Part shown: positions 1-64,000 of the stretch, piece by piece | How positions within the stretch are numbered: the first letter of the stretch is position 1 | Layout of the letters: each line of letters begins with the position of its first letter | DNA from: Shigella phage SHFML-26 | Reading direction: 5' to 3' (one strand) | Length of the DNA: 64,000 nt | Sequence record: KX130862 | Made by a program: the position numbers and the translations under genes | The notes under the pieces: generated by a model | The model's input: the letters and a program-made list of their open reading frames with translations, nothing else | Told to the model about the DNA's origin: nothing | The model's database searches: none

Positions 1-159
1 TTTAATTTTGTTCTGAATAACTTCCATTGCGTTATCAGAAAGAGACAAAACCCATGCTCGACGAATTTTATTTTGGTTTTGTGGATTTGATTCAGAACGC
101 ACGTGTTTTGGCTGAATATCTTTTACATCAACAGTATAATTCACAGTAATTTTAGTCAT
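1..159 (-). CDS. hypothetical protein, N-terminal part (gene continues beyond window start)
   Basis: Minus-strand ORF starting at an ATG near 159 and still open at position 1; same orientation as the gene 46 operon; not in the ORF track because it is partial. Confidence 0.25.
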
Positions 160-168
160 AATACACCT

Positions 169-357
169 TTAGTCATAATAATCAGTAACAGTCCAAGCTT
201 CATTTCTATTGGACATTATTTTTGTATATTCTGCTTTAAATGCATTCTTAAGCATAGATTCAGTAACTATATGCTCTTCATTAGAAAAATTATTTCTCAG
301 AATATATCGTTTTATTTCAGGAATAGTTAATAGATGCTGTCCAGTTGAATATTCCAT
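169..357 (-). CDS. small hypothetical protein immediately downstream of gene 46
   Basis: 62-aa minus ORF with GGAGG Shine-Dalgarno about 7 nt upstream of the ATG; co-oriented with gene 46. Confidence 0.45.
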   Translation of the reverse strand: MEYSTGQHLLTIPEIKRYILRNNFSNEEHIVTESMLKNAFKAEYTKIMSNRNEAWTVTDYYD

Positions 358-412
358 GTTTTTCCTCCATAGAGATTATACTCTAATAAATTAAAGCATA
401 ATCTCTTATAAA

Positions 413-2095
413 TTAAACCATTACAGTAAATCGACCAACTTTCTTCATTTGAAGATGCTGACCATATGCTTGCGGGTCGTGGTCTCTATGTGAAATAACA
501 AAAACATTAGTATTTTTTAAACTATCTAAAATAGTTGAAATAGCTTTTACACCTTCAACATCGGTTGCTGAATCAAAAACTTCGTCAAGAATTAACGTGT
601 TTATTTTAACACCTGAAACTTTTTCAGCAATATCACGCCAAGTAAATAAAAGAGCAATATCAATTCGTGCTTTTTCGCCTTGACTGAATGAAGCATAACT
701 AAAATCTTCACGACCGCGGGATTTAATTGTCTCATTAAATTCTTCATCTAATGTAAACACATAATCCGCTTCCATTATTTTAAGATAATGGTTAATCTGC
801 TTATTAAATAATGGAATGTACTTTTTAATAATAGCACCTTTAATACCAGAATCTTTGAGCATATCAGTCAAAATTCCTCGGTGGTATTTTTCCATTACTA
901 AATTAGTTTTTGTCTTAACAATTTTATCAAGTTCTTCTTGAAGCAGTGCTATTTCATCAGCATGGTCAATAAACTCGGATGATGCTTTTTCTATAGCTGC
1001 TTTAACTTTTTTAGCTTTATCTACAGTCGTGATTAGAGATTGCTTTTTATTGCGAATATCATTCGCCAACGTCTGCTGAGTTTTAATATTATCTCGGTAT
1101 TCATCAACAAGAACTTTTAAATTATCACGATGTGTTGAAAGCTGTTCAAACGAATGCGTACATTCAGAAACTTTATCTTTAATTTTAGAAACAACTTTAT
1201 CACCGGAACTCAATTGTGACAAACAGGTTGGACATAATCCACCTTCGTGATACATATTAATGACTTTATTATACGAGTCAATTTTTGATTTAATTAAAAC
1301 TGCTTCTTGACCGATTTTATTAAATGCATCAGTCGGGTCTTCATCTAAAACAATATTAACTAATCTTTCATTAGCTTTTTCTATTTCCGATTTTAGCGTT
1401 CTAGCTTCTTTTGCCAAATCATCATACATATTTTGCAGACGAGTAAGATTGTCACCCGTTAATTTTTTCTGGCGTTCAACGTTATCATTATATATTTTAA
1501 TTTGTTGGATAATACTATCTTTTTTAACGTCAAGCACTTGGTTTTGTGAATTTAATTCACGTATTAGTGCTTTATTAAGCTTATCCATTTCAGCTAATGT
1601 TCCTACCTCAAGCAGGTCTTCCACAAGCTTTCTTCGCGCAGGGGTCGACAAACCCATGAAAGGGGTATACCCTGCTGTACCAAGGACAACAATCTGCTTG
1701 AAACTGGCATATGACATTCCGATAAGCTGTTCAAATTCTGCTTGGAAATCTTTACTGCTGGCAGATTCATTAAGACGTGTACCGTTAACGGTGATTTCAA
1801 AAACGTTCGGTTTTTGTCCTCTTTTGATATAGTACTTTTTCTCATCATATTCCATCCACAGTTCAACTAAAAGTTCTTTCTTATTTGTGCTGTTTATTAA
1901 TTGGCCTTTCTTTACATCACGAAATGGCTTGCCAAAAAGCCCAAATGTGATGGCTTCTAACATAGTAGACTTACCACCGCCATTTCGTCCAGTAATAAGA
2001 GTTTTTTGAACCTTATCTAATTGAATGTCAACTCCATTTTGACCAACTGACATTATATTTTTATATTTTACTCTATTAAGTTTAAATGATTTCAT
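413..2095 (-). CDS. 46: recombination endonuclease subunit gp46 (SbcC/Rad50-like ATPase)
   Basis: 560 aa; N-terminal Walker A (GRNGGGKST), long coiled-coil with CPTC zinc hook, C-terminal signature and Walker B (LILDEVFD); size equals T4 gp46. Confidence 0.95.
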   Translation of the reverse strand: MKSFKLNRVKYKNIMSVGQNGVDIQLDKVQKTLITGRNGGGKSTMLEAITFGLFGKPFRDVKKGQLINSTNKKELLVELWMEYDEKKYYIKRGQKPNVFEITVNGTRLNESASSKDFQAEFEQLIGMSYASFKQIVVLGTAGYTPFMGLSTPARRKLVEDLLEVGTLAEMDKLNKALIRELNSQNQVLDVKKDSIIQQIKIYNDNVERQKKLTGDNLTRLQNMYDDLAKEARTLKSEIEKANERLVNIVLDEDPTDAFNKIGQEAVLIKSKIDSYNKVINMYHEGGLCPTCLSQLSSGDKVVSKIKDKVSECTHSFEQLSTHRDNLKVLVDEYRDNIKTQQTLANDIRNKKQSLITTVDKAKKVKAAIEKASSEFIDHADEIALLQEELDKIVKTKTNLVMEKYHRGILTDMLKDSGIKGAIIKKYIPLFNKQINHYLKIMEADYVFTLDEEFNETIKSRGREDFSYASFSQGEKARIDIALLFTWRDIAEKVSGVKINTLILDEVFDSATDVEGVKAISTILDSLKNTNVFVISHRDHDPQAYGQHLQMKKVGRFTVMV

Positions 2096-2110
2096 TTTGT
2101 ATCCAATTGT

Positions 2111-2965
2111 TCACAATGAAGAAAATTCTTTAACTAAAGCCTGTAATGAAGCCTCTATTGGATATCCATTCTTAACTAACATTTTCCTAAACATCACATG
2201 TTTAGGACGATTATATGATATCCACAATTCATACAATTTATCTTTATTATCCCAATGATAGCCTTTTCGTCGAGATGCTATATGAGCTTTTCTAATCTCC
2301 GGATTTTTCCAACTAGCAGCTACTGAATTTGATATAGCTATTTTATATTCAGGTTTTGATAAAGCAGCACGAACAGCCTTTTGGTGTTTAATTTTATTTT
2401 CTTCGTTATTAAACCATTCCCTTGAAGCCATTGAAATTTTTTGTTTTGTTTTAAAATTATTTAATCTTTCTTTGTTATCTTTCCTATTTTTTGCTACTGA
2501 AAAATATTTTAATGCCCTTTCTCTAGCAGCATTTCTATTTTGCGGATTTGAATAATATTGTTGAAGCCTTTTTGATATTGTGTCACTTACATCTTGTTTT
2601 ATAAAACTATATTCAGCAGCTATTAAATCAACTTCGGCTAAAGATAAATTTTTATATGTTTTTCCTGACATCATTCTATTTAAAGCATTTAGCATTTTTC
2701 CATTTTTACCTTTTGCTAATAAGAAATGTGCTTTAAAATGATTAAAATGACTTAAATTAACTAAATTCCATGTAGATTTTAAATATTCAGGAAATATTGA
2801 TTTAGGAAGCACGTGATGTGCTTCCGTTTTACCTGGAGTTTTAACAGTTGAATTCATAGAAATAAAATTAATGTAAGACTTGGCGTCTTCTTCACTCAAC
2901 GCTAATTTTTCAACTAATTCCTTTATTAAAAATTCATCATTAATGTCAAGTTTAAAATTCTTCAC
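2111..2965 (-). CDS. HNH-family homing endonuclease (free-standing)
   Basis: 284 aa; HNH motif (EAHHVLPKS...NLVNLSHFNHFKAH); basic C-terminal region; apparent GTG start overlapping the upstream stop (GTGA). Confidence 0.75.
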   Translation of the reverse strand: MKNFKLDINDEFLIKELVEKLALSEEDAKSYINFISMNSTVKTPGKTEAHHVLPKSIFPEYLKSTWNLVNLSHFNHFKAHFLLAKGKNGKMLNALNRMMSGKTYKNLSLAEVDLIAAEYSFIKQDVSDTISKRLQQYYSNPQNRNAARERALKYFSVAKNRKDNKERLNNFKTKQKISMASREWFNNEENKIKHQKAVRAALSKPEYKIAISNSVAASWKNPEIRKAHIASRRKGYHWDNKDKLYELWISYNRPKHVMFRKMLVKNGYPIEASLQALVKEFSSL

Positions 2966-2967
2966 AA
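2931..2967 (-). repeat. direct repeat copy 1 (about 37 bp, roughly 85 percent identical to 3134-3170)
   Basis: aattcatcattaatgtcaagtttaaaattcttcacaa versus aattcatcattaatgtcaaatgtcgaaaacttcacaa; encodes the N-terminus of the HNH gene. Confidence 0.6.
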
Positions 2968-3177
2968 AAGATTCCTTTTAATGTATCTTTTAGACCATTC
3001 TATCATATCATCATAATCTAAAAAGTATTCATCAAATTCAGCCATGCAAACAACGCCTTGTGCTGTTTTTGATGTAATATAAATTATTCCAACATATCTA
3101 GAATCTTCTTCGGTATAATCAATATTTGCTATGAATTCATCATTAATGTCAAATGTCGAAAACTTCACAATACGCAT
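2962..3177 (-). CDS. small hypothetical protein (gene 46.1 position)
   Basis: Track ORF 2962..3225; internal ATG (MRIVKFSTFDINDEF...) is the more likely start; lies between genes 47 and 46. Confidence 0.45.
   Translation of the reverse strand: MRIVKFSTFDINDEFIANIDYTEEDSRYVGIIYITSKTAQGVVCMAEFDEYFLDYDDMIEWSKRYIKRNLL
3134..3170 (-). repeat. direct repeat copy 2 (encodes the N-terminus of the 46.1-position gene)
   Basis: See copy 1; gives the two adjacent genes similar N-termini (..KFSTFDINDEF versus ..KNFKLDINDEF). Confidence 0.6.
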
Positions 3178-3412
3178 CCTTAATACAAGATACAGCCATA
3201 TCTCGTAATGATTTAAGTGTGTCATTATCTAAAATGTTGAAGTTAAAAGATACAGCCCAATCTGTACAGACCGTAACCTTTTTAATACAATTATCTTCAA
3301 CCTCTAACGGTTCAAACCAATATTCAATAATTTCTTTATGACCAATATCATCTTTTACTTCGCATTCAAAATGCTGACTCATCATAACATTTTTAAATTC
3401 ATCAAAAGTCAT
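3149..3412 (-). CDS. small hypothetical protein (gene 46.2 position)
   Basis: 87-aa ORF; ATG start overlaps the gp47 stop (ATGA). Confidence 0.5.
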   Translation of the reverse strand: MTFDEFKNVMMSQHFECEVKDDIGHKEIIEYWFEPLEVEDNCIKKVTVCTDWAVSFNFNILDNDTLKSLRDMAVSCIKDAYCEVFDI

Positions 3413-4428
3413 TGTGTTGCCTCTACATATAGCTGATTTGCATATTGAATAAGTGCTTCACGGTCAGAATCAGTGATGTCTGGAATTGCATTAATGTATT
3501 CTTCCATCAATGTCTGAAGCGATTGAACTTCAACTTCTTCACTGTCATCTGACTCGACAGAGTTATCAATCTTTGACACAACTCGTAATGAATGCACAAC
3601 TTTTTCTAGTTCAGATTCGAACTTCGTTAGATTTTTGTCTACTTCAGTTACTATAACACGTACTGATAGATTTGTAAAATCTTTATAGTCAATTTTTCCT
3701 TTAAATGGATAATGAATTCTACGATGCCAGGTAGTATTGTTTGGAATAAATTCCATTCGTTCTGTTTCTGTATCAAACATCCAGAACCCACGAGGGTCAT
3801 TCTCGTCACCTGCAGTTAGTGTCCATGGTGTCCCAATATATCTAACGTTAGCAGCCTCAGAGATAGTATGGAAGTGACCAGACCACACTTCTTTATAAGT
3901 CTTAAGGAAATCAGGTTCAAGACCGTGAGATTTCATTCCTTTATAAAAATAAAATCCATTCAGTTCCCAGTGACCAACACAAAAAGAAGCAGATGAAGTT
4001 TTGATGTGCTCAAGAATTTCACCAGTATTTTCTTCGCACATCCAAGGAATTAAATCAATTAAACATCCGTCAAAATCTACTGTAGTAGGCTTATCATATA
4101 CTTTAACATTAGGATATTTAGCCAAAAGCTCAGTAGAAGCATTTGGATGCATTACATTTTTGTAGTGGAGATCGTGATTTCCTACAATAGTATGTAATGT
4201 GATTCCAGCACCATCAAGCATTTGAACTATTTCACGGGCAAACTCCATAGTTTTATGCGTGATCGCTTTTCGTACATCAAAAATATCACCGTATTGAATC
4301 CATACCGTAATTCCATTTTTCTTAGAATATTCTATCGCTTGCTTAATTCCATCAATTTGAATACCGCGAATCCACTCATCATCAGCTTTAACGCCTAAAT
4401 GCCAATCACCCAAGTTTAGTATTTTCAT
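3409..4428 (-). CDS. 47: recombination endonuclease subunit gp47 (SbcD/Mre11-like phosphoesterase)
   Basis: 339 aa; calcineurin-like phosphoesterase motifs (GDWHLG, GDIFD, GNHD); size equals T4 gp47. Confidence 0.95.
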   Translation of the reverse strand: MKILNLGDWHLGVKADDEWIRGIQIDGIKQAIEYSKKNGITVWIQYGDIFDVRKAITHKTMEFAREIVQMLDGAGITLHTIVGNHDLHYKNVMHPNASTELLAKYPNVKVYDKPTTVDFDGCLIDLIPWMCEENTGEILEHIKTSSASFCVGHWELNGFYFYKGMKSHGLEPDFLKTYKEVWSGHFHTISEAANVRYIGTPWTLTAGDENDPRGFWMFDTETERMEFIPNNTTWHRRIHYPFKGKIDYKDFTNLSVRVIVTEVDKNLTKFESELEKVVHSLRVVSKIDNSVESDDSEEVEVQSLQTLMEEYINAIPDITDSDREALIQYANQLYVEATQ

Positions 4429-4565
4429 ATATCAAGAACCGTCATTGAAATGCAAAATAAAATTATTGAAATAAATCCATCTGGAGTGCTAAAGAACCCA
4501 ATCCAACATGCTCTAGTGAATAGATAAAATGCGAGAAAAAGTATCACATATCCAAGAAATATCAT
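4425..4565 (-). CDS. small hydrophobic ORF (about 46 aa), possible membrane peptide
   Basis: ATG-initiated minus ORF between a-gt and gene 47; stop overlaps the gp47 ATG (ATGA); below the ORF-track size cutoff. Confidence 0.3.
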   Translation of the reverse strand: MIFLGYVILFLAFYLFTRACWIGFFSTPDGFISIILFCISMTVLDI

Positions 4566-4604
4566 TATATCAAACTCCGTATAAAGCTAAAGGGCCGAAG
4601 CCCT

Positions 4605-5807
4605 TTATTTTGTAATAATGTCAAACTGTTCTTTAAAGCAGAAGCTTGAATCTTGATGCTGATACAAAAATTCATAAGCTTTTTCTCGCTCACGGTCATA
4701 AAGAGCTCGGTCAGATGACAGTTCTTTAATACGTTCAAATGTTGATTCCATGTCATTTTCATCAAACCAAATGATACCGCTATCATGCGAGGTCAAAGGA
4801 GTATTATCAACACGGAATTTTAAATTTTCGCCAGTAGATTTCCAAAATACCGGAATTGTTCCACATGCACCAAGCTCGAGATGAGTATATTCTAAAGAAC
4901 GTTGTAGATATTTTTTGTCCAACTTACTCAACTGATAACCAAATCCGGATTTACTCATGCGTTCAAGCATTTCGCTATTTACATAACGGTCAAGAATTTG
5001 CGTTGGCAAATTAGGAGCAATTTTAATTTGGTCTACTTGATGAAGACGATAATACTCATATGGAATTCCTTTTTCTTTAATAGGAATGAACGCTGGAGAA
5101 CGTTCCAGACCTTCCATAATAGTACTTAGCCCAGCAGGTTTAAGATGTTTTTCGTGAAAATCAAACATCTGATAAAAACCTTTCCATGTAGTCGTACGAC
5201 CAATCCAGCGGTTGACATTCATGTTAATTTCAGAAACATCTTTCCAGTAGGTTGATCGAACCTTCGCAATATCCATAGGAGGCTGAAAGTTGTATACAGT
5301 CGGTGCTTCTTCAATATCATCAAACAAAGAAACAGTTTCTGGATACCATTCTTTCATCAGAACTTTATTAAAATCACCATTATCAGAATGACTAAAAATA
5401 ACATCAGCTCGACGAACAGTTTCTTCTAATCCCAAATTTCGGCGCAAAGAAAGAGAAGAATGGTCATGTTGATAAACTACAACACGAACTGAAGGTTTAA
5501 TGTTATCAATAATTTTTTTATAGTTATTAATAGTGTCTTCTTCGACTGAAGTAGCAGGAACTGAATTGATAATTAGAATATCACAATCATTTACCAGCTT
5601 AAGTGTTTTATCGTATTCTTTTGCCAATAAAACCGGAATTGAAAATGATTTATAATCATGTGCACAGTTACGAGTAAATGATTTATCTTTAGCATAAACC
5701 AAAGTTACTTCATGACCATTTTTAATAAACCAATCACGTTGCTCAAGAGAAAATTTAGTTACACCGCAACCTTCAAGACCTCGAGCCATAAAAATACATA
5801 CTTTCAT
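4605..5807 (-). CDS. a-gt: DNA alpha-glucosyltransferase
   Basis: 400 aa, same length as T4 alpha-gt; N-terminus MKVCIFMARGLEGCGVTKF; sits between gene 47 and gene 55 as in T4. Confidence 0.9.
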   Translation of the reverse strand: MKVCIFMARGLEGCGVTKFSLEQRDWFIKNGHEVTLVYAKDKSFTRNCAHDYKSFSIPVLLAKEYDKTLKLVNDCDILIINSVPATSVEEDTINNYKKIIDNIKPSVRVVVYQHDHSSLSLRRNLGLEETVRRADVIFSHSDNGDFNKVLMKEWYPETVSLFDDIEEAPTVYNFQPPMDIAKVRSTYWKDVSEINMNVNRWIGRTTTWKGFYQMFDFHEKHLKPAGLSTIMEGLERSPAFIPIKEKGIPYEYYRLHQVDQIKIAPNLPTQILDRYVNSEMLERMSKSGFGYQLSKLDKKYLQRSLEYTHLELGACGTIPVFWKSTGENLKFRVDNTPLTSHDSGIIWFDENDMESTFERIKELSSDRALYDREREKAYEFLYQHQDSSFCFKEQFDIITK

Positions 5808-6050
5808 TTAATATCCTCTTTGTTTTGGTTTATTTTACCAAAAATTTATAAAGCAATATAGGAGCCGAAGCTCCTATCCACATAATACGCCATACAGAGG
5901 CTCGTTAGAACTTTTAAATTTTATGCGCTTATATTTTATAGTTCCTTCTGCTTTAGCTTTATCATGAGACTCTTTAAAGCGTCTCATCATTTCCTCTTTA
6001 GAGAAACGAATTTTATTATAATCTATTTCAGAAGTCTGGGTGTTCATCTT

Positions 6051-6257
6051 TCATAACTGCCACCATTTTTTGACTTGATAAGAATCAACCCACACTTTCA
6101 TATTAGGGTCTGCTCTTACAATAGGAGGATTAACTTCTTTAATTGAACTATCATGGTATTCTTTTTCAGAAATTTTCACACAAAGATGACCATTCAAAGA
6201 TTCAGTAAATCCTGCATTAATTTTAAGACGCTTGAATTTTACGTGTGTAAGCATCAA
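6051..6257 (-). CDS. hypothetical protein
   Basis: 68-aa ORF co-oriented with neighbours; start uncertain. Confidence 0.4.
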   Translation of the reverse strand: MMLTHVKFKRLKINAGFTESLNGHLCVKISEKEYHDSSIKEVNPPIVRADPNMKVWVDSYQVKKWWQL

Positions 6258-6540
6258 TCATATCCTCAATTTGCGATCTAGTAGTCTTCCAAAGAATACT
6301 GATGAGTTCATCGTTATATGGCTGTTTTAGAATATCCCGACTTTTCTTGATAGCATATTCGTATTGAGCAAAATTATTATTTTCAGCTGCAATCTGAGCG
6401 TGCTTATAAAGACGATTCAGTTCGCGTTTGTTTTTAGACAATAACTTATTTGCTTTTCTTTCTGCTTCAAGACGGTTCTTTTCTTCAATAGAAGAAATAA
6501 GCTTTTCCACTTCATTATTAATTTCGGGTTTATCAGTCAT
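6223..6540 (-). CDS. hypothetical coiled-coil protein
   Basis: 105-aa ORF, charged and helical. Confidence 0.5.
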   Translation of the reverse strand: MTDKPEINNEVEKLISSIEEKNRLEAERKANKLLSKNKRELNRLYKHAQIAAENNNFAQYEYAIKKSRDILKQPYNDELISILWKTTRSQIEDMIDAYTRKIQAS

Positions 6541-6541
6541 A

Positions 6542-6760
6542 TTATTTCTCTAATATAAAATAAAAATCATCATCTGTTAAATGATACCGATAGTTTAATT
6601 CTACACCATTAGATTTAAAAGCGGTATCATACGGATTTTCTGGATCAATATCAATGTCAAGAGCTAAAACTTCCCTGAGATACATTTTAAGTAAATAGGG
6701 AATAGCTTCAACTTCAGGTATTTCTTCCAAGAATCCGGAGAGGTTAATCGTTAGCCTCAT
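6542..6760 (-). CDS. hypothetical protein
   Basis: 72-aa ORF tightly packed between gene 55 and the downstream gene. Confidence 0.5.
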
Positions 6761-7301
6761 ATAAAAAATCCAAACTAGGAGAATCGTCTACAACACTTTT
6801 CTTTTCAGCCCCCGGTGTTCTATAGGTTGATTCTTCGTAATGCGTCATTTTATCGTAGATGTCTTGAATAAAAGTTTCATCTACTAACGCAACCATATCG
6901 TCGTCACGACTGTCATAGACATTGTGAACGAAGTAACTGTATTTCTTTGCAACTTCCTTACGTTCTTTTTTAATACGTTGGACGAATGCATTAAAACAAG
7001 CTTGAGTTATATACGCATGTGGGTTTTTATATTTCGTTTCATCAAAATTATGAAGCCCCTTAATAGAAGCTTCTATACCATCTGCAATCATTTCTTGTTT
7101 CCAAGACTGGGTGTATCCTGAAAAGTTGAAACGTTTAGATAAGCCTTCTGCAATAAGCATAATGGCTAATCCGATAGTATCATTCTGACGAACTACTTTA
7201 TTTGGGTCTTTATTATTTGCTAATTCTGTTTTCCAATCAATAATAGCTTGTAAAAGCTCTTTATTGTTTACGTAATTATATTTAGGCTTAGTTTCTGACA
7301 T
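6744..7301 (-). CDS. 55: late-transcription sigma factor gp55
   Basis: Track ORF 6744..7307; starting at [24 protein letters not shown] gives 185 aa, matching T4 gp55. Confidence 0.9.
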
Positions 7302-7379
7302 TTTCACCTCTTAGCTCAATTCATAGATCTATTATATCATAATATTTGAAGATCTATCTTAAAGCATAGAGGATATCAG

Positions 7380-7649
7380 TTATCTAAGTAAACAATATGC
7401 TTGGAACACTTTCTCCATCATCTTTTTAAATTCATGAATATCTATATAATGACTAGTTAAATCAGCATGATATAAAAAGTCTAAAAACTTTTCATGTGTG
7501 CTAACATATTCACTTTCATTTAATTCAGAAACATGACTTTCCCAATATCCAACACCAGTCTTATTTGGGAAAAATGAAATTTTCATGTATTGGTCAACAT
7601 AGAAAATGCCATAATTTTCAATAGTAATAGAAATATTAATAAATTTCAT
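7380..7649 (-). CDS. hypothetical protein
   Basis: 89-aa ORF in the gene 55 to nrdH block. Confidence 0.5.
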   Translation of the reverse strand: MKFINISITIENYGIFYVDQYMKISFFPNKTGVGYWESHVSELNESEYVSTHEKFLDFLYHADLTSHYIDIHEFKKMMEKVFQAYCLLR

Positions 7650-7861
7650 ACATTCATCAACTTAGCCGCTTCAAGAGCTGCATCTAGTGAATCAAATTGG
7701 TCAACATATTCAATCAATTCGCCGTAATTGGCATATAACCACCATTGGCTAAATTCATACTCAAGGATGAATCCGTTTCCTTCAATTTGAGTTAAACCAA
7801 TGCCATTTGTATTTACTTCATATCCAGCAAGACGCAAATCGTTAATAAGAGCTTCGTTCAT
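7646..7861 (-). CDS. hypothetical protein
   Basis: 71-aa acidic ORF; 4-nt overlap with the next gene. Confidence 0.5.
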   Translation of the reverse strand: MNEALINDLRLAGYEVNTNGIGLTQIEGNGFILEYEFSQWWLYANYGELIEYVDQFDSLDAALEAAKLMNV

Positions 7862-7863
7862 AA

Positions 7864-8190
7864 TTATACCTTAGTAATTTTCAGGTCTGCAAATTTTTTC
7901 TTACGTTGATTTTTCATGCGACGAATAGTTTTATCGGAAATTTCATGCTTTTGATAAGCTTTAGATTCTACACCAAAAGCTTTAACATCAAATTCTGACA
8001 AGATATATTGAACCAACAATTCACGGACAGTATTGCGTCCAATCTTCTGATCATTCTGTTTCATCGTCTGATGAAGCTCTTTTTCCCATTTATCCAAAAT
8101 TTGAGGAGTTACAATATCGCCTTTTTCTAGCAAAGAAACTACTTTATCATATGCGTAAGAATTGATGGCGTTTTTAATTTGAATAGTCAT
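7864..8190 (-). CDS. hypothetical protein
   Basis: 108-aa ORF, basic C-terminus. Confidence 0.55.
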   Translation of the reverse strand: MTIQIKNAINSYAYDKVVSLLEKGDIVTPQILDKWEKELHQTMKQNDQKIGRNTVRELLVQYILSEFDVKAFGVESKAYQKHEISDKTIRRMKNQRKKKFADLKITKV

Positions 8191-8225
8191 ACATTATCCT
8201 CAATTACGTTAAAATTTTATTATCC

Positions 8226-8245
8226 AAAAAGGGCCGAAGCCCTTA
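8226..8245 (-). terminator. intrinsic terminator (UUCG-loop hairpin plus U-tract)
   Basis: Minus strand AAGGGCUUCGGCCCUU followed by UUUUUGG after the 8243..8443 gene. Confidence 0.55.
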
Positions 8246-8443
8246 GCTAAACTTTTTGGCACCCTTCCAGCCTTCGTACATCATTGCGACTGACAATGAC
8301 AAAGCTCCTTCACATGCTGCATACTTATTATTCCAGAACCAATTTAGAAAAACTTCATCCTCAATACCATTGTGTTTCATGTTCTGGAAAAATTTGGCGC
8401 GTTCTTCAGCAATTCGCTGCGATAATTTAGATTCAGGATTCAT
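8243..8443 (-). CDS. hypothetical protein
   Basis: 66-aa ORF followed by a UUCG hairpin and U-tract. Confidence 0.5.
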   Translation of the reverse strand: MNPESKLSQRIAEERAKFFQNMKHNGIEDEVFLNWFWNNKYAACEGALSLSVAMMYEGWKGAKKFS

Positions 8444-8578
8444 TTAAATTTCCCAATTACCATTTTCATCAATAAATTTAATCCAGTCATTTACTGACCA
8501 CTTAGTTGTATCACCTTTTGGAGTAACATTTAAAATATATAGCCCTTGCTTAAAAAGCATTCGTTTGATATTCATATT
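8444..8578 (-). CDS. small hypothetical protein
   Basis: Track ORF 8444..8659 trimmed to the internal ATG (MNIKRMLF...) that abuts the upstream stop. Confidence 0.3.
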   Translation of the reverse strand, partial: NMNIKRMLFKQGLYILNVTPKGDTTKWSVNDWIKFIDENGNWEI

Positions 8579-8582
8579 TTCC

Positions 8583-8876
8583 TCAGCTGTAACGATAGCG
8601 CTCGTTTGATTTACGTTTAGCAACTCGTTGAGAAATATTATAATCAAAATCATCGTCAATGTAAACTGATTTTTTCAACTTTCTTACTTCACCACGTAAT
8701 TGACGATTCAATTCATTCTTAACCTCTGAATCAACACCTCGCATACGTCGCCATTTATCTGAGCGAAAAATGTTTTCAACCATATCTTTATGACTTACAC
8801 CATCAGGAGCTTTACGCTTTCCGAAATAGTCATAATCACGCACTTTTAAGTCTTTACGACGATACGTTTTACCCAT
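8583..8876 (-). CDS. hypothetical basic protein
   Basis: Track ORF 8583..8921 appears to begin with GTG; the ATG at MGKTYRRKDL is the more likely start. Confidence 0.45.
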   Translation of the reverse strand: MGKTYRRKDLKVRDYDYFGKRKAPDGVSHKDMVENIFRSDKWRRMRGVDSEVKNELNRQLRGEVRKLKKSVYIDDDFDYNISQRVAKRKSNERYRYS

Positions 8877-9051
8877 GGAGTTTAATTTCCTTAGCAACTG
8901 AACTAAATACAGCACGGTCACAAATCATGTGTTTATGTAACTTAAGTATAAGATAATAAACATCATAACCATTTACGTAAGTAACGCGAACAGCATTACC
9001 ATTAATAAGATAATACTGTCCCTTTTTAATTTCTTTATCAATCATAACCAT
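8869..9051 (-). CDS. hypothetical protein
   Basis: 60-aa ORF directly downstream of an early-type promoter (about 9082-9111). Confidence 0.45.
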   Translation of the reverse strand: MVMIDKEIKKGQYYLINGNAVRVTYVNGYDVYYLILKLHKHMICDRAVFSSVAKEIKLHG

Positions 9052-9081
9052 ATCAATTCCTCAAAGGCAATTCATGTGTTA

Positions 9082-9111
9082 ATAATACCACAGTTTGAGC
9101 TCGTTGTAAAC
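9082..9111 (-). promoter_or_regulatory. T4-type early promoter (GTTTAC -35, TATTAT -10)
   Basis: Minus strand GTTTAC, 18 nt, TATTAT upstream of the 8869..9051 gene, with AT-rich upstream element. Confidence 0.5.
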
Positions 9112-9209
9112 AACTTTGTGAAAATTATTTTAGGGAATGATAAGAAAGGAACGATAGCTTAGAATGGTAATATACAGAATGTGAGAAAGAAAGGCCCAGA
9201 GGGCCCGTC

Positions 9210-9533
9210 TTAATCTTCTATGATATCTCTATCATATCCAAGTGAAATGAGAGTTTCTTTGAAGTGTTTAATGTTCTTTTGTCTAGAATCATTAATGAAA
9301 ATGACTGGATAACGAATGTTAAGAGATGTGAATCCAGCGCGTTTAGCAAGAGATACAATCAGCGGACGATCATACTCAATCTTACCGTTATTTGTAAGAA
9401 CTTTATAGAAAGTAAAAGGAGCATTGAGCTCCTTTAGAAGTTTTGTAACTGATTGACATCCAGGACAACGACCTACTTCTTCGGGGATGCCATAGATTTC
9501 AATCTTATTCTTTAAGTTCGAGTTTTGTTCCAC
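9210..9533 (-). CDS. nrdH: NrdH-like glutaredoxin
   Basis: CPGC redox motif after a beta-strand (KIEIYGIPEEVGRCPGCQ); track ORF 9210..9662 is N-terminally over-extended; the start is probably a GTG near 9533 and is uncertain. Confidence 0.65.
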   Translation of the reverse strand: MEQNSNLKNKIEIYGIPEEVGRCPGCQSVTKLLKELNAPFTFYKVLTNNGKIEYDRPLIVSLAKRAGFTSLNIRYPVIFINDSRQKNIKHFKETLISLGYDRDIIED

Positions 9534-9816
9534 GAGAAATAATTCCTTGATAAGCCCAGTATGGCGGGTTAACAGAATCCTCACCAGAGTTTTCTTCAGG
9601 AAAATAAACCTGGATAACGAAGCCGGATTCATCAAAGGTGAAATAAGTAGTAGGCAGTTCACCTAACAAATCGGCACGAGCGTTGATTTCTTCGAGGTCT
9701 TGTTCACGTCCAGCCCAGAAGCTTGGGTTCAGACTACATTCATAGAAATAATAGTCATTACCGAACATATCAAAACCATTCCAACTCTCTACTACATACC
9801 GCTCAAAACTAATCAT
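9505..9816 (-). CDS. hypothetical protein
   Basis: 103-aa ATG-initiated ORF. Confidence 0.5.
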   Translation of the reverse strand: MISFERYVVESWNGFDMFGNDYYFYECSLNPSFWAGREQDLEEINARADLLGELPTTYFTFDESGFVIQVYFPEENSGEDSVNPPYWAYQGIISRGTKLELKE

Positions 9817-9818
9817 AA

Positions 9819-10034
9819 TTAAGCCTTTTTATCAAGAACAGCATTCAGCTTGTTAGTAATTTTATCCAGACGCTCATTAAACTCACTAGAAGATAAGCCC
9901 TTTTCTGGAGAAATTAAACTAATCACGAAAAATATAGCAATAAAAGGAATAAGGAAAATAGCTCCAACTGCCATAAACAGAAAGAATGTTACAGTTGTAA
10001 GAAAATCAGCTAAACCTTTACGAAATTTATACAT
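9819..10034 (-). CDS. small membrane protein
   Basis: 71 aa with a central hydrophobic helix (VTFFLFMAVGAIFLIPFIAIFFVISLI). Confidence 0.5.
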   Translation of the reverse strand: MYKFRKGLADFLTTVTFFLFMAVGAIFLIPFIAIFFVISLISPEKGLSSSEFNERLDKITNKLNAVLDKKA

Positions 10035-10149
10035 ATTTTACCCTTAATTAATTAACCAAGCATTGATAAGCACTAAACTATATTGGGAATAAAATTCTGG
10101 ACCAAAATGAAAAATCATATCATTTATAGTATCCATAATGTAATTCAGT

Positions 10150-10620
10150 TTAATCATGTTTCCACACCCCATCGGTATTTGACCAAAGTCGCTGATTATC
10201 TGATCCTCGCCACAGCTTTTTAGTCGGAAGATTTTTCTCATACTTCCCATCAATAATAACATCAACATATTTAAGCATTTCTAGCTGTTTAATATCTTCA
10301 AACTTATATCCTGTCCACAACCAAATGCTTTTATTGGGATAAAGATTTTTAATAGTTTGAACCACAGAGTGAATCACGTCTCTGTTATCAGGATAAAGAG
10401 GGTCTCCTCCAGTTATAGTTAATCCTTCTATATAATCATTATTCAAACATTCAATCAATTGTTCTAGTGTTTCACCGGTGAATGGAATACCATTTCTAGC
10501 ATTCCATGTTGATTTATTATAACACCCTTCACATTTATGCAAACAACCTGTAACGAAAAGAACAGTTCTGCAACCAGGGCCATTCACAAAGCAGCACGGG
10601 TATATTCTGTCATAATTCAT
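10150..10620 (-). CDS. nrdG: anaerobic ribonucleotide reductase activating protein NrdG (radical SAM)
   Basis: CxxxCxxC radical-SAM motif (CLHKCEGC); starting at MNYDRIYP gives 156 aa as in T4 NrdG; track ORF starts at an upstream TTG. Confidence 0.9.
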   Translation of the reverse strand: MNYDRIYPCCFVNGPGCRTVLFVTGCLHKCEGCYNKSTWNARNGIPFTGETLEQLIECLNNDYIEGLTITGGDPLYPDNRDVIHSVVQTIKNLYPNKSIWLWTGYKFEDIKQLEMLKYVDVIIDGKYEKNLPTKKLWRGSDNQRLWSNTDGVWKHD

Positions 10621-11447
10621 AATAATATCCAATTTTTCCAAGCTTCATCAGTAGAATTACAGCGTTTTAGTATAAGATGTCTAGAAACTTTTATGGCATT
10701 TGAGCACTTTTTAATTGAATCATATTTAATACCGTCAACTGAAACGGTTTTGCTAGTTGGAGAAATTTTTCCATACATTGGATTTTTTGAACCAACTTGA
10801 AGTCCTTTTAAAGCTTTTGAAAGCTTTTGTCTAGATTCCAATGACATGGGAGAATTCTTTTTACCTTCAATAATTCGCTTGCGATGAAGTTCGCGTTCTT
10901 CTTCACTCAAAGAATTGTAATATTTTTTAACACCGTTTGATATAGATAATTTATCTTTCTCAGACCGCTCTCCAGCTAATTTACTTCTAACATCTTTTCG
11001 CTTCATAGCTATGCTTACGGCTTTATTTAAATTTGCTTGATGCTCTGGCGTACGTTTATATTTCTTTAAAGCACGTGAAATAGCTATTTTAGTTTCTTCT
11101 GTTCTCTTTTTACCTTTATTTGCTAAACTATTTTTGTGGCGATGTTCAAGTGTCTGTTCATAGGCAGTTCCACCTTTTCCACCAGGTTTAATATTATATG
11201 TATTTTCTTTTAGACAATACTCTTCAGTTACAAGTTCAGCTTCTTTATCATACATTTGCTTTTCATTATCAAAAACATATAAAATTTCTTTATAAAAATT
11301 TTTTCTACCATATTTTAATAAAGCAGCACGAATCAATGTTCCTGATCCCATATAACCGTCATTTATATTATCGGTGCTATGCGCACCGATATATTCCTTT
11401 GAATTAATTATATTTGTTATTTTATAAATTATATAATACCTATGCAT
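10617..11447 (-). CDS. GIY-YIG homing endonuclease (Seg-like)
   Basis: 276 aa; N-terminal GIY-YIG module (YYIIYKITN...EYIGAHST...GYMGSG); C-terminal NUMOD-like DNA-binding repeats; overlaps the nrdD stop and the nrdG start. Confidence 0.85.
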   Translation of the reverse strand: MHRYYIIYKITNIINSKEYIGAHSTDNINDGYMGSGTLIRAALLKYGRKNFYKEILYVFDNEKQMYDKEAELVTEEYCLKENTYNIKPGGKGGTAYEQTLEHRHKNSLANKGKKRTEETKIAISRALKKYKRTPEHQANLNKAVSIAMKRKDVRSKLAGERSEKDKLSISNGVKKYYNSLSEEERELHRKRIIEGKKNSPMSLESRQKLSKALKGLQVGSKNPMYGKISPTSKTVSVDGIKYDSIKKCSNAIKVSRHLILKRCNSTDEAWKNWILL

Positions 11448-13257
11448 GTTTTACTCGTTTTACCATTTCTTTCATTTTACCTAAATTCCATGGAACAACG
11501 CTAGGAGTTCCAAGATATCCGCATGTTCTTCTTATTGTATTCATCTTTTTAGGATCAGTTTCTCCACAAATAGAACAAACAAATCCGTTTTCAGTAGGAG
11601 TCATTTCATGGGTACTTCCGCATGTAAAACACTTATCTACTGGCATGTTAACACCAAAATAATCTAAATGTTGTACAGCATAATCCCATACAGCCTCAAG
11701 ACCTTTTAGGTTATTTTTCATATCAGGAAGTTCAACATAAGAAATGTGACCACCTGTCGCAATGAAATGATATGGCGCTTCACGAGAAATTTTTTCAAAC
11801 GGAGTAATATTTTCTTCTACTGAAACGTGGAAACTATTAGTGTACCAGCCTTTATCGGTAACATCTTTTACACTTCCATATTTTTCTGTATCAAGTTTAC
11901 AGAAGCGATAACAAAGGTTTTCAGCAGGAGTCGAATATAAACTAAAAGCAAATCCAGTTCTTTCAGTCCACTGTTTAAGATGAGCATTCATTTTAGTTAA
12001 AATTTCTTGTCCAATATCACGACCGACAAGAATATTCAATTCGTGAATACCAATGTATCCTAGGGACACTGAACTTCTACCATTTTTAAATAACTCAATT
12101 ATATCGTCATCAGGTTTAAGACGAACCCCGAATGCACCTTCTTGGTAAAGAATAGGAGCAACAGTCGCTTTAACTCCTTTTAAGGAACTAATTCTACACA
12201 TCAAAGCTTCAAAACATAAATCCATTCGTTCATTGAATAATTCAACAAATTTCTGTTCATTGAACTGTGTTCCAATATAAGAATCTAACGCGATGCGAGG
12301 AAGATTCAGTGTTACAACACCAAGATTATTACGTCCATCAAGAATTTCATTACCAGTCGAATCTTTCCATACGCTCAAGAAACTACGGCAACCCATTGGA
12401 GAAACAGGAATAGATGAACCAGTGATAGCTTTATTGTTCTTAGCTGAAATAATATCAGGATACATTCTTTTGCTTGCACACTCTAGAGCAAGCTGCTTAA
12501 TATCATAGTTCGGATCGTCTTTATAAAGATTAACACCTTCTTCAACAAACATAACAAGCTTAGGGAAAATAGGAGTTATCCCATCACGACCAAGACCTTT
12601 AATACGATTTTTCAGAATTGCTTTCTGAATCATTCGTTCAGTCCAGTCAGTTCCTGTACCAAATGTAATTGTTACAAAAGGAGTCTGTCCGTTTGAACTA
12701 AAGAGAGTATTTACTTCATATTCATAAGCTTGGAATGCATCGTATACGTCTTTTTCTGTTTTAGATTGAGCATAATTTAACGCATCAGCGATTTGCCATT
12801 TTTCTGCATCCTCAATATGTTTTGCATAGGTGCGTTTAACATAAGGAGAAAGTACTTTATCTACATTAGCAAAAGTCGTTCCGCCGTATTGGTGAGAAGC
12901 AACCTGTGCAGTAATTTGTGCCATAATTGCAGTAGCAACGCCAATTGATTTAGGAGTTTCAATCTGCGCATTACCTAGCTTAAATCCGTTCTCAAGCATT
13001 CCTTTTAAATCTACTAAACAGCAATTAGTAAATGGAAGAGCAGGGGAATAATCAATATCGTGGAAATGAATAATTCCGCTTTCATGCGCTTTCATAATAA
13101 AAGACGGGACCATATTTTTGGCAATGTGTTTAGACACAATACCAGCCATAAGGTCCCGTTGAGTTGGAAAAACACGAGAATCTTTATTAGCATTCTCGTT
13201 TAAAAGGTCTTTATTAGTTTTATGAATCAATCCTTCAATTTCTTTTTCAATTGTCAT
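11440..13257 (-). CDS. nrdD: anaerobic ribonucleoside-triphosphate reductase NrdD
   Basis: 605 aa continuous ORF; C-terminal glycyl-radical region and Cys-rich zinc site (CFTCGS...CSICGE); no intron interruption. Confidence 0.95.
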   Translation of the reverse strand: MTIEKEIEGLIHKTNKDLLNENANKDSRVFPTQRDLMAGIVSKHIAKNMVPSFIMKAHESGIIHFHDIDYSPALPFTNCCLVDLKGMLENGFKLGNAQIETPKSIGVATAIMAQITAQVASHQYGGTTFANVDKVLSPYVKRTYAKHIEDAEKWQIADALNYAQSKTEKDVYDAFQAYEYEVNTLFSSNGQTPFVTITFGTGTDWTERMIQKAILKNRIKGLGRDGITPIFPKLVMFVEEGVNLYKDDPNYDIKQLALECASKRMYPDIISAKNNKAITGSSIPVSPMGCRSFLSVWKDSTGNEILDGRNNLGVVTLNLPRIALDSYIGTQFNEQKFVELFNERMDLCFEALMCRISSLKGVKATVAPILYQEGAFGVRLKPDDDIIELFKNGRSSVSLGYIGIHELNILVGRDIGQEILTKMNAHLKQWTERTGFAFSLYSTPAENLCYRFCKLDTEKYGSVKDVTDKGWYTNSFHVSVEENITPFEKISREAPYHFIATGGHISYVELPDMKNNLKGLEAVWDYAVQHLDYFGVNMPVDKCFTCGSTHEMTPTENGFVCSICGETDPKKMNTIRRTCGYLGTPSVVPWNLGKMKEMVKRVKHA

Positions 13258-13727
13258 TTTAAACTCTTTCTAAGCTGCTTCTTAAATGAAGCTATTAACT
13301 GTGTTTTGGTGTCAGATTCATTATATTCAAATCCTCTTTGAAGCATCTCGGCCATCATTTCCTCTTTTCCTAAACGAGAAAATTCCTTTGATTTATCTCC
13401 AACAAAGTTAGGGTGAATATTATTTTGGGTGTAATCGGATTTTAAATAAGTAAGTAAATTTTCTAACCATTCAAGATAATCAACACCTTGACCCTTTAAG
13501 CCAGAACGATTAAATTTGTGCTTCATTTGACCTTCTGCAGCATTGCAGAGATTACAAAGCAATCCACGTACCTTTCCTGCTTTTGGTCCATTTAATTCAT
13601 GGTCATGATCGAGGTGATTAGATTGAACATCAGGATTTAATTCTCGTTGGCAAATTAAGCATTTACCGTTTTGTGCATCATAAAATTTCTGTTTTTCTTC
13701 TTTGTATAATTTGCCAGTCAATAACAT
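13254..13727 (-). CDS. 49: endonuclease VII (Holliday junction resolvase)
   Basis: 157 aa; N-terminus MLLTGKLYKEEKQKFYDAQNGKCLICQREL with the zinc-binding Cys cluster; length equals T4 gp49. Confidence 0.95.
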   Translation of the reverse strand: MLLTGKLYKEEKQKFYDAQNGKCLICQRELNPDVQSNHLDHDHELNGPKAGKVRGLLCNLCNAAEGQMKHKFNRSGLKGQGVDYLEWLENLLTYLKSDYTQNNIHPNFVGDKSKEFSRLGKEEMMAEMLQRGFEYNESDTKTQLIASFKKQLRKSLK

Positions 13728-13767
13728 AATAAAACCCTTACCTTAAATAGATAAGGGTATTTATTAT

Positions 13768-13816
13768 TTAAGTATTGTAAAACATTCGATGCAATCGTTT
13801 ATACTGTCGAATCATC
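13768..13816 (-). repeat. direct repeat copy 1 of the pin 3' end (about 48 bp)
   Basis: aagtattgtaaaacattcgatgcaatcgtttatactgtcgaatcatc versus aagtattataaaacatttgatgcaatcgcttatattgccgaatcatt at about 13983-14030; a second shorter repeat (cagaaaaagaattttg) near 13957 and 14037. Confidence 0.6.
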
Positions 13817-13944
13817 TTTTTAGTAGGACGAGAATAGGTTCCTACGCAAGTGGTCATATGAGGGTCCGTAGAATGTCCTTTAATAAAAAGTTTCCAAACC
13901 TTACCGCCATTTAACTTTTCAGTATAAACCAATTCGGTTTTCAT
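13768..13944 (-). CDS. small ORF (58 aa) sharing its last 15 residues with Pin
   Basis: ATG-initiated minus ORF MKTELVYTEKLNGG...MIRQYKRLHRMFYNT; the C-terminus is encoded by a direct repeat of the pin 3' end; below the track cutoff. Confidence 0.3.
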   Translation of the reverse strand: MKTELVYTEKLNGGKVWKLFIKGHSTDPHMTTCVGTYSRPTKKMIRQYKRLHRMFYNT

Positions 13945-13980
13945 TAAAATGCCTTGTCAGAAAAAGAATTTTGAGTTTTT

Positions 13981-14466
13981 TCAAGTATTATAAAACATTT
14001 GATGCAATCGCTTATATTGCCGAATCATTTGGTCAGAAAAAGAATTTTGTGTTTCAAGCCATTCAATGTACTCTGCGGCAGCTTGCATTAAATTTCCTTC
14101 ATAACCATCAATATCTTTTTTCAATGCCACTTTAGCTAATGCATATGAAATACGTTCACCTTGAAAAGCGGCTTTAGGCTTCTGAGCATCTTGGCTAGTT
14201 CTCTCTACAACTTCTTCAATTTCGCCATTTTCAACGGATTCAGTATTCCACAAGCACCAATACGTAATTGGCTTATCATAGATGTTAATAATCTTTCCGT
14301 CGGAAAGTTCAATTTCAATAATTCCAGTATCAGGCTCTATATCATCTTCACATTCTTTTGTAAGTTCACGAACTTTAAAGACAGTACCTGCACTAAGTTC
14401 CGGCCAGTAATTACATAGCCCTGTATCAACACGATTAATTCTAAACCACTTATCTACTGTAATCAT
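13981..14466 (-). CDS. pin: Pin, inhibitor of host Lon protease
   Basis: Track ORF 13981..14484 begins at TTG; the ATG at MITVDKWFRINRV gives 161 aa as in T4 Pin; positioned next to gene 49. Confidence 0.7.
   Translation of the reverse strand: MITVDKWFRINRVDTGLCNYWPELSAGTVFKVRELTKECEDDIEPDTGIIEIELSDGKIINIYDKPITYWCLWNTESVENGEIEEVVERTSQDAQKPKAAFQGERISYALAKVALKKDIDGYEGNLMQAAAEYIEWLETQNSFSDQMIRQYKRLHQMFYNT
13983..14055 (-). repeat. direct repeat copy 2 (3' end of pin)
   Basis: See copy 1. Confidence 0.6.
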
Positions 14467-14617
14467 GTCCCATCTCCATATCAATTAAGTCATTTATCGT
14501 TGGTTCATTATATACTGTTTCTTCATCAGTGTAAACCGGTTCTTCCGGCTCTGGCTCTACAGTTTCCCATCTAGCCGCCCACCAGGGTTTAACCCCGAAG
14601 CTTATTAAGTTCTTCAT
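14450..14617 (-). CDS. small ORF (about 55 aa)
   Basis: ATG-initiated minus ORF MKNLISFGVKPWW... filling the gap upstream of pin; below the track cutoff. Confidence 0.25.
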   Translation of the reverse strand: MKNLISFGVKPWWAARWETVEPEPEEPVYTDEETVYNEPTINDLIDMEMGHDYSR

Positions 14618-14759
14618 AATCAATCCAGGATTCTAGTCCTGATGGCAAATCAGATTCAATTTCCCAAAGAAGCTCTTCAATTTTCTGAAGACGATCTAGT
14701 TCTTCAGCTGGAATAGTAACCATTGATGGAGTTCTTGATACACTAATATCGTAAATCAT
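14589..14759 (-). CDS. small hypothetical protein
   Basis: Track ORF 14589..14798 starts at GTG; the internal ATG (MIYDISV...) abuts the upstream stop. Confidence 0.4.
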   Translation of the reverse strand: MIYDISVSRTPSMVTIPAEELDRLQKIEELLWEIESDLPSGLESWIDYEELNKLRG

Positions 14760-14761
14760 AT

Positions 14762-14977
14762 TTACCCCAGTTTGACCATGCAATCGCCGTATTTCCACTT
14801 AGAAATAGACTTTTCGCCATTAGAATAATAAACTTCGAGTTTAGCACGGTTATTTTTAATTTGAATAACCTTGGCTGTCATTAAAGTTCCATACCCATAG
14901 TAAACTGCAACTTCATCACCTACATATACCGCGCTTCCGCGGTAATCATGGATATAATCAGTTCCTTCGAGCATCAT
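14762..14977 (-). CDS. hypothetical protein
   Basis: 71-aa ORF; ATG overlaps the nrdC stop (ATGA). Confidence 0.5.
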   Translation of the reverse strand: MMLEGTDYIHDYRGSAVYVGDEVAVYYGYGTLMTAKVIQIKNNRAKLEVYYSNGEKSISKWKYGDCMVKLG

Positions 14978-15237
14978 TTAAAGTATTCCCGCAATTGGTC
15001 AAATCCACCAATATGACTTCCATCAGGAGCAAATACCTGAGGCATTGTTAAGCCGATTTGAGTATCACGACCTAGTTTAGTCAGAAGCTCAGCGATTTTC
15101 TCATCATCAAAAACACCTTTTTCCGGCATAATGTTGATAAATTCAAACGGCTGTTTCTTCACGGTCAAAAGACGTTTTGCATTATCGCAATACACGCATT
15201 TGTGGATGTTGCTATCATAACCATATACTTTAAACAT
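14974..15237 (-). CDS. nrdC: glutaredoxin (phage thioredoxin) NrdC
   Basis: 87 aa; MFKVYGYDSNIHKCVYCDNAKRLL with CVYC active site; matches T4 NrdC. Confidence 0.9.
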   Translation of the reverse strand: MFKVYGYDSNIHKCVYCDNAKRLLTVKKQPFEFINIMPEKGVFDDEKIAELLTKLGRDTQIGLTMPQVFAPDGSHIGGFDQLREYFK

Positions 15238-15238
15238 A

Positions 15239-15481
15239 TTATTCCTTAATTCCTAATACTTGTTTAAAAGTCTCGTCGTAATCAAGACTTTGGCCTGTTT
15301 GTTCTTTATGTTTGTATATAATATCACTTACTTCTGATAGCATATTTTTATATGAACGAGTTAAAGCAGATTTAAGCACGCTGTATCTATCAGGAAATTT
15401 ACCGTGTTCATTATAATAAGCTATTGCTAATTCACGGACTGCCTTTTCAGCAGCCTCCATATATTCTTTACGCTTTGTCAT
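15239..15481 (-). CDS. hypothetical protein
   Basis: Track ORF 15239..15622 trimmed to the internal ATG ([15 protein letters not shown]...). Confidence 0.45.
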
Positions 15482-15782
15482 TTTCTTCTCGGTCAAATCG
15501 GTGTTTACAATGGCGACATTTATAACGAAGATTACTAGTCTGCCAATGGACCAATTGCACCTGTTCAGTTCCACATTCAGGGCAATTAGGAACGTTTTTA
15601 GAAGCACGTTCGCGGCGTTCAACCATGACCATTACAGAATCCCAATTAATAGGGCTGCTATAATCATCACAACCATGAATCTTTCCACGCATTTCCAAAT
15701 CGTCTTCTTCACCGGCCATAATAATTTTAATTAAACTGGAATTACTTGAAGCTGCAATGTCTTCTAATAGACGCTTTTTCAT
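15468..15782 (-). CDS. zinc-ribbon protein
   Basis: 104 aa; CPEC...CRHC four-Cys motif near the C-terminus. Confidence 0.55.
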
Positions 15783-16708
15783 TTCAATACCTCAATAGCA
15801 TTACGTAAACCATTTGCTTTTGCATTAAGAGCTTTTAACAATTTGGTGTGTTCTGCAATTTGGGCTTCAACTTCAATCAAACGAGCATTGAGATATTCGC
15901 GTTCTTCACTCAGATTATCAGCCTTTTCTGCTTTAGGTTCTTTTACAACTTGCTTATATGTATTAGGGTTCTTCAGTTTAATTAGAATGCGTGAACTGTA
16001 CAGCATTGAACCATTATCTTCGGTTTCGTCATACATTTCCACTACGTCCATCATCTCCACCATCGTGCAGAGTTTATAAGACAACGAACGAATAATTTTG
16101 TTGTGCTTATTAATTTCTCTAGCTGTCATGGTGCCGAGATTACGTGAGTAATAATAAGGAACCTGGATATTAATTAATACTGATGAACCACCTGGCTTGT
16201 GTGTTACTTCATCAGCAATAACCCAATCCTTAACATGAACTGTATTTGTACGGTCATCGCCCGCGGTAAATAGTTTACGAGCATGCTTAAAAAGCATATT
16301 CACTTGGTCATTGAATTGACAAGCGAATTTATCAGCAAATTTAGTTTCGGGAATGGTAGATAACCAATCAGCCAAATGGGTCCTTTTAACATCGTTAACA
16401 ATAGTAAATTCAACCAAATCGGTTATAGATGTCTCAGATTTAATGAAGCTCGGCTTCATAAAGTTTTTAATGTTATCACTAGCTACAGTAGAAGATAACA
16501 GACGAGAACGTTTAAACCATTGAAGCAAATTGCCTAACGAATGAGAATAAGCGTTCTGAGTATCTTTACAGATATGATTTTCCTGGCCAACATATTGAAG
16601 GAAATCACGAAGAATATTATTGATTACTGCCCTGTGTCCTATCTGATAATTACGATGTTTAGTAATAAGACTGTCAAAATAATCAATATAATGTTTACGA
16701 GTTTTCAT
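15779..16708 (-). CDS. hypothetical protein with C-terminal coiled-coil
   Basis: 309 aa; last 40 residues are a heptad-repeat helix; first of four similar tandem genes. Confidence 0.6.
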   Translation of the reverse strand: MKTRKHYIDYFDSLITKHRNYQIGHRAVINNILRDFLQYVGQENHICKDTQNAYSHSLGNLLQWFKRSRLLSSTVASDNIKNFMKPSFIKSETSITDLVEFTIVNDVKRTHLADWLSTIPETKFADKFACQFNDQVNMLFKHARKLFTAGDDRTNTVHVKDWVIADEVTHKPGGSSVLINIQVPYYYSRNLGTMTAREINKHNKIIRSLSYKLCTMVEMMDVVEMYDETEDNGSMLYSSRILIKLKNPNTYKQVVKEPKAEKADNLSEEREYLNARLIEVEAQIAEHTKLLKALNAKANGLRNAIEVLK

Positions 16709-16760
16709 GTTCTTCTCACTTTGTTAATGGTTTATACTCCGAGCCATCCTTGGCTTTAAA

Positions 16761-17762
16761 TTACTTAATTAACTGTAAAGCTTGTTCAAGACGATCCAGG
16801 CGATTAACAGATTCTTCCCAAATCCTTTTAGCCTGCTCATATTCTTTCTGTGCTTTATTAGAAATTTCTAGAACTTCTTTATAAGCTTTTTCTAGTGCAA
16901 TAACTTCTGGACGAATTTCTATCGGTTCAGGTGAATCGTCAAGACATTCCATTAGTTCCTCAAGGGTAGTTTCTTCTTTAGGAGTATTCACAATTTCATC
17001 ACATTTTTGTTGGTAAATTTCTTTATCAGTCGGTGAGTACGCGCACTTTACTTCACGAAGACTAACTACAATTTTATATCCTTCCCAACCACCCATATTT
17101 TTGAAAGGATATGTATGAATACTTTTTACAGTTTCCATACAATCCAAAGCCGTCTCTAATTGATGAGTTATAGTGCTAGCAATTGAGAAAAATTTATTAA
17201 TATTCTTTTGGTTAGCTTCTGGTGTAAAAAATTCGTAATTCACAAAAATAGCTACTTTATTTTTATCAAGCTCATATTCTTTTACGATAATCATATCAGA
17301 AGCCAAAGGATGAATTTGACGATAATCGCCATAACATAATTTAGAAGCTGATTTTAGAATTTGTCCTTTAAAAAGTCTGAAATTACTAATCCAACGACGA
17401 GTAAAAATATTCTTAGGGTCTTCTTTGATATTAAGATGATAAGAATTAACATCACCGAACCAATTGTATCCTATTACACCTTTAGTTCGTTTAATTTCTT
17501 TCCCAAAATTATCAAGAATATCCCGATTAACCAAATATGAAAGAAGACGAGACCCTTTAAAGGTTTTCTTGATAACATCTTTATCTACACGGCTAGAAAT
17601 TTTACGAATTTCATGAATAAATTTAGTAGAAGAAACAATACTTGCATCAATACTACTGAGCCATTGATTGATAATAGAAAGAACAGCGTTCTGACTAGAC
17701 ATGGGTTTAACTTTATCATCAATAACCCTATTGAATGATTTGATATATTCGTTACGAGTCAT
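16761..17762 (-). CDS. hypothetical protein with C-terminal coiled-coil
   Basis: Track ORF 16761..17792; the first ATG sits inside the promoter -10 element, so the ATG at MTRNEYIKSF with a GAGGAG SD is preferred. Confidence 0.6.
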   Translation of the reverse strand: MTRNEYIKSFNRVIDDKVKPMSSQNAVLSIINQWLSSIDASIVSSTKFIHEIRKISSRVDKDVIKKTFKGSRLLSYLVNRDILDNFGKEIKRTKGVIGYNWFGDVNSYHLNIKEDPKNIFTRRWISNFRLFKGQILKSASKLCYGDYRQIHPLASDMIIVKEYELDKNKVAIFVNYEFFTPEANQKNINKFFSIASTITHQLETALDCMETVKSIHTYPFKNMGGWEGYKIVVSLREVKCAYSPTDKEIYQQKCDEIVNTPKEETTLEELMECLDDSPEPIEIRPEVIALEKAYKEVLEISNKAQKEYEQAKRIWEESVNRLDRLEQALQLIK

Positions 17763-17790
17763 ATTAATCTCCTCAGTAGAAAGTAAGAAC

Positions 17791-17820
17791 ATTATACCAC
17801 ATCCTTGTGGAAAAGTAAAC
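17791..17820 (-). promoter_or_regulatory. T4-type early promoter (GTTTAC -35, TATAAT -10)
   Basis: Minus strand GTTTACttttccacaaggatgtggTATAAT upstream of the 16761..17762 gene. Confidence 0.55.
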
Positions 17821-18842
17821 TAGTTCAGTGCATTTAGTGCATTGTTCAGTTTAGAACGTTGCTTCGTAAGATTTTTGACTTTTTCTTGAGCTTTTTCCAG
17901 CATCTTTTCAGCTTCTAACACTTCATTAGTTGCTTTAACAAGTTCATCATCTACTGCCTTGATAGACTTCTCAATCGCATCCGCGTGCCATTTTTCAACA
18001 GGTTTAAGACTCGGATTTTCAACAGGAAGAAAATTCACTTTATTAAATTTCCATGCGTCTTTATTACCTGAGCTATACATCCAAAATTTAGGATCGTTTG
18101 ATGAGCAATTAGATAAATTTAAGTTATCTTGCACTTCCTGCTTTTTCTCTTGCGGGACTTCGTCCTTTCTCAAAAAATCGTATTTAAATGAAACGATCAT
18201 ATCAAGTTCATATGTTGTTGTATGTTCCCAATTTCGCTCAAAACGAGGTAAAATCTTAGATTGAACAGCAGCAACAACATCCATATACTTAAATGCTTCT
18301 GTCAGCTGTGATTTAAGACATTCACAAATTGAAAGAGAATTTTTAGTATTAGGCTTAAAGCTAATTCGTGCAGTTCTATTATTTTCTTTTAATGGTCTTA
18401 CTTCCATCTGAAGAGTATAACCATCAAATTTCAGATTCTTTAAGTTAATATCAGAGCCTTTTAATCGACTAGCAGTAGACAAAATTTGCTTTAATTGTCT
18501 ACGGAACAGAGCAATAAATCTCCATTCAATACGATAATGATTTGGATTGAAAAATCCAGATGATAAATCGACCTTACTTTGACCAACGCCTTGAACAATC
18601 AAAGGATTTTTATAATCAATAGTTTTACAGAAATCGGTGAGCTGTTCACGAGCAGTCATTTGCGTAATATACCCTGCTTTACTAAAATTACGCACCCATT
18701 CGCTGCTATTCAGATATTTAAAGTGATGAATAGCACGATTAACTTTATCAGGGTCTAAATTATTTTCACACAAAAATGTCATAACATCACGAGTATAGCT
18801 GGCATTACGAACCATATCTTCAATTTGAGAACGAGTTTTCAT
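17820..18842 (-). CDS. hypothetical protein with C-terminal coiled-coil
   Basis: 340 aa; C-terminal helix ...VLEAEKMLEKAQEKVKNLTKQRSKLNNALNALN. Confidence 0.6.
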   Translation of the reverse strand: MKTRSQIEDMVRNASYTRDVMTFLCENNLDPDKVNRAIHHFKYLNSSEWVRNFSKAGYITQMTAREQLTDFCKTIDYKNPLIVQGVGQSKVDLSSGFFNPNHYRIEWRFIALFRRQLKQILSTASRLKGSDINLKNLKFDGYTLQMEVRPLKENNRTARISFKPNTKNSLSICECLKSQLTEAFKYMDVVAAVQSKILPRFERNWEHTTTYELDMIVSFKYDFLRKDEVPQEKKQEVQDNLNLSNCSSNDPKFWMYSSGNKDAWKFNKVNFLPVENPSLKPVEKWHADAIEKSIKAVDDELVKATNEVLEAEKMLEKAQEKVKNLTKQRSKLNNALNALN

Positions 18843-18850
18843 AGTGTTCC

Positions 18851-19741
18851 TTAAGATTTAAGTAAATCGACAATTTTAATTAACTTTTCACGCTCAGATT
18901 TAGCTTTACTACTCAGTCCAGATAGTCTGAAAATTTCATCATCATATTGTTGAATAGAAATATTTAGCTCTTCAATCTGCTTATTAAAATAAGCAATTTG
19001 TTCAGAATGTTTTTCATTACTACGAACTGGTACAGGTTTTGTAGGCAATTTAGTTGAACTGGATTCATCTGGGCGATAAATTAAAATACAACTTGAACCA
19101 ATCGGACATTTAGCACCAGACACATATTCTAATGTTCCGGCTTCTTTTAAAACTTCAAAAGCTAAACAGAGATGATGCCCCATATTAACATAATCAGTAG
19201 AGCGAGCTCTGATGTAATAATCATCTCCGCGAATACTAAATTTAAAGCATTTAAGGTCTTCTGTATTATTGGTCTTAAAAATCATTTGTTTATCTAGACC
19301 TTTAGCTAATCGAGCGCCTAATGCTAATAATCGTCGTTGATTTTCCCACAAATCCGCAATCATTTGATCGAATGACAATTTCGGCATTAGTCTACCATAA
19401 AGGTCATATCCTTTATTATAATTGCGAAGAATTTCACTCGCGTTAATACGAGACAACGCTCCAATTTTATTAAGGGCTTTCATGATGCGATTAGATAAAC
19501 TCATTCCAGACCCGTTTGTTCGCTGTAAATGTTTTTCTAATCCAAATCCAATATCAACTTTAAATTTATCTAAAATTTTGGCATGAACATCTCTGTCAAT
19601 AACATTCAAATCCAAAGTTGGGTTAAATCTATGAAAAAATTTATCTGGCTCTCCACGACGAAGTACAGTCCATTCATTCATCATTTTTTTATTAACTAAA
19701 GATTTAATTACTGCATTGACATTATTAATTACTACTGACAT
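18851..19741 (-). CDS. hypothetical protein with C-terminal coiled-coil
   Basis: Track ORF 18851..19756 starts at TTG; the ATG at MSVVINNV is the likely start. Confidence 0.6.
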   Translation of the reverse strand: MSVVINNVNAVIKSLVNKKMMNEWTVLRRGEPDKFFHRFNPTLDLNVIDRDVHAKILDKFKVDIGFGLEKHLQRTNGSGMSLSNRIMKALNKIGALSRINASEILRNYNKGYDLYGRLMPKLSFDQMIADLWENQRRLLALGARLAKGLDKQMIFKTNNTEDLKCFKFSIRGDDYYIRARSTDYVNMGHHLCLAFEVLKEAGTLEYVSGAKCPIGSSCILIYRPDESSSTKLPTKPVPVRSNEKHSEQIAYFNKQIEELNISIQQYDDEIFRLSGLSSKAKSEREKLIKIVDLLKS

Positions 19742-19752
19742 ATTTTCCTCAC

Positions 19753-20157
19753 TCAATTTTCAATTTTACTAAATACACAGAATATGATGGAAAAGACTAT
19801 ATAAGCACCGCACACAGATTGAACTAATACCATTCCAAAGAACCAAATAATATTATCAAACAGTGTCTGTTTTACGTCGAAAGGACGTAAACTTACAGTA
19901 ATATTATCACCTTTTTCTATTGAAGAATACATCTCTGGGGAAATATATTCACTAAATCTATAACCGTCTTTGAGTTCATATACAGCAATAAACGATAAAC
20001 TAGACCCCTTTCCTTGAGTTCCTGTAAGGGTATTAACTACAGTAACATCATAATCTTTATAATGCATATAATCATTAATTGCGTAATAACCATATGCAAC
20101 TACTACACATAAACAACATATCAATAAATTCAATCTTTTAATTATCAACTGTTTCAT
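19753..20157 (-). CDS. membrane protein
   Basis: 134 aa with N-terminal and C-terminal transmembrane helices. Confidence 0.55.
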   Translation of the reverse strand: MKQLIIKRLNLLICCLCVVVAYGYYAINDYMHYKDYDVTVVNTLTGTQGKGSSLSFIAVYELKDGYRFSEYISPEMYSSIEKGDNITVSLRPFDVKQTLFDNIIWFFGMVLVQSVCGAYIVFSIIFCVFSKIEN

Positions 20158-20212
20158 AATAATCTCAATTAAAAGGGCTTAGAACCATTATACCATCCTT
20201 GGTATAAAGCGG

Positions 20213-20740
20213 TTATGCGAGTACCGTCTTTAACCGTTCTTCAAACTTCCGAAGAGTATTCTGGCGTTCAGCTCTTTGCTTTTTGTAAGTTTCAATACGC
20301 TCTGAAATGAGAGTGTATCGTTCATTTACTGATTCTTTCATAAAATCAGGAATTTCACGAGAAGCTTTAATCTCATCAAATTTATCAATAACAGCTTGCT
20401 CTTCAGCAATTAAGTTATCATACATCAAAATATCTTTCTTGATGAACTCAATATCTTCTTGAGTTACACGAGATAATTTAGATGCTTTATCCTTTTTGTA
20501 TTGTTCGTTAGTATCACGAGACCAGTGTAATGTACGATTTTTATTCGTATTCTTGTAAATTTCTACAATACCAATCTCATCAATAATAACGATCCAATTC
20601 CAACGGGATTTGTAAATTTGTCCTCCATCAACTGTAATTTCACCTCCGATTGAGATGTCATTAAAGAACTTGCTTTGTGCTTCAGATTTAAATTTACCAT
20701 CGTTGTAATTTACCAGGTTGAAAATATCTTTAGCGTTCAT
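20213..20740 (-). CDS. hypothetical protein
   Basis: Track ORF 20213..20800 runs into the conserved promoter leader (TIQLSTTEE); true start is the ATG at MNAKDIFNL after a GGAGGA SD. Confidence 0.55.
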   Translation of the reverse strand: MNAKDIFNLVNYNDGKFKSEAQSKFFNDISIGGEITVDGGQIYKSRWNWIVIIDEIGIVEIYKNTNKNRTLHWSRDTNEQYKKDKASKLSRVTQEDIEFIKKDILMYDNLIAEEQAVIDKFDEIKASREIPDFMKESVNERYTLISERIETYKKQRAERQNTLRKFEERLKTVLA

Positions 20741-20768
20741 TTTGTGTTCCTCCGTAGTTGATAGTTGT

Positions 20769-20798
20769 ATAGTACCACAGAGGAACGGTCTTGTAAAC
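20769..20798 (-). promoter_or_regulatory. T4-type early promoter with conserved leader
   Basis: GTTTAC, 18 nt, TACTAT, then conserved leader ACAACTATCAACTA and GGAGGA SD before the ATG near 20740. Confidence 0.55.
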
Positions 20799-20800
20799 AA

Positions 20801-21115
20801 CTAAAAGAAACTTCTTTCACAATTTTTTCCACTGAACCAAGCGCTCACTGCTTTCTTAGTCTCAGGAGCGGTGTTATCCATAAACCATTCAAAGGCAGCC
20901 TTTTTATGATTCTGGAGGGCTTCTCGGGCTTTAATCTGCTCACGGTCTATTAACACTAACATATGAGCCTTTCTTGTCACCATGGGCTTCTTATGATTTT
21001 TTGAATACTCCCAATCATTTGTCCATCGCATTGTCGTTGCGAACTGAAATACTGCTTCTTTAATTTTAGTTTCGTAAATTTCACGAGCCTTTGAGTATAA
21101 CATCATTACCTCCAT
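20801..21115 (-). CDS. hypothetical protein
   Basis: 104-aa ORF. Confidence 0.5.
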   Translation of the reverse strand: MEVMMLYSKAREIYETKIKEAVFQFATTMRWTNDWEYSKNHKKPMVTRKAHMLVLIDREQIKAREALQNHKKAAFEWFMDNTAPETKKAVSAWFSGKNCERSFF

Positions 21116-21205
21116 TTACCAGTTTAATTCTAGTCATCTTTTTAATGGCAGTCCATATAATCTATTTCTGAACTGCCTTTTTGTCTTAGAAGTCCTCTTA
21201 TGAAT

Positions 21206-22174
21206 TTATTTCAGAAGAGTAACCTCAGCGATTTCTTCCCAACCGTTTTTGTCGGTCATAATAAAGTCAGCAAGATAAAGAGCAGTACGCAGTGAAACAT
21301 TACGTAAACGGTTAACATTGACTTTCATCCATGATAATGCTTTATAAGTTTCTTCATCAGAAAGACCGCGCTTTTGCATCATGTCGGTTGAAAGAATAAC
21401 ATCTTCAACCCTGACCATAATTTCTTCATTAGTGTGAACACCCAAATCTAAATAAACTGAGCGGGACACTAATGCTTGTAAATGTGGAGCAAGTTTAGTA
21501 CCACGGTCTAATTCGCGGTCAATATCAACGTTTGTGATAAAAACAATTGTTCCTTTAAATTCAAACTCACGGTCAATGCCTTTTTCTTCTAAGTAAGAAG
21601 ATGCAGTGCTCCAGCAGACTTTACGGGTCTCTCCAGTGTCCAGAGCAGCTTTCAGAAGATTAAGAATGTCCATATCAGAGAAAACATCCACATCATCAAT
21701 CAAAAGGACAGAATTCTCTTCACGATTATTCCAAAGCTGCTCATAAAGACCAATACCAGAGATTTTACCATTAATGCTTTTATATTCAATGTATCCAATA
21801 TCATTTGCTTTATTCAAAGCTTTATCTAAAGAATACGTTTTACCAATACCCGCCGCACCAGAGATAATTAATGAACGAATGTTTCCGTTAATAATACCAT
21901 TCGTCATCATTCCCATAACATTAAATCTTTTATTAATGCGGGTTTTCATATCTTCATACGATTCTTTAACTTCTTCAACTTTTACACCATCATATGAAAT
22001 GTCTGATTTGTAAACCCAAACACCGCGACGCTTACCGTCAATTTCAACAAAAACTTTACCATCTCCTTGTGCATCTACCGGAGCATTATCTGGGAACCAT
22101 TCGCCTAAGAGCTCAAAAGTTCCAGAGATTTCTTTACCGAAGTAGATACCCTTATTGATAGTTACAGTTTTCAT
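21206..22174 (-). CDS. P-loop NTPase (AAA-like ATPase)
   Basis: Walker A GAAGIGKT and Walker B VLLIDDVD; own early promoter upstream; track ORF 21206..22186 begins at TTG, ATG at MKTVTINKG preferred. Confidence 0.7.
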   Translation of the reverse strand: MKTVTINKGIYFGKEISGTFELLGEWFPDNAPVDAQGDGKVFVEIDGKRRGVWVYKSDISYDGVKVEEVKESYEDMKTRINKRFNVMGMMTNGIINGNIRSLIISGAAGIGKTYSLDKALNKANDIGYIEYKSINGKISGIGLYEQLWNNREENSVLLIDDVDVFSDMDILNLLKAALDTGETRKVCWSTASSYLEEKGIDREFEFKGTIVFITNVDIDRELDRGTKLAPHLQALVSRSVYLDLGVHTNEEIMVRVEDVILSTDMMQKRGLSDEETYKALSWMKVNVNRLRNVSLRTALYLADFIMTDKNGWEEIAEVTLLK

Positions 22175-22208
22175 TTTATTCTCCAAATCCGTATTAGTTG
22201 ATAGTTGT

Positions 22209-22238
22209 ATAGTACCATAAAGCTTTATGCTTGTAAAC
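22209..22238 (-). promoter_or_regulatory. T4-type early promoter with conserved leader
   Basis: Same module upstream of the ATPase gene (start 22174). Confidence 0.55.
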
Positions 22239-22261
22239 CGTTTTGTGAAAAATTTTTGAAA

Positions 22262-22288
22262 TAAAAAAGGGAGCCCGAAGGCTCCCTA
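22262..22288 (-). terminator. intrinsic terminator (UUCG-loop hairpin plus U-tract) after the nucleotidyltransferase-like gene
   Basis: Minus strand AGGGAGCCUUCGGGCUCCCU followed by UUUUUUAUUU. Confidence 0.65.
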
Positions 22289-23302
22289 TCATTTATAATA
22301 ACTTCGGTGGTTTTCAAGATAGACCTTCTCAAGGAAGTCATCCCAGAAACCCATGTCTACTTTTTGCTGCATACCGTTCTTAGAAGCTTCAGTAGATGCT
22401 GCTTCTACTTGATCGACCACATCTTCCAAAAACTCTTGAACCGTTTTAAATGGATGTTTACCCAACTTCACGTCGAGAATAAATGGAGCGTCTTGAAGTG
22501 GATAAATCAAGTCGCCAGTTTTGTAAATTTCCAATAGTTGGAGTCCACCACGACAAGCATGGCTCAGAGCTTTCCAGTCAATACCTTCATTGGCTTCAGC
22601 CTTACGAGCGCGTTCACCATATTCAGCATCTAATTTGTTCAGTGACTGCTTAAGCTCAATAAGAGAAAGAGTTGTCTGATATTTACGACCCAACACTGTG
22701 TAAAACGTCTGTGGGCCTGTTTTCTCATGATTATGGAACACCCATTCACAGAATTCGTTTTCTGGAAGACGATGCTTAATATCTTCAACTTTAGTGCGAC
22801 GCTGCTTAATAGAACCATCTTCTTGATAATCAATCCATTGCTCAGGGATTTGATTAACTACTTTCAATACATCACGTAATGCAGCCAAACGAGAACCCTT
22901 GACACCGTATTTAGAAGCTTGCTTACGGACATATCCTAAATAGGATTTCATGTTAGTCGTATAAAAACGAGAACGGTTGTCTTGAATAAACTTCCATACA
23001 TCAGGCAAATCGGATTTAACCACTAGTTCAGGTGGAGTGTGAAGCATATCCAACGCTACAGTTTCACCATCTGCTGCTAATTTAAAGAAATACTTAAGAC
23101 TGTATAGTTCATGGTCAATATCATCTTTAGTGTTTTTAGATGATGTGTTGTTAGTGTTTTTACTCATATGCTCTTTAACATTTCCGATAAGAATATCGCG
23201 AGCAGGAGGAACAAAGATTTCTTTAAAATCTACATCAGATTCTGGGGTAGAAGTTCCATAAAGATGACTACCAAAATAGCTTTTCATTACTGTTTTCATC
23301 AT
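22289..23302 (-). CDS. nucleotidyltransferase-fold protein (Pol-beta superfamily-like)
   Basis: 337 aa; N-terminal GS-x10-DxD motif (GSHLYGTSTPESDVDF) with a further acidic cluster (KDDIDHE) about 35 residues later; followed by an intrinsic terminator. Confidence 0.6.
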   Translation of the reverse strand: MMKTVMKSYFGSHLYGTSTPESDVDFKEIFVPPARDILIGNVKEHMSKNTNNTSSKNTKDDIDHELYSLKYFFKLAADGETVALDMLHTPPELVVKSDLPDVWKFIQDNRSRFYTTNMKSYLGYVRKQASKYGVKGSRLAALRDVLKVVNQIPEQWIDYQEDGSIKQRRTKVEDIKHRLPENEFCEWVFHNHEKTGPQTFYTVLGRKYQTTLSLIELKQSLNKLDAEYGERARKAEANEGIDWKALSHACRGGLQLLEIYKTGDLIYPLQDAPFILDVKLGKHPFKTVQEFLEDVVDQVEAASTEASKNGMQQKVDMGFWDDFLEKVYLENHRSYYK

Positions 23303-23760
23303 TCAGCCTTATATTCAATAACAGGACATACTTTAGCTTTACGAGCTTTTAAAAATTCAACGATAATCGATTTCTTGGGTTGAATAGGAGGTAAACCTTT
23401 ATACGCCCTATCAATATTTTCTACGTGTAAAGCATAATCCTTTTTCCATTTATAATCTTTATATTTTTCACGCAAATGTGCAGGAATAACAAATGAACCG
23501 ATAATAAGTAAAACAACCAAAAGCGCAAGTATAAATGCCGATGGAAGAAGAGTCCATAAACTACCGAAAATAAGCCAACGTTGTAGGCTTTCTGCACAAA
23601 TAATTGTTAGCCCTACGAGTATAGCACATCCAAAAATAGAAACGAAAAATGTAGGAATGGCAATAGACCAAAAATATGCGCATAGTGTCTTAGGTCGTTG
23701 CCATTCATCGTTAAATAGTTTAAATAATTTATAGTGCCAAGAGTTTTCATTAATAATCAT
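23299..23760 (-). CDS. integral membrane protein
   Basis: 153 aa with three predicted transmembrane helices. Confidence 0.55.
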   Translation of the reverse strand: MIINENSWHYKLFKLFNDEWQRPKTLCAYFWSIAIPTFFVSIFGCAILVGLTIICAESLQRWLIFGSLWTLLPSAFILALLVVLLIIGSFVIPAHLREKYKDYKWKKDYALHVENIDRAYKGLPPIQPKKSIIVEFLKARKAKVCPVIEYKAE

Positions 23761-23762
23761 AA

Positions 23763-24284
23763 TTATCCTTTCATTGAAGGCGTAACAGTTGTTAAATACT
23801 TAATCATAGCCTCAGCTTCTGATTTTGATAATGAAATTTCTCCATTGTTTTGACGAATAGAAATAAAATCCGGATGACGGTCACCACCAGCTTTTAAAAC
23901 ACACATATAAGTATCAGTTTCATCTTCAATATTTGAAATGATTGAAGCAGTTCCACATGAATGCGGTTTTTGATAAATCAATACAGCTTTTCTTCCGCCA
24001 TTTGACTGTTCATAAACTTTTAATACATCAAACAAATCACTTCTTTTATCAATAGCTAAAATGTTATTTTCATCTTCAATGTTAAATCCTTCGGATACTT
24101 CATAAAGTGTCACCCATAAATCGCCAATATCAATAACAGCGTTCACTTTTCCATGACTTTCAAGAGCATGACAAATTTTCTTGATTTCGTCATAACTCAT
24201 TTTAATAATATCATCTCCTTGAATAAGAAAGATGTCATTTTTAAATTCAACACGAATTAAACCACTTCCACTTGAAATAAACAT
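23763..24284 (-). CDS. hypothetical protein (tandem paralog A)
   Basis: 173 aa; C-terminus SKSEAEAMIKYLTTVTPSMKG resembles that of the adjacent gene. Confidence 0.55.
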   Translation of the reverse strand: MFISSGSGLIRVEFKNDIFLIQGDDIIKMSYDEIKKICHALESHGKVNAVIDIGDLWVTLYEVSEGFNIEDENNILAIDKRSDLFDVLKVYEQSNGGRKAVLIYQKPHSCGTASIISNIEDETDTYMCVLKAGGDRHPDFISIRQNNGEISLSKSEAEAMIKYLTTVTPSMKG

Positions 24285-24290
24285 ATTTCC

Positions 24291-24848
24291 TCACTTTGAA
24301 ATCATAGTTGGAATGACAGAATCAAGATAAGTCTTTAGTGCAATAGCTTCGTCTTTGGTAAATGTGACAATATGTGATCGAAAATCGTCGATTTGGCGAA
24401 TAGTTAAGACATCTCCCTCTTCATAACATTTTGATACATTTAAAAGAGTTTCATCATTCTGATTGCAAGCGTTAGTAATAATAGCATTGCAATTTTTGAG
24501 CCATTTTAAACTATGTTTTCTTTCATTAGAATAATAAAAATATTTAATCTTAGCTATAAAACTATCCCAATGGATAACTGATAAACACATTGACTCACTT
24601 TTAATATTAAATCCTGGGCATGAAGAATAAAAATGAATTTTGTGCTCATCATTGATACTTACTATTTTATCAGTATAAGGATATTCAATTTGGGTTAAAT
24701 GAATGATTTCACTAGGCGTAAAATATAGCATATCGTCTTCTTGCGTCAAACGATACATGTTATTTACTTTTTCTATAGCCAATTCACCAAAAAGCGGACT
24801 AACTTCTAATACTAATCGTTTCATATTGATTCTCTTCGACTCACTCAC
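24291..24848 (-). CDS. hypothetical protein (tandem paralog B)
   Basis: 185 aa; C-terminus TKDEAIALKTYLDSVIPTMISK; early-type promoter upstream. Confidence 0.55.
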   Translation of the reverse strand: MSESKRINMKRLVLEVSPLFGELAIEKVNNMYRLTQEDDMLYFTPSEIIHLTQIEYPYTDKIVSINDEHKIHFYSSCPGFNIKSESMCLSVIHWDSFIAKIKYFYYSNERKHSLKWLKNCNAIITNACNQNDETLLNVSKCYEEGDVLTIRQIDDFRSHIVTFTKDEAIALKTYLDSVIPTMISK

Positions 24849-24983
24849 AATTACATACTCCTTTGAATAATATCAATAATGTTGTTCATCAGATTATAAG
24901 TAAACATTGGGTAATTATATTGAATCATTACATACACAACAAACAAAACTTTCATTCTCTTCTCCTTGACAGTTGACAAGATT

Positions 24984-25013
24984 ACTATACCATAACCTTG
25001 CCAACTTGTAAAC
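24984..25013 (-). promoter_or_regulatory. T4-type early promoter
   Basis: GTTTAC, spacer, TATAGT upstream of the 24291..24848 gene. Confidence 0.45.
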
Positions 25014-25015
25014 CG

Positions 25016-25189
25016 TTAAATGTTGTTTTCAATAAAATTCTGAAGCTTTGTGTGAGCATCAACCATGATTTTCATTTCTTCCTTTGCGAAAGCTGTACCT
25101 CTTTCCCGAGCAGAATACTCATAGTCAGAAACTGCATTAGCATATTCTTCAATTAGCTTCATTAAAAACATCTGCTTTTCAGTTTTCAT
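25016..25189 (-). CDS. small ORF (57 aa) beginning MKTEKQ
   Basis: ATG-initiated minus ORF whose ribosome-binding site and first six codons repeat those of the gene at 25376..25576; below the track cutoff. Confidence 0.3.
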   Translation of the reverse strand: MKTEKQMFLMKLIEEYANAVSDYEYSARERGTAFAKEEMKIMVDAHTKLQNFIENNI

Positions 25190-25373
25190 TATTCCACCTA
25201 ATCATTTCAAGATATTGGACTAACTTAGCTTTAGATTTATCCAAATCCCTTTTAGCTGATTCTATACCATCGTATGAATATCCTTCACAATGCTCAACTG
25301 CTAATTGATATGAATCTATTTCAACATCACGTGCTAATTTAATGATTTTTTCAAACTGTTCGTGCGTTAGCAT
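25179..25373 (-). CDS. hypothetical protein
   Basis: 64-aa ORF. Confidence 0.4.
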   Translation of the reverse strand: MLTHEQFEKIIKLARDVEIDSYQLAVEHCEGYSYDGIESAKRDLDKSKAKLVQYLEMIRWNNEN

Positions 25374-25375
25374 AC

Positions 25376-25576
25376 TTAAACTCTCGTATTATGATCGATA
25401 ATTTCATCAAGAAACATATCTAACGCTTCTAAAGCATTATCGACTTTAGTTTCAAAGTCTTTAATGCCTTTATTCGAAATACCCGATGAATACCAAGCAA
25501 AGTCAATCAGCTCTTCATCTGCTTTACGAATTGAAGCCACTAATTCCTTAATTTTATCCGCTTGCTTTTCAGTTTT
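25376..25576 (-). CDS. small hypothetical protein beginning MKTEKQ
   Basis: Track ORF 25376..25615 trimmed to the internal ATG ([13 protein letters not shown]...). Confidence 0.45.
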   Translation of the reverse strand, partial: KTEKQADKIKELVASIRKADEELIDFAWYSSGISNKGIKDFETKVDNALEALDMFLDEIIDHNTRV

Positions 25577-25578
25577 CA

Positions 25579-25767
25579 TTATTCCACCACATATGACAGA
25601 GAGAATATTGCACACGCCATATGAGTTGCAGCTTCATCACACATATCATAACGTTTCTTAAGAAGTTCTACAAGTTCTTCACTAGTAACTTCATCCATGT
25701 CGACGAAAAAATCACCATTAATGATGACGTAGATATTTCCTTCTTGATTAAGTGCTTCAATTTTCAT
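25579..25767 (-). CDS. hypothetical acidic protein
   Basis: Track ORF 25579..25812 includes promoter-leader translation; ATG at [10 protein letters not shown] follows the conserved leader and SD. Confidence 0.45.
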
Positions 25768-25795
25768 GATGTTCTCCTCTTTATCCGATAGTTGT

Positions 25796-25825
25796 ATAGT
25801 ATCACAGTTCAAATGGAAAGTAAAC
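25796..25825 (-). promoter_or_regulatory. T4-type early promoter with conserved leader
   Basis: GTTTAC, spacer, TACTAT and leader ACAACTATCGGATAAAGAGGAGAAC before the ATG near 25767. Confidence 0.55.
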
Positions 25826-25834
25826 CGGTAAAAT

Positions 25835-25858
25835 GAAAAAAGTCTCCCGAAGGAGACT
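25835..25858 (-). terminator. intrinsic terminator (UUCG-loop hairpin plus U-tract)
   Basis: Minus strand AGUCUCCUUCGGGAGACU followed by UUUUUUC after the 25863..26249 gene. Confidence 0.6.
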
Positions 25859-25862
25859 AATG

Positions 25863-26249
25863 TTATTCGAGGGAAAGAAGATATTTACTCTGGTAAAACA
25901 TCCCAGTAATATCATCTATCGTGCTTTGAATGGCTGGAGGCATTTCTTTATAAATGCTGTTAGATTGGTCTAGTATGCGATCAATCATTTTAATTGTGTC
26001 GGTAGGAAGTTTACTGGCATCTGGAATAGAAGGCGTGTATTTTCTACCAGAATACCCCAAATATTGCTCACCAAATTTATCAATCAAATCTGGCAACTCA
26101 GAGAAAATAAAATCGTATGCTTTGTGTCTAGCATAACTTTTAGTTTCAAAATGCGCAGAATGAAAATAAGCTTGTGCAGCCATTAATAAACCTAAGTATT
26201 CATCTGCCTTTGAAGGTTTTCCACTTTGTGAAAAGTCGCTGAATTTCAT
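25863..26249 (-). CDS. hypothetical protein (position upstream of rI)
   Basis: 128-aa ORF; stop followed by a UUCG hairpin terminator. Confidence 0.55.
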
Positions 26250-26539
26250 TCAGTCTCCAATTTAATGTTCATAATTCTAGCGTATGATTGTGCCATCTCC
26301 GCGCCTCGCTCTATACATTCAAAATCAGAAGAGCACGGGTCATTTTTATAAGTCGTTCGCATAAAACTATAGAACTGTTCAGATGATTCTACGCTTTTAT
26401 TTTCAAAAAGCATATAAACGTGTCTAATACCAGATTCCATAAATTTATCAAAATGAGGATCGACATTCGCTTCAATTGGTGGAGATAAAGCAAACGCTAA
26501 TCCTAGCATGGCAAATAGTGCCGTTGCTTTTAAGGCCAT
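26246..26539 (-). CDS. rI: lysis inhibition regulator RI
   Basis: 97 aa; N-terminal signal-anchor MALKATALFAMLGLAFALSPPIEA; length and sequence match T4 RI. Confidence 0.9.
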   Translation of the reverse strand: MALKATALFAMLGLAFALSPPIEANVDPHFDKFMESGIRHVYMLFENKSVESSEQFYSFMRTTYKNDPCSSDFECIERGAEMAQSYARIMNIKLETE

Positions 26540-26551
26540 AAAGGCCTCCTA

Positions 26552-26764
26552 TCATTTTTGTCCTGTATTTACTTTATGCCGATGCACGGCCTTAACTTTA
26601 TCAAGGTATTTTTCAAAATTTCGCAATCTAGTATAGTCTGCCGGAGATTGGTTGAGTGATACTTCTCGACGCAAAGCTGAAATGATATTTCCAACTTCCC
26701 TACGAATTTCATCTAATTGAAGAACAGTAAGATTGCGAAGTTGCTTTTCAGTTAATTGTAGCAT
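26552..26764 (-). CDS. hypothetical protein
   Basis: 70-aa ORF between rI and tk. Confidence 0.5.
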
Positions 26765-26806
26765 ATATACCCCTTTAGTTAGATAAACCTATTTATAACT
26801 TTTGCA

Positions 26807-27388
26807 CTAACCGAGCTTTTTAGTTAATTCGTTCCAATGTTTTCTACACAAAGAAACATAAATTTCATCACCAATACAGATTTGATTACCTTCTTTAACT
26901 GGTGTTCCATCTTCCATTAATCGAGCTGTCATAATAGCTTTTTTACCACAATGACAAACTGCCTTTAGTTCAATAAGTTTATCTGCAATCGCCAAAAGTT
27001 CTTTAGAACCTTCAAATAATTTTCCAGCGAAATCAGTCCTTAGCCCATAAGCCATAACAGGAACATTATATGTATCAACAATTCGACTTAATTGATGCAC
27101 CTGTTCGGTTTTTAAAAACTGAGCTTCATCTACAAATACACAATGAATATCTTTTTGTGCTTCAGCCCATTTATAGAACTCAAAAATATCCATATCATCC
27201 GTAATAATATTCGCTTCCTGCTTAATTCCAATGCGAGAAACGACTTCACAGACAGAATCACGAGTATCAATAGCAGGCTTAAGAACTAATACACCCATTC
27301 CGCGTTCTTTATAATTATGTGCAGCAGTCAAAAGAGAAGCAGATTTTCCAGCATTCATTGCTGCGTAAGTAAAAATTAAACTCGCCAT
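26807..27388 (-). CDS. tk: thymidine kinase
   Basis: 193 aa; P-loop AMNAGKS, FVDEAQF, C-terminal zinc-binding cysteines; length equals T4 Tk. Confidence 0.95.
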   Translation of the reverse strand: MASLIFTYAAMNAGKSASLLTAAHNYKERGMGVLVLKPAIDTRDSVCEVVSRIGIKQEANIITDDMDIFEFYKWAEAQKDIHCVFVDEAQFLKTEQVHQLSRIVDTYNVPVMAYGLRTDFAGKLFEGSKELLAIADKLIELKAVCHCGKKAIMTARLMEDGTPVKEGNQICIGDEIYVSLCRKHWNELTKKLG

Positions 27389-27397
27389 ATCACCTTC

Positions 27398-27583
27398 TTA
27401 AAGCGTATTCACATAAGCTATTAATTCGTTTTCTTTCTTATCAAACCGATCAGCAAATTCTTCTTGCTGATCGGGAGATAGCGGGCCGTATTCATCATAA
27501 AAGGTGTTTGCTTCTGTATGCTCATCTAGAAGTTCATGGATAAGCTCAAACAATTTATCTTTTTGTTCTTTACTCAGACTCAT
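27398..27583 (-). CDS. small acidic hypothetical protein
   Basis: 61-aa ORF. Confidence 0.5.
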   Translation of the reverse strand: MSLSKEQKDKLFELIHELLDEHTEANTFYDEYGPLSPDQQEEFADRFDKKENELIAYVNTL

Positions 27584-27753
27584 ATATTAATTTCCAGGAG
27601 TTTTAAAATAATTCGCTTTTGCTTAAATATTTCCATAGTTAAATGACCAGTATCTTTTTGACCGATTCCAATGGCAAAACCTTTATTGACAGCGAGTTCA
27701 ATTAAATTATCAAGCTCACGTAACACTTCATATTGTAACTCAAAACTATTCAT
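27580..27753 (-). CDS. small ORF (about 57 aa)
   Basis: ATG-initiated minus ORF coupled to neighbours by ATGA overlaps at both ends; below the track cutoff. Confidence 0.3.
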   Translation of the reverse strand: MNSFELQYEVLRELDNLIELAVNKGFAIGIGQKDTGHLTMEIFKQKRIILKLLEINI

Positions 27754-27977
27754 TTTGGTTTACCTTCTTTAACGAAATCAGGATAAGGATAAAATCCTGA
27801 ATAAAATCCTTCACCTTTATGATTGATGCATCCTTTATTAGAACAATAGCACCAATAATCGAAATCACAAGCCATTTCATCATTACATAAAGCAAAAACA
27901 ATCGGCCATTCACACTTTTCGCAGTGGGCATTTTTAAGAATACTAGTTTGGCTCATAACCATGTAACCTTTAAACAA
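27750..27977 (-). CDS. Cys-rich small protein (putative zinc binding)
   Basis: 75 aa with 8 cysteines (HCEKCEW...CDFDYWCYC...GC). Confidence 0.45.
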   Translation of the reverse strand: MFKGYMVMSQTSILKNAHCEKCEWPIVFALCNDEMACDFDYWCYCSNKGCINHKGEGFYSGFYPYPDFVKEGKPK

Positions 27978-28165
27978 TATTCTTCTACATGTTGTTTACG
28001 ACCTTTCCTATCAATAAAGGTATATTCAACGAATGTTCCAATATAGTCTTTATCTACATCATGTGGACTATTAATTGGGCATTTAGTACGGCAAATGCGT
28101 TCCCATTGACGAATAATTTCCACTTTGTTTTTAGGATCAAACGGATGCGGGTAATGTACTTTCAT
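27953..28165 (-). CDS. hypothetical protein
   Basis: 70-aa ORF. Confidence 0.45.
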   Translation of the reverse strand: MKVHYPHPFDPKNKVEIIRQWERICRTKCPINSPHDVDKDYIGTFVEYTFIDRKGRKQHVEEYCLKVTWL

Positions 28166-28616
28166 AATCCACCACTATTAAATCAATATCAGGAGTAAAC
28201 ATGTCGATTAATTTAGAAACCTTATCCCAATCGCCGCCAGCAATACCGCAACCTATGCGTGGAATGTAAATTACTGGTTTAAACAAAAGGGTTTCTGCCT
28301 GTAGATTTAATTCTATCATGCAGTTTACTAAAGCACCATAATCAAGATTAGGACCCGGTTCGTATTGTGTATACAGGTTATAGCATATACCAAATCCCGT
28401 AGGACTATGTTTAAAAACAATAGACATATCGCCTAATTTATCACGAGAACCGTACTCGGTAGTGGTTTTATCTATTTCTAAAATTTTGGGATAGGCTCTT
28501 GCTAATTGACCTGCTACGCCAGAGCCCATTGTGTGGAAGCAATTGCACCCGTGCGCAATAATATTACCTTGAAGAAATAGGGCGACAATATCGCCCTTGA
28601 TATATTTTACAATCAT
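28137..28616 (-). CDS. macro-domain protein (TARG1/OARD1-like ADP-ribose processing fold)
   Basis: 159 aa; motifs GDIVAL...IAHGCNCFHTMGSGVAG and PRIGCGIAGGDW resemble ADP-ribose binding/hydrolysing macro domains. Confidence 0.65.
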   Translation of the reverse strand: MIVKYIKGDIVALFLQGNIIAHGCNCFHTMGSGVAGQLARAYPKILEIDKTTTEYGSRDKLGDMSIVFKHSPTGFGICYNLYTQYEPGPNLDYGALVNCMIELNLQAETLLFKPVIYIPRIGCGIAGGDWDKVSKLIDMFTPDIDLIVVDYESTLPASV

Positions 28617-28954
28617 CTAGTACTCAATCCTCGATTATAAGAATCTACTAAACGGTCAACCATTGAATGACAAGCGGCTTTATCTTTCTCCTCCGCAACT
28701 GAACATTCTAAGGTATTCCACTTTTTAGCATATCGTTTTAACAATGTATCATTTTTGTATCTGCTTGATTTATCTCTTTCTCCGTCTTTATATGCATATA
28801 TTAATTTCTGCGCAAATTCAGCTTGGCATGCTTTATTTTTCCCGCAATAATCCGCTGCAGTACGGTTTACATACTCTCTAATTTCAGTATATGATGTATC
28901 TGCTAACGCAGAAAATGAAATTAATCCTATACATAAAACCAAAATTTTAGTCAT
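28613..28954 (-). CDS. secreted or periplasmic hypothetical protein
   Basis: 113 aa; N-terminal signal peptide MTKILVLCIGLISFSALA; several cysteines. Confidence 0.55.
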   Translation of the reverse strand: MTKILVLCIGLISFSALADTSYTEIREYVNRTAADYCGKNKACQAEFAQKLIYAYKDGERDKSSRYKNDTLLKRYAKKWNTLECSVAEEKDKAACHSMVDRLVDSYNRGLSTR

Positions 28955-29309
28955 TTACTATTTCCAAAAGTTTATTATTTTTAAGGTAATTAGCCTTTTC
29001 TAGGACTTCAGAAGCATATTTAGAACCTGCTTTAACATTCCATCCCGAATTATAAGAGGATATTGCTTTTCTTATATCGCCCTTATGTATATTTAACCAA
29101 TAAGAAAGTTCAATGTACGCCCAGGAAGCTGAATTGGACCGTTTATTCAACATTCTTTTTATTTCAGCATCGGTCATATTATAACCAAGTTCCTTGACTC
29201 TCGCTCGCATAGTAGGCAAATAATTTTGGAACATTCCATAGGCATGATGCTTTGGTTTAGATTTTAAATTAACTCCGGCAGAGCTTTCTTGCCACAAAAT
29301 AGCAGCCAT
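28947..29309 (-). CDS. lytic transglycosylase-like (SLT) domain protein
   Basis: ILWQESSAG, YGMFQ and SYNSG motifs resemble SLT catalytic motifs; track ORF 28947..29321 starts at TTG, ATG at MAAILWQ overlaps the upstream stop (TAATG). Confidence 0.6.
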   Translation of the reverse strand: MAAILWQESSAGVNLKSKPKHHAYGMFQNYLPTMRARVKELGYNMTDAEIKRMLNKRSNSASWAYIELSYWLNIHKGDIRKAISSYNSGWNVKAGSKYASEVLEKANYLKNNKLLEIVND

Positions 29310-29491
29310 TATATGACCCAATCCGCTCTTATGGATGTTTTTGTGTGTTTTATATTTTCCATCCTTAGAAAATTGTTCCCGAATTGATACGCGTAACGCA
29401 TGTTATCGAGTTGGACATTACTGAAAGTATGCTCGGAGCTATGTGCCATCATTGAAATGGCCAATAGACCAGCGAGTAGTGCTTTTCTCAT
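29309..29491 (-). CDS. small protein with signal peptide
   Basis: 60 aa; MRKALLAGLLAISMMAHS signal-like N-terminus; translationally coupled to the SLT gene. Confidence 0.45.
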   Translation of the reverse strand: MRKALLAGLLAISMMAHSSEHTFSNVQLDNMRYAYQFGNNFLRMENIKHTKTSIRADWVI

Positions 29492-29498
29492 GCTTACC

Positions 29499-29960
29499 TC
29501 ATTGAGTTTTAATTACTGCTTTAGAAGCCTTTCCTGGTAAACGACGACTGTTGATAATTGCCATCCTGCATTGAAGTGACGGGTTTTTGAACTTCTCATT
29601 AGGCTTACAAACCGTAAATCCAAGCCAAAGATTTCCATCTGTGATTTCTAAACGTCCAGGACGATATTCAACCCCATCAATAAAATCCTCGTCAATGTCA
29701 GGACGCGGAGGCATACTCAGGAATTCATTAACTTCTAAAACATGGTCTTTTATTTTATGGAATAATTCAAAAACATATGTCTCATCAATCTCCCGTTGAA
29801 TTGCACGATCAAGAAGATGTTGAGAATATTTTAGATGAAACGATGAGACTCCTGCTGCTTTTGATGCCTCACGAATCTCATTGTTAATTTGACGAAACTC
29901 CGACTCAAAATGACGACGAAGCTTATTTCGACGGATAAAAACTTCTGTATTGATAGTCAT
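29499..29960 (-). CDS. regB: RegB sequence-specific endoribonuclease
   Basis: 153 aa; MTINTEVFIRRNKLRRHFESEFRQ; early promoter (GTTTAC -35, TATAAT -10) and GAGGAG SD upstream; matches T4 RegB. Confidence 0.95.
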   Translation of the reverse strand: MTINTEVFIRRNKLRRHFESEFRQINNEIREASKAAGVSSFHLKYSQHLLDRAIQREIDETYVFELFHKIKDHVLEVNEFLSMPPRPDIDEDFIDGVEYRPGRLEITDGNLWLGFTVCKPNEKFKNPSLQCRMAIINSRRLPGKASKAVIKTQ

Positions 29961-29988
29961 GTTGTTCTCCTCTTAACTGATAGAAAAA

Positions 29989-30017
29989 TTATACCACAGT
30001 CAAGAGGAAAAGTAAAC
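29989..30017 (-). promoter_or_regulatory. T4-type early promoter of regB
   Basis: Minus strand GTTTACttttcctcttgactgtggTATAAT followed by GAGGAGAA SD and the regB ATG. Confidence 0.65.
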
Positions 30018-30019
30018 AG

Positions 30020-30298
30020 TTATTCTTTAAATCTAATCAATTTATTCATAGACTTTGAAACTTCTGCACGAACCTCATGTAGATTTTTGAGCTGTTCAAG
30101 ACGCTGCGTATAGTAAGCAATTTCATCTTCTTCGAGACAGTCCTGTGAATCTTCTTTAAGATAACGTGCATAGTCCTGGAAAGCGTTACGGACTACTTCC
30201 TGGAAATCATCAAGACTTTGAATTTTCTTAGGAGCAACAGATACACGACGAGGGGCAGTATAATACTCATAACCAAACCCTGCGCTTAATTGAGCCAT
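30020..30298 (-). CDS. hypothetical helical protein
   Basis: Track ORF 30020..30340 trimmed to the ATG ([13 protein letters not shown]...) that abuts the upstream stop. Confidence 0.5.
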
Positions 30299-30600
30299 TA
30301 GTATTTTTCCTCTGGTTGGAACACTGCACGACAAGCCCACATACTGGATTCTTTGAGTTTCGTTTTAGCAATAGTTAACTGATCGAGGCTTTCGGCGTAA
30401 TTCTTCGCGAGTTCATCATCTTCACAGCTATCAAATGCTTCCCAAAATTCATCGTATAAAGCATCAAAGATAAGTCCTAAACGAACTTCAGCGTCTTTAA
30501 TAGCATTTACTTTACCGATTTTTTCGTCGGTATGTGGCTTATAACCTTTAATATCTTCAATCATATTTGACTTCCTCACCAGTACATAAATCGTATTCAA
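30298..30600 (-). CDS. hypothetical helical protein (vs.4 position; possible Acb2-like cyclic-nucleotide sponge)
   Basis: 100-aa ORF (start may be the internal MIEDIKG); second gene after regB, the position of vs.4 in T4; assignment by synteny only. Confidence 0.45.
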
Positions 30601-30778
30601 CTAAACGAATAGGTTCATGAATGCCATATCCCTGAACAGAAATTTCTGTAGTAGGATAAATTCCATTAATATCACCCATGTTCCATGCTTCGTTAAATTG
30701 CTGTTCGCCTGAATTACTAAACCATTCGGCGAAAGCATTTAGCACATCTTCAGAACCTTCAATAATTATCTTTGCCAT
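30557..30778 (-). CDS. hypothetical acidic protein
   Basis: 73-aa ORF. Confidence 0.45.
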   Translation of the reverse strand: MAKIIIEGSEDVLNAFAEWFSNSGEQQFNEAWNMGDINGIYPTTEISVQGYGIHEPIRLVEYDLCTGEEVKYD

Positions 30779-31140
30779 TACAAACTCTCGGTAAAGGTAC
30801 GAGCGATAACATCGCGCTGCTGTTCCGGAGTCAGAGAGTTAAAGCGAACTGCATAACCGGATACACGGATGGTCAGCTGCGGATATTTTTCCGGATGCTT
30901 AACTGCATCTTCCAGAGTTTCACGACGCAGAACGTTAACGTTCAGGTGTTGACCACCTTCAATTTTAACTGTAGGCTGTTGCTCAATTTCAATTTCACGG
31001 GCATGCAAACCGTAGAAAATTTCTGGGTCTACAAAAGAGTCCTCTTTAAAGGTTTTAGAGACAATAATTCGTGCTTGAATACCATCTTCAAAATAAATAG
31101 TACCTTTATGTGTGCCTTCAAGAATTTGATATGCTTTCAT
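30778..31140 (-). CDS. autonomous glycyl-radical cofactor (GrcA/YfiD-like)
   Basis: 120 aa; C-terminal half ([61 protein letters not shown]) is essentially identical to enterobacterial GrcA, including the RVSGYAV glycyl-radical site. Confidence 0.9.
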
Positions 31141-31147
31141 ATAAACC

Positions 31148-31477
31148 TCAATTAGAAAATAAATTTATCCAAGATTGTTCTTTAATTAAAAACGGCTCAG
31201 AATCATATGCCATTAAACTTTGCGTAATTAATCCTTTAAAAGGTCCATCAATAAATTCCATGGTAAAATATGGAATTTTATTCATTAGCCGTGCATTAGG
31301 AGCAGTGCACAAAACTCTGCATCCTTTGAATACGCCTTTTTGTAATTTGTATTGCTTAGGATAAAATTCGCTTAAAATGTTATTTTTTGCCAAAATTTCA
31401 AAATGATTCACCAATTTATTTTTAATAGTTTTTGGCGAAAAATAAAGATATTCGAAAAGCTGAGTGTCTGTCATCAT
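31148..31477 (-). CDS. hypothetical protein
   Basis: Track ORF 31148..31528 trimmed to the ATG at [10 protein letters not shown] to avoid a long overlap. Confidence 0.4.
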
Positions 31478-32061
31478 TGCATTCCGATTACGAAAAACTG
31501 CGGACGAGTAATACCACCAATGCAACATTTACTATTACAGCAGTGTTGCACAGTTTCAATATGAATATCGTAAATTTTATCCATATCAGGAGATTTAACA
31601 GGCTCATCGATTATATACAAAATTCGCGAAAGAGATAAACCTCTGAACTTGCTTCCTTTATTACCGATAAAACTACGGACAGAATCAGTAAATAAGCGGA
31701 ATCGAATATCATCACTAGAATAACGAGAAAATTCTTTTTTAATGTGGCCTGCAGAAATTTTAGCGTAAGCTGAAGTATTAGAAAGAACAATAACTGTTCC
31801 ACCGTCATACAGCCAATTAGCAGCAAAGTTAGTCACAGCAGTTGATTTACCAGATTGGCGTCCACCATCTAGTCGAAGTGTACAATATTGTTTAAGCAAG
31901 TCTTCAAATGGTGGGGTATAATCGTTTTTACAAATTTCTTCTACTCTAGCATCAGAATGGTGTGTAAAAGCATTCATCAGGGATAGATAAGGACCAGTTA
32001 AAAATGTTCTCATTTTATTCTCTCTAAATTTGGGCCATTCCATGGCACATGAATTGTCCAT
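31474..32061 (-). CDS. small P-loop NTPase
   Basis: Walker A GGRQSGKST and Walker B ILYIIDEP; start ambiguous (M1, M7 or M17). Confidence 0.55.
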   Translation of the reverse strand: MDNSCAMEWPKFRENKMRTFLTGPYLSLMNAFTHHSDARVEEICKNDYTPPFEDLLKQYCTLRLDGGRQSGKSTAVTNFAANWLYDGGTVIVLSNTSAYAKISAGHIKKEFSRYSSDDIRFRLFTDSVRSFIGNKGSKFRGLSLSRILYIIDEPVKSPDMDKIYDIHIETVQHCCNSKCCIGGITRPQFFVIGMQ

Positions 32062-32166
32062 TTCTGTATTTACCTATTACCGCACTTGGGCTCGACCTTA
32101 TTACAGGTTGGCGGGAATCCCTCATAGAATCATGAGGTCCAGCTTGTTCCCATATTTCTTATTTGC

Positions 32167-32640
32167 TTATTTGAATGATTTGACGTACTGAATAGAGCCT
32201 TTGCTATTCACGAAAGCGATTTTACCATTTTTATTATACATGGTAGCATTACGCTGATAACCATAAGTTTGTTTACCAGATTGATAACCAACTAATGCAA
32301 AATTATCTTCACCCATTTTATTCTGTTTAGCGCGAATGCGTTCATGACCATGTGCCATAAGAACCTTAGCATCACCAGTTGCAATGGATCGACGAGTTTT
32401 TTCATCTTCAACTGTATTAACAAAGTCGTCAAATGAATCAAATTTAGCATGAGATTTATTATACAATTTTCCATCTACTGCATAATTATATCCCTGTACA
32501 TCCATCTCAACTTCTGTACCATCATCCAATACAGCAGTAATTTTTTGACCTTTTTTAAATTTCAAAAGATCAGTAAAAGATTCAGCAATAATTTGAGAAT
32601 TAATAGCTGCTTCAGTGATAAATTCTTGATATGTTTTCAT
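32167..32640 (-). CDS. internal protein (head-packaged) with capsid targeting sequence
   Basis: 157 aa; N-terminus MKTYQEFITEA matches the T4 internal-protein targeting sequence that is cleaved by the prohead protease. Confidence 0.7.
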   Translation of the reverse strand: MKTYQEFITEAAINSQIIAESFTDLLKFKKGQKITAVLDDGTEVEMDVQGYNYAVDGKLYNKSHAKFDSFDDFVNTVEDEKTRRSIATGDAKVLMAHGHERIRAKQNKMGEDNFALVGYQSGKQTYGYQRNATMYNKNGKIAFVNSKGSIQYVKSFK

Positions 32641-32649
32641 GGGTTTCCT

Positions 32650-33066
32650 TTAAATGTAAATATTTTTACCGTAATACTTATACCAATGTGGTTTCATTAA
32701 AATTTTTTCATCAAGTCGTTGTTGACTCAATTTAATAGCTGATTTGCATGGATTATAATCATTTTTCCATTCTACTGGAATATCGCTGATGTCAGGAACT
32801 TCAGTATCTTTTATACTGAACCTGCGTTTTAAGCATTCCGTTATAATGTCTGATTGACGCTTTCGCAAAAATTCTAACTTATCGTAAAAGAACGTAACAT
32901 GACCAGAACCTAAAATAAACTTGGAAGATATTTTAAAATCTTTAACCCGTTTACCATTTGCCACATGTTTACGAACTATACCAAAAACACGTGGCAATTC
33001 ACGGTATTCTGCGATTAAATGTTGATCAGCAAGTTCAGATACTAAAGTCAAATTAATACGAGTCAT
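32650..33066 (-). CDS. denV: endonuclease V (pyrimidine dimer DNA glycosylase)
   Basis: 138 aa; [17 protein letters not shown]...; length equals T4 DenV; early promoter upstream. Confidence 0.95.
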
Positions 33067-33091
33067 TTTATCCCTCCAAGTAACTGTGAAT

Positions 33092-33121
33092 ATACTATCA
33101 CAATTCTAGGAGAAAGTAAAC
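33092..33121 (-). promoter_or_regulatory. T4-type early promoter of denV
   Basis: GTTTAC, 18 nt, TAGTAT, then GGAGGGA SD before the denV ATG. Confidence 0.55.
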
Positions 33122-33125
33122 AACT

Positions 33126-33656
<531 letters not shown>

Positions 33657-34097
33657 TTAAAAGAGGCTGTTCATTATTCGGTAAAGTGAAGGACCCATCA
33701 CATATTGCCACTGAGTACGAGGAATAAGAGCAAAAGCATCCATCTCTGGAATCATAACGCCATCTTTATTTTCAAAATAAGACTCGCAGCGGCAATTTCT
33801 AAACATCTCATGCTCTACTGGAATCGTATAGTAAAATAGCTGTAAGTCTTTATTACTAGAATATTTAAATACACCTAGGTCTTCTAGAAGGTCTGGATTA
33901 TAATTGCTAAAGCCAGTCTCTTCTAAACATTCTCTTCGTGCTGCATCTAGCGCGCTTAAATCAGAATTTTCTACACGGCCCTTTGGAATATCCCAGCGAT
34001 GGGCCATCATTCCAGGCTTACGAGAACCGGTAACCCGACCCATAAATAAATCTTTATCTTCTGTCATAAAGATAATACCAGCTGATAATGTTTTCAT
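33657..34097 (-). CDS. nudE: Nudix hydrolase
   Basis: Nudix box GRVENSDLSALDAARRECLEETG; track ORF 33657..34112, ATG at MKTLSAGIIF preferred; sits beside e as in T4 (e.1). Confidence 0.85.
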   Translation of the reverse strand: MKTLSAGIIFMTEDKDLFMGRVTGSRKPGMMAHRWDIPKGRVENSDLSALDAARRECLEETGFSNYNPDLLEDLGVFKYSSNKDLQLFYYTIPVEHEMFRNCRCESYFENKDGVMIPEMDAFALIPRTQWQYVMGPSLYRIMNSLF

Positions 34098-34582
34098 TTT
34101 AATTTCCTGCATTCAGTGATAAAGTTATTTAAATTTTGAGTATATTTCTTTTCATCAAAAATCTTTTGTTGTCTGCGTAGCCGCCATGGCATTTCAATGA
34201 ACATACGCCATATTCCTGATAATACTGCTGCTGTAAAAATATTAACAAGTATAGTTAAAAGAACCCAATCTCCTATTCTGTCCATTGGATTTTTTATAAA
34301 AAAGTAAAATACGAACGATGATATAGGAAGACTAATGATATACCACAGAAGAACCTTCTTATCTGTGAACCAATCAGCATTCGTTAACTTAGCGCGACCG
34401 TTTTGAATACATACGAACTTATCATCTGTTACAGTAAATGGCTTAGCTGCTTGATATCCCATTCTAAACTCCCTAATCAACAAATTTTTCATATCTTCGG
34501 AACAACCATTCCAGTCAACTCTATCAACTGAAATGCCATCATCCCCATCATCTAAATCATACCAGCGAGTTTTTAAAATCAT
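34094..34582 (-). CDS. membrane protein
   Basis: 162 aa with two central transmembrane helices. Confidence 0.55.
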   Translation of the reverse strand: MILKTRWYDLDDGDDGISVDRVDWNGCSEDMKNLLIREFRMGYQAAKPFTVTDDKFVCIQNGRAKLTNADWFTDKKVLLWYIISLPISSFVFYFFIKNPMDRIGDWVLLTILVNIFTAAVLSGIWRMFIEMPWRLRRQQKIFDEKKYTQNLNNFITECRKLK

Positions 34583-34658
34583 TTAATTTTCCTACAATCA
34601 CTCACAAACTCTTCCATTGATTCTTTTTCAATATAAGACATGTAGCTATTATATTCCT

Positions 34659-34940
34659 TTAATTGTATTTTGTAATCTTTTTTCTTTGCCAATTTATTTT
34701 AAAATTATCATAATGAAAATATAATATGGTACCAAAGAATGAAAACAATGAAATAATTTTAGTATAGCGAAGTTCACTCCAAACTTCTATTATATTTACT
34801 GTGCCGTCAATGTTTAAAATAAGACAGTCAATTAACAATCCAAAAAGACTACCCGCAAGAGCTGCAGCCAACGCCACAGCAAAAATTAAAAATGACTCAG
34901 GAAGCGAATATTTGACTTTATTTAGTTTTGGCTTTTGCAT
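34659..34940 (-). CDS. small membrane protein
   Basis: 93 aa with two hydrophobic helices. Confidence 0.5.
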   Translation of the reverse strand: MQKPKLNKVKYSLPESFLIFAVALAAALAGSLFGLLIDCLILNIDGTVNIIEVWSELRYTKIISLFSFFGTILYFHYDNFKINWQRKKITKYN

Positions 34941-35335
34941 CGTGATTCCTTAACAAATTTCATAATTTCATCAAATTCATACGCAGCAAGTTTAAGCTGA
35001 TGTTCCTTTTTAATCTTTTTACACTGTGCTTTCCAATCACGTACGCGTTTACGATAATGCCTTCCTTGATACCAGTATCCTATCCAATTTACAGGTACTA
35101 ATAAAAGCGGAACTACCAATGGAAGAATTAGTGTTGACGCAAATATTACATTAGATTCAATATTAGTCATAACATCTATAATTATTCCAACCCCCAGTAG
35201 AATTACAAATGATACAGCTATTACAGGACCTATTAATACATCAGTAGAAATTAGCTGGCGCTTTAATTCATACTTTAAGGGTTTACTTGGAAGATACATT
35301 GATGGCTTTGACATATTCTCTACATTCCTTAACAA
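34922..35335 (-). CDS. membrane protein
   Basis: 137 aa with two transmembrane helices and a basic C-terminus. Confidence 0.5.
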   Translation of the reverse strand: MLRNVENMSKPSMYLPSKPLKYELKRQLISTDVLIGPVIAVSFVILLGVGIIIDVMTNIESNVIFASTLILPLVVPLLLVPVNWIGYWYQGRHYRKRVRDWKAQCKKIKKEHQLKLAAYEFDEIMKFVKESRCKSQN

Positions 35336-35897
35336 ATTTTTCTAGTAATAAATCACTTTCAAAATTAGGATTTTCCACTAATTTATCAAAAAGATCATCA
35401 ACAATATTCAAGATATTTCTTTTACTAAGAATACGTTTATTTTCATGCTTCGTTTCAGAATCAACTATAAGAGTAAAGAAATATTTCTTTCCCTGAAATT
35501 TTACTGTAGTATCAATATAGAATAAATTTGACTTTTGTAAGTTACGTTTAAACCATGCGTCACTTAAACTATAAACGCCAAGATAATCATAATCGTCGTT
35601 TAAATAACAAACCGTCCATTCAGGAGAAATGAAATCAGTAAATTCAACATCAAAATCACACGTCAATGAATGAATTGATTCAATACTGTTAATGAGTATT
35701 CCAGGACGTATTAAAGACTTTTTACCTCTAGAAAATCTTCCGGAAAGGCTTTCATCAGTTTCATATGAAGACCCCCAATAGTAATTACGTCCTTCTGCCA
35801 TGCGTTTAAGAGCATTTAGTAATTGGTCTGGAACATCAACCTGTCTTTGGAACTCTTCAAACATTGAATTGAAATCACTTTGCATTTTCATTTTCAT
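35283..35897 (-). CDS. hypothetical protein
   Basis: 204-aa ORF; start among several N-terminal Met codons. Confidence 0.5.
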   Translation of the reverse strand: MKMKMQSDFNSMFEEFQRQVDVPDQLLNALKRMAEGRNYYWGSSYETDESLSGRFSRGKKSLIRPGILINSIESIHSLTCDFDVEFTDFISPEWTVCYLNDDYDYLGVYSLSDAWFKRNLQKSNLFYIDTTVKFQGKKYFFTLIVDSETKHENKRILSKRNILNIVDDLFDKLVENPNFESDLLLEKFVKECREYVKAINVSSK

Positions 35898-35938
35898 TCC
35901 TATTTACTCCAAGTATAAGGGGCCGAAGCCCCTTATCA

Positions 35939-36532
35939 TTATTTCAGAGAATTAATATATTCCTGAACATCGGCAGAGGTAGTTTCAACCCCAGAAATAT
36001 TACCATTAAAGGTTTCAACTCGAGCAAGAGTATCTTCAATATCAACCTTAGTCAGTGCTGCAATTTCAACTACATCATCAGCAGTACTAATTCCAAGGGC
36101 ATTCGCTGCACGAGTTTCACGGATATATTCCAATTTAACCGCAAGTTCTTGGCGTGCATCATCCAATTCAACTACTTTCTTAGCGATTTCAATTCGCATT
36201 TCAGCATAACCGTCAGCCTTAGTAGTCAACTGCTCAGCTGTTCGACGATATAGTAAACCGAGTTTAGCATGCATTGTTACATCTTGGCCTTCGGAAAGAA
36301 GTTTACGAATTTCACGCTCTTTTGATTCGGCCTGTCGATTCTTTTCGACAATAAGTTCACGAATACGTTTTTCTTCATTAATAGATTTAACAGAAGCAGT
36401 TTTTAGATCTTTAATTTTATCAAGTAGTTTTGCTGCTGCAGCAGTATACTGTTCTTCAACAGATAAATTTTTAGCCATAGCAGAACCAAGTTTAGTGCGA
36501 ATAAACTCAACAATTTTCTTCAGTGTGTTCAT
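35939..36532 (-). CDS. coiled-coil protein (weak PspA-like character)
   Basis: 197 aa, almost entirely helical heptad repeats. Confidence 0.5.
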
Positions 36533-36633
36533 AGTATTTCCTTAGGTTAATTGAGATTTAAAATCCGTAGGAGTATAATACTCTATCGTCAAATTATAGG
36601 CTCATAATATCTCAATCATGAGCCTGTGTAAAC

Positions 36634-36897
36634 TTATTTCATATTATTGAAATATTCTTCTGCGATTTCGTCGTTATCATGGTAAACTTTAGAAGACAGT
36701 TTAACATAACCTTCTGCTGTGAACATATTAATCACAACTTTTACAGTATACCACTGACCGTCTTCATTACCCATTACTGCGTAAGTTTCAAACATCGGAT
36801 GATCAGGACCGATAACTTTAATATCATTCACTGTACGACCGAAATCTTCTGAAACGCATTTCATAAAGAAGTTGAACAGTTCGCCGTAATTATCCAT
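36634..36897 (-). CDS. hypothetical protein
   Basis: Track ORF 36634..37017 includes promoter-leader translation (GTIQLSTTDTEN); ATG at MDNYGELF preferred. Confidence 0.5.
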   Translation of the reverse strand: MDNYGELFNFFMKCVSEDFGRTVNDIKVIGPDHPMFETYAVMGNEDGQWYTVKVVINMFTAEGYVKLSSKVYHDNDEIAEEYFNNMK

Positions 36898-36940
36898 TTC
36901 ATTCTCCAAGTTGTTTTCTGTATCAGTAGTTGATAGTTGT

Positions 36941-36970
36941 ATAGTACCATGGAAGAACAGAGATGTAAAC
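36941..36970 (-). promoter_or_regulatory. T4-type early promoter with conserved leader
   Basis: Same module (GTTTAC, TACTAT, leader ACAACTATCAACTACTGATACAGAAAAC) upstream of the 36634..36897 gene. Confidence 0.55.
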
Positions 36971-37092
36971 AGTTTTGTGAAAAAATTTTTAGGGAATTCT
37001 AGGGCAGGGATGGGCAATTAAAGGATAGGATAATATATTATAAAGAGTAGAAACTAAATGATGTCTAGAGAGGCCCGGAAAGGCCTAGATAC

Positions 37093-37122
37093 CAAAAAGC
37101 CCCAACCTTTCGGTCGGGGCTA
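37093..37122 (-). terminator. terminator of the tRNA/stable-RNA transcription unit
   Basis: Minus strand hairpin AGCCCCGACCGAAAGGUUGGGGCU followed by UUUUUGG; a second hairpin GGCCUUUCCGGGCC lies just downstream. Confidence 0.5.
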
Positions 37123-37126
37123 AGCC

Positions 37127-37433
37127 TTGCGGCAACCTTGTCGGGGTTCTACCTGCTAAGGCAAGTGTTTGTACGAAACGCCGGGATTCGAACCCGGTTA
37201 TTAAGCAGTTGACGCTACTCAATATTTTTAAAAGGCCATATCTCGACCATATCCGAACGTTCCGTCAAAAACGCTACTCGGCTTATGGCAAAGATATTTC
37301 CTCGAATCGATAATTCGGTGCGCCGTTTCTGTTGTGATAGTAAAGAGCCAGAACATAGTAAAACTGTGGGAGGAACTATACTCCAGGGAACATCAGTCCG
37401 ACGACTTGCCGGTAGCGACCCGGCTTCTTGTCT
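37127..37433 (-). ncRNA. putative small stable RNA region (like T4 species 1/2 RNAs rnaC/rnaD) downstream of tRNA-Arg
   Basis: Non-coding stretch with a tRNA-like T-arm (CCGGGTTCGAATCCCGG on the minus strand near 37181-37197) and strong hairpins; position matches the stable RNAs after tRNA-Arg in T4; boundaries approximate. Confidence 0.3.
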
Positions 37434-37435
37434 GG

Positions 37436-37508
37436 TCGAGGCAGTAGGGATCGAACCTACGACCCAGGACTTAGAAGGTCCTTGCTCTTCCTTCTGAGCT
37501 ATGCCCCG
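37436..37508 (-). tRNA. tRNA-Arg (anticodon TCT)
   Basis: Minus-strand cloverleaf: acceptor CGGGGCA/TGCCTCG, T-loop GGTTCGATCC, anticodon loop CTTCTAA. Confidence 0.8.
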
Positions 37509-37511
37509 TAA

Positions 37512-38177
37512 TTAAAATTTCATTTTTCGACCTTTAAACCATCCTTCTGGAATTGGGTCAGTTTTCTTAATACGTTTAGAAACTTTTTCATCTAATGAAT
37601 GAATCCACATCATACCAAATTGGGAATTCTTTTCACCTTTCTGGTGATTATTTTTAGCGTGAATTTCTTTCATTTTATTAATAGTTTCATCTGAATGGGA
37701 CTTACCCAAGAAAGATTTAGTATTTGAAAATTTCTCTCTATACTTAGGATTATCCCAAAGCTGTTTAAACCTTTCTGAACCCATTTTACGATATTTTTCT
37801 TTAAGGTCTGGGTCGTTCTCAAATCTGGTTTTAAAAGCGGCAGCTCCTTTTAAGGAAGCTTCTTTCTTTTTATCCAAATATTCTTTAGTGTTTAAATGGT
37901 CCCAACCACCTTCACCACCTAATTTCAAATTATAAACATCAGGGCGCTTTAAAAACTCTTCAGTCACAATATTCTTTTCTGACTCAAACATAGAGGTTTT
38001 ATCGTCAAAGAACTCTAATATTTCTTTAGAAAAATTTTCTATACCATACTTATCTTGGGCTCTTTTTAATAATTTACCAGAACCCATATATCCATCATCT
38101 AAATTTTCAGTTGAATGGGCGCCTATATAAATTTTATTATTAATTTTATTTGTTATTTTATAAGTGTAATAGAACAT
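37512..38177 (-). CDS. segB: GIY-YIG homing endonuclease SegB-like
   Basis: 221 aa; GIY-YIG module (YYTYKITN...IYIGAHST...GYMGSG); embedded in the tRNA cluster as segB is in T4. Confidence 0.8.
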   Translation of the reverse strand: MFYYTYKITNKINNKIYIGAHSTENLDDGYMGSGKLLKRAQDKYGIENFSKEILEFFDDKTSMFESEKNIVTEEFLKRPDVYNLKLGGEGGWDHLNTKEYLDKKKEASLKGAAAFKTRFENDPDLKEKYRKMGSERFKQLWDNPKYREKFSNTKSFLGKSHSDETINKMKEIHAKNNHQKGEKNSQFGMMWIHSLDEKVSKRIKKTDPIPEGWFKGRKMKF

Positions 38178-38219
38178 AAATATCTCCTATTTCTAAGAGT
38201 ATTTATGTTCTCAAAATAT

Positions 38220-38290
38220 GGCCCTGGGTGGAATTGAACCACCATCTGGCGATTATGAGTCGCTTGCTTGAACCTTCCAGCTACAGGGCC
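38220..38290 (-). tRNA. tRNA-Ile (anticodon CAT, Ile2-type)
   Basis: Minus-strand sequence GGCCCTGTAGCTGGAAGGTT...CTCATAA...GGTTCAATTCCACCCAGGGCCA. Confidence 0.75.
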
Positions 38291-38296
38291 TTGATA

Positions 38297-38369
38297 TGCT
38301 GATTGACGGAATCGAACCGCCGACCTTCTCATTACAAGTGAGTTGCTCTACCTACTGAGCTAAATCAGC
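38297..38369 (-). tRNA. tRNA-Thr (anticodon TGT)
   Basis: Minus-strand GCTGATTTAGCTCAGTAGGTAGAGC...CTTGTAA...GGTTCGATTCC...AATCAGCA. Confidence 0.8.
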
Positions 38370-38376
38370 GAAATTA

Positions 38377-38463
38377 CGGAGGCGATAGGATTTGAACCTA
38401 TGAGTCGCCGGAGCGACTGCCGGTTTTCAAGACCGGTGCATTAAACCACTCTGCCACGCCTCC
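38377..38463 (-). tRNA. tRNA-Ser (anticodon TGA)
   Basis: Minus-strand GGAGGCGTGGCAGAGTGGTTTAATGC...CTTGAAA...long variable arm...GGTTCAAATCC; G discriminator. Confidence 0.8.
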
Positions 38464-38465
38464 AG

Positions 38466-38539
38466 TCTCCGCGGCAGGATTTGAACCTGCGACATTCTGC
38501 TCCCAAAGCAGACGCTCTACCAAACTGAGCTACACGAAG
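38466..38539 (-). tRNA. tRNA-Pro (anticodon TGG)
   Basis: Minus-strand CTTCGTGTAGCTCAGTTTGGTAGAGC...TTTGGGA...GGTTCAAATCCTGCCGCGGAGA. Confidence 0.8.
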
Positions 38540-38550
38540 TAAATTAAATT

Positions 38551-38623
<73 letters not shown>

Positions 38624-38629
38624 AAACTT

Positions 38630-38716
38630 TGGTACGAGAAGTGGGACTCGAACCCACAAGGAAATCATTCCGCAGCATTTTAAGTGCTGTGCCTTTACCA
38701 ATTTGACCATTCTCGC
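38630..38716 (-). tRNA. tRNA-Leu (anticodon TAA)
   Basis: Minus-strand GCGAGAATGGTCAAATTGGTAAAGGCACAGCACTTAAAATGCTG...long variable arm...GGTTCGAGTCCCAC...ACCA (CCA encoded). Confidence 0.8.
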
Positions 38717-38717
38717 G

Positions 38718-38790
38718 CTGGGAATAAAGGACTCGAACCTTTGCATCCTGGAATCAAAATCCAGTGCCTTACCAACTTGGCTAATTCCCA
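38718..38790 (-). tRNA. tRNA-Gln (anticodon TTG)
   Basis: Minus-strand TGGGAATTAGCCAAGTTGGTAAGGCACTGGATTTTGATTCCAG...GGTTCGAGTCC...ATTCCCAG. Confidence 0.8.
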
Positions 38791-38876
38791 ATTATTAACA
38801 AAGGCTCTTAAGCAAGAACCCTTGATGATAGAGGGTATTAATCAGTGCGGTATGAGTTAATAATAACAAATAATTC

Positions 38877-39401
38877 TTAAAGCAAATTAAACATTTTAAC
38901 GGTCGGCAAAACAATTTCTTCTTCTATATAAGAGTATTTAACACTCTCAACTACACGCAAAAAATCATAATCATAATACTCAGAAGCATTACCTAAAATA
39001 TTAATAAGTCCTTCAAGCACTTTATTACCATTCACAAAGAATAAGTCAAATACACGTTCTTCATCTTCTTCAGATTTATTACCAAGATCAACTTCTATGC
39101 GAAAGACCTTTTTAATGAATTCTGGATAAAGCTGGTCTGAGAACAGTCCTTCAACTAAGTATTCATAAATAAAAACAGATTGCTCGCTGAACAAACCATT
39201 ACCACAATAGCGCTCAATTTTAGTACTAGAATATCTGCTTTTAAATTTCTTTAAAAGATACTGAAATTGTAAGATTTCATGCTCTTCTACGCCAAACAGT
39301 GTTTTAGTTTTATAGTTGTCACCATCATTTTCCCAGGTAGTGACATCAATTACGTAACCCTGCGGAATTGTAGTACCCAAACAAATATTCATTTTCACCA
39401 C
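38877..39401 (-). CDS. hypothetical protein
   Basis: 174-aa ORF between the tRNA cluster and the internal-protein genes. Confidence 0.5.
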   Translation of the reverse strand: MVKMNICLGTTIPQGYVIDVTTWENDGDNYKTKTLFGVEEHEILQFQYLLKKFKSRYSSTKIERYCGNGLFSEQSVFIYEYLVEGLFSDQLYPEFIKKVFRIEVDLGNKSEEDEERVFDLFFVNGNKVLEGLINILGNASEYYDYDFLRVVESVKYSYIEEEIVLPTVKMFNLL

Positions 39402-39685
39402 GCTGCATTAATGTAAGTATATTTAATACATTCAAGACCCAAAGGATTCTTGAAAATATCATATTCAAGAAGACCTTTTTCTGTTTCAATAAAGAAATCA
39501 AAATTTACTGTATTAAATTTACGTTCTTCCTTCACTAATTTAACTTGTGAAGATGAACGGTCAATGTAAACCTTTTCAACTTCAAAACATGTTAAAATGC
39601 CATAATCATCAATCAAGGCTTTAGCTGCTTCTTGATCATATTTATATCCATTTTCAATGGATGATACTTTAGCATAAAGAATCAT
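39395..39685 (-). CDS. hypothetical protein
   Basis: 96-aa ORF. Confidence 0.5.
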   Translation of the reverse strand: MILYAKVSSIENGYKYDQEAAKALIDDYGILTCFEVEKVYIDRSSSQVKLVKEERKFNTVNFDFFIETEKGLLEYDIFKNPLGLECIKYTYINAAW

Positions 39686-39687
39686 TA

Positions 39688-40086
39688 TCAGCCTTCATCA
39701 ACAATAGTGTGAGTATTAGCATTTACGATTTGCCACCAATCAAAGCGATTAGAATCCATAGGTTTGTTTTCATTTTCTTTGATAATGTCACGGAGTTCAT
39801 CTTCAGAGAATGCTTTAGCAATTAAATCGGTATACCCACCACGGGGATAATAATTATCACCTGCAAACAAAAGGAAATTTACCTTCCCGGAAGGAACATA
39901 CGCTTCCTTAGGATACTTGTTTCCTGCGTGGTCAACCACTTCAATATAACGGTAAGGAATATCGGTTCTTTCAACCCATTGCCATGCCGCTGCAGGGGAA
40001 TCGAAAGCATCTACACCTAAACGATTATCTTCATCTTTAGACGGATTATTTTCGTAATCCGCATATACATAATATTCAACGTTCAT
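39688..40086 (-). CDS. hypothetical protein
   Basis: 132-aa ORF. Confidence 0.5.
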   Translation of the reverse strand: MNVEYYVYADYENNPSKDEDNRLGVDAFDSPAAAWQWVERTDIPYRYIEVVDHAGNKYPKEAYVPSGKVNFLLFAGDNYYPRGGYTDLIAKAFSEDELRDIIKENENKPMDSNRFDWWQIVNANTHTIVDEG

Positions 40087-40271
40087 TATTCACCTTTAGA
40101 AATTTTATCCATAACGATAGCAATTAAACCAATTAAAAATGCTACTACAAGTGAAAAAACATTTTCTGCCGTAGTCAATAATCCGCATATAAATCCAACA
40201 AACATTGAAAAACTGAAAGCGGAAGCAGAAATTGCAATAGCAACATTTCGAATTAATTCACAACGTTTCAT
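40086..40271 (-). CDS. small membrane protein (61 aa)
   Basis: Track ORF 40086..40412 includes promoter-leader translation; ATG at MKRCELIR follows the conserved leader and SD; two hydrophobic helices. Confidence 0.45.
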   Translation of the reverse strand: MKRCELIRNVAIAISASAFSFSMFVGFICGLLTTAENVFSLVVAFLIGLIAIVMDKISKGE

Positions 40272-40298
40272 TTTATTCTCCTCAGTAGTTGATAGGGT

Positions 40299-40328
40299 AA
40301 TAGTATCACTACCCCATCTAAAAGTAAA
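40299..40328 (-). promoter_or_regulatory. T4-type early promoter with conserved leader
   Basis: Upstream of the small membrane-protein gene (start near 40271). Confidence 0.5.
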
Positions 40329-40329
40329 C

Positions 40330-40563
40330 TTATTTTTTACGAAAAATTGATTTATTTTCTGCTGCCCATTTTTCAATAACTGCAGCAGGACCAGTAACAA
40401 CAATTTTATCACCGTAATCTTCTGCGGCGAGTTGACCGAAATTATCTAATGCATCACGAAGAACTCCATGAGGCATTTCACCCATTTTATCTTTCTTGCC
40501 GGTGTAAATAAACTCAACTTTTGCATCAGAAGATTCAGCGATAAATTCTTTGAAAGTTTTCAT
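40330..40563 (-). CDS. internal protein with capsid targeting sequence (IPI-like)
   Basis: Track ORF 40330..40575; starts MKTFKEFIAES, the internal-protein targeting consensus; own early promoter. Confidence 0.65.
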   Translation of the reverse strand: MKTFKEFIAESSDAKVEFIYTGKKDKMGEMPHGVLRDALDNFGQLAAEDYGDKIVVTGPAAVIEKWAAENKSIFRKK

Positions 40564-40600
40564 TTTAGTTTCCATTCGATTGTTTTGTTTTGATAGGGTA

Positions 40601-40630
40601 ATAGTATCACAACTAAAACCCTATGTAAAC
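40601..40630 (-). promoter_or_regulatory. T4-type early promoter of internal-protein gene 40330..40563
   Basis: GTTTAC, 18 nt, TACTAT; about 60 bp block nearly identical to the one at 40921-40950. Confidence 0.55.
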
Positions 40631-40642
40631 AACTTTGTGAAA

Positions 40643-40900
40643 TTATTTTAAATCTTCTAATCGTTTCTTCATCTTAGAACCATTTTTAGCAATTTCTCCT
40701 GCATCGGAGCATAATGCTAAAAGTGCTTTAACTTTCGTTTGGTCTCCTTTAAAAGATGAAGGATCTACTGCAGCAGCAAGTTCTTTAATACGAGAGAAAA
40801 GACGCTCAGCTTCAGCTAAAGCCATTCCAAGCTTTACTTCCATACCGTGGGAAGATTCAGTGATAGTAGTTTTTGTAGCAAACTCTTTGAAAGTTTTCAT
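40643..40900 (-). CDS. internal protein with targeting-sequence-like N-terminus
   Basis: 85 aa; starts MKTFKEFATK; preceded by a near-identical copy of the promoter module of the neighbouring internal-protein gene. Confidence 0.6.
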   Translation of the reverse strand: MKTFKEFATKTTITESSHGMEVKLGMALAEAERLFSRIKELAAAVDPSSFKGDQTKVKALLALCSDAGEIAKNGSKMKKRLEDLK

Positions 40901-40920
40901 TTTATTTTCCTAATTAATTT

Positions 40921-40950
40921 TGATGAGGTAATAGTATCACTACCTCATCA
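40921..40950 (-). promoter_or_regulatory. T4-type early promoter of internal-protein gene 40643..40900
   Basis: Duplicate promoter module (ttgtgaaattattttaaat ... gtaaac ... atagta). Confidence 0.55.
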
Positions 40951-40972
40951 GCATGTAAACAACTTTGTGAAA

Positions 40973-41657
<685 letters not shown>

Positions 41658-41658
<1 letters not shown>

Positions 41659-42383
41659 TATAGTACCTTTAGTGTATTTTTAATTTTAGAAAAAAGTTCT
41701 TCAAGAGAACCATCGTTTGTAATTACTAAATCGCCATCACGAATTGGCAATCCAGCTTCTGTAATATGTGTATCATTGGATTTTTGACCAGGACGAACTA
41801 CATGAATTACTGTAGCACCCATCGCCCTAGCCGCATCCATTTCATGATCTTGACGAGTATCAGGAACGATATAATAATCATAACCTGAGTTAAATTTATC
41901 AAGATAATCTAAAGCAAATAATTTTACCCAGTACATGCGATCGAAGTTATTAACAATCAAATCCGTACCTAGGGCTTGCATCAGACGACGGACTGACCAT
42001 TGATCTTCAATATTATTTATAACGTCAATAATCTTGTTAAATGATACGGAATTAACTGATTCTTGTCCTTCGTCATCAAAAACAAACACACCTTTAATTG
42101 GGCTTTTACCATTAAGATAGCAAAATGCTTGTTCCATAATCGTGATTACTTCTAATTTAGTCAGATTTAAATTAGTCTCACGATCATAGTCAATTCCTTC
42201 AAACTCTTTACGAGTTAAGCAAGGATAGTCAGTGTTTGCTGCAAATACGCCCCATGCATAAGCCAATGCATCCTTAATAGGACCAGCAAGTTGGTATTTA
42301 ACTGCAGAATAATTGCTCATGATAAAATCAGCAGTAGTATCTTTTCCACTACGCTTTACACCGCTTAAAAAGATTAGTTTCAT
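41658..42383 (-). CDS. 1: deoxynucleoside monophosphate kinase gp1
   Basis: Track ORF 41658..42422; starting at MKLIFLSGVKRSGKDT gives 241 aa as in T4 gp1; P-loop GVKRSGKDT. Confidence 0.92.
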
Positions 42384-42432
42384 GTGTTTCTCCTCAAATT
42401 TAATTAAGATTATAACACACAAAACTGAAGCA

Positions 42433-42963
42433 TTAAACTTCTGCTATAATTTTACCATCTTTTTCTACTTGAAAATAGGTGTAAGGAATCGTGGCTGTAC
42501 ATACTAAAGCCGGGTCTGAATCTTCTGTGTAGCTAAATTCTACTTCAGATAGGTCAGAAACCCAAGGCTTATAAAAATTTATTGACATCACGATTTCAGT
42601 TTTGCTATTATCTAAGATGTAAAGCGTAATGTACTCAGGACCTGTTTTTTGGGCAGTATTTTCGCCTGTAAGATAGTTACTAGTTCCTAGCATCCATTCA
42701 TACATTCCTATCCACGACTTAAGCTCTTCGTCAACTATAAATCTCACGATGAGTGGATCGTATTCAAATGTAACTCCTGGACGTTGTGCTCTGCCTAGTC
42801 CAAACGGCCCAGTCACGGTATCAGTAACAGGTATTCTAATTCCCGGAATAGGAACTGACTGAGCATTTAAAGTAAAAGCAGATGTAGTATTACTATGTGG
42901 TATTGATACTACAAAGTTAGTTGTATTTGCTTGGTTAAAAATTTGTTGCAGTGCTTGCGACAT
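42433..42963 (-). CDS. 3: tail completion and sheath stabiliser gp3
   Basis: Track ORF 42433..43044; starting at MSQALQQIFNQ gives 176 aa as in T4 gp3. Confidence 0.85.
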   Translation of the reverse strand: MSQALQQIFNQANTTNFVVSIPHSNTTSAFTLNAQSVPIPGIRIPVTDTVTGPFGLGRAQRPGVTFEYDPLIVRFIVDEELKSWIGMYEWMLGTSNYLTGENTAQKTGPEYITLYILDNSKTEIVMSINFYKPWVSDLSEVEFSYTEDSDPALVCTATIPYTYFQVEKDGKIIAEV

Positions 42964-43069
42964 ATATTCCTCATAATGCTTTATAACTGTTGGTGGTATA
43001 ATGGGTCTAAGTCCCTTCCATTCAATTCCATTTAGAACAAACAACAGAAAAGAATGGAAGATAATAGAA

Positions 43070-43894
43070 TTAGATATTTGACCAGACTTTGTTTGCAGAG
43101 AAACGTTTTCCTTTTGAAACGAACTGCTGAAGTGGCATTAACACAACGTTCTCCCAGTCTTTCGGGGCGATTTCAACAAGGCTACCCATAATATTACCGG
43201 GGATATATGCCTTAATCATTTGGTCTGCACCCCTAAATCCTTTCACTTGACTCCAATCAATTTTTAATTTCGTTTTATTAGTAATAGTAGGTGTATTTGC
43301 ATATTGCTTTAAAAGCTCTTCTAGAAATTGCTGACGAGCTTTAGGTGGAATATAGTGCAAGTTCAATCCGTACATTAAATTATGTTTACCTAAACCAAGG
43401 TAAATTATTAAAGGAAATTTATCCCAGTAAGGAAGAGTTTCCTTGTGTTTAGCATCATAAGCAAAAGCATATATTCGTCCCGGCTGCGGGCGAACAACTT
43501 TATGTCCTTTTACTTGCTTAATAGTTTCGGCAAACCACTTTCTTGTTTTATTATTAATTGCTGCACCTTCATTACGAATTTTATCACGCAATGTTTGTCT
43601 GAATGAATTTATCATAAGCAGTTGTCTTTCTTGCTTATTGAGTTTATTCATTGGTTTTGATTCAAGCTTTTGAATCTTTTCAGCCGTTTTAATTCCTGAA
43701 GCATATTTTGACATTGCTGAAGTAAACGTAGAGTATTTGATTCCTCTTTCTTCAGCAAATTGCTTTCCTGTCATTCCTTTTGCTTTGGCCTTTTTATATT
43801 CAAGACCTATCTGAATCCATTTCTTTTCGTTTAATGATTGCTTAACCTTTGGAACTTGGGGAGTGCTTTCATTAATTATTTGAAAAATAGCCAT
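43070..43894 (-). CDS. 2: DNA end protector gp2
   Basis: 274 aa, basic; length and position (between genes 3 and 4) equal T4 gp2. Confidence 0.85.
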
Positions 43895-44346
43895 TATGCC
43901 CCCTTAAAGCCAAGAGCTCGTAATCCATCTTCTGTTAAAATTCTAAATTTTATTCCACGCTTTTCAGCTAAAGATTGTGCTGCTTTCCATTTGTCGGTAT
44001 TAACAGAATATGTATAAATTTCATTCATAAATCTTTTCTTCGCTGCAGTTGTTAGATGTGCCGGTTTAACTGGTGGTTGTGTTTCTTTTTTAGGTTTTAT
44101 TTCAATAAAAAATTCTTGTCCAGAAGAATCTTTCATCCAAATATCCATGAAGTATCTACGTTTTTTCCCTTCTGCATTACAAAAATAAGGAATTACTGCT
44201 GTTTCACTACCCCATGCAATAATTTCTGGATTTTTATCTAACCATTCAAAAAAGAATTTTTCCCAATTTGATCTATACGTAATTTTTTTAGGGTCACCTC
44301 TATACTTTGATATATTTTTAGGAACCCATTTTCCAGAATATGCCAT
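43894..44346 (-). CDS. 4: head completion protein gp4
   Basis: 150 aa; length and position equal T4 gp4; divergent from gene 53 across a late-promoter region. Confidence 0.85.
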
Positions 44347-44357
44347 TGGATTCTCCT

Positions 44358-44365
44358 TATAAATA
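44358..44365 (+). promoter_or_regulatory. late promoter TATAAATA for gene 53
   Basis: Exact TATAAATA about 30 nt upstream of the gene 53 ATG. Confidence 0.6.
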
Positions 44366-44372
44366 GATAATA

Positions 44373-44380
44373 TATTTATA
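44373..44380 (-). promoter_or_regulatory. late promoter TATAAATA (minus strand) for gene 4
   Basis: Reverse-complement TATAAATA about 27 nt upstream of the gene 4 ATG; divergent from the gene 53 promoter. Confidence 0.5.
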
Positions 44381-44393
44381 AACAGGAGGGCCC

Positions 44394-44984
44394 ATGCTCT
44401 TTACATTTTTTGATCCGATTGAATATGCGGCCAAAACGGTGAATAAAAACGCGCCGACTATTCCTATGACAGATATTTTTAGAAACTATAAAGACTATTT
44501 TAAACGTGCTCTTGCGGGATACCGCTTACGTACTTATTATATTAAAGGTTCACCACGCCCGGAAGAATTAGCAAATACTATATATGGAAATCCACAGTTG
44601 TATTGGGTTTTATTGATGTGTAATGATAATTATGATCCGTATTATGGATGGATTACTTCACAAGAAGCTGCTTATCAAGCATCTATACAAAAATATAAAA
44701 ATGTGGGTGGAGACCAAATAGTATATCATGTGAATGAGAACGGTGAAAAATTTTATAATTTAATATCATACGATGATAATCCATATGTTTGGTATGATAA
44801 AGGTGATAAAGCTAGAAAATATCCTCAATATGAAGGAGCACTTGCTGCTGTTAATACGTATGAAGATGCTGTTCTTGAAAATGAAAAACTTCGTCAAATA
44901 AAAATAATAGCAAAATCAGACATTAATTCATTTATGAACGACCTTATACGTATAATGGAGAAATCTTATGGAAATGATAAGTAA
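44394..44984 (+). CDS. 53: baseplate wedge protein gp53
   Basis: 196 aa; TATAAATA late promoter and AGGAGGG SD upstream; length equals T4 gp53. Confidence 0.9.
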   Translation: MLFTFFDPIEYAAKTVNKNAPTIPMTDIFRNYKDYFKRALAGYRLRTYYIKGSPRPEELANTIYGNPQLYWVLLMCNDNYDPYYGWITSQEAAYQASIQKYKNVGGDQIVYHVNENGEKFYNLISYDDNPYVWYDKGDKARKYPQYEGALAAVNTYEDAVLENEKLRQIKIIAKSDINSFMNDLIRIMEKSYGNDK

Positions 44985-46695
44985 TAACCTTAATTGGTTT
45001 GTCGGTGTTGTTGAAGATAGAATGGACCCATTAAAATTAGGTCGTGTTCGTGTTCGTGTGGTTGGTCTGCATCCACCTCAAAGAGCACAAGGTGATGTAA
45101 TGGGTATTCCAACTGAAAAATTACCATGGATGTCAGTTATTCAACCTATAACTTCTGCAGCAATGTCAGGAATTGGAGGTTCTGTTACTGGACCGGTAGA
45201 AGGAACTAGAGTTTATGGTCATTTTTTGGACAAATGGAAAACTAACGGAATTGTCCTTGGCACGTATGGTGGAATAGTTCGCGAAAAACCGAATAGACTT
45301 GAAGGATTTTCTGACCCAACTGGGCAGTATCCTAGACGTTTAGGAAATGATACTAACGTACTAAACCAAGGCGGAGAAGTAGGATATGATTCGTCTTCTA
45401 ACGTTATCCAAGATAGTAATCTAGACACCGCAATAAATCCCGATGATAGACCACTATCAGAGATTCCAACCGATGATAATCCAAATATGTCAATGGCTGA
45501 AATGCTTCGCCGTGATGAAGGATTAAGACTAAAAGTTTATTGGGATACCGAAGGATATCCGACAATTGGTATTGGTCATCTTATCATGAAGCAGCCAGTT
45601 CGTGATATGGCTCAAATTAATAAAGTTTTATCAAAACAAGTTGGTCGTGAAATTACTGGAAACCCAGGTTCTATTACGATGGAAGAGGCGACGACTTTAT
45701 TTGAGCGTGATTTGGCTGATATGCAACGTGACATTAAATCACATTCTAAAGTAGGACCAGTCTGGCAAGCTGTCAACCGTTCTCGTCAAATGGCATTAGA
45801 AAATATGGCATTTCAGATGGGTGTTGGTGGTGTAGCTAAATTTAACACAATGTTAACTGCTATGTTAGCCGGAGATTGGGAAAAAGCATATAAAGCTGGT
45901 CGTGATTCATTGTGGTATCAACAAACAAAAGGCCGTGCATCCCGTGTTACCATGATTATTCTTACGGGGAATTTGGAATCATATGGTGTTGAAGTGAAAA
46001 CCCCAGCTAGGTCTCTATCAGCAATGGCTGCTACTGTAGCTAAATCTTCTGACCCTGCTGACCCTCCTATTCCAAATGACTCGAGAATTTTATTCAAAGA
46101 ACCAGTTTCTTCATATAAAGGTGAATATCCTTATGTGCATACAATGGAAACTGAAAGCGGACATATTCAGGAATTTGATGATACCCCTGGGCAAGAACGA
46201 TACAGATTAGTTCATCCAACTGGAACTTATGAAGAAGTATCACCCTCAGGAAGAAGAACAAGAAAAACTGTTGATAATTTGTATGATATAACAAACGCTG
46301 ATGGTAATTTTTTGGTAGCCGGTGATAAAAAGACTAACGTCGGTGGATCAGAAATTTATTACAACATGGATAATCGTCTTCACCAAATAGATGGAAGCAA
46401 TACAATATTTGTACGTGGCGATGAAACTAAGACGGTTGAAGGTAATGGAACTATCCTAGTCAAAGGTAATGTTACTATCGTAGTTGAAGGTAATGCTGAC
46501 ATTACAGTTAAAGGAGATGCTACCACTTTAGTTGAAGGAAATCAGACTAATACAGTAAATGGAAATCTTTCTTGGAAAGTTGCTGGGACAGTTGATTGGG
46601 ACGTTGGTGGTGATTGGACAGAAAAAATGGCATCTATGAGTTCTATTTCATCTGGTCAATACACAATTGATGGATCGAGGATTGACATTGGCTAA
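44968..46695 (+). CDS. 5: baseplate central spike and tail lysozyme gp5
   Basis: 575 aa; N-terminal OB domain, central T4-lysozyme-like domain (MLRRDEGLRLKVYWDTEGYPTIGIGHL), C-terminal VxGxxxxx beta-helix repeats. Confidence 0.97.
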   Translation: MEMISNNLNWFVGVVEDRMDPLKLGRVRVRVVGLHPPQRAQGDVMGIPTEKLPWMSVIQPITSAAMSGIGGSVTGPVEGTRVYGHFLDKWKTNGIVLGTYGGIVREKPNRLEGFSDPTGQYPRRLGNDTNVLNQGGEVGYDSSSNVIQDSNLDTAINPDDRPLSEIPTDDNPNMSMAEMLRRDEGLRLKVYWDTEGYPTIGIGHLIMKQPVRDMAQINKVLSKQVGREITGNPGSITMEEATTLFERDLADMQRDIKSHSKVGPVWQAVNRSRQMALENMAFQMGVGGVAKFNTMLTAMLAGDWEKAYKAGRDSLWYQQTKGRASRVTMIILTGNLESYGVEVKTPARSLSAMAATVAKSSDPADPPIPNDSRILFKEPVSSYKGEYPYVHTMETESGHIQEFDDTPGQERYRLVHPTGTYEEVSPSGRRTRKTVDNLYDITNADGNFLVAGDKKTNVGGSEIYYNMDNRLHQIDGSNTIFVRGDETKTVEGNGTILVKGNVTIVVEGNADITVKGDATTLVEGNQTNTVNGNLSWKVAGTVDWDVGGDWTEKMASMSSISSGQYTIDGSRIDIG

Positions 46696-46729
46696 TATAC
46701 TTCCAATGAGCGCTGATTTAGGAGAATCC

Positions 46730-47224
46730 ATGGAAGGTTCTTCTATCGACGTCACCTTTACCGCTCAATTAGAAACAGGTGAAACGTTAGTATCTATAAA
46801 TATAACTAGTTACGAAGAAACTCCTGGGGTTTTAGTAGAAGAAAATCGCTTATATGGAACATATGAATCTGTGTTTGGATTTGGAAATGACGCGTTGAAA
46901 TATCGACTAGGCGATGAATTTAAAACTGCTGCTTCATGGGAAGAACTTCCTACTGATTCTGATACTCAGTTGTATTTGTGGAAAGCTCCTCAGAACCTCC
47001 AGAAGACATTCACTTACGAAGTAACATTAATATATGACTACCAAGAACAAAGTGAATCTGGAGGTTCTGGCAGTAATTCTAGGTCATCCTCTGATACTAC
47101 TGAACCGACGGATCCTCCTGCTCCAGTAAGAAAAACTCTAGTTAAAAATTATACTAAAACTATAGTTGGAAATTGGAGTCGTTGGGCTAATAAATTGAGA
47201 GAATATGCCTATGCAAGACCATAA
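46730..47224 (+). CDS. hypothetical protein (gene 5.1 position)
   Basis: Track ORF 46667..47224; the ATG at MEGSSIDVTF has an AGGAGAA SD and avoids overlap with gene 5. Confidence 0.6.
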   Translation: MEGSSIDVTFTAQLETGETLVSINITSYEETPGVLVEENRLYGTYESVFGFGNDALKYRLGDEFKTAASWEELPTDSDTQLYLWKAPQNLQKTFTYEVTLIYDYQEQSESGGSGSNSRSSSDTTEPTDPPAPVRKTLVKNYTKTIVGNWSRWANKLREYAYARP

Positions 47225-47801
47225 ATATTTTTATTTGTATTCAATAACTAATAAAACAACAGGAAAAATTTATGTAGGCGTCCACAAAACTTCAAATTTG
47301 GATGATGGGTATATGGGTTCTGGCGTTGCCATTAAAAATGCCATTAAAAAATATGGCATAGATAATTTTTATAAGCATATTATAAAATTCTTTGAATCTG
47401 AAAAAGCTATGTATGACGCAGAGGCAGAAATAGTCACAGAGGAATTTGTTAAATCTAAGAAAACTTATAATATGAAACTAGGCGGTATCGGTGGCTTCCC
47501 AAAACATAACACAGCGGGTGCTAAAAATGGATTTTACGGTAAATCTCATTCGCGTGAAACTAGATTGAAAATTAGCATTAAATCGTCTAGAAAAAGAGGG
47601 CCTAGAGGGCCTAGAGGTAAAACTCTGAAGATGTGTGGCGCCAATAACCCAAGGTATGGCAAAATAGCCCCTAATGCTAAATCTGTTATTATCAACGGCG
47701 TTTTATATAAAAGTATTAAAATCGCAGCTAAAGCTCTTAATATAAATTATAGTACCTTAAAGGGGCGAGTTAAAGCGGGGTATTATAAATGTCAGGATTG
47801 A
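47205..47801 (+). CDS. GIY-YIG homing endonuclease (SegC-like)
   Basis: 198 aa; GIY-YIG module (YFYLYSITN...IYVGVHKT...GYMGSG) and NUMOD-like C-terminus similar to the nrdG/nrdD-junction endonuclease. Confidence 0.8.
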
Positions 47802-48082
47802 GTTATGATAAGTGTGTTACTGCTGGCCATGAAGCGTGGCCTCCAACAGTTGTGAATGCTACGCAAAGTAAAGTATTCACTGGAGGAATTGCTGTTCTAG
47901 TAGAAGGCGATCCAATTACAGAACATACAGAAATTAAAAAGCCATATGAAACACATGGCGGAGTGACACAACCCAGAACTTCTAAGGTATATGTCACTGG
48001 AAAGAAAGCTGTTCAAATGGCTGATCCAATATCATGTGGTGATACTGTGGCTCAGGCATCATCTAAAGTATTCATTAAATAG
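47789..48082 (+). CDS. 5.4: baseplate spike tip protein gp5.4 (PAAR-like)
   Basis: 97 aa; [43 protein letters not shown] matches T4 gp5.4. Confidence 0.9.
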
Positions 48083-48090
48083 GATTTAAA

Positions 48091-50073
48091 ATGGCAAATA
48101 CCCCTGTAAATTATCAATTAACAAGAACAGCAAATGCTATTCCCGAGATATTCGTCGGGGGTACGTTTGCTGAAATAAAACAAAACCTCATTGAATGGCT
48201 TAATGGCCAAAATGAATTTTTGGATTATGATTTTGAAGGCTCAAGATTAAACGTTCTGTGTGACCTTTTGGCTTATAATACGCTGTACATTCAGCAGTTT
48301 GGTAATGCTGCTGTATATGAAAGCTTTATGCGTACTGCTAACTTACGAAGCTCAGTTGTTCAAGCTGCACAAGATAACGGATATTTACCTACTTCAAAAT
48401 CCGCTGCGCAAACCGAAATTATGTTAACATGCACCGACGCATTGAATAGGAATTACATTACTATTCCTCGTGGTACTCGCTTTTTAGCATATGCAAAGGA
48501 TACTTCTGTTAATCCATATAACTTCGTTTCTACCGAAGACGTTATTGCTATTCGTGATAAAAATAACCAATATTTTCCACGTTTAAAATTGGCCCAGGGA
48601 CGTATAGTAAGAACTGAAATCATTTATGATAAATTAACACCTATTATCATTTATGACAAAAATATAGATAGAAACCAAGTTAAACTATATGTCGATGGAG
48701 CAGAATGGATTAACTGGACAAGAAAGTCAATGGTTCATGCTGGTTCTACATCAACAATTTACTACATGCGTGAAACTATTGATGGAAATACTGAGTTTTA
48801 TTTTGGTGAAGGCGAGATTTCTGTTAATGCGGCAGAAGGAGCATTGACTGCTAATTATATTGGAGGTCTTAAACCTACCCAGAACTCTACGATTGTTATT
48901 GAGTACATCAGTACTAATGGTGCTGACGCGAACGGAGCAGTCGGATTTTCATACGCAGATACATTAACAAATATAACTATCATCAATATTAATGAAAATC
49001 CAAACGGTGACCCAGATTTTGTTGGGGCAGATGGAGGCGGTGATCCAGAAGATATTGAGCGTATTCGCGAATTGGGTACTATTAAACGCGAAACCCAGCA
49101 ACGATGCGTAACTGCGACTGACTATGATACATTCGTTTCAGAGAGATTTGGTTCTATTATTCAAGCTGTTCAAACTTTCACTGATTCTACTAAACCCGGG
49201 TATGCATTTATTGCTGCTAAACCTAAATCAGGACTGTATTTAACTACTGTACAGCGTGAAGATATTAAAAATTATCTCAAAGACTATAATTTAGCTCCTA
49301 TTACGCCATCAATTATTTCTCCTAATTATCTTTTTATTAAGACTAATTTAAAAGTCACATATGCTTTAAATAAACTACAAGAATCCGAGCAGTGGCTTGA
49401 AGGTCAAATAATTGATAAAATTGATCGCTATTATACCGAAGATGTAGAAATTTTTAACTCGTCTTTCGCTAAATCTAAGATGTTAACTTATGTAGATGAT
49501 GCAGATCATTCTGTCATTGGTTCATCAGCGACTATTCAAATGGTTCGTGAAGTACAAAACTTCTATAAAACACCTGAAGCAGGTATTAAATACAATAATC
49601 AAATAAAAGATCGTTCTATGGAATCTAATACGTTTTCATTTAATTCTGGACGAAAGGTTGTAAATCCTGATACTGGTTTAGAAGAAGATGTATTATATGA
49701 TGTTCGTATAGTATCAACAGACCGAGATTCTAAAGGAATTGGTAAAGTTATTATTGGTCCATTTGCTTCTGGCGATGTTACAGAAAATGAAAACATTCAG
49801 CCATATACAGGCAATGATTTTAATAAATTAGCAAATTCTGATGGACGCGACAAATACTATGTTATCGGTGAAATAAATTATCCGGCTGACATGATTTATT
49901 GGAATATCGCTAAAATTAATTTAACATCTGAAAAATTTGAGGTTCAGACTATTGAATTATATTCTGACCCAACCGATGATGTTATCTTTACCCGTGATGG
50001 TTCACTGATTGTATTTGAAAATGATTTACGTCCGCAATACTTAACTATCGATTTGGAGCCTATATCACAATGA
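48091..50073 (+). CDS. 6: baseplate wedge protein gp6
   Basis: 660 aa, equal to T4 gp6; position after 5.4. Confidence 0.95.
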   Translation: MANTPVNYQLTRTANAIPEIFVGGTFAEIKQNLIEWLNGQNEFLDYDFEGSRLNVLCDLLAYNTLYIQQFGNAAVYESFMRTANLRSSVVQAAQDNGYLPTSKSAAQTEIMLTCTDALNRNYITIPRGTRFLAYAKDTSVNPYNFVSTEDVIAIRDKNNQYFPRLKLAQGRIVRTEIIYDKLTPIIIYDKNIDRNQVKLYVDGAEWINWTRKSMVHAGSTSTIYYMRETIDGNTEFYFGEGEISVNAAEGALTANYIGGLKPTQNSTIVIEYISTNGADANGAVGFSYADTLTNITIININENPNGDPDFVGADGGGDPEDIERIRELGTIKRETQQRCVTATDYDTFVSERFGSIIQAVQTFTDSTKPGYAFIAAKPKSGLYLTTVQREDIKNYLKDYNLAPITPSIISPNYLFIKTNLKVTYALNKLQESEQWLEGQIIDKIDRYYTEDVEIFNSSFAKSKMLTYVDDADHSVIGSSATIQMVREVQNFYKTPEAGIKYNNQIKDRSMESNTFSFNSGRKVVNPDTGLEEDVLYDVRIVSTDRDSKGIGKVIIGPFASGDVTENENIQPYTGNDFNKLANSDGRDKYYVIGEINYPADMIYWNIAKINLTSEKFEVQTIELYSDPTDDVIFTRDGSLIVFENDLRPQYLTIDLEPISQ

Positions 50074-53000
50074 CAGTAAAAGCACCTTCAGTCACTAGTC
50101 TCAGAATTTCCAAGTTATCCGCAAATCAGGTGCAAGTACGCTGGGATGACGTTGGTGCTAATTTCTACTATTTTGTAGAAATCGCTGAGACAAAAACAGA
50201 CTCGGGGGAAAATCTCCCGAGTGATCAATATCGTTGGATTAATTTAGGATATACAGCAAACAATAGTTTCTTTTTTGATGATGCTGATCCACTAACATCA
50301 TACATCATTAGAGTAGCTACAGCTGCACAAGATTTTGAGCAATCTGATTGGGTTTATACGGAAGAGTTTGAAACTTTTGCTACGAATGCTTACACATTTC
50401 AAAACATGATTGAAATGCAATTAGCCAATAAATTCATTCAGGAAAAGTTTACTCTTAACAATTCTAATTATGTCAATTTTAATAATGACACTATAATGGC
50501 TGCATTGATGAATGAATCGTTCCAATTCAGCCCATCATATGTTGATGTTTCATCAATCAGTAATTTTATTATTGGTGAAAATGAGTATCATGAAATACAA
50601 GGTTCCATTCAGCAAGTATGTAAGGATATTAACCGAGTTTATTTGATGGAATCAGAAGGGATTCTATATCTTTTTGAGCGTTATCAACCCGTGGTTAAAG
50701 TATCTAATGATAAAGGACAAACCTGGAAAGCTGTAAAGCTCTTCAATGACCGTGTAGGATATCCTTTATCTAAGACAGTATATTACCAATCTGCAAACAC
50801 AACATACGTTCTAGGATACGACAAGATTTTCTACGGCCGTAAATCTACTGATGTTAGATGGTCAGCTGATGATGTCAGATTTAGTTCGCAGGATATAACA
50901 TTTGCTAAACTTGGTGACCAATTGCATCTAGGATTTGATGTAGAAATTTTTGCCACTTATGCGACTTTACCAGCGAATGTATACCGCATTGCAGAAGCTA
51001 TTACTTGCACCGATGATTACATTTACGTTGTCGCCAGAGATAAAGTTAGATACATAAAAACGAGTAATGCACCTATAGATTCTGATCCATTATCTCCAAC
51101 ATATTCGGAAAGACTTTTTGAACCTGATACAATGACTATAACTGGAAATCCTAAAGCAGTATGCTATAAAATGGATTCTATCGGTGATAAAGTTTTTGCT
51201 CTTATTATTGGTGAAGTTGAAACATTAAATGCCAATCCGAGAACTTCAAAAATAATTGATTCTGCTGATAAAGGAATATATGTTTTAAATCATGACGAAA
51301 AAACATGGAAAAGAGTTTTCGGTAATACCGAAGAAGAAAGAAGACGTATTCAACCCGGATATGCGAATATGTCAACTGACGGTAAATTAGTTTCTCTATC
51401 TTCGAGTAATTTTAAATTTTTAAGTGATAACATTGTTAATGACCCTGAAACTGCAGCAAAATATCAGTTAATCGGTGCTGTTAAATATGAATTTCCTCGT
51501 GAATGGTTAGCTGATAAGCATTATCATATGATGGCATTTATAGCGGATGAAAAATCTGATTGGGAGACTTTTACTCCTCAACCAATGAAATACTACGCAG
51601 AACCGTTCTTTAACTGGTCTAAAAAATCTAACACACGCTGTTGGATAAACAATTCTGATAGAGCTGTAGTAGTTTATGCTGATTTAAAATACACTAAAGT
51701 TATAGAAAATATTCCGGAAACATCACCAGATAGATTAGTTCATGAATACTGGGATGATGGTGATTGCACTATAGTAATGCCAAATGTTAAATTCACTGGA
51801 TTTAAAAAATATGCATCAGGAATGCTTTTCTATAAAGCCTCCGGTGAAATAATTTCTTACTATGATTTTAACTATCGTGTGAGAGATACAGTAGAAATTA
51901 TTTGGAAGCCGACTGGAGTATTTTTAAAAGCATTTTTACAAAACCAAGAGCATGAGACTCCTTGGTCACCAGAAGAAGAGCATGGATTAGCTGATCCTGA
52001 TTTAAGACCATTAATTGGCACAATGATGCCTGATTCTTATTTGTTGCAGGATTCGAATTTTGAGGCATTTTGCGAAGCATATATTCAGTATCTTTCTGAT
52101 GGATATGGAACTCAGTATAACAATTTACGAAATTTAATTCGTAATCAGTATCCACGAGAAGAGCATGCATGGGAATATTTGTGGTCAGAGATATATAAAA
52201 GAAACATTTATTTGAACGCGGATAAGCGAGATGCTGTTGCAAGATTTTTTGAATCACGTAGCTATGATTTTTATTCTACTAAAGGAATTGAAGCATCATA
52301 CAAGTTTCTTTTTAAAGTTCTTTATAATGAAGAAGTTGAAATTGAAATTGAATCTGGGGCTGGTACTGAATATGACATAATCGTTCAATCTGATTCTTTG
52401 ACTGAAGATTTAGTAGGACAAACGATTTATACAGCCACAGGAAGATGTAATGTTACTTATATAGAAAGAAGTTATTCTAATGGTAAATTGCAATGGACCG
52501 TAACTATTCATAATCTTTTGGGAAGATTAATTGCTGGTCAAGAAGTTAAAGCAGAAAGACTCCCTAGTTTTGAAGGCGAAATTATTCGTGGAGTTAAAGG
52601 AAAGGATTTGCTTCAAAACAATATAGACTATATTAATAGAAGTAGATCATACTATGTAATGAAAATTAAATCCAATTTACCTTCTTCCCGCTGGAAATCT
52701 GACGTTATTCGTTTTGTTCATCCAGTAGGATTTGGATTTATAGCAATTACCCTTTTAACGATGTTTATTAATGTTGGTTTAACTCTTAAACATACAGAGA
52801 CTATAATTAATAAATACAAAAACTATAAATGGGATTCTGGATTGCCTACTGAATATGCTGATAGAGTAGCTAAATTAACTCCAACCGGTGAAATTGAGCA
52901 TGATTCAGTAACAGGCGAAGCAATTTATGAGCCTGGCCCAATGGCTGGTGTAGAATATCCTCTTCCTGATGACTATAATGCTGAAAATAATAATTCAATA

Positions 53001-53168
53001 TTTCAAGGTCAATTGCCGTCTGAACGACGTAAATTAATGAGTCCCCTATTTGATGCTTCTGGAACAACATTTGCGCAATTTAGGGATTTAGTTAATAAAC
53101 GTCTAAAAGATAATATAGGAAATCCAAGAGACCCTGAAAATCCAACACAGGTTAAAATAGATGAATGA
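50070..53168 (+). CDS. 7: baseplate wedge protein gp7
   Basis: 1032 aa, equal to T4 gp7; overlapping start/stop with neighbours. Confidence 0.95.
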   Translation: MTVKAPSVTSLRISKLSANQVQVRWDDVGANFYYFVEIAETKTDSGENLPSDQYRWINLGYTANNSFFFDDADPLTSYIIRVATAAQDFEQSDWVYTEEFETFATNAYTFQNMIEMQLANKFIQEKFTLNNSNYVNFNNDTIMAALMNESFQFSPSYVDVSSISNFIIGENEYHEIQGSIQQVCKDINRVYLMESEGILYLFERYQPVVKVSNDKGQTWKAVKLFNDRVGYPLSKTVYYQSANTTYVLGYDKIFYGRKSTDVRWSADDVRFSSQDITFAKLGDQLHLGFDVEIFATYATLPANVYRIAEAITCTDDYIYVVARDKVRYIKTSNAPIDSDPLSPTYSERLFEPDTMTITGNPKAVCYKMDSIGDKVFALIIGEVETLNANPRTSKIIDSADKGIYVLNHDEKTWKRVFGNTEEERRRIQPGYANMSTDGKLVSLSSSNFKFLSDNIVNDPETAAKYQLIGAVKYEFPREWLADKHYHMMAFIADEKSDWETFTPQPMKYYAEPFFNWSKKSNTRCWINNSDRAVVVYADLKYTKVIENIPETSPDRLVHEYWDDGDCTIVMPNVKFTGFKKYASGMLFYKASGEIISYYDFNYRVRDTVEIIWKPTGVFLKAFLQNQEHETPWSPEEEHGLADPDLRPLIGTMMPDSYLLQDSNFEAFCEAYIQYLSDGYGTQYNNLRNLIRNQYPREEHAWEYLWSEIYKRNIYLNADKRDAVARFFESRSYDFYSTKGIEASYKFLFKVLYNEEVEIEIESGAGTEYDIIVQSDSLTEDLVGQTIYTATGRCNVTYIERSYSNGKLQWTVTIHNLLGRLIAGQEVKAERLPSFEGEIIRGVKGKDLLQNNIDYINRSRSYYVMKIKSNLPSSRWKSDVIRFVHPVGFGFIAITLLTMFINVGLTLKHTETIINKYKNYKWDSGLPTEYADRVAKLTPTGEIEHDSVTGEAIYEPGPMAGVEYPLPDDYNAENNNSIFQGQLPSERRKLMSPLFDASGTTFAQFRDLVNKRLKDNIGNPRDPENPTQVKIDE

Positions 53169-54165
53169 TTCAAGTGTTATCTATCGTGCGATAGTTACTT
53201 CAAAATTTAGAACAGAAAAAATGTTGAATTTTTATAATTCAATTGGAAGTGGTCCGGATAAAAACACTATCTTTATCACATTTGGAAGATCAGAACCGTG
53301 GTCATCAAATGAAAATGAGGTGGGCTTTGCCCCACCTTATCCAACCGATTCTGTATTAGGCGTAACTGACATGTGGACGCATATGATGGGAACAGTAAAG
53401 GTTCTTCCATCAATGCTTGACGCAGTTATTCCTCGTCGAGATTGGGGAGATACTAGATATCCGGATCCATACACATTTAGAATTAACGATATTGTAGTGT
53501 GTAACTCAGCTCCTTACAACGCTACTGAATCAGGCGCAGGCTGGTTAGTATATCGTTGTTTAGATGTTCCTGATACTGGAATGTGTTCAATCGCATCTTT
53601 AACTGATAAGGATGAATGCCTTAAATTAGGCGGAAAATGGACACCTTCTGTTAGGTCAATGACTCCTCCTGAAGGTCGAGGAGATGCTGAAGGAACAATT
53701 GAACCTGGGGACGGGTATGTATGGGAATATCTTTTTGAGATTCCACCCGATGTATCTATAAATAGATGCACGAATGAATATATTGTGGTTCCTTGGCCTG
53801 AGGAATTAAAAGAAGACCCGACTAGATGGGGATATGAAGATAATCTCACTTGGCAGCAAGATGATTTTGGATTAATTTACCGGGTTAAGGCAAATACTAT
53901 CCGTTTTAAAGCATATTTAGATTCAGTTTATTTTCCTGATGCTGCATTGCCAGGAAATAAAGGATTTAGACAAATATCAATAATCACGAATCCTCTTGAA
54001 GCTAAAGCTCATCCAAATGACCCAAACGTTAAAGCTGAAAAGGATTATTATGACCCAGAAGATTTAATGAGGCATTCGGGCGAAATGATTTATATGGAAA
54101 ATAGGCCACCTATTATTATGGCAATGGATCAAACAGAAGAAATCAATATTCTGTTTACATTTTAA
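53161..54165 (+). CDS. 8: baseplate wedge protein gp8
   Basis: 334 aa, equal to T4 gp8; followed by a strong intrinsic terminator. Confidence 0.95.
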   Translation: MNDSSVIYRAIVTSKFRTEKMLNFYNSIGSGPDKNTIFITFGRSEPWSSNENEVGFAPPYPTDSVLGVTDMWTHMMGTVKVLPSMLDAVIPRRDWGDTRYPDPYTFRINDIVVCNSAPYNATESGAGWLVYRCLDVPDTGMCSIASLTDKDECLKLGGKWTPSVRSMTPPEGRGDAEGTIEPGDGYVWEYLFEIPPDVSINRCTNEYIVVPWPEELKEDPTRWGYEDNLTWQQDDFGLIYRVKANTIRFKAYLDSVYFPDAALPGNKGFRQISIITNPLEAKAHPNDPNVKAEKDYYDPEDLMRHSGEMIYMENRPPIIMAMDQTEEINILFTF

Positions 54166-54169
54166 ATTA

Positions 54170-54196
54170 AGGGAGCCCATGGGCTCCCTTTTTTCT
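54170..54196 (+). terminator. intrinsic terminator after gene 8
   Basis: Perfect hairpin GGGAGCCCATGGGCTCCC followed by TTTTTTC. Confidence 0.7.
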
Positions 54197-54197
54197 T

Positions 54198-54205
54198 TAT
54201 AAATA
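54198..54205 (+). promoter_or_regulatory. late promoter TATAAATA for gene 9
   Basis: Exact TATAAATA about 25 nt upstream of the gene 9 ATG. Confidence 0.6.
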
Positions 54206-54229
54206 TTATAAACTCATAAGGAAACCGCT

Positions 54230-55096
54230 ATGTTCATTCAAGAACCAAAGAAATTGATTGATACCGGCGAAATTGGTAACGCTTCTACTGGTGATATCTT
54301 ATTCGACGGTGGTAATAAAATTAATAGTGATTTTAACGCAATTTATAATGCGTTTGGCGATCAGCGTAAAATGGCAGTAGCAAATGGCACTGGAGCAGAT
54401 GGTCAAATTATCCATGCTACTGGGTATTATCAAAAACACTCTATTACAGAGTACGCAACTCCAGTGAAAGTTGGCACTAGACATGATATTGATACCTCTA
54501 CTGTAGGTGTTAAAGTTATTATTGAAAGAGGCGAACTCGGCGATTGTGTTGAATTCATTAACTCTAATGGATCAATATCAGTTACTAATCCTTTAACAAT
54601 TCAAGCTATTGATTCAATTAAAGGTGTTTCAGGTAATTTAGTAGTAACTAGCCCATATAGTAAAGTTACTTTACGATGTATTTCATCTGATAATTCTACA
54701 TCTGTTTGGAATTATTCTATTGAAAGTATGTTTGGACAAAAGGAATCACCAGCTGAAGGTACATGGAATATTTCTACATCTGGATCAGTTGACATTCCAC
54801 TATTTCACCGTACTGAATATAACATGGCTAAATTGTTAGTTACGTGCCAATCGATAGATGGAAGAAAAATTAAAACAGCAGAAATAAATATTCTTGTGGA
54901 TAATGTTAATTCAGAGGTCATTTCTTCTGAATATGCTGTCATGCGAGTTGGGAATGAAACCGAAGAAGACGAAATCGCTAATATTGCATTTAGTATTAAA
55001 ACCAACTATGTAACGGCGACTATAAGTTCTTCTACCGTTGGCATGAGAGCAGCAGTTAAAGTTATCGCTACGCAGAAAATCGGGGTGGCTCAATAA
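54230..55096 (+). CDS. 9: baseplate wedge, long-tail-fibre attachment protein gp9
   Basis: 288 aa; MFIQEPKKLIDTGEIGNASTGDILFDGGNK matches T4 gp9; TATAAATA late promoter upstream. Confidence 0.95.
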   Translation: MFIQEPKKLIDTGEIGNASTGDILFDGGNKINSDFNAIYNAFGDQRKMAVANGTGADGQIIHATGYYQKHSITEYATPVKVGTRHDIDTSTVGVKVIIERGELGDCVEFINSNGSISVTNPLTIQAIDSIKGVSGNLVVTSPYSKVTLRCISSDNSTSVWNYSIESMFGQKESPAEGTWNISTSGSVDIPLFHRTEYNMAKLLVTCQSIDGRKIKTAEINILVDNVNSEVISSEYAVMRVGNETEEDEIANIAFSIKTNYVTATISSSTVGMRAAVKVIATQKIGVAQ

Positions 55097-56901
55097 TGAA
55101 ACAAAATATTAATATCGGTAATGTTGTTGATGATGGTACCGGTGACTACCTGCGTAAAGGTGGTATAAAAATAAATGAAAACTTTGATGAACTTTATTAT
55201 GAACTTGGCGATGGAGATGTTCCATATTCAGCCGGTGCCTGGAAAACTTATAATGCTTCATCTGGTCAAACATTAAAAGCTAAGTGGGGAAAATCATACG
55301 CTATTAATACCTCTTCTGGAAGAGTAACTTTACAACTTCCTAAAGGAACTGTTAATGATTATAATAAAGTAATTAGAGCTAGGGATGTATTTGCAACATG
55401 GAACATTAATCCAGTTACTTTAGTAGCTGCTTCTGGAGATACAATTAAAGGGTCGTCATCATCGGTTGAAATTAATACTCAATTTAGTGATTTAGAGCTC
55501 GTTTATTGCGCTCCAGGACGTTGGGAGTATGTCAAAAACAAACAAATTGACAAAATTATTAGTTCAGATATTAGTAATGTAGCACGTAAAGAATTTTTAG
55601 TCGAAGTTCAAGGACAAACGGACTTTTTAGATGTTTTCCGCGGAACTAGCTATAATGTTAATAACATCCGAGTAAAACACCGTGGTAATGAATTATATTA
55701 CGGCGATGTATTTAGTGAAAACAGTGACTTTGGCTCTCCTGGGGAAAATGAAGGAGAATTGATTCCTCTTGATGGATTTAATATTAGGTTAAGACAGCCT
55801 TGTAATATTGGTGACACTGTTCAAATTGAAACATTTATGGATGGTATATCACAATGGAGAAGTTCATATACAAGACGCCAAATAAAAGTATTAGATTCAA
55901 AATTAACGTCAAAAACTTCTTTAGAAGGAAGTATTTACGTTACTGATTTATCAACAATGAAATCAATTCCATTCTCTGCATTTGGATTAATTCCTGGAGA
56001 ACCTATTAATCCTAATTCTCTTGAAGTTCGTTTTAATGGAATTTTACAACAACAAGCTGGAACAGCAGGATATCCTCTGTTTTTGTGTGAAGGTGCTAAC
56101 TCAGATACGCAAGCAGGATGTATATCTCTTGGTGGTGAATGGAAAGAATCGAACACAGATTATTCTATAGAATATGAAGATGGAAAACCTGTCAGTCTTT
56201 TATTTGATAGAAAATTTGAATCAGGTGATATAATCGTTATAACATGGTTTAATAATGATTTAGGAACTCTTTTAGAAAAAGATGACATTATTGAATTAAC
56301 TGATGACCGTTATGTTAGTAAAGGATCATCTACTGAAGTTACTGGGGATGTAGCCTTAACAGATTTTGATAAAATCGGTTGGCCAAATGTTGAAAAAGTT
56401 GATTCTTATACTAGAACGTATAATTCAATATCATCTATTTTCGACAGCATTTATCCTGTTGGTTCAATTTATGAAAATGCTATAAACCCAAATAATCCGG
56501 TGACTTATATGGGATTTGGTTCATGGAAATTATTTGGTAAAGGACAAGTTTTAGTAGGATGGAATGATGATGTTACGGATCCAAACTTTGCTTTAAACAA
56601 TAATGATTTAGATTCTAGCGGAAATCCTTCACATACTGCCGGTGGAACAGTTGGTACAACATCAGTAACGCTTGAAAACGCAAATCTTCCTGCGACTAAA
56701 ACTGATGAAAGAGTTTTAATTGAAGACGAAAATGGATCAGTTATTATTGGAGGTTGCCAATATGACCCAGACGAAACTGGTCCTATATATACAAAATATC
56801 GTGAAGACTACGCAACAACAAACTCTTCACATACTCCTCCTGCTAATATTAGTAATATTCAACCGTCTATTACTGTATACCGTTGGATAAGGATTGCATA
56901 A
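55096..56901 (+). CDS. 10: baseplate wedge protein gp10
   Basis: 601 aa, close to T4 gp10 (602 aa). Confidence 0.95.
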
Positions 56902-57560
56902 TGAGTTTACTTAATAATAAAGCGGGAGTTATTTCCCGCTTAGCAGATTTTCTTGGTTTTAGAACTAAGAAAAATGATATTTCGGTTATGAATAATCAAC
57001 CGGTAGGCGCTGTAACAATTTCACAAATAGCAAAAGGTTTTTATGACTCAAATGTAGAATCTGCTATCAATGATGTTAGAAATATGGCAGAGCAACAGGT
57101 TGGAGCTGTATTAATTAATATAAGCGGCGTATCTCCTACTGGCGTGCAACAAACCGACTATTGGTCATTTGAAGGAACTGTTACTGATACTTCAGCCAAA
57201 CCAGGTGACCCAGTTATTGTTAACATGTTTGGTATTCCAGTTAAAGCTACTAATGGAATGACTTCAATTGAATTTACTAGTGCTGTTAGAACAGCTCTAC
57301 AGGAAATGGTTGTAAAATTTATTGCAATTGATTCATTTGAAGACCATCCTACTATAGGGAATAAAATACAAGTTAAGTATTTAGATAACCAAGAACATAT
57401 CTTAGAGCAATACTCTGATAAAGGAATTACTTTCAAACAAGAAATAATTTCTCCTTCTAAACCCGGGTATGGAACTTGGCAATTATTAGGTGCGCAAACT
57501 GTTACGCTAGATAGTCACACACAACCTACAGTATTTTATTATTTTGAGAGAATAGCATGA
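56901..57560 (+). CDS. 11: baseplate wedge, short-tail-fibre attachment protein gp11
   Basis: Track ORF 56883..57560; ATG at [20 protein letters not shown] gives 219 aa as in T4 gp11 (TAATG overlap with gene 10). Confidence 0.93.
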
Positions 57561-59113
57561 GTAACAATACATATCAGCACGTATCAAATGAATCAAAATA
57601 TGTTAAATTCGATCCTACTGGATCGAATTTTCCTGGCACTGTTACGACAGTACAGTCTGCATTATCAAAAATAAGTAATATCGGCGTAAATGGTATTCCT
57701 GATGCAACTATGGAAGTTAAAGGAATAGCAATGATTGCATCAGAGCAAGAGGTTTTAGATGGAACAAATAATTCTAAAATCGTTACACCAGCTACATTAG
57801 CAACAAGATTATTGTATCCAAACGCTACTGAAACTAAATATGGTTTAACGCGCTATTCAACAAATGAAGAAACATTAGAAGGCTCAGATAATAATTCATC
57901 AATAACGCCTCAAAAACTGAAATACCATACTGATGATGTGTTCCGAAATAGATATTCATCTGAGTCATCAAACGGGGTTATTAAAATATCATCTACGCCT
58001 GCAGCTTTGGCTGGTGTCGATGATACTACGGCGATGACTCCGTTGAAAACCCAAAAACTTGCAATAAAATTAATTTCACAAATAGCTCCTTCAGAAGACA
58101 CTGCAACAGAATCTGTGAGAGGAGTAGTTCAATTATCTACTGTTGCACAAACTCGTCAAGGAACTCTCCGTGAAGGATATGCAATTTCCCCGTATACCTT
58201 TATGAATTCTGTTGCAACACAAGAATATAAGGGTGTTATACGTCTAGGAACACAAGCAGAAATTAATAATAATTTGGGGGATGTTGCAGTAACAGGTGAA
58301 ACACTAAATGGTCGAGGAGCTACTGGTTCTATGCGTGGAGTAGTAAAATTAACGACGCAAGCTGGTATTGCTCCTGAAGGTGATAGCTCTGGGGCATTAG
58401 CCTGGAACGCAGATGTAATTAATACTCGTGGTGGACAAACTATTAATGGTTCTTTAAATTTAGACCATCTTACAGCAAATGGAATTTGGTCGCGCGGCGG
58501 AATGTGGAAAAATGGCGATCAACCTGTTGCCACTGAAAGATATGCGTCCGAACGGGTTCCGGTTGGAACTATTATGATGTTTGCGGGTGATTCAGCACCT
58601 CCAGGTTGGATTATGTGTCATGGTGGAACTGTGTCAGGAGACCAATATCCTGATTATAGAAACACGGTTGGAACAAGATTTGGCGGGGATTGGAATAATC
58701 CAGGGATTCCTGATATGCGAGGTCTTTTCGTCAGAGGAGCGGGCACCGGCGGTCATATTTTAAATCAACGAGGACAAGATGGTTATGGGAAGGATAGACT
58801 TGGTGTAGGATGTGATGGAATGCATGTTGGCGGTGTTCAAGCACAGCAAATATCATACCATAAACATGCTGGTGCCTGGGGGGAAAATGGAAATAACAGA
58901 GGTTATGCACCGTTTGGCGCATCTAATGGCAATGGATATTTGGGCAATGGTAGAAGCGCCGACTGGGACAACCATTTGTTCTTTACTAATGACGGATTTG
59001 AAATGGGTGGTCCTCGTGACTCGTTCGGCACGTTAAATCGCGAAGGATTAATTGGTTATGAAACTAGACCATGGAATATATCATTAAACTATATTATTAA
59101 AATTCATTACTAA
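57557..59113 (+). CDS. 12: short tail fibre protein gp12
   Basis: 518 aa; repeats and receptor-binding C-terminus typical of T4 gp12. Confidence 0.93.
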
Positions 59114-59122
59114 GGATTACAA

Positions 59123-60580
59123 ATGATTGAATTAAAAGATTTACCTTTTGTTGATAGCGTTCCTGGCGAAGGTCAGGAACGTATTTCATGGATTAAAAAT
59201 GGTGAAGAAATACTAGGAGCTAGTACTAAGTATGGAAACGATGGATCAATGAATAGACCAACTGTTTCCGTGTTTAAAAATGTCGAAGTTCTTGATGAAA
59301 ATGTGGGAATTCTTAAAACTGCCATTGAAACATCGCAGAAAGATATTAAAACAATTCAAGGAGTTTTAGATGTATCAGGAGATATAGAAGCACTATCGCA
59401 GATCAGTGTTAATAAAAATGACATATCAAATTTAAAGACACTTACTAATGAACACACTGATATATTAACTGGAACTAATAATACAGTTGACAAAATTATT
59501 GCTGATATAGGTCCATTTAATGATGAAGAAAACTCTGTTTATAGAACAATTAGAAATGATTTATTGTGGATTAAACAAGAACTAGGGCAATATTCTGGCC
59601 AAGACATTAACGGTCTTCCTGTTGTTGGTAATGCTAGCACAGGAATGAAACATAGAATAATAACAAATAGTACATTATTATCTTCACAAGGCATTCGTTT
59701 AAGTGAATTAGAAAATAAATTTACTGAATCTGACGTAGGATCATTGACGGTTGAAGTTGGTAAATTACGCGATGAACTTGGTAATAAACCAGTAGATTTT
59801 GGGCCAAATATTTATAATAGATTAAGCATTATAGATGATAAACAGTCTTTAATAAATTCTGATATAGCAGAAATTAAATCTTCTATTGGATATCCAGAAA
59901 ATGTTTCTATAATAACAGAAATTAATAATAACAAAAGTAGCATTGAATCTATTAATAATGAATTAAATCAGAGTGAAGGTGTTAAACAGCGCTTAACGGC
60001 TATTGAAACTTCTATAGGTTCAGATGATATTCCTTCTAGTATTAAAGGAAAAATTAAAAATCACACAACTTCTATTGAGTCTTTAAACGGAATTGTTGGT
60101 GAAAACACTTCGTCTGGTTTAAGAGCGAATGTTTCGTGGTTAAATCAAATTGTTGGAACTGACTCCAGCGGAGGACAACCGTCTCCTTCTGGATCTCTAT
60201 TAAATAAAGTTTCAGTGCTTGAAGGAGAAGTTTCAGTTTTAAACAATAATGTTCAAAATATACAAGTTGAAATAGGAAATAATAGAACAGGAATTAAAGG
60301 TCAAGTTATTGAACTTACTTCACTTATAAATGGAAATAATCCTGACGGATCAACTGTTGAAGAACGAGGATTAACTAATTCTATAAAAACGAATGAAACT
60401 AATATTGCGGCAGTCACGCAGGAAGTAAATACAGTTAAAGACGATATATCCTCTTTACAGAGCAGCGTTCAATCTCTACAAGAAGCGGGTTATATTCCTG
60501 AAGCTCCAAGAGATGGGCAAGCTTACGTTCGTAAAGACGGCGAATGGGTACTACTTTCTACCTTTTTATCACCAGCATAA
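59123..60580 (+). CDS. wac: fibritin (whisker antigen control)
   Basis: 485 aa; long coiled-coil with C-terminal foldon ([27 protein letters not shown]). Confidence 0.95.
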
Positions 60581-60583
60581 CAT

Positions 60584-60599
60584 GGGGCCGCAAGGCCCC
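60584..60599 (+). other. GC-rich stem-loop between wac and gene 13 (no U-tract; possible RNA stability or processing element)
   Basis: GGGGCCGCAAGGCCCC immediately after the wac stop. Confidence 0.4.
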
Positions 60600-60611
60600 A
60601 AAGGATTTTAA

Positions 60612-63121
<2,510 letters not shown>

Positions 63122-63162
63122 TAAATATTATAAACTAATTAAAGCCCAAATTAGGAGAAATC

Positions 63163-63981
63163 ATGTTTGGTTATTTTTATAATTCGTCTTTTAGACGATA
63201 TGCTACCTTGATGGGCGATTTGTTTTCAAATATCCAAATCAAACGTCAGTTAGAATCTGGTGATAAGTTTATACGTGTTCCTATTACATATGCGTCAAAG
63301 GAACACTTTATGATGAAATTGAATAAATGGACATCAATAAATTCACAAGAAGATGTAGCTAAAGTTGAAACGATTCTACCTCGCATAAATTTACATTTAG
63401 TTGATTTTAGCTATAATGCTCCATTTAAAACAAACATTTTAAATCAGAATTTACTGCAAAAAGGTGCAACTTCTGTAGTATCGCAGTATAATCCATCTCC
63501 TATTAAAATGATTTATGAATTGAGTATCTTTACTCGTTACGAAGATGATATGTTTCAAATAGTTGAACAGATTCTTCCATATTTTCAACCTCATTTTAAT
63601 ACAACTATGTACGAACAGTTCGGAAATGATATTCCATTTAAAAGGGATATTAAAATTGTACTGATGTCTGCTGCTATAGACGAAGCTATAGATGGAGATA
63701 ATTTATCTCGTCGTAGAATTGAATGGTCATTAACATTTGAAGTAAATGGATGGATGTATCCTCCGGTAGATGATGCAGAAGGATTAATTCGTACTACTTA
63801 TACAGATTTTCACGCCAATACAAGAGATTTGCCTGATGGCGAAGGTGTTTTTGAATCTGTCGATAGCGAAGTTGTTCCTCGAGATATTGACCCAGAAGAC
63901 TGGGATGGAACAGTAAAACAAACTTTCACTAGCAGTGTAAATAGACCAACACCGCCAGAACCTCCTGGCCCAAGAACATAG
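63163..63981 (+). CDS. 15: tail sheath stabiliser and completion protein gp15
   Basis: 272 aa, equal to T4 gp15. Confidence 0.93.
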   Translation: MFGYFYNSSFRRYATLMGDLFSNIQIKRQLESGDKFIRVPITYASKEHFMMKLNKWTSINSQEDVAKVETILPRINLHLVDFSYNAPFKTNILNQNLLQKGATSVVSQYNPSPIKMIYELSIFTRYEDDMFQIVEQILPYFQPHFNTTMYEQFGNDIPFKRDIKIVLMSAAIDEAIDGDNLSRRRIEWSLTFEVNGWMYPPVDDAEGLIRTTYTDFHANTRDLPDGEGVFESVDSEVVPRDIDPEDWDGTVKQTFTSSVNRPTPPEPPGPRT

Positions 63982-64000
63982 AGGTTATTATGGAAGGTCT

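Follow-up and report, generated by a model that had tools for sequence, protein, structure and literature searches.

The window analysed here is a 64,000-nucleotide stretch of Shigella phage SHFML-26 (sequence record KX130862). The minus-strand gene order at the locus under study is a-gt (4605-5807), 47.1, 47 (3409-4428), 46.2, 46.1, an open reading frame (ORF) of 284 amino acids (aa), and gene 46. Gene 46.2 (87 aa, 3149..3412), assigned from the T4 annotation and a match to Pfam T4_Y03C (E=2.6e-41), has a stop codon that overlaps the first codons of gene 46.1. The latter (68 aa, 2962..3168, with a GTG start at 3166-3168) matches Pfam DUF5487 (E=4.4e-49). It is intact, and it is nearly invariant between phages with and without the 284-aa ORF among the 11 phages compared. 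The ORF itself occupies 2111..2965, and its end is followed after 15 nt by the ATG start of gene 46 (560 aa, 413..2095), which according to the T4 annotation encodes an SbcC/Rad50-like recombination nuclease subunit.

The first-pass annotation of this DNA had reported a 284-aa ORF between 46.1 and gene 46, its likely absence from T4, and an apparent GTG start that overlaps the upstream stop codon; all three observations hold. In T4, the GTG of gene 46 is directly overlapped by the 46.1 stop, and the ORF is absent. In SHFML-26, the GTG start of the ORF (2963-2965) and the TGA stop of 46.1 (2962-2964) overlap as GTGA. A Shine-Dalgarno sequence, AAGGA (2973..2977, minus strand, read from the sequence), lies 7 nt 5' of this GTG; it serves gene 46 in T4 and the ORF in SHFML-26. 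The GC content of the ORF is 28.2%, versus 34.7% for the whole window. A sigma-70 promoter scan showed no enrichment (16 sites versus 14.3 expected), and a MotA-box-like motif at 2690 was dismissed for lack of a correctly spaced -10 element. Translation of the ORF from its GTG is probably low and coupled to that of 46.1, as has been argued for other mob and seg genes (PMC2988022).

The encoded protein is predicted to be a MobD-like homing endonuclease. It has significant full-length similarity to PHROG 655, annotated as 'homing endonuclease' (E=7.8e-45, residues 1-282), and T4 MobD is a further relative (BLASTP E=2e-18; 30% identity over aa 47-281 by tblastn against phage genomes). Residues H50, H51, N67, H76 and H80 are invariant among relatives and form the pattern HH..N..H..H. 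An AlphaFold model, with a pLDDT of 84 over residues 1-110, places the conserved histidines and asparagine on two strands (48-51 and 68-71) and a helix (73-83) modelled at a pLDDT of ~84-90. More distant relatives carry I-HmuI NUMOD-like, NUMOD1 and NUMOD3 modules.

The first-pass description of an HNH endonuclease stands as regards a homing endonuclease, on the matches to PHROG 655 and MobD, and the Pfam HNH profile search was negative. For the SHFML-26 protein, no HNH family was found in Pfam or NCBIfam at E<=1, and neither a PDB profile search nor a single-sequence PDB search returned a match. T4 MobD itself gives a sub-threshold match to PF01844 (E=0.0029, 18.1 bits against a cut-off of 21.4) in a region that aligns with residues 47-69 of the SHFML-26 protein. 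The MobD-like assignment can be made with confidence from sequence comparison. The HNH label would apply only transitively and by pattern, because it derives from homology to T4 MobD, membership in PHROG 655 and the conserved HH..N..H..H residues. A word-indexed protein search returned only seven matches, and IMG/VR scans with the protein and with a three-member profile returned no relatives. A metagenome scan yielded 17 distant relatives, mainly nuclease-domain matches, none of them informative on the locus.

Insertion boundaries and exchanged translation starts

Alignment of the window with T4 and T6, together with reading of the sequence, defines an 870-bp insertion relative to T4 at 2078..2947 (minus strand), which could equally be defined as 2096-2965 because of a terminal repeat. 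The T4 junction reads ..AGGAATCTTTTGTGAAGAATTTTAAACTT|AATAGAGTAAAATAT.., or in shorter form ..CTTTTGTGAAGAATTTTAAACTT|AATAGAG. The corresponding sequence in SHFML-26 is ..AGGAATCTTTTGTGAAGAATTTTAAACTT|GACATTAATGATGAA..(endonuclease)..TGAACAATTGGATACAAAATGAAATCATTTAAACTT|AATAGAGTAAAATAT.., or ..CTTTTGTGAAGAATTTTAAACTT|GACATT..(insert)..ATGAAATCATTTAAACTT|AATAGAG. The cassette follows the sixth codon of gene 46, 18 bases into the gene.

The endonuclease ORF begins with the 18 nt GTGAAGAATTTTAAACTT (2948..2965), its codons 1-6 (MKNFKL). T4 gene 46 begins with exactly these 18 nt, and the gene 46 starts of the other insert-free phages examined match them at 17-18 of 18 positions. The captured start is gene 46's own GTG and the five codons after it. 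The first-pass annotation had proposed capture of the neighbouring gene's translation start; a start has indeed been captured, and the 18-nt identity with T4 assigns it to gene 46 and not to 46.1. At its 3' end, the cassette provides gene 46 with a new Shine-Dalgarno sequence and spacer, an ATG and six codons (MKSFKL for MKNFKL). The 15-nt spacer, ACAATTGGATACAAA (2096..2110), contains a weak GGA Shine-Dalgarno sequence and is the same in T6; the replacement start, ATGAAATCATTTAAACTT, occupies 2078..2095. The endonuclease gene and gene 46 have swapped translation starts.

The repeat that flanks the insertion is this 18-nt gene 46 start, present at 2948-2965 and 2078-2095. The two copies are identical at 13 of 18 positions, with an exact part of 9 nt, TTTAAACTT. 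The first 15 nt of the right-hand copy, ATGAAATCATTTAAA, are those of the RB69 gene 46 start, which indicates that this copy was carried in from the donor and did not arise by duplication of the target site. Identical duplications of the transposon type are not seen at the insertion, as the flanking copies differ at five positions.

Distribution, relatives and a substitution cluster in gene 46

The endonuclease gene is present in 70 of the ~517 Tequatrovirus records that match the locus, or about one in seven, and 446 records have an uninterrupted T4-type junction, which bears out the insertion polymorphism anticipated in the first-pass annotation. Carriers include T6, T2, RB51, RB68 and PP01. 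All 70 copies are at least 97.9% identical at the amino acid level; ~56 of these are uninterrupted and at least 98.9% identical, spread across many isolates. Another ~14 are frameshifted or truncated, including those in T2 and SV76, RB68, MLP2 and G2133, and the RB51 copy is probably frameshifted too (a 1-nt length difference). This is what the sequences of a homing endonuclease gene would show if it had spread recently and were now decaying in some lineages. RefSeq labels the gene 'homing endonuclease', and a census of T4-type genomes counted one 'other HNH' gene each in T2, T6 and RB51/RB70 (Petrov et al. 2010, PMC2993671, Table 5), most likely the gene studied here. A literature search for a description of the site found only census tables and reviews. 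The gene is an uncharacterised addition to a well-known kind of element, previously counted as a putative endonuclease gene.

The closest non-identical relatives share ~42-43% aa identity in full-length alignment and also lie directly 5' of gene 46. In Salmonella phage Melville (Gelderlandvirus) the relative sits between genes 47 and 46, and in Escherichia phage phiEC1 (Mosigvirus) it sits between 46.2 and 46. It is polymorphic in both groups, occurring in 5 of 16 Gelderlandvirus records and 10 of 162 Mosigvirus records, so that presence/absence polymorphism at a fixed site, as in free-standing homing endonuclease genes, is found in three genera. S16 and RB69 have a 46.1 gene; in Melville and phiEC1 the endonuclease gene stands in its place, whereas in SHFML-26 it sits behind 46.1. 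The Melville gene starts at an ATG that overlaps the gene 47 stop. The phiEC1 ORF opens with 22 nt (ATGACGAAGACTGATTATGAAA) that equal the start of RB69 46.1 (codons 1-7), and the remainder of 46.1 is gone; fusion to a resident upstream start codon is therefore recurrent in this lineage. Both genes overlap the gene 46 start by 14 nt at their 3' ends, in contrast to the 15-nt spacer in SHFML-26. SHFML-26 and Melville share an exact 24-nt sequence, TTTAAACTTAATAGAGTAAAATAT, although their endonucleases are only ~43% identical.

A feature missing from the first-pass annotation, and the most informative at the locus, is a cluster of substitutions in gene 46 that is linked to the endonuclease gene (nt 18-66, codons 6-22; 2030..2078, minus strand). 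The comparison covered 17 phages and the initial 240-606 nt of gene 46. The Tequatrovirus carrier allele differs from that of Sf22, which lacks the insert, at 14 positions in nt 10-66 and at 7 in nt 67-606 (Fisher p=7.5e-11). Over nt 67-606, carriers differ from three of four phages with the unsubstituted (naive) allele at 5-7 positions, and from the fourth, YwIITB1, at 32. Between phiEC1 and RB69 there are 12 differences in nt 34-66 and 8 in the next 634 nt; the stretch that separates this cluster from the endonuclease gene in phiEC1 (nt 8-33) is native to Mosigvirus. Melville and STML-198 differ at 22 positions in nt 9-63 and at one more up to nt 400. Gene 46.1, on the other side of the insert, has no comparable cluster among 11 phages.

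A substitution cluster within gene 46 nt 9-66 is present in SHFML-26, Melville and phiEC1, and it ends at nt 63-66 in all three genera. At the protein level, naive alleles of the three genera read YQNIMSVGG(N/S)PID and carrier alleles Y(K/S)NIMSVGQ..; Q12 is changed, and G19 is replaced by Q, in all three carrier lineages. A linked change in the flanking target gene, either co-converted or an immune variant, is expected of a free-standing homing endonuclease gene, and such a change is found here in three genera. Naive alleles of Tequatrovirus resemble those of other genera.

By BLAST tallies, which are not a per-genome table, 360 records carry the naive allele and 143 the substituted one. All 69 records that span the junction of the endonuclease gene and gene 46 carry the substituted allele at >=99% identity, so no carrier with a naive allele has been seen. 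The substituted allele also occurs in ~74 records (143 minus 69) that have no endonuclease gene, T4 included, and this combination was read directly in T4, PD112 and PYPS2T.

A homing model and its alternatives

We consider it likely that the 284-aa ORF is a free-standing MobD-like (HNH-type) homing endonuclease gene inserted in gene 46, and that its history included the homing, immunity and relic steps described here. The model follows the known action of free-standing endonuclease genes in T-even phages (PMC2988022). During co-infection with a phage lacking the endonuclease gene, the enzyme would nick or cut that phage's naive gene 46 at about codons 11-22 (TATCAAAAYATHATGTCRGTRGGYGG..), and recombinational repair would copy the cassette and the adjacent substituted allele into the recipient. 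We infer this target site from the substitution patterns alone. The substituted allele (Q12K, G19Q, P21G and others) would make the carrier immune, and the cluster, as we infer, may represent the immune form of the cleavage site. It could also in part be donor DNA that hitch-hiked with the cassette and not a selected immunity allele.

T4 and the ~74 records in its class could be survivors of past homing that have kept the immune allele without the endonuclease gene. They might have arisen by cassette loss, or by conversion without cassette gain, through recombination within the 9-nt TTTAAACTT. The T4-type allele, with its native GTG, substituted tract and no cassette, fits the product of such recombination, and T4 would accordingly be predicted to be resistant. 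T4-type and carrier alleles differ at nt 63-64, so descent of T4 from a carrier is not exact.

One alternative concerns a different repeat. In the first-pass annotation, the cassette was suggested to have duplicated or captured the 46.1 translation-initiation region, with a repeat of ~37 bp as the insertion boundary and as possible homology for excision. The repeat is real: 2931-2967 and 3134-3170 are identical at 31 of 37 positions (84%, close to the ~85% first estimated), with an exact 19-nt core, TTGACATTAATGATGAATT, at 2931-2949 and 3134-3152. Chance was rejected as its origin: when the 1.6-kb region was simulated 300 times under a Markov-1 model, the longest exact repeat reached 17 nt at most (mean 11.5). 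The phiEC1 endonuclease, moreover, does begin with 46.1 start codons. Against capture from 46.1 in SHFML-26, the Shine-Dalgarno sequence, the GTG and codons 1-6 are those of gene 46, and 8 of the 37 repeat positions (TTGTGAAG) are common to the 46.1 and gene 46 start regions already in insert-free T4, which leaves only the 19-nt core as specific to the insert arrangement. The 46.1-like part consists of codons 6-12 only and lies inside the insert, not at its edge, and the boundaries defined by T4 (2947 and 2078) are flanked by the 18-nt gene 46 start. The T4 alignment thus rules out the 37-nt repeat as the insertion boundary. Nor could the endonuclease gene be lost by recombination at the two 37-nt copies; the outcome would be deletion of the body of 46.1, with its start joined to the endonuclease, a product found in 0 of 503 records. 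We regard capture from 46.1, with the 37-nt repeat as boundary, as very unlikely.

The other two alternatives accept these boundaries and differ from the homing model in how they read the gene 46 alleles. If the endonuclease gene were a passenger or an inactive relic, the cluster would be foreign flanking DNA with no role as target or immunity determinant. The ~14 damaged copies among 70 agree with this, and the exact 24 nt shared with Melville looks like transferred DNA; yet ~56 copies are intact and at least 98.9% identical over many isolates. In phiEC1, native nt 8-33 intervene between the endonuclease gene and the cluster (nt 34-66), an arrangement not easily reconciled with a single contiguous imported block. 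The end of the cluster at nt 63-66 in three genera also argues against a passenger, as do the ~74 records with the cluster and without the endonuclease gene, which are expected of a resistance allele. We judge this explanation unlikely. It is also conceivable, albeit extremely improbable, that the carrier arrangement is ancestral in Tequatrovirus and that empty junctions reflect repeated precise deletion between the TTTAAACTT repeats. Deletion at the 9-nt repeat would regenerate the T4 junction exactly and leave the substituted allele, as observed in T4, PD112 and PYPS2T, and may explain this T4-type subset. The 360 records that combine an empty junction with the naive allele, however, cannot be derived from a carrier by deletion, and the near-identity of cassettes across diverse phages, together with naive alleles like those of other genera, fits a recent gain.

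Under the preferred reading of a homing endonuclease gene inserted in gene 46, the 19-nt tract shared with 46.1 (2931..2949, minus strand; DINDEF at endonuclease residues 7-12) is probably the relic of an earlier fusion of the cassette to the 46.1 start. The source copy (3134..3152, minus strand) comprises 46.1 codons 6-12 (..F DINDEF). DINDEF is identical in every Tequatrovirus 46.1 gene examined, and a (D/H)EF motif can be made out by eye close to the N-terminus in translations of the 46.1 homologues of RB69 and S16, so that the tract looks native to 46.1. Residues 1-12 of the endonuclease are absent from its closest relatives, with tblastn homology beginning at about residue 16-24, and residues 1-10 are unstructured in the AlphaFold model. 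The register of the tract is alike in both genes, six codons after the GTG, and the gene 46 and 46.1 starts match in register at 14 of 20 positions by hand count.

The cassette may first have been fused to codons 1-12 of 46.1 and have replaced the rest of that gene, as in phiEC1. At a break in gene 46 of a genome that retained 46.1, the end ..GTGAAGAATTTTAAACTT could then have paired in register with the 46.1-derived start and been extended through the microhomology of the similar start regions, giving the present mosaic leader. The postulated intermediate, in which the 46.1 start runs into the endonuclease, would read ACATTTGACATTAATGATGAATTTTTAAT. With a chimeric query, this arrangement (46.1 codons 1-12 joined to the endonuclease, 46.1 missing) was not found among 503 Tequatrovirus records, where all 69 matches consisted of two pieces 203 nt apart, nor was it found in the IMG/VR or metagenome scans.

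A broader version of this history falls a little short of an even chance in our estimation. It envisages a MobD-like lineage that has come to target codons 1-22 of gene 46 in three or more T4-type genera and would repeatedly have forced the changes Q12K/S and G19Q, with T4 carrying an immune 'scar'. The cassette would move between neighbouring positions by in-register microhomology capture of upstream starts, and DINDEF would be a fossil of one such move.

Comparison with other T-even homing endonucleases

SegG (gene 32) and SegF (gene 56) are GIY-YIG enzymes with mapped cleavage sites. They cut a neighbouring essential gene and co-convert its flanks, and the variant targets of their carriers are not cut, much as the homing model supposes for the SHFML-26 gene. 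The SHFML-26 nuclease, by contrast, is classed here as HNH-type, and its site is a prediction that falls within 0-48 bp of the insertion point. The partial exclusion of T2 by T4 has been attributed to three or more endonuclease genes (PMC2993671).

The mob and seg genes are free-standing and promoterless and overlap the upstream ORF (PMC2988022), and the SHFML-26 gene resembles them in all three respects. Its product is most like T4 MobD, with which it shares an N-terminal HH..N..H core, a helical C-terminal half and 30% identity over 235 aa. In T4, mobD lies between nrdC.11 and mobD.1 (PMC2988022); unlike mobD, the SHFML-26 gene is not intergenic but lies inside the coding start of an essential gene, from which it borrows the start and six codons. 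T4 MobE, encoded between nrdA and nrdB, is a free-standing HNH enzyme that targets an adjacent conserved gene, and its start overlaps the upstream stop, which suggests translational coupling (PMC2988022, PMC2790892). The SHFML-26 gene likewise has a start codon that overlaps the upstream stop, and its predicted target is the adjacent conserved gene. MobE, whose AUG overlaps the nrdA stop, is active by experiment, whereas the SHFML-26 enzyme is known from comparison. The two also differ in that the SHFML-26 GTG has been taken from the target gene, and the downstream start has been rebuilt by the cassette.

The concept stays inside known homing-endonuclease biology, and the locus is a tidy but ordinary example of a mobile element. 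It adds an apparently active homing endonuclease to the T-even system, in which homing was worked out. The predicted target encodes a subunit of the nuclease thought to process homing breaks (PMC2988022). The locus also illustrates that a selfish gene can occupy the start of an essential gene harmlessly by swapping translation starts. Some of the sequence at the N-terminus of T4 gp46 may owe its form to past homing, and not to selection on gp46 function.

Sequence features within and around the endonuclease gene

The endonuclease gene (2111-2965, minus strand) contains a perfect palindrome with a 9-bp stem at window positions 2805-2825, GGAAGCAC-GTG/ATG-GTGCTTCC, which coincides exactly with the codons of the conserved nuclease motif TEAHHVLP. 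A scan of the window flagged this palindrome as terminator-like on the non-coding strand, and the matching sequence in T6, which carries the same gene, differs within the palindrome by one substitution.

The initiation regions of genes 46.1 and 46 are similar to each other, even in T4 (window 2962-2977 and 3166-3180, and the same sites in the T4 record). They have a common layout, AAGGA followed after 7-8 nt by GTGAAG, and each of them overlaps the gene before it at that gene's stop or end. The likeness suggests that the two regions either descend from an earlier duplication or, as coupled GTG starts, are under a common constraint.

Degraded copies and anomalous records

In T2 (positions 1501-2353 of its comparison record), the endonuclease gene is broken by a frameshift into two ORFs. 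Petrov et al. 2010 (PMC2993671) counted only one putative homing endonuclease gene in T2, most likely this frameshifted gene at gene 46. The RB68 copy is cut down to 208 aa, and the RB51 copy has the same 1-nt length difference as that of RB68. The T2, RB68 and RB51 copies are in decay.

In the record of Escherichia phage BYEP02 (OR757454.1, ~2830-2920), a segment of ~80 nt from the 5' region of gene 46 occurs twice in tandem (..ATTGACATTCAA..CTACTATG, repeated). The duplication disrupts the reading frame and is possibly an assembly artefact.

In Enterobacteria phage Ac3 (OK040907.1, 2706-5222), almost all synonymous sites are switched to GC-rich, E. coli-like codons, from the endonuclease start to at least 1.6 kb into gene 46. 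GC content there is ~47%, up from ~30-35%, and the endonuclease has GTT at the start position and a frameshifted ORF. The proteins nevertheless remain ~96-100% identical to those of the window. Rather than natural divergence, the stretch appears to reflect either synthetic recoding or an assembly that is chimeric or contaminated.

The mobB position

T4 has the HNH gene mobB just beyond a-gt. Directly past a-gt (4605-5807, minus strand), window positions 5808-6540 hold only small ORFs (57, 68 and 105 aa), and mobB appears to be missing from SHFML-26. Its absence, if so, would be a second endonuclease-gene polymorphism within the same 6 kb.

What the first reader, a model, noticed from the sequence alone, without database searches (positions are those of the whole stretch)
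9082..40950. At least twelve copies of a conserved early-promoter and leader module
Upstream of many minus-strand genes the same block recurs: an AT-rich upstream element, GTTTAC at -35, a 17-18 nt spacer, a TACTAT/TATAAT -10, then in several copies a conserved leader ACAACTATCAACTA and a GGAGGA Shine-Dalgarno. Copies lie near 9082, 17791, 20769, 22209, 24984, 25796, 29989, 33092, 36941, 40299, 40601 and 40921. The recurring TIQLSTTEE-type N-terminal extensions in the ORF track are read-through translations of this leader. The conservation beyond the core promoter suggests a transplantable expression cassette in front of accessory early genes.
Basis: partly seen in the sequence, partly recalled or inferred. 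Interest (0 to 1): 0.4.

Follow-up and report, generated by a model that had tools for sequence, protein, structure and literature searches.

The report
T4-type early promoter cassettes
The twelve repeated blocks are real: they are the well-known strong early promoters of a T4-like phage with short leaders, already described as recombination-prone regulatory cassettes, so the finding is correct but ordinary.

Summary
The window comes from a Tequatrovirus, about 96% identical to sequenced T4 relatives. GTTTAC-N18-TAYWAT occurs 13 times, all on the minus strand, against 0.37 expected. Exactly the twelve listed sites form a strong class with an A/T-rich upstream element, GTTTAC, TGn, a -10 hexamer and a CTATCAAC start region. 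Nine of the twelve have a GGAG ribosome-binding site.

These are T4 early promoters, described in the literature as UP/-35/TGn/-10 promoters. The cassette idea is the published PeSL model (promoter-early stem-loop; Arbiol 2010, Comeau 2014). One GenBank relative already annotates promoter features upstream of the orthologous genes.

I found recombination junctions inside the modules. T6 fuses promoter 33121 to promoter 30017, losing 3,089 bp. T4 lacks a 280-bp internal-protein cassette that lies between promoters 40630 and 40329.

One aspect seems less described. In seven of the twelve promoters the spacer is complementary to the promoter's own leader, forming a hairpin around the -10 hexamer. 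In a related genome the sense RNA folds better than the antisense. Orthologues in other clades keep the pairing with different sequences. In this window the hairpin and an upstream terminator are mutually exclusive. At denV, regB and nrdC.8 the hairpin pairs the ribosome-binding site.

Novelty: already known. Interest is low.

The parts
40898..40985 (-). Early promoter module P40960: upstream (UP) element, -35 at 40960-40955, -10 TACTAT at 40936-40931, leader, and the ATG of an 85-aa internal head protein gene. A 13-bp hairpin (40950-40938 with 40933-40921) encloses the -10 hexamer.
   Evidence: MFE -17.4, better than all 22 chimeras; phrog_3499, internal head protein.
40561..40655 (-). Early promoter module P40630: -35 at 40630-40625, -10 at 40606-40601, upstream of a 77-aa internal virion protein gene. 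Hairpin arms at 40624-40612 and 40605-40593. This is the upstream boundary of the 280-bp cassette that T4 and Lutter lack.
   Evidence: (phrog_8111).
40269..40354 (-). Early promoter module P40329: -35 at 40329-40324, -10 at 40305-40300, upstream of the trna.4 orthologue. The ribosome-binding site GGAGAATAAAA matches the RegB consensus exactly. Hairpin arms at 40323-40307 and 40302-40291. This is the downstream boundary of the 280-bp cassette.
36895..36995 (-). Early promoter module P36970: -10 at 36946-36941, exact leader ACAACTATCAACTA, upstream of the e.8 orthologue. It has no hairpin around the -10 hexamer.
37098..37121 (-). Terminator-like hairpin AGCCCCGACC-gaaa-GGTTGGGGCT followed by TTTTGG, 128-151 nt upstream of P36970.
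33064..33146 (-). Early promoter module P33121: -35 at 33121-33116, -10 TAGTAT at 33097-33092, upstream of denV. The spacer CTCC pairs with the GGAG ribosome-binding site (hairpin arms 33115-33098 and 33089-33071). The upstream half is orthologous to the T4 promoter that lies between e and ipIII. T4 carries ipIII and ipII (1,094 bp) inserted in this leader.
29958..30042 (-). Early promoter module P30017: -10 TATAAT at 29993-29988, upstream of regB. A hairpin of about 17 bp (30011-29994 with 29983-29965) pairs the spacer with the AAGAGGAG ribosome-binding site.
   Evidence: (-22.4 kcal). The review read states that regB has a typical early promoter and that RegB cleaves its GGAG.
25765..25850 (-). 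Early promoter module P25825: -10 at 25801-25796, partial leader ACAACTATCGGATA, upstream of the mobD.5 orthologue.
25841..25858 (-). Terminator-like hairpin AGTCTCC-ttcg-GGAGACT followed by TTTTTCAT, immediately upstream of P25825.
24953..25038 (-). Early promoter module P25013: -10 TATAGT at 24989-24984, upstream of a 34-aa mobD.2-like gene. A 15-bp hairpin (25006-24992 with 24985-24971) encloses the -10 hexamer. It has two G.U pairs here that are A-U pairs in T4.
   Evidence: (-20.0 kcal).
22172..22263 (-). Early promoter module P22238: -10 at 22214-22209, exact leader ACAACTATCAACTA, upstream of nrdC.10. The ribosome-binding site GGAGAATAAAA matches the RegB consensus exactly.
22268..22287 (-). 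Terminator-like hairpin AGGGAGCC-ttcg-GGCTCCCT followed by TTTTTTAT, immediately upstream of P22238.
20738..20823 (-). Early promoter module P20798: -10 at 20774-20769, exact leader ACAACTATCAACTA, upstream of nrdC.8. A 13-bp hairpin (20786-20774 with 20758-20746) pairs the spacer GTTCCTC with the GGAGGAAC ribosome-binding site.
   Evidence: (-20.9 kcal).
17760..17845 (-). Early promoter module P17820: -10 TATAAT at 17796-17791, upstream of nrdC.4. The -35 overlaps the stop codon of the upstream gene. A small hairpin CCACA-agga-TGTGG lies inside the spacer.
9049..9136 (-). Early promoter module P9111: -10 TATTAT at 9087-9082, upstream of the gene 55.6 orthologue, with a full upstream element AAAATAATTTTCACAAAGTT.
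   Evidence: (phrog_2283).
9192..9206 (-). Terminator-like hairpin GGGCCC-tct-GGGCCT followed by TTCTTTCT, 81-95 nt upstream of P9111.
36604..36633 (-). Weak thirteenth site, GTTTAC-N18-TATTAT, without an upstream element or TGn. An AGGCTC/GAGCCT hairpin encloses its -10 hexamer. It is the orthologue of the T4 e.7 promoter. The e.7 gene is absent from the window, and the junction lies in this leader.

Best explanation
The twelve blocks are the strong early promoters of a T4-like phage (Tequatrovirus). Each is packaged with a short leader and a ribosome-binding site as a module of about 85-100 bp.

**Step 1: initiation (established for T4, inferred here by homology).** Unmodified host sigma-70 RNA polymerase binds immediately after infection. 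It uses four elements at once: the A/T-rich upstream (UP) element through the alpha C-terminal domains, GTTTAC(A/T) at -35, TGn, and TAnnAT at -10. Initiation is placed about 7 nt after the -10 hexamer, at the A of CTATCAAC.

**Step 2: early-mRNA inactivation (literature plus the enrichment shown here).** The 19-37-nt leader ends in a GGAG ribosome-binding site followed by an A-rich stretch. This is the target of the phage RegB/S1 endonuclease, which inactivates early mRNAs within minutes.

**Step 3: insulation from upstream transcription (shown statistically; the function is inferred).** Each module handles transcripts arriving from upstream in one of two ways.
- Four modules have an intrinsic terminator-like hairpin just upstream.
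- Seven modules have a hairpin whose 5' arm is the promoter spacer and whose 3' arm is the module's own leader. This hairpin can form only in read-through RNA.
- At denV, regB and nrdC.8 the hairpin pairs the ribosome-binding site. Those genes would then be translatable, and cleavable by RegB, mainly from their own promoter's transcript.

**Step 4: recombination (published model, confirmed here by junctions).** The modules are dispersed direct repeats. They act as homology patches at which recombination deletes, inserts or swaps the small accessory genes between them.
For: **Identity of the phage and the promoters**
- The window is about 96% identical to Tequatrovirus genomes.
- The exact pattern occurs 13 times against 0.37 expected, on one strand only.
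- The twelve sites stand apart in a position-weight scan, and the consensus extends from about -57 to about +8.
- The consensus agrees with published T4 early promoters.
- Orthologous promoters are present in T4, Lutter and T6, and the Lutter record annotates promoter features upstream of the orthologous genes.
- The whole genome of a close relative has 32 such sites, all on the early-gene strand.

**RegB target**
- GGAG lies in the ribosome-binding site of 7 of 10 promoter-proximal genes against 9 of 80 other minus-strand genes (Fisher p = 1.4e-4).
- The published RegB consensus GG*AGRAYARAA is matched exactly at promoters 40329 and 22238.

**Hairpin around the -10 hexamer**
- In the window, a promoter's own spacer plus its own leader folds at -14.3 kcal on average. 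Chimeras of one promoter's spacer with another's leader fold at -9.7 kcal, and 0 of 20,000 permutations reach the observed mean.
- Across the relative's genome the values are -14.6 against -9.85 kcal. For the 21 promoters outside the window region taken alone, 0 of 20,000 permutations reach the observed mean.
- Sense RNA folds at -14.6 kcal against -10.0 kcal for antisense. After a composition control the difference remains significant (p = 2.6e-4), and 55 of 343 spacer-leader pairs are G.U.
- regB and nrdC.8 orthologues were examined in three clades each. All three regB clades and two of the three nrdC.8 clades keep spacer-to-ribosome-binding-site pairing with different sequences. The third nrdC.8 clade has a hairpin next to the -10 hexamer instead. 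For regB, each clade's own spacer plus leader folds at -21.4 kcal against -12.7 kcal for cross-clade chimeras.
- Mosigvirus promoters also carry such hairpins.

**Terminator or hairpin**
- In the window, 4 of 5 non-hairpin promoters have an upstream terminator and 0 of 7 hairpin promoters do (Fisher p = 0.010).
- Anti-ribosome-binding-site tetramers (CTCC or CCTC) occur in 7 of 32 spacers against a 3.9% background (p = 1.8e-4).

**Recombination**
- The T6 promoter is the upstream part of P33121 joined to the downstream part of P30017, with 3,089 bp missing.
- The single T4 and Lutter promoter is the 5' part of P40630 joined to the 3' part of P40329, with a 280-bp internal-protein cassette missing.
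- T4 has ipIII and ipII inserted in the leader of P33121.
- The junction of the e.7 loss lies in the leader of site 36633.
- The PeSL papers describe the same model.
Against: - No transcription data exist for this phage. Promoter activity and the start site are inferred from T4.
- Leave-one-out scores of the three weakest sites (15.8-19.6) overlap one non-promoter-like site that scores 20.2.
- Occlusion of the ribosome-binding site is not general. Against chimeric upstream halves, predicted accessibility falls only from 0.38 to 0.32 (p = 0.058).
- Several hairpins (40960, 40630, 40329, 25013) do not touch the ribosome-binding site, so their role is unexplained.
- The terminator/hairpin dichotomy is weaker across the relative's genome (p = 0.045).
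- Most indels in this region are not at promoters. Many are homing-endonuclease insertions.
- The conserved leader core CTATCAACTA has no demonstrated function.
Confidence: 0.92

Rival explanations
1. The blocks are chance sigma-70-like matches in an AT-rich genome and have no common function.
For: A generic TTGACA-N16-18-TATAAT scan finds as many sites as in shuffled sequence: 75 against 82.5, and 67 against 58. Loose consensus matches therefore mean nothing in this genome.
Against: The specific pattern occurs 13 times against 0.37 expected, on one strand only. Conservation spans about 65 nt. The sites are conserved at orthologous positions in T4, T6 and Lutter.
Confidence: 0.01
2. They are MotA/AsiA-dependent middle promoters or gp55-dependent late promoters rather than early ones.
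For: The region also contains middle-expressed genes, and T4 middle promoters share the -10 hexamer and often TGn.
Against: Middle promoters have a MotA box, (a/t)(a/t)(a/t)TGCTTtA, centred at -30 in place of a -35 element. Late promoters are TATAAATA with no -35 element. All twelve sites have GTTTAC at -36 to -31 and a TAnnAT hexamer.
Confidence: 0.03
3. The repeats are primarily recombination or mobility elements (PeSL mini-circle sites, or cruciform targets for endonuclease VII). The palindrome around the -10 hexamer would then be selected at the DNA level, with promoter activity secondary.
For: Junctions of several indels lie inside the modules. Arbiol 2010 detected mini-circles formed between PeSLs, with crossovers in or near the stem-loop.
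Against: The hairpins are markedly better in the sense RNA than in the antisense, and 16% of the pairs are G.U. A cruciform would have to carry each of these as a G.T mismatch in one arm and an A.C mismatch in the other. The arm sequences differ between promoters, so no common protein site exists. The promoter elements themselves are the most conserved columns. Most indels are elsewhere.
Confidence: 0.15
4. The conserved leader encodes something of its own: a short peptide (the TIQLSTTEE reading) or a small RNA.
For: The same amino-acid string recurs in four mechanical ORFs.
Against: The string begins inside the -10 hexamer and has no start codon with a ribosome-binding site of its own. The mechanical ORFs start at TTG or GTG codons inside or upstream of the promoter. 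Conservation is at the nucleotide level and stops before the real ATG, and the downstream proteins are unrelated.
Confidence: 0.01

Closest known systems
Bacteriophage T4 early promoters (Pe), the sigma-70-dependent 'uber' UP/-35/TGn/-10 promoters (Hinton 2010, PMC2988021; Nolan 2006, PMC1524935; original consensus work by Liebig and Ruger recalled from memory, not read here)
   Same: They share GTTTAC at -36 to -31, an A-rich upstream element, a GT-rich TGn, a TAnnAT -10 hexamer, extra consensus around the start site, and location upstream of early genes and small ORFs. The orthologues are positionally identical in T4 itself.
   Different: Nothing essential differs. This phage has a slightly different set of downstream genes: denV sits where T4 has ipIII, there is an extra internal-protein cassette, and e.7 is lost.
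PeSL, promoter-early stem-loop regulatory cassettes of T4-type phages (Arbiol et al. 2010, PMC2839356; Comeau et al. 2014, PMC4122927; forerunner Repoila et al. 1994 at the IP loci)
   Same: Both are composite intergenic modules of an early promoter, a stem-loop and a ribosome-binding site. Both are repeated through the hyperplastic regions, flank small accessory genes and lie at indel junctions. The published PST/T4 consensus TTTACW-N17-TAYWAT is what is seen here.
   Different: For the PST/T4 group the 2014 paper places the stem-loops just upstream of the promoter (terminator type, AGNA-loop-TCNT). Here only 4 of 12 modules are of that type. Seven have a stem-loop that encloses the -10 hexamer, a position the 2010 paper describes for RB49/phi1. 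The papers treat the stem-loops as terminators or attenuators and as recombination sites. They do not treat them as RNA structures that pair the ribosome-binding site.
Promoter-inside-hairpin translational gating of T4 genes e, soc, 49 and I-TevI (reviewed by Uzan and Miller 2010, PMC3014915)
   Same: At denV, regB and nrdC.8 the ribosome-binding site pairs with a 5' arm that lies upstream of the proximal start site. Only long read-through transcripts can form the inhibitory helix.
   Different: In the known cases the internal promoter is a late promoter (TATAAATA) and the effect has been measured. Here the internal promoter is an early one and the effect is only predicted. It applies to about a quarter of the promoters, not to all.
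RegB/S1 endoribonuclease target sites (GG*AGRAYARAA) in early T4 mRNAs
   Same: GGAG followed by an A-rich stretch lies in the ribosome-binding site of 9 of 12 promoter-proximal genes. Two sites match the consensus exactly, and regB itself is among the genes.
   Different: Cleavage was not tested. Three modules (two internal-protein genes and 55.6) lack GGAG.

Membership tests
T4 early promoter | -35 element GTTTAC at -36 to -31, with 17 bp between TTTACW and the -10 hexamer | tested here: met
   12 of 12 sites, all with identical spacing.
T4 early promoter | Extended -10 (TGn) plus a TAnnAT hexamer | tested here: met
   TG followed by one base precedes the hexamer in 12 of 12 sites. The hexamers are TACTAT x7, TATAAT x2, and TATTAT, TATAGT and TAGTAT x1 each.
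T4 early promoter | A/T-rich upstream element at about -40 to -60 | tested here: met
   Column information is above noise from -57 to -37. The consensus is T.aAa.aa.Tttca.aaA.
T4 early promoter | Correct orientation, immediately 5' of early-gene orthologues, with positional orthology to T4 promoters | tested here: met
   All twelve sites are on the early-gene strand. Eleven T4 sites align with them at the corresponding genes, because T4 has one promoter where the window has P40630 and P40329. The review states that the regB promoter is a typical early promoter.
T4 early promoter | Initiation by unmodified host RNA polymerase immediately after infection, independent of phage protein synthesis | not testable with these tools
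   Needs 5'-end mapping or in vitro transcription.
PeSL cassette | Composite intergenic element: early promoter, stem-loop and ribosome-binding site within about 100 bp | tested here: met
   Seven modules have hairpins around the -10 hexamer, four have upstream terminator-like hairpins and one has a hairpin inside the spacer.
PeSL cassette | Indel or replacement junctions between related phages fall within the elements | tested here: met
   The T6 fusion of P33121 and P30017, the 280-bp cassette lost in T4 and Lutter, the ipIII/ipII insertion in T4 and the e.7 loss all have junctions in the modules. Many other indels do not.
PeSL cassette | The stem-loop acts as a transcription terminator or attenuator, and mini-circles form between elements | not testable with these tools
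   The hairpins around the -10 hexamer lack a U-run, so classical intrinsic termination is unlikely for them.
Promoter-in-hairpin translational gate (e/soc/49/I-TevI type) | The ribosome-binding site or AUG is paired with a 5' arm located upstream of the proximal transcription start | tested here: inconclusive
   The feature is clear at promoters 33121, 30017 and 20798. Across the relative's genome the effect against chimeras is marginal: 0.32 against 0.38, p = 0.058.
Promoter-in-hairpin translational gate (e/soc/49/I-TevI type) | The proximal promoter is a late promoter (TATAAATA) | tested here: not met
   The embedded promoters are early-type GTTTAC/TGn/TAnnAT.
T4 middle promoter | MotA box (a/t)(a/t)(a/t)TGCTTtA centred at -30 in place of a -35 element | tested here: not met
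   Positions -36 to -29 read GTTTAC(A/T)N in all twelve sites.
RegB/S1 target | GGAG in the translation-initiation region, followed by RAYARAA | tested here: met
   GGAG occurs in 9 of 12 modules. There are no mismatches to the consensus at 40329 and 22238, and one mismatch at 36970, 30017 and 25013. GGAG is enriched against other genes (p = 1.4e-4).

The most novel reading that the evidence does not exclude
Early promoters of T-even phages may be built so that their spacer is the 5' arm of an RNA hairpin and their own leader or ribosome-binding site is the 3' arm.

This hairpin would be a selected, RNA-level insulator that acts as an alternative to an upstream terminator. It forms only in transcripts that read through from upstream. 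Promoter-proximal early genes such as regB, denV and nrdC.8 would then be translated, and cut by RegB, essentially only from their own immediate-early transcript. That would extend the promoter-in-hairpin logic of genes e, soc and 49 from a few late promoters to a sizeable fraction of early promoters.

The papers I could read describe stem-loops overlapping the -10 box for RB49/phi1, but only as terminators and recombination sites. For the T4/PST group they describe only upstream stem-loops.
Probability: 0.35. Interest if true: 0.45.

Novelty: already known. Interest (0 to 1): 0.18.

Why it matters
As stated, the finding re-discovers textbook T4 biology. These very strong early promoters let the phage seize host RNA polymerase within seconds. 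Their repetition through the hyperplastic regions is the basis of the published PeSL model of accessory-gene shuffling.

The practical value is for annotation. The twelve sites define the immediate-early transcription units of this phage. They explain spurious N-terminal ORF extensions. They also mark likely break-points for engineering or natural exchange of accessory genes such as the internal proteins, which counter host defences.

One element could interest specialists: the statistical evidence that most of these promoters are embedded in a sense-strand RNA hairpin. The hairpin is maintained by compensatory change across genera and excludes an upstream terminator in this window. If it gates translation or RegB cleavage according to which promoter made the transcript, it would add a layer to immediate-early versus delayed-early control.

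Tried and rejected
- **Generic sigma-70 scan.** It does not discriminate in this AT-rich genome: it finds as many hits as in shuffles. I used it only for its terminator list.
- **Leader pattern with 3 mismatches.** 15 hits against 10.6 expected is not significant. Only the three exact copies and the shorter CTATCA core are meaningful.
- **First position-weight scan with a small pseudocount.** It was over-fitted, so I repeated it with a larger pseudocount and with leave-one-out scoring.
- **Greedy chaining of BLAST pieces.** It gave nonsense for T4 and Lutter. I replaced it with dynamic-programming chaining. Two Lutter breaks near promoters 17820 and 22238 look like paralogue artefacts and were not counted.
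- **Phage LQ5 (L008).** I found no sites with my relaxed criterion. Either its consensus differs or I fetched the wrong region, so I dropped it.
- **General occlusion of the ribosome-binding site.** The difference between own-promoter and read-through transcripts mostly disappears against chimeric controls. I kept the claim only for the subset of promoters that carry an anti-ribosome-binding-site sequence.
- **DNA-cruciform reading of the palindromes.** I judged it less likely because of the sense/antisense asymmetry.
- **MAFFT alignment of regB promoters.** It misaligned the 3' arms between clades, so I read the covariation pair by pair and checked it with chimera energies.
- **Papers not held.** Miller et al. 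2003 (PMC150520) and Repoila et al. 1994 (PMC395341) could not be read. A search for T4 transcription-start-site mapping by RNA-seq found nothing relevant.
- **Lost fetches.** Several loci fetched in parallel, or without a script run in between, never reached the script sandbox and had to be fetched again.

Full report
**Source of the window.** The window is about 96% identical over 22 kb to Tequatrovirus genomes such as vB_Eco_OMNI12, fPS-90 and Sf21. Its gene order matches T4 from gene 55 to gene 5. Positions 1 to about 44,000 are transcribed on the minus strand, which is the early-gene strand. GC skew flips at about 44 kb, where the late baseplate genes begin.

- GTTTAC-N(16-19)-TAYWAT occurs 13 times, all on the minus strand, against 0.37 expected, and no shuffle reached 13.
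- All hits have an 18-nt gap, which is the canonical 17 bp if the -35 is read as TTTACW.
- The two listed sites that the strict pattern missed (24984 and 33092) have TATAGT and TAGTAT hexamers at the same spacing.
- A weight matrix built from the twelve sites and run over both strands scores them at 30-46 bits. The next best site scores 14.7, and random Markov sequence reaches 9-14.
- That matrix is self-trained. With leave-one-out scoring on a narrower column set the twelve score 15.8-38.8. One conserved non-GTTTAC site at 19930 reaches 20.2, so the three weakest members are not cleanly separated by score alone.
- The consensus is T.aAa.aa.Tttca.aaA..tGTTTACat-N-TGTGgTAcTAT...ccTATCAAcTa...aggA. 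Information is above noise from about -57 to about +8 and again at the ribosome-binding site.
- The leader ACAACTATCAACTA is exact in only three copies, with one partial copy. The core CTATCA occurs in eight.
- The TIQLST-type ORF extensions are translations of the -10 hexamer plus leader.

**What the blocks are.** They are T4 early promoters.
- Nolan et al. describe GTTTAC at -36 to -31, an A-rich -40 to -44 upstream (UP) element and a GT-rich stretch before -12 as the T4 early consensus.
- Hinton calls them 'uber' UP/-35/TGn/-10 promoters with additional regions of consensus. She notes that they out-compete host promoters and are stimulated by Alt ADP-ribosylation of the alpha subunit.
- The same promoters sit at the orthologous positions in T4, Lutter and T6. 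In T4 terms they lie upstream of 55.6, nrdC.4, nrdC.8, nrdC.10, mobD.2, mobD.5, regB, ipIII (denV in this window), e.8, trna.4 and ipI.
- The Lutter GenBank record annotates 'promoter' features immediately upstream of the orthologous genes.
- The regB promoter is described in the literature as a typical early promoter.
- The whole genome of a close unannotated relative (OZ035789.1) has 32 such sites, all on one strand.
- They are not middle promoters, because there is no MotA box. They are not late promoters, because there is no TATAAATA.

**The ribosome-binding-site part of the module.** GGAG lies in the ribosome-binding site of 7 of 10 promoter-proximal genes recognised by a simple gene caller. 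That becomes 9 of 12 when the two short genes it missed are included. Only 9 of 80 other minus-strand genes have it (Fisher p = 1.4e-4). GGAG followed by RAYARAA is the target of the RegB/S1 endonuclease, which inactivates early mRNAs. Promoters 40329 and 22238 match the consensus exactly. Promoters 36970, 30017 (regB itself, known to be self-cleaved) and 25013 have one mismatch.

**The cassette idea.** This is the published PeSL model. Arbiol et al. 2010 and Comeau et al. 2014 describe modules of about 100 bp made of an early promoter, a stem-loop and a ribosome-binding site. The modules flank accessory ORFs in the hyperplastic regions of T4-type phages and mediate deletion, insertion and replacement. 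The consensus they give for the T4/PST pair is TTTACW-N17-TAYWAT. They credit Repoila 1994 for the same observation at the T-even internal-protein loci. I checked the model directly with chained BLAST comparisons and alignments.
- **T6.** It lacks window 30018-33108 (3,089 bp, vs.3 to denV). Its promoter is the upstream element and -35 of P33121 joined to the spacer, -10 and leader of P30017, with the crossover in the shared GTTTACTTT.
- **T4 and Lutter.** They lack window 40310-40589, which holds one internal-virion-protein gene plus one promoter copy. Their single promoter is P40630 up to GTGATACTATTACCCTATCA and P40329 after it.
- **T4 ipIII and ipII.** T4 carries these genes (1,094 bp) inserted at +8 of the P33121 leader. 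In the window, e is followed directly by denV.
- **Internal-protein replacement.** The internal-protein gene behind P40960 is replaced in T4 by ipI, between its promoter and the next one.
- **e.7.** The weak site at 36633 is the T4 e.7 promoter. The e.7 gene is gone from the window, and the junction lies in that leader.
- **Limit.** Most other indels in the region are homing-endonuclease insertions away from promoters. Promoters are one route of plasticity, not the only one.

In seven of the twelve promoters the 18-nt spacer is complementary to the sequence just after the -10 hexamer, so the hexamer sits in the loop. Examples are GATGAGGTA/TACCTCATC at 40960, AAGTTGGCAAGGTTA/TAATCTTGTCAACTG at 25013 and CCTCTTGACTG/CAGTTAAGAGG at 30017.
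- **Control design.** I used chimeras, joining one promoter's -35-to-(-10) half to another promoter's leader. These keep both base composition and all conserved motifs.
- **Window result.** A promoter's own halves fold at -14.3 kcal on average, chimeras at -9.7 kcal, and 0 of 20,000 permutations reach the observed mean.
- **Genome-wide result.** In the relative the values are -14.6 and -9.85 kcal. For the 21 promoters outside the window's region taken alone, 0 of 20,000 permutations reach the observed mean.
- **RNA rather than DNA.** Sense RNA folds at -14.6 kcal and antisense at -10.0 kcal, with sense lower in 26 of 32 promoters. Chimeras show only a 1.8-kcal strand difference (difference of differences p = 2.6e-4), and 55 of 343 spacer-leader pairs are G.U. 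At 25013 the two G.U pairs of the window are A-U pairs in T4.
- **Maintained by compensatory change.** regB promoters from three clades read TTTTCCTCTTGACTG/CAGTTAAGAGGAGAA, TTCTCCTCTAGTTG/CAACTAGAGGAGAA and TCTCCTGTAAG/CTTACAGGAGA. Each clade's own halves fold at -21.4 kcal against -12.7 kcal for cross-clade chimeras. nrdC.8 behaves the same way in two clades and switches to a hairpin adjacent to the -10 hexamer in a third. Mosigvirus promoters have their own versions.

**What the hairpin might do.** It can form only in RNA that reads through the promoter from upstream.
- **Exclusive with terminators.** Promoters 22238, 25825, 9111 and 36970 lack the hairpin, and each has a terminator-like hairpin plus T-run 16-151 nt upstream on the same strand. 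None of the seven hairpin-type promoters has one (Fisher p = 0.010). The remaining promoter, 17820, has a small hairpin inside its spacer. Across the relative's genome the trend is weaker: nine promoters with terminators fold at -11.2 kcal against -15.9 kcal for the rest (p = 0.045).
- **Pairing the ribosome-binding site.** At 33121 (denV), 30017 (regB) and 20798 (nrdC.8) the spacer carries CTCC or CCTC, which pairs with the GGAG ribosome-binding site. Such anti-ribosome-binding-site tetramers occur in 7 of 32 spacers against 3.9% of background 18-mers (p = 1.8e-4).
- **Not general.** Predicted accessibility of the ribosome-binding site is 0.32 in read-through RNA and 0.55 in the promoter's own transcript (p = 5.5e-6). 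Against chimeric upstream halves it is 0.32 and 0.38 (p = 0.058). Hairpins at 40960, 40630, 40329 and 25013 do not reach the ribosome-binding site at all.
- **My reading (inference).** Terminator and hairpin are two ways of insulating a module from upstream transcription. For a subset of genes the hairpin works like the known gates at e, soc, 49 and I-TevI, and it may also shield GGAG from RegB in long transcripts. For the rest the role is open: RNA stability, processing or attenuation.

**Comparison with what is known.** The promoters, their extended consensus, the RegB-type ribosome-binding site and the cassette-shuffling model are all published. Stem-loops overlapping the -10 box are described for RB49/phi1. 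For the T4/PST group the 2014 paper places them upstream of the promoter. The review of T4 RNA structures lists only late-promoter examples of promoter-in-hairpin gating. The only aspects I could not find in the papers available to me are:
- how common the hairpin around the -10 hexamer is in T-even phages;
- its sense-strand bias;
- its exclusivity with terminators;
- its pairing with the ribosome-binding site.

Several key older papers could not be read, so prior description remains possible.

**Verdict.** Interest is low. There is a modest residual chance that the hairpin layer is a real, under-described regulatory feature.

Noticed in passing
window 33064-33146, compared with L001 (T4) 35360-36455: This phage has lysozyme gene e followed directly by denV. 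The internal-protein genes ipIII and ipII of T4 (1,094 bp) are absent, and denV is driven by the promoter that drives ipIII in T4.
   Followed up: partly
window 40330-40900: Two different internal head/virion protein genes (phrog_3499 and phrog_8111) sit in tandem, each behind its own early promoter. Both start MKTFKEF, which fits the capsid-targeting N-terminus of T4 internal proteins as I recall it (not checked here). T4 has ipI in place of the first and lacks the second, while T6 has both positions filled.
   Followed up: partly
L006 (T6, AP018814.1) 23002-23015: This T6 record lacks the whole vs.3-to-denV block (about 3.1 kb) and has e next to regB. The deletion runs exactly between two early promoters. 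I did not check whether this is the wild-type T6 arrangement or a laboratory deletion.
   Followed up: no
window 19901-19930 (minus strand): A promoter-like site, GTATTC-N18-TAATAT with TGa, lies inside the nrdC.7-like coding region. It is conserved in T4, Lutter and T6 and scores 15-20 bits. It is probably coding-sequence conservation, but an internal promoter is not excluded.
   Followed up: no
window 22268-22287 and 25841-25858: The two strongest terminator hairpins (GGGAGCC-ttcg-GGCTCCC and AGTCTCC-ttcg-GGAGACT) also score as terminator-like on the plus strand. Both have UUCG-type tetraloops. Similar AAGGACTCC-ttcg-GGAGTCCTT copies recur elsewhere in the relative's genome, so the terminators themselves form a repeat family.
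   Followed up: partly
window 9510-9833, 10629-11464, 12719-12722, 23304-24265 and 38897-39419: Indels relative to T4 lie away from promoters. At 12719-12722 T4 carries about 1 kb that includes the I-TevII intron endonuclease gene of nrdD. At 10629-11464 and 23304-24265 T4 has mobC and mobD, while the window carries different sequence of similar length. The window-only segments at 9510-9833 and 38897-39419 (tRNA region) were not characterised.
   Followed up: no
L001 (AF158101.6), about locus position 40347: The T4 reference record contains an ambiguous base (N) inside the spacer of the e.7 promoter (GTTTACATAGGCTNATGATTGAGATATTAT).
   Followed up: no
window promoters 36970, 22238 and 20798 (-12 to +8): Three promoters in front of unrelated genes share an identical 22-nt stretch, GGTACTATACAACTATCAACTA. 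A second leader family, TACCCTATCAACTAC, recurs at 40329 and elsewhere in the relative's genome. This points to either strong selection on the initial transcribed sequence or gene conversion between promoters. The function of CTATCAACTA is unexplained.
   Followed up: partly

Follow-up and report, generated by a model that had tools for sequence, protein, structure and literature searches.

In phage T4, the slot between nrdD and nrdG is occupied by the HNH gene mobC, and nrdD itself carries a 1033-nt group I intron that encodes I-TevII. A different gene, segH, is already known from this position: it was described in T4-like phages in 2005 and is present in T6. It is the segH of T-even phages (T6, U5-type) treated by Sandegren, Nord and Sjoberg in Nucleic Acids Res 2005. 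In their NAR article segH is said to take the place of T4 mobC, and the study reportedly demonstrated SegH activity and homing with co-conversion experimentally, as well as cutting by SegH of its own genome. A preprint likewise places a GIY-YIG gene, segH, in the position of mobC between nrdD and nrdG of related phages (bioRxiv 10.1101/2022.08.31.505936). The gene between nrdD and nrdG is annotated segH in the GenBank records of T6 (MH550421) and PP01 (LC348379).

Here we analysed a stretch of 64,000 nucleotides from Shigella phage SHFML-26 (KX130862), hereafter the window, in which the minus strand carries gene 49, nrdD, a 276-aa open reading frame (ORF) and nrdG in that order, as given by the ORF list and by reading the sequence. 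The large subunit of the anaerobic ribonucleotide reductase is encoded by nrdD (11440..13257, minus strand), an uninterrupted ORF of 605 codons whose product matches Pfam NRDD with E = 3.6e-171 along with a Gly_radical match; the T4 exons align with it collinearly and are 95-97% identical. The 156-aa activase gene nrdG (10150..10620, minus strand) has a Fer4_12/Radical_SAM match. Between the two lies the 276-aa ORF (10617..11447, minus strand). Its ATG (11447-11445) sits inside ...AAACATGCATAG, overlapping the nrdD gene by 8 nt, with the nrdD stop TAG at 11442-11440; its TGA (10619-10617) and the nrdG ATG (10620-10618) share the sequence ATGA, a 4-nt coordinate overlap. An earlier, sequence-only reading of this DNA had described a single uninterrupted nrdD followed by a 276-aa ORF wedged into the junction with overlaps of 8 and 4 nt, and in these respects it was accurate.

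The product of the ORF is identical to T6 SegH at 270 of 276 residues (98%), differing by six amino-acid substitutions only. The two genes share their position between nrdD and nrdG, their length, both overlaps and the NrdD C-terminus that precedes them. Positions 10000-13800 match 67 phage genomes at 96-98% identity with at least 80% coverage of the stretch, and SegH itself finds matches in 71 phage records at 90% identity or more and in 79 records at 60% or more. The flanking genome of SHFML-26 is about 96-97% identical to database relatives. From the identity to T6 SegH and the shared junction, we conclude, with a probability of about 0.93, that the 276-aa ORF is segH, the free-standing homing endonuclease gene of T-even phages that spreads by homing, and that the missing nrdD intron is a separate polymorphism. 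The sequence-only reading overlooked that the junction gene had already been named and characterised as segH, and also that its T4 counterpart in the slot is the HNH gene mobC and not the intron endonuclease. For annotation, the appropriate name is segH; RB3-group GenBank records have segD, and other records use 'group I intron endonuclease' or 'hypothetical protein'. The window adds a further case of selfish endonuclease genes using the ribonucleotide reductase genes of T-even phages as hot spots.

The protein is predicted, from its sequence and a structural model, to follow the plan of I-TevI, the endonuclease of the T4 td intron: a GIY-YIG module, a basic linker with NUMOD3 repeats and a C-terminal helix-turn-helix. 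The putative catalytic module spans approximately residues 1-95 (11163..11447, minus strand), as delimited by alignment with T4 SegB, SegC, SegD, SegG and I-TevI. Residues IIY at 6-8 and YIG at 19-21, with the spacing of about 10-11 residues that is usual in the GIY-YIG superfamily, align with the GIY and YVG of I-TevI, and in the AF2 model strands at 5-12 and 18-24 carry these GIY and YIG motifs. Residue Asn85 is invariant in the alignment with I-TevI, where it corresponds to N90, and the T4 Seg proteins, and a glutamate cluster of E69, E75 and E76 aligns within one residue of I-TevI E75. The segment around R27 of I-TevI, which forms the Arg27 helix, is gapped in SegB, SegC, SegD and SegH in the alignment made here. 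The modelled N-terminal module has a ββαβα topology with a pLDDT of 73-87, in a model of low overall confidence (mean pLDDT 55). With Foldseek, the PDB entry that ranks first is the I-TevI catalytic domain (1mk0; E = 0.017, probability 1.00, target TM-score 0.64), a match whose support is weak given a shallow alignment; the second-best, 1i3j, the I-TevI DNA-binding domain, was reached from a low-confidence region of the model with E = 0.59. With phmmer, SegH found nothing meaningful among PDB sequences.

The basic linker extends over approximately residues 101-228 (10764..11145, minus strand) and contains NUMOD3-type repeats (PF07460; E = 1.2e-7; 31.9 bits, the cut-off being 20.4). Three stretches emerge at a relaxed E-value, the best of them at residues 200-228; the sequence-only reading had rightly seen a NUMOD-like C-terminal region here. 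The putative helix-turn-helix, resembling the DNA-binding domain of I-TevI, occupies residues 226-273 (10629..10772, minus strand) by Pfam and BLASTP. It matches I-TevI_DNA-bd (PF20987) with E = 3e-4 and 21.1 bits, under the cut-off of 27, and BLASTP aligns SegH to I-TevI residues 194-243 at 30% identity (E = 3e-4). TIGR01453 runs along the whole length of SegH (residues 7-274, E = 7e-13, 49 bits, under its cut-off of 56), and the un-curated PHROG 314 'homing endonuclease' matches with E = 2e-60. No match was obtained to Pfam GIY-YIG PF01541 at E-values up to 10, and SegE_GIY-YIG (PF19835) scored E = 0.025 and 15.3 bits, under its cut-off of 25. We regard these sub-threshold GIY-YIG profiles as a limit of sensitivity and not as counter-evidence, because SegC, a paralogue in the window, passes the PF19835 cut-off. 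The claim that the junction ORF is a free-standing GIY-YIG endonuclease gene is supported by this I-TevI-like plan and, weakly, by the fold matches. The two endonucleases differ in that I-TevI, encoded in an intron, has a linker zinc finger and the Arg27 helix; in the free-standing SegH the alignment shows no such helix, and NUMOD3 repeats are present instead.

The gene does not travel alone. As judged from the sequence comparisons, recoded flanks always accompany segH, the one in nrdD beginning right after the glycyl-radical motif. The recoded nrdD 3' end (11440..11527, minus strand) encodes GTPSVVPWNLGKMKEMVKRVKHA instead of GNPNERGFNLGKNKEIMHRVKHQ, with a left recombination breakpoint within 11510-11527, in the RRTCGYLG glycyl-radical codons. 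On the other side, the co-transferred nrdG 5' end (10568..10620, minus strand) encodes MNYDRIYPCC instead of ...PCD, and when the window, KM16 and L020 are compared with one another, the right breakpoint falls within nrdG nt 34-53 (10568-10587). The Moonvirus KM16 and the segH-less L020 are 98% identical, their sole difference being a tract in which KM16 is 88-97% identical to the window (60-nt blocks) and which switches at the nrdD glycyl-radical codons and at nrdG nt 34-53. By tblastn, the recoded NrdD C-terminus occurs in 79 records at 95% identity or more; no record falls in the range of 80 to 95%, and about 2,136 lie at 80% or below. The 79 equal in number those with SegH at 60% identity or more. 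The unit that spreads is a tract of about 950 bp (~11527 to ~10568), in which segH is flanked by the recoded last 23 codons of nrdD and by the first ~11 codons of nrdG. It is found in three genera, Tequatrovirus, Mosigvirus and Moonvirus, and SegH of the Mosigvirus KAW3E185 is 99.6% identical. The near-identity of these cassettes across three genera, together with their sharp breakpoints, points to recent horizontal spread, and the map offers a small but useful example of a homing gene that carries rewritten host-gene ends. All segH+ comparisons were drawn from GenBank phage records. In nine close IMG/VR relatives the site is empty and nrdD overlaps nrdG as ATGA, and an IMG/VR scan with NrdG gave empty-site or distant loci only, with no segH+ locus.

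The nrdD 3' end can also be read as carrying a frameshifting insertion of 16 nt, placed upstream of a shared ATGCATAGG. We did not keep this as our principal reading, since in a gap-free codon alignment the last 23 codons as a whole form a diverged homologue of equal length. The diverged-homologue reading does not account for the shared 9-mer.

The segH gene appears to be a promoter-less cassette within the nrdD-nrdG transcription unit; neither a promoter nor a ribosome-binding-site hairpin belonging to it could be recognised. The late promoter TATAAATA was not found within 13 kb, and segH has no hairpin that sequesters its start codon, of the kind seen in I-TevI and segB, the RNA structure at that codon being not unusual (z = +1.2). 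Translation most likely proceeds by coupling, since segH begins across the nrdD stop and ends across the nrdG start. A MotA-box-like TGCTTTA lies inside segH, by eye without a properly spaced -10 element. In T4, mobC resembles segH in occupying the same intergenic slot as a promoter-less cassette of the nrdD-nrdG operon and in having a regenerated host-gene end at its flank. It differs in belonging to the HNH family, with no sequence similarity to SegH, in leaving the NrdD C-terminus ancestral while duplicating the first 17 nt of nrdG, and in its rarity (32 records, essentially those of T4 and its derivatives).

In a mixed infection, SegH would cut recipient DNA near the empty junction, at which the nrdD stop directly overlaps the nrdG start (CAATGA), and repair by recombination from a segH+ genome would then transfer segH to the recipient together with short tracts from either side. 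By analogy with the segH of other T-even phages, we infer that SegH of SHFML-26 homes with co-conversion, which the sharp-edged cassette shared across genera supports indirectly. We speculate, while considering it rather doubtful, that the recoded flanks (the last 23 nrdD and the first ~11 nrdG codons) represent the recognition site of SegH, split into two disrupted halves. If so, the cassette would bring its own target-site immunity with NrdD and NrdG function preserved, and the glycyl-radical breakpoints would mark the position of the SegH cut in naive genomes of several genera. This idea of immunity may already be contained in the 2005 SegH paper; it would conflict with the reported cutting by SegH of its own genome.

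Two other accounts of the junction gene have to be weighed. It might be a defunct or domesticated homing remnant that no longer cuts or homes and is kept only because its loss would harm the expression of nrdD and nrdG or because it serves as a DNA-binding regulator. The missed thresholds of the curated GIY-YIG profiles and the absence of the I-TevI Arg27 region from the alignment would fit such a loss of function, and the overlaps with both neighbours would hinder clean removal of the gene; embedded signals favour the retention of genes of this kind, and I-TevI doubles as a repressor (PMC2988022). However, SegB and SegC, which are listed as active (PMC2988022), have the same reduced motif set. 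The ORF is also full length and 98% identical to T6 SegH, its dN/dS is 0.2 across genera (against KM16 and T6), and the near-identical, sharp-edged cassettes of Tequatrovirus, Mosigvirus and Moonvirus speak for recent horizontal spread. We consider a remnant very unlikely.

The other account ties the junction endonuclease to the missing intron, either as a relocated intron endonuclease or as a substitute that targets the nrdD insertion site. SegH and I-TevII are both of the GIY-YIG type and associated with nrdD, the sequence-only reading had set them side by side, and tblastn detects a weak similarity of I-TevII to a SegH-like gene in L029 (33% over 139 aa). That reading had also stated correctly that T4 nrdD has an intron with an endonuclease and that the nrdD studied here has none; T4, for its part, does not carry segH at the junction. 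The position equivalent to the T4 insertion site (12719..12720, minus strand; 12720 would be the last nucleotide of exon 1 and 12719 the first of exon 2) is unoccupied and intact in comparison with the T4 exon junction, nrdD is continuous, and segH follows the nrdD stop instead of lying inside an intron. The site is identical to the standard intron-less allele, as carried by T6 and by IMG/VR relatives, and is the same as in phages that lack both segH and the intron. On the exon-2 side, the sequence at +1..+34 agrees exactly with that flanking the variant intron in KAW3E185; T4 has six synonymous differences from the window between +8 and +20. An Rfam search reported no group I intron in the window, a result that is uninformative given that the known ORF-bearing intron of KAW3E185 was missed as well. 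Against a link with the intron, segH and an nrdD intron are both present in EC128, FL23, FL44, SYGD1 and KAW3E185, the other occupant of the slot is mobC and not I-TevII, and the co-converted tracts extend no further than ~90 nt in nrdD and ~50 nt in nrdG, more than 1.1 kb from 12719/12720. We consider such a link extremely improbable. I-TevII resembles SegH as a homing endonuclease associated with the same host gene, but it is encoded in a T4 group I intron that is absent from the window, and it is an independent element able to co-occur with segH. The presence of segH and the absence of the nrdD intron are unrelated, ordinary polymorphisms.

When SegH was compared by phmmer with every window ORF of at least 60 aa, exactly two paralogues were returned, so that the window holds three paralogous GIY-YIG proteins, as had been suggested from the sequence and as the pairwise BLASTP comparisons bear out. 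SegC (47205..47801, plus strand; E = 1e-39) is a full-length protein of 198 aa that has NUMOD3 and a helix-turn-helix; its first 135 aa are 99% identical to T4 SegC, whose annotation stops at 140 aa. SegB (37512..38177, minus strand; E = 2e-30) has 221 aa, is 84% identical to T4 SegB and lies in the tRNA cluster, between tRNA-Arg and the following tRNA. By BLASTP, SegH shares 46% identity with the window SegC over 133 aa and a further 40% over the C-terminal 50 aa, the part that holds the putative helix-turn-helix common to both; the likeness to this SegC-like protein had been noticed at the C-terminus. With SegB, SegH shares 52% over the N-terminal 102 aa only, in agreement with the N-terminal resemblance that had been proposed, and the window SegB and SegC are 55% identical to each other. 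SegH has in common with T4 SegB, SegC and SegD an N-terminal signature (DGYMGSG...KYG..NF.KEIL...VTEE...YN.K.GG) at 46-55% identity. These three differ from SegH in their insertion sites (the tRNA cluster, 5.1/5.3 and 23/24) and in DNA-binding tails that are different or shorter, the longest NUMOD3 linker being that of SegH.

The gene order on the minus strand between 9.2 and 14.5 kb, taken from the ORF list and profile search, is pin, gene 49 (endonuclease VII; 13254-13727), nrdD (605 codons; 11440-13257), a 276-codon ORF (10617-11447), nrdG (156 codons; 10150-10620 from its ATG), 55.8, an extra ORF and nrdH. We read both junctions directly and found every coordinate and overlap of the sequence-only reading to be correct. 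The nrdD gene ends in ...AAA CAT GCA TAG, and the ATG of the ORF starts 5 nt ahead of this stop, giving an 8-nt overlap; the ORF itself ends in ...TTA TTA TGA and has three bases in common with the nrdG ATG as ATGA, a coordinate overlap of 4 nt. The first three codons of the ORF (ATG CAT AGG, MHR; 11439-11447) equal the M-H-R codons with which NrdD nearly ends in the empty-site allele (for example 5977-5985 in locus L010), and this shared 9-mer falls within ~20 nt of the junction; it could be due to chance or could be a microhomology trace from the original insertion.

For the 3.8-kb region 10000-13800 there are 990 matching phage records, of which 67 match over at least 80% of its length, with the best listed matches at 96-98% identity, and the surrounding T-even genome is ~96% identical to database Tequatroviruses. 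In T6 (MH550421) and PP01, the corresponding gene between nrdD and nrdG is annotated as the homing endonuclease segH, and the window protein is identical to T6 SegH at 270 of 276 residues. The ORF is the known gene segH at its known place. The earlier observation of a GIY-YIG endonuclease gene at this junction is confirmed and its interpretation supported. Sandegren, Nord and Sjoberg (Nucleic Acids Res 33:6203, 2005) deal with the substitution of the GIY-YIG gene segH for mobC in certain relatives of T4. The contrast drawn with T4 is likewise real: in T4 the HNH-family gene mobC fills the slot taken by segH in the window, and a group I intron encoding I-TevII interrupts T4 nrdD, whereas the window nrdD is continuous. 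These are two separate, well documented polymorphisms, one between segH, mobC and an empty site and the other between presence and absence of the intron. In GenBank the junction gene of RB3 (KM606994; 1118-1852 in locus L037), RB5, RB6, RB7, RB9 and RB10 is labelled 'segD', and both it and nrdG are annotated with shorter ORFs; the junction DNA of this group is ~97% identical to the segH region of the window and T6.

The segH gene is accompanied by altered ends of its host genes. All segH-containing phages examined (T6, RB3, Mosigvirus KAW3E185 and Moonvirus KM16) have an NrdD C-terminus of the type ...CGYLGTPSVVPWNLGKMKEMVKRVKHA, with one substitution in KM16, while every segH-less phage has ...CGYLGNP(N/S)ERGFNLGKNKEIMHR(V/T)KH.... 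With the segH-type C-terminus as query, tblastn returned 79 records at ≥95% identity, none at 80-95% and ~2,136 at ≤80%; SegH at ≥60% identity is likewise found in 79 records. The length of NrdD is unchanged by the cassette. We used an identity profile and a three-way alignment of the window, KM16 and L020, a segH-less relative that is 98% identical to KM16 in nrdD. KM16 tracks L020 as far as the RRTCGYLG codons (window 11527-11510), then tracks the window through the end of nrdD, the whole of segH and nt 1-33 of nrdG, and returns to L020 between nt 34 and 53 of nrdG (window 10587-10568). By these switch points, the unit that moved between genera is ~950 bp long and includes rewritten ends of both host genes. 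Such a footprint would be expected from repair of a double-strand break with short co-conversion tracts, and it constitutes the main in-sequence evidence for homing, though not for the position of the cut. SegH reportedly cleaves close to its own gene, is said to cut both segH-containing and segH-less DNA, and has reportedly been seen to home in mixed infections.

We counted the states of the junction and of the intron in a phage collection and recovered empty-site loci from IMG/VR. SegH occurs in 71 records at ≥90% identity and in a further 8 at 60-80%; these eight, included in the count of 79 with the segH-type NrdD C-terminus, could be copies that have diverged or decayed in part. MobC is found in 32 records and I-TevII in 25 (both at ≥95% identity), and a second I-TevII-like protein, 56% identical to I-TevII, in 45. 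In nine of nine close IMG/VR relatives the site is empty, the nrdD TGA overlapping the nrdG ATG as CAATGA. Both segH and an nrdD intron are present in KAW3E185, and the two occur together in EC128, FL23, FL44, GRNsp7 and SYGD1, seen there as two-piece matches with ~1 kb of extra sequence. Since the two coexist in several phages, junction endonuclease and intron are elements independent of each other. The first 17 nt of nrdG are repeated at the start of T4 mobC (ATGAATTATGACAGAAT; around 3520-3545 and 2917-2935 in locus L002), whose 3' end restores the true nrdG start, so that a short direct repeat of this start lies on either side of the insertion. The Pseudotevenvirus Cronobacter phage leE (3459-4310 and 6480-7121 in locus L036; see also locus L029) has a 48%-identical SegH-like gene right downstream of nrdD; its nrdG lies ~3.7 kb beyond that gene, and a second annotated homing endonuclease directly precedes it.

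The T4 intron (1033 nt) is placed between the equivalents of window positions 12720 and 12719. Across this site the window codes for the same amino acids. Its DNA there shows no difference from T6 and few from the intron-less IMG/VR relatives; it is T4 that departs from the others, by a single synonymous change at -2 and six between +8 and +20. T4 I-TevII cuts 13-15 nt downstream of this site, within the stretch where T4 differs from the window. KAW3E185 has a variant intron of 1045 nt (3251-4295 in locus L034) at the same insertion site, encoding an I-TevII-like protein only 56% identical to I-TevII. For 34 nt the exon-2 flank of this intron does not differ from the window. The window site is therefore intact and a plausible homing target, particularly for an intron of the KAW3E185 type.

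By profile search, SegH matched PHROG 314 'homing endonuclease' (E = 2e-60) and, above cut-off, Pfam NUMOD3. The NCBIfam model TIGR01453 (group I intron endonuclease, I-TevI family) aligned with residues 7-274 (E = 7e-13, 49 bits against a cut-off of 56), the Pfam I-TevI DNA-binding domain scored slightly under cut-off, SegE_GIY-YIG was sub-threshold and the Pfam GIY-YIG model gave no match. In an alignment with I-TevI and T4 SegB, SegC, SegD and SegG, both motif strands are present (IIY at 6-8, YIG at 19-21), and an invariant Asn (N85) and, to within one residue, a Glu cluster occur at the expected places; the I-TevI segment with Arg27 is missing throughout the SegB/C/D/H group. An AlphaFold model, built from the three window paralogues only, was poor overall (mean pLDDT 55), with an N-terminal 90 residues at pLDDT 73-87 in a beta-beta-alpha-beta-alpha arrangement. 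Its top PDB match is the I-TevI catalytic domain (1mk0; probability 1.0, target TM-score 0.64) and the second, a weak one, the I-TevI DNA-binding domain (1i3j). A dN/dS of 0.2 against each of T6 and KM16 places the gene under purifying selection.

Searched against all window ORFs, SegH has exactly two relatives with the following shared modules, so the claim of three paralogues in the sequence-only reading holds. SegB (37512-38177, minus strand), in the tRNA cluster and 84% identical to T4 SegB, has only the N-terminal module in common with SegH (52% identity). SegC (47205-47801, plus strand; 198 aa), 99% identical to T4 SegC over its first 135 aa, has both the N-terminal module (46%) and a C-terminal helix-turn-helix (40%) in common. 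The window SegC is full length, with NUMOD3 and the C-terminal helix-turn-helix; T4 SegC appears to be C-terminally truncated, as its annotation stops at 140 aa versus 198 aa in the window.

No match to the T4 late-promoter consensus was found near segH, a generic promoter scan gave fewer sites than in shuffled sequence, and RNA folding at the start codon was no stronger than in shuffled sequences (z = +1.2). A review (PMC2988022) describes several seg and mob genes of T4 as free-standing endonuclease cassettes that lack promoters and rely on the host operon for translation. Taken with the two overlaps, these results fit this class, to which segH probably belongs.

Two neighbouring insertions were observed. 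Relative to T4, T6 and RB3, ~160 nt are inserted between pin and gene 49 (13816-13977), flanked by a duplicated ~49 nt from the pin 3' end and creating a 58-aa ORF (13768-13944, minus strand) whose C-terminus (MIRQYKRLHRMFYNT) copies that of Pin; this variant is found in 186 phage records at ≥80% query coverage. Between 55.8 and nrdH, a 324-nt insertion (9510-9833) encodes a 103-aa ORF (9505-9816, minus strand); it is absent from T4, T6 and RB3 and present in KAW3E185, and its GC content is ~0.40 versus ~0.33 in the surroundings.

Follow-up and report, generated by a model that had tools for sequence, protein, structure and literature searches.

Sequence comparisons point to a DUF7279-derived tail on the T4-type Pin protein and to an ordinary recombination scar between pin and gene 49

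The interval between gene 49 and pin in Shigella phage SHFML-26 (sequence record KX130862; the window is the whole stretch of 64,000 nucleotides that was analyzed) is a real but ordinary recombination scar, and its arrangement is common in sequenced phages. As judged from comparisons with related phages, the C-terminal 15 residues of T4 PinA appear to derive from the neighbouring DUF7279 gene, which is a modestly new point. The best explanation of the locus, which we consider probable, is a deletion that fused pin to this small gene, followed by a join between two alleles. The window allele contains two novel joints, namely the fusion of pin to its tail and the join of this tail to a relic of an ancestral pin end. 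A sequence-only reading of the window had proposed a remnant of a duplication or deletion at the pin locus. This was essentially right, with the events taking the form of a 137-nt deletion fusion and a rejoined intact small gene.

The source phage is T4-like (Tequatrovirus). A 1301-nt query from the locus matched 712 phage records with a top identity of 98.4%, and 511 records matched the locus at an identity of at least 90%. According to the list of open reading frames, nrdD, gene 49, the 58-aa ORF and pin are all located on the minus strand (Table 1). The order on the coding strand is the pin body, R2, R1 with its stop codon, an A-run, R2' and 'aaggcatttta', followed by the ATG and 43 codons of the small gene, R1' with its stop codon, AATAAATA, the leader hairpin and gene 49. 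Gene 49 is the constant downstream neighbour in every allele, and the hairpin of its leader, which contains the ribosome-binding site of gene 49, was found in all alleles compared. A hairpin-sequestered ribosome-binding site controls translation in T4 late genes (Barth et al. 1988, as cited in PMC2988022). In SA35RD, TATAAATA is annotated as a late promoter at the position that matches AATAAATA in the window. The only strong promoter-like site in the scan is the early-promoter-like site upstream of pin, and it would be the probable source of a transcript carrying both pin and the small gene.

Table 1. Features of the nrdD–pin region of the window.
Feature	Position	Strand	Basis or remark
nrdD	11440-13257	-	
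Gene 49 (endonuclease VII, 157 aa)	13254..13727	-	ORF list; annotated endonuclease VII in matching phage records
Gene 49 leader hairpin, 10 bp stem, 5-nt loop	13734..13758	-	Terminator-like hairpin scan and inverted repeat I2
Late-promoter-like AATAAATA, preceding the gene 49 leader hairpin	13758-13765	-	
R1', native small-gene tail: codons 44-58 and stop at 13768-13815, plus 4 nt of 3' flank	13764..13815	-	D1
Small gene (ORF58, DUF7279 / phrog_3272), ATG start, 58 aa, ending ...MIRQYKRLHRMFYNT before the stop	13768..13944	-	
X, stretch between R1' and R2', 140 nt	13816..13955	-	Absent from T4-type phages
Relic of ancestral pin 3' end, 34 nt, reading ..KTQNSFSDKAF before the stop	13945..13978	-	D2 and colinearity
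R2', within the relic pin end	13956-13978	-	D2
Novel joint of the window-type allele	13971..13985	-	Sequences of six window-type phages
R1, putatively borrowed tail ending pin: codons 147-161 and stop at 13981-14028	13977..14028	-	D1
pin (161 aa, PinA / Inhibitor_I24 and putatively DUF7279-derived tail), ending ...MIRQYKRLHQMFYNT before the stop	13981..14466	-	
R2, native pin codons ..ETQNSFSD directly before the fusion point	14032..14054	-	D2 and Pin alignment
Early-promoter-like site TTTACA-17-TATAAT, 11/12 matches, upstream of pin	14507..14535	-	Consensus scan

The repeat search identified two direct repeats in the interval. The first repeat, D1, relates R1' to R1 and extends over 52 nt with 87% identity and a spacing of 213, in agreement with the repeat of roughly 48 bp and about 85 percent identity that had been described from the sequence. 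The second repeat, D2, relates R2' to R2 and extends over 23 nt with 96% identity and a spacing of 76. A second repeat of 16-22 bp had been claimed to precede each copy of the first; such a repeat exists, but its placement is unlike between the two copies. The top ungapped direct-repeat score in 13600-14200 was 31, which is well beyond the background obtained from 200 dinucleotide shuffles (9.6 +/- 1.1, maximum 13). Within the 48 coding bases of the two tail copies we observed six differences, of which four are silent, one converts a stop codon into another (TGA/TAA) and one exchanges Q and R. The C-termini of the small ORF and Pin are thus near-identical over the last 15 codons, with a single amino-acid change, as had been noted along with the ATG-initiated 58-aa ORF between gene 49 and pin, whose coordinates and C-terminus were both confirmed.

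R2 and R1 are contiguous in pin, at a distance of 3 nt, whereas R2' and R1' are parted by the 140-nt single-copy stretch X, and it is on this asymmetry that our interpretation of the locus is based. The first 43 codons of the small gene fall within X, along with the final codons of the relic pin end and, in these, the Shine-Dalgarno motif AAGG. X is present in 264 of the 712 locus-carrying phage records and is missing in T4. A simple tandem segmental duplication was rejected as an account of the locus, since only 52 + 23 nt are doubled and the 140 nt between R1' and R2' are present in a single copy.

The 58-aa ORF was matched over nearly its whole length by family profiles. Pfam PF23945 (DUF7279) scored 62.7 bits (cut-off 24.5, E 3e-17) and aligned residues 7-56 to positions 1-53 of the 53 in the profile, while phrog_3272 aligned residues 1-58 to positions 1-58 of 59 (E 3.4e-34). 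The dN/dS ratios against orthologues from Tequatro-, Dhaka-, Gapriver- and Mosigvirus ranged from 0.08 to 0.24, with even lower values in the tail. Among 11 aligned members from five genera, the tail holds six of the nine invariant positions (T41, R46, K49, R50, R53 and F55), and the most conserved segment of the family is the basic C-terminal RPTKKMIRQYKRLHRxFYN. The Shine-Dalgarno motif of the small gene, AAGG at 13952-13955, is located inside the relic pin end, 7 nt ahead of the ATG, and the U115 record contains a ribosome-binding site annotated by software at the matching place. Based on these comparisons, the small ORF is a real gene, and both pin and the small gene appear to remain under constraint at the protein level in the window-type allele.

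An alternative would be that the 58-aa ORF is a non-functional leftover whose similarity to Pin reflects decaying duplicated DNA. This agrees with the dispensability of the gene, which was lost at least twice in Tequatrovirus and whose body is missing from about 330 of about 505 Tequatrovirus records. The full-length membership in both the Pfam and PHROG families and the low dN/dS ratios over five genera are difficult to reconcile with such decay, as is the finding that the gene was intact, with a properly spaced Shine-Dalgarno sequence, in all six window-type phages examined. We therefore consider the leftover explanation extremely unlikely.

The distribution of the gene suggests that it is an old stand-alone gene next to gene 49. 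Its position, just ahead of the gene 49 leader, is the same in loci of Tequatro-, Dhaka-, Gapriver- and Mosigvirus. Stand-alone genes with the tail were observed beside gene 49 in the Tequatroviruses HY01, NBG2, F25 and pSs-1, in the Dhakaviruses JS10 and UGJNEcP4, in the Gaprivervirus phages VR7 and RZ, and in the Mosigvirus SA35RD, where the gene is annotated as similar to RB69ORF087c. VR7ORF082c is in turn annotated as similar to JS98 ORF076c. In Gelderlandvirus, a related gene is present away from any annotated gene 49. The database annotation of DUF7279 is a domain of unknown function, records of sequenced phages list the small ORF as a hypothetical protein, and a literature search retrieved no papers on DUF7279, RB69ORF087c, ORF076c or VR7ORF082c.

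T4 PinA is the reference phage inhibitor of the E. coli Lon protease, and is used as a reagent. The biochemistry of Lon binding and inhibition concerns T4 PinA only, as cited in PMC8835725. In the window, the 161-aa product of pin was matched by Pfam PF10465 at residues 4-140 (155.9 bits, cut-off 27, E 7.4e-46) and by phrog_2167 at residues 1-146. The Pin profiles thus end at residue 140 (Pfam) or 146 (PHROG), and residues 146-161 were instead matched by positions 43-58 of phrog_3272, which places the last 15 residues outside of the Pin domain in the profile test. The alignment of Pin proteins confirmed that the tail is absent from the Pins of HY01, F25, UGJNEcP4 and SA35RD. More broadly, the Pins of Mosigvirus, Dhakavirus and many Tequatroviruses are tail-less, with ...SFSD(R/K/E)AF as the typical end. 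In HY01, NBG2, F25 and pSs-1, Pin is 148 aa long and ends with ...SFSDRAF, the stop codon and the ATG of the small ORF share one base (TAATG), and the tail MIRQYKRLHRMFYNT is found on the small ORF only. The pin gene of the Dhakavirus UGJNEcP4 encodes 140 aa ending with ...YSDEAF, and that of the Mosigvirus SA35RD encodes 137 aa ending with ...YLERRLS, followed by the small ORF, the late promoter, the hairpin and gene 49. This outgroup comparison indicates that the tail on the T4-type Pin is the derived state. The C-terminus was not mentioned in the PinA papers found in the literature search.

The comparison of the 49–pin interval with related phages, as recommended by the sequence-only reading, told T4-type, unfused and window-type alleles apart. 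The interval in T4 (NC_000866) resembles that of the window in having the same genes, order and strand and the same gene 49 leader hairpin, as well as a Pin of 161 aa with the tail ...MI(R/Q)QYKRLHQMFYNT. However, there is no small ORF in T4, where pin ends with ...SFSDRMIQQYKRLHQMFYNT at a distance of 41 nt from gene 49; the corresponding spacing in the window is 253 nt, with an extra 213-nt unit that consists of the relic and the intact small gene. The unfused phages HY01, NBG2, F25, SA35RD, JS10 and VR7 share with the window the DUF7279 gene directly upstream of the gene 49 leader. They differ from it in showing no duplication and in having a pin gene that ends with ...SFSDRAF without the tail, whereas in the window a tailed pin is placed in front.

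The relic in the window is colinear with the genuine pin ends of HY01, F25 and UGJNEcP4 (...SFSD(R/E)AF with the TAATG overlap), and its stop codon shares 1 nt with the small gene's ATG in the same manner (TAATG). At the joint, the end of the fused pin, aCTTGA (stop codon at 13981-13983), passes through the A-run into ctcaa of the relic pin end. The joint sequence reads aCTTGAAAAA(A)CTCAAAA, and CTTGAAA is found at both parental sites, once behind the tail (aataCTTGAAAAtaataa) and once where R2 begins (tggCTTGAAActcaaa). The A-run contained 5-7 A among the six window-type phages, which suggests that slippage has occurred. A clean crossover inside CTTGAAA would leave 3 A, and we assume either later slippage or another joint to account for the 5-7 A present. 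Apart from the length of the A-run, the joint was the same in 112 records (60-nt query, at least 80% covered).

The two tail copies of the window-type phages have different affinities. R1 showed 0-3 differences in 48 positions from the pin tails of T4, T2 and RB3, always with the Q codon caa, and R1' showed 0-1 differences from the stand-alone tail of F25, always with the R codon cga. R1 and R1' in one and the same genome differed at 4-7 positions. These unlike affinities favour recombination between a fused and an unfused allele. In SG1, R1 is identical to that of RB3 and R1' to that of HY01, suggesting that segments are still exchanged between alleles. In 109 window-type records, the small gene has a body with an identity of at least 99%, and the contrast with the diverged R1 and R1' makes the tail copies look older than the spread of the allele.

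Based on these observations, we infer the following order of events, with each recombination as a single step. Ancestrally, pin would have encoded 148 aa (...SFSDRAF), with one base shared between its stop codon and the small gene's ATG. A deletion of 137 nt in one Tequatrovirus lineage would then have removed the last three pin codons, the stop codon and codons 1-43 of the small gene, joining pin after ...SFSD(R) in frame to codon M44 of the small gene and giving rise to the 161-aa T4 Pin. The sequence that is lacking in T4 is 'gcatttta' and the 43 codons, and the 137 nt correspond to 13816-13952 in the window. This resembles the classical deletion fusions of T4, such as the rII deletion r1589, which joins the rIIA and rIIB cistrons, in that the loss of a 3' gene end together with the beginning of the following gene yields an in-frame hybrid protein. 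It differs in that the pin fusion is a natural fixed allele, found in 258 genomes including T4, and in that the donor gene would later have been restored beside the fusion. No microhomology was seen by inspection at the T4-type fusion joint when compared to the HY01 sequence. A possible 3-nt AAG was noted at this joint with the relic variant of the window only, and is not decisive.

The window allele would be a later chimera. Its left part would come from a fused T4-type pin, to just past the stop codon, and its right part from an unfused allele, of whose pin it would retain roughly the last 34 nt. The two parts may have been joined at or near the CTTGAAA microhomology, in a joint that would since have become the variable A-run, by an illegitimate or microhomology event during mixed infection with a T4-type and an F25-like phage. 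The repeats would then be by-products of the join, with R1/R1' representing the tail twice and R2/R2' the 3' end of pin twice. The relic has probably been kept since it supplies the Shine-Dalgarno sequence of the small gene.

Crossovers between the repeats were simulated in silico. A crossover between R1 and R1' removed 213 nt and produced a 161-aa Pin in an arrangement colinear with T4 (507 identities in 552 columns, with indels of only 1-2 nt, in the leader). A crossover between R2 and R2' removed 76 nt and produced an arrangement colinear with F25, with a 148-aa Pin ending with ...SFSDKAF and overlapping the small gene. Recombination in T4 requires only small patches of homology, of less than 50 bp (Singer et al. 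1982, as cited in PMC2839356), which makes such a collapse of the allele plausible. Even so, the presence of the window-type allele in 112 genomes shows that it is reasonably stable.

The products of these crossovers also allow for an in-situ route, in which a tandem duplication of the pin 3' end and the small gene in an HY01-type phage, followed by loss of the first body, would yield the window type; the T4 type would then be derived from it by R1 x R1' and the F25-like type by R2 x R2'. The same anatomy is explained, and each simpler allele is one homologous deletion away from the window type. Moreover, F25-like genomes, which combine the ancestral structure with a window-like body, are rare, as would be expected of secondary derivatives (about 2, estimated from 114 records with the body at an identity of at least 95% and 112 with the joint). 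This route, however, requires three events to arrive at T4 instead of one, along with a precise internal deletion in a fresh duplication. Against it also stands the apparent age of the tail copies, since R1 and R1' have diverged by 10-15% and 109 records share a body with at least 99% identity. No tandem pair of full small-gene bodies was evident across the searched phage records; one extra place recurred in every query, presumably from a single record with the whole region twice. We consider the in-situ route unlikely, and favour the deletion fusion followed by the join of two alleles.

The census of alleles, for which the INPHARED collection served as the database, distinguished four structural types. 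The T4 type was found in approximately 258 records (96-nt query of R2, R1 and leader, at least 80% covered in one place) and the window type in approximately 112 records (60-nt query across the joint of tail and relic, at least 80% covered). Phages of the window type include U115, SHFML-11 and WilhelmHis. The ancestral type was estimated at about 64 records, as the difference between 176 records with the small-gene body at an identity of at least 90% and the 112 of the window type. The fourth, Sf22 type (about 71 records), has the native end of a 148-aa pin and an almost wholly deleted small gene (...gcgTTTTAATacttgaaaataataaat). The ancestral and Sf22 types together comprise 135 records, and the four alleles sum to about 505, as compared to the 511 records that match the locus at an identity of at least 90%.

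The second alternative of the sequence-only reading was a recombination module by which gene bodies are exchanged ahead of a shared C-terminal and 3' UTR segment. As a pattern, several bodies with one tail, this was borne out, and recombination at the tail has recurred, but no dedicated mechanism was found. If the tail and the gene 49 leader served as a recombination site for dedicated cassette exchange, as in a PeSL-like or homing target, one would expect the same tail and leader behind several bodies, and they are indeed found behind pin (T4), a b-type body and an a-type body (PECP20). Mosigvirus pin lies between two DUF7279 paralogs, an a-type upstream (MQVKLLYRLL...RNFYREY) and a b-type downstream. 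PECP20 and about a fifth of the Mosigvirus records lack pin and the b body, and have instead a hybrid gene with a crossover in ACTTTTATA, a sequence common to both tails. An independent fusion, in which pin is joined at ACGTTT to the last 9 residues of b, was observed in a single assembled Mosigvirus contig (Logan SRR20302901). Yet the joints all differ (blunt, AAT/TTTTA, ACGTTT, ACTTTTATA and CTTGAAA), and the length of the tail that is kept varies between about 15, 9, 3 or 0 codons. The 213-nt unit encodes the 58-aa protein only, without a nuclease or recombinase domain, and the repeats are coding sequences with mostly silent differences, which argues for constraint on the protein rather than on a site. 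Dedicated exchange is thus most improbable, and the observations agree with ordinary recombination, of the short-homology and illegitimate kinds, and with subsequent selection that would spare the essential gene 49 leader. The insertion of a homing endonuclease or mobile element was also rejected, as the unit, located between pin and gene 49, encodes DUF7279 only, and the annotations of the pin–49 interval in related phages include no homing endonuclease gene.

The locus shares some features with the PeSL-mediated modular shuffling of T4-type phages (Arbiol et al. 2010, PMC2839356; Comeau et al. 2014, PMC4122927). In both cases, a hyperplastic region contains a small accessory ORF between short direct repeats (about 50 bp or less), here R1 and R1' around the 213-nt unit, whose body is present in 264 of 712 records, and the phage's own recombination system would be able to excise or insert the unit. 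PeSLs, however, are intergenic composites of an early promoter and a stem-loop, whereas the repeats in the window are coding 3' ends that would owe their origin to one particular fusion and join, not to a dispersed family of motifs. A scan of R1, R1', R2 and R2' revealed no promoter-like or terminator-like site, and the only hairpin in the scan was that of the gene 49 leader. Membership among the PeSLs was rejected, as the repeats contain neither a promoter nor a GC-rich stem-loop.

It is also conceivable that the tail DNA is kept for the expression of gene 49, for example by a reading frame that ends before the leader hairpin, and that the repeat in the proteins is incidental. An ORF does stop 5-11 nt before the hairpin with the ribosome-binding site in most alleles. 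The Sf22-type phages (about 71 records) nevertheless have an intact gene 49 without the small gene and most of the tail, and their Pin stops about 20 nt before the hairpin. In the window, R1 is located away from gene 49, yet its frame is kept and its differences from R1' are mostly silent. A role of this kind is accordingly very unlikely.

Structural models were obtained with AlphaFold2. The small protein was modelled as three beta strands and a C-terminal helix, residues 42-56, which corresponds to the tail. The quality was moderate, with a pLDDT of 81.6 for the best model and about 53 for the other four. If the model is right, the piece transferred to Pin would essentially be the predicted C-terminal helix. 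A Foldseek search of the model against the PDB gave no significant match (best E 0.27), and the model of Pin was poor (pLDDT 61.5). Two captures of the tail by Pin were observed, the T4-type fusion in Tequatrovirus and the independent 9-residue fusion in the Mosigvirus contig. It is nonetheless doubtful that DUF7279 has, in its basic C-terminal helix, a functional module that can be transferred and that has been captured by Pin more than once. An obligate partnership of the two proteins is disfavoured, as either gene often occurs alone: the PECP20-type phages have no pin, and the Sf22-type and T4-type phages have no small-gene body. Were the helix such a module, the small protein and Pin would share a target, either Lon or a Lon substrate, and the 161-aa T4 PinA would be functionally unlike the ancestral 148-aa Pin.

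The putative origin of the Pin tail outside of the Pin family bears on the reading of structure-function work on PinA. About a quarter of the Tequatrovirus genomes and the other genera examined have a tail-less Pin, which bears on the design of PinA constructs. With four structural alleles that are able to interconvert, and with joints that can be read at base resolution, the locus provides a worked example of phage mosaicism. It reveals no new mechanism, and illustrates how short-homology recombination shapes the hyperplastic regions of T4-like phages.

The small DUF7279 gene was missing almost in its entirety from phages Sf22 and sutha, the deletion lying between TTTTAAT and TTTTACAAT. Pin in these phages is 148 aa long and keeps its own stop, about 20 nt ahead of the gene 49 hairpin. 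This arrangement is a fourth Tequatrovirus allele at the pin locus. Minor length variation was also observed among the phages with the window-type allele, where the run of A at the duplication joint (window 13971-13980) contains 5 to 7 A; this small slippage-prone tract is located in the untranslated spacer 3' of the pin stop.

Deletion and fusion were both observed in Mosigvirus, in which DUF7279 paralogs flank pin (a-type upstream, b-type downstream). In PECP20-type phages, pin and the body of the b-type gene are gone and a hybrid small gene remains beside gene 49. The crossover site of this deletion is ACTTTTATA, which is present inside both paralog tails, and the deletion was found in about 6 of 30 rows sampled evenly from 151 records. 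A fusion of Mosigvirus pin with the end of the downstream small gene was identified in a Logan contig (SRR20302901); the fused Pin ends in EYLERRFHRDFYNVY followed by the stop, with the joint within ACGTTT. Judged from this single, unconfirmed contig, the fusion appears to have arisen independently and to parallel the T4-type joining of pin to the small-gene tail. The 191-aa Mosigvirus protein P0037 from ENA is an in-frame fusion at the other end of Pin, whose N-terminus is preceded by an a-type DUF7279; read-through, a change of 1 nt or an artefact of gene calling could account for it.

The genera of JS10 and VR7 have a rearranged pin locus that is apparently also permuted. In both phages pin has shrunk to a 57-aa piece whose match to the Pin profile is confined to the C-terminal third of the profile. 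This piece is followed by an ORF of 100 aa in JS10 and of 90 aa in VR7, and then by the small gene; the 100-aa ORF of JS10 has a weak match to the Pin profile, in the N-terminal part of that profile.

Features at the pin locus and neighboring genes, with coordinates in the window or in the respective locus
Feature	Source	Position
nrdD, single unbroken 605-aa ORF	window	11440-13257
Genes between pin and nrdC	window	14450-14977
Rearranged pin locus	JS10 (L005)	1326-1807
Rearranged pin locus	VR7 (L017)	1329-1774
DUF7279 paralogs (a-type, b-type) either side of pin	Mosigvirus SA35RD (L018)	706-876 and 1301-1480
Hybrid small gene adjoining gene 49	PECP20 (L019)	1301-1471
Mosigvirus pin plus last 9 residues of downstream small gene, in frame	Logan contig (L021)	1501-1926
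Near-complete small-gene deletion	Sf22 (L022)	790-815
Near-complete small-gene deletion	sutha (L023)	790-812

Differences from T4 were also evident in neighboring genes. The T4 nrdD is interrupted by a group I intron encoding I-TevII, whereas the window phage lacks that intron. Between pin and nrdC, the window has three ORFs, of 57 aa (49.1-like), 69 aa and 71 aa, a gene set that is not the same as 49.1, 49.2 and 49.3 of T4; HY01 has a 64-aa ORF annotated as an antitoxin in this interval. The departure from the T4 gene content between pin and nrdC is a further sign of a hyperplastic region.
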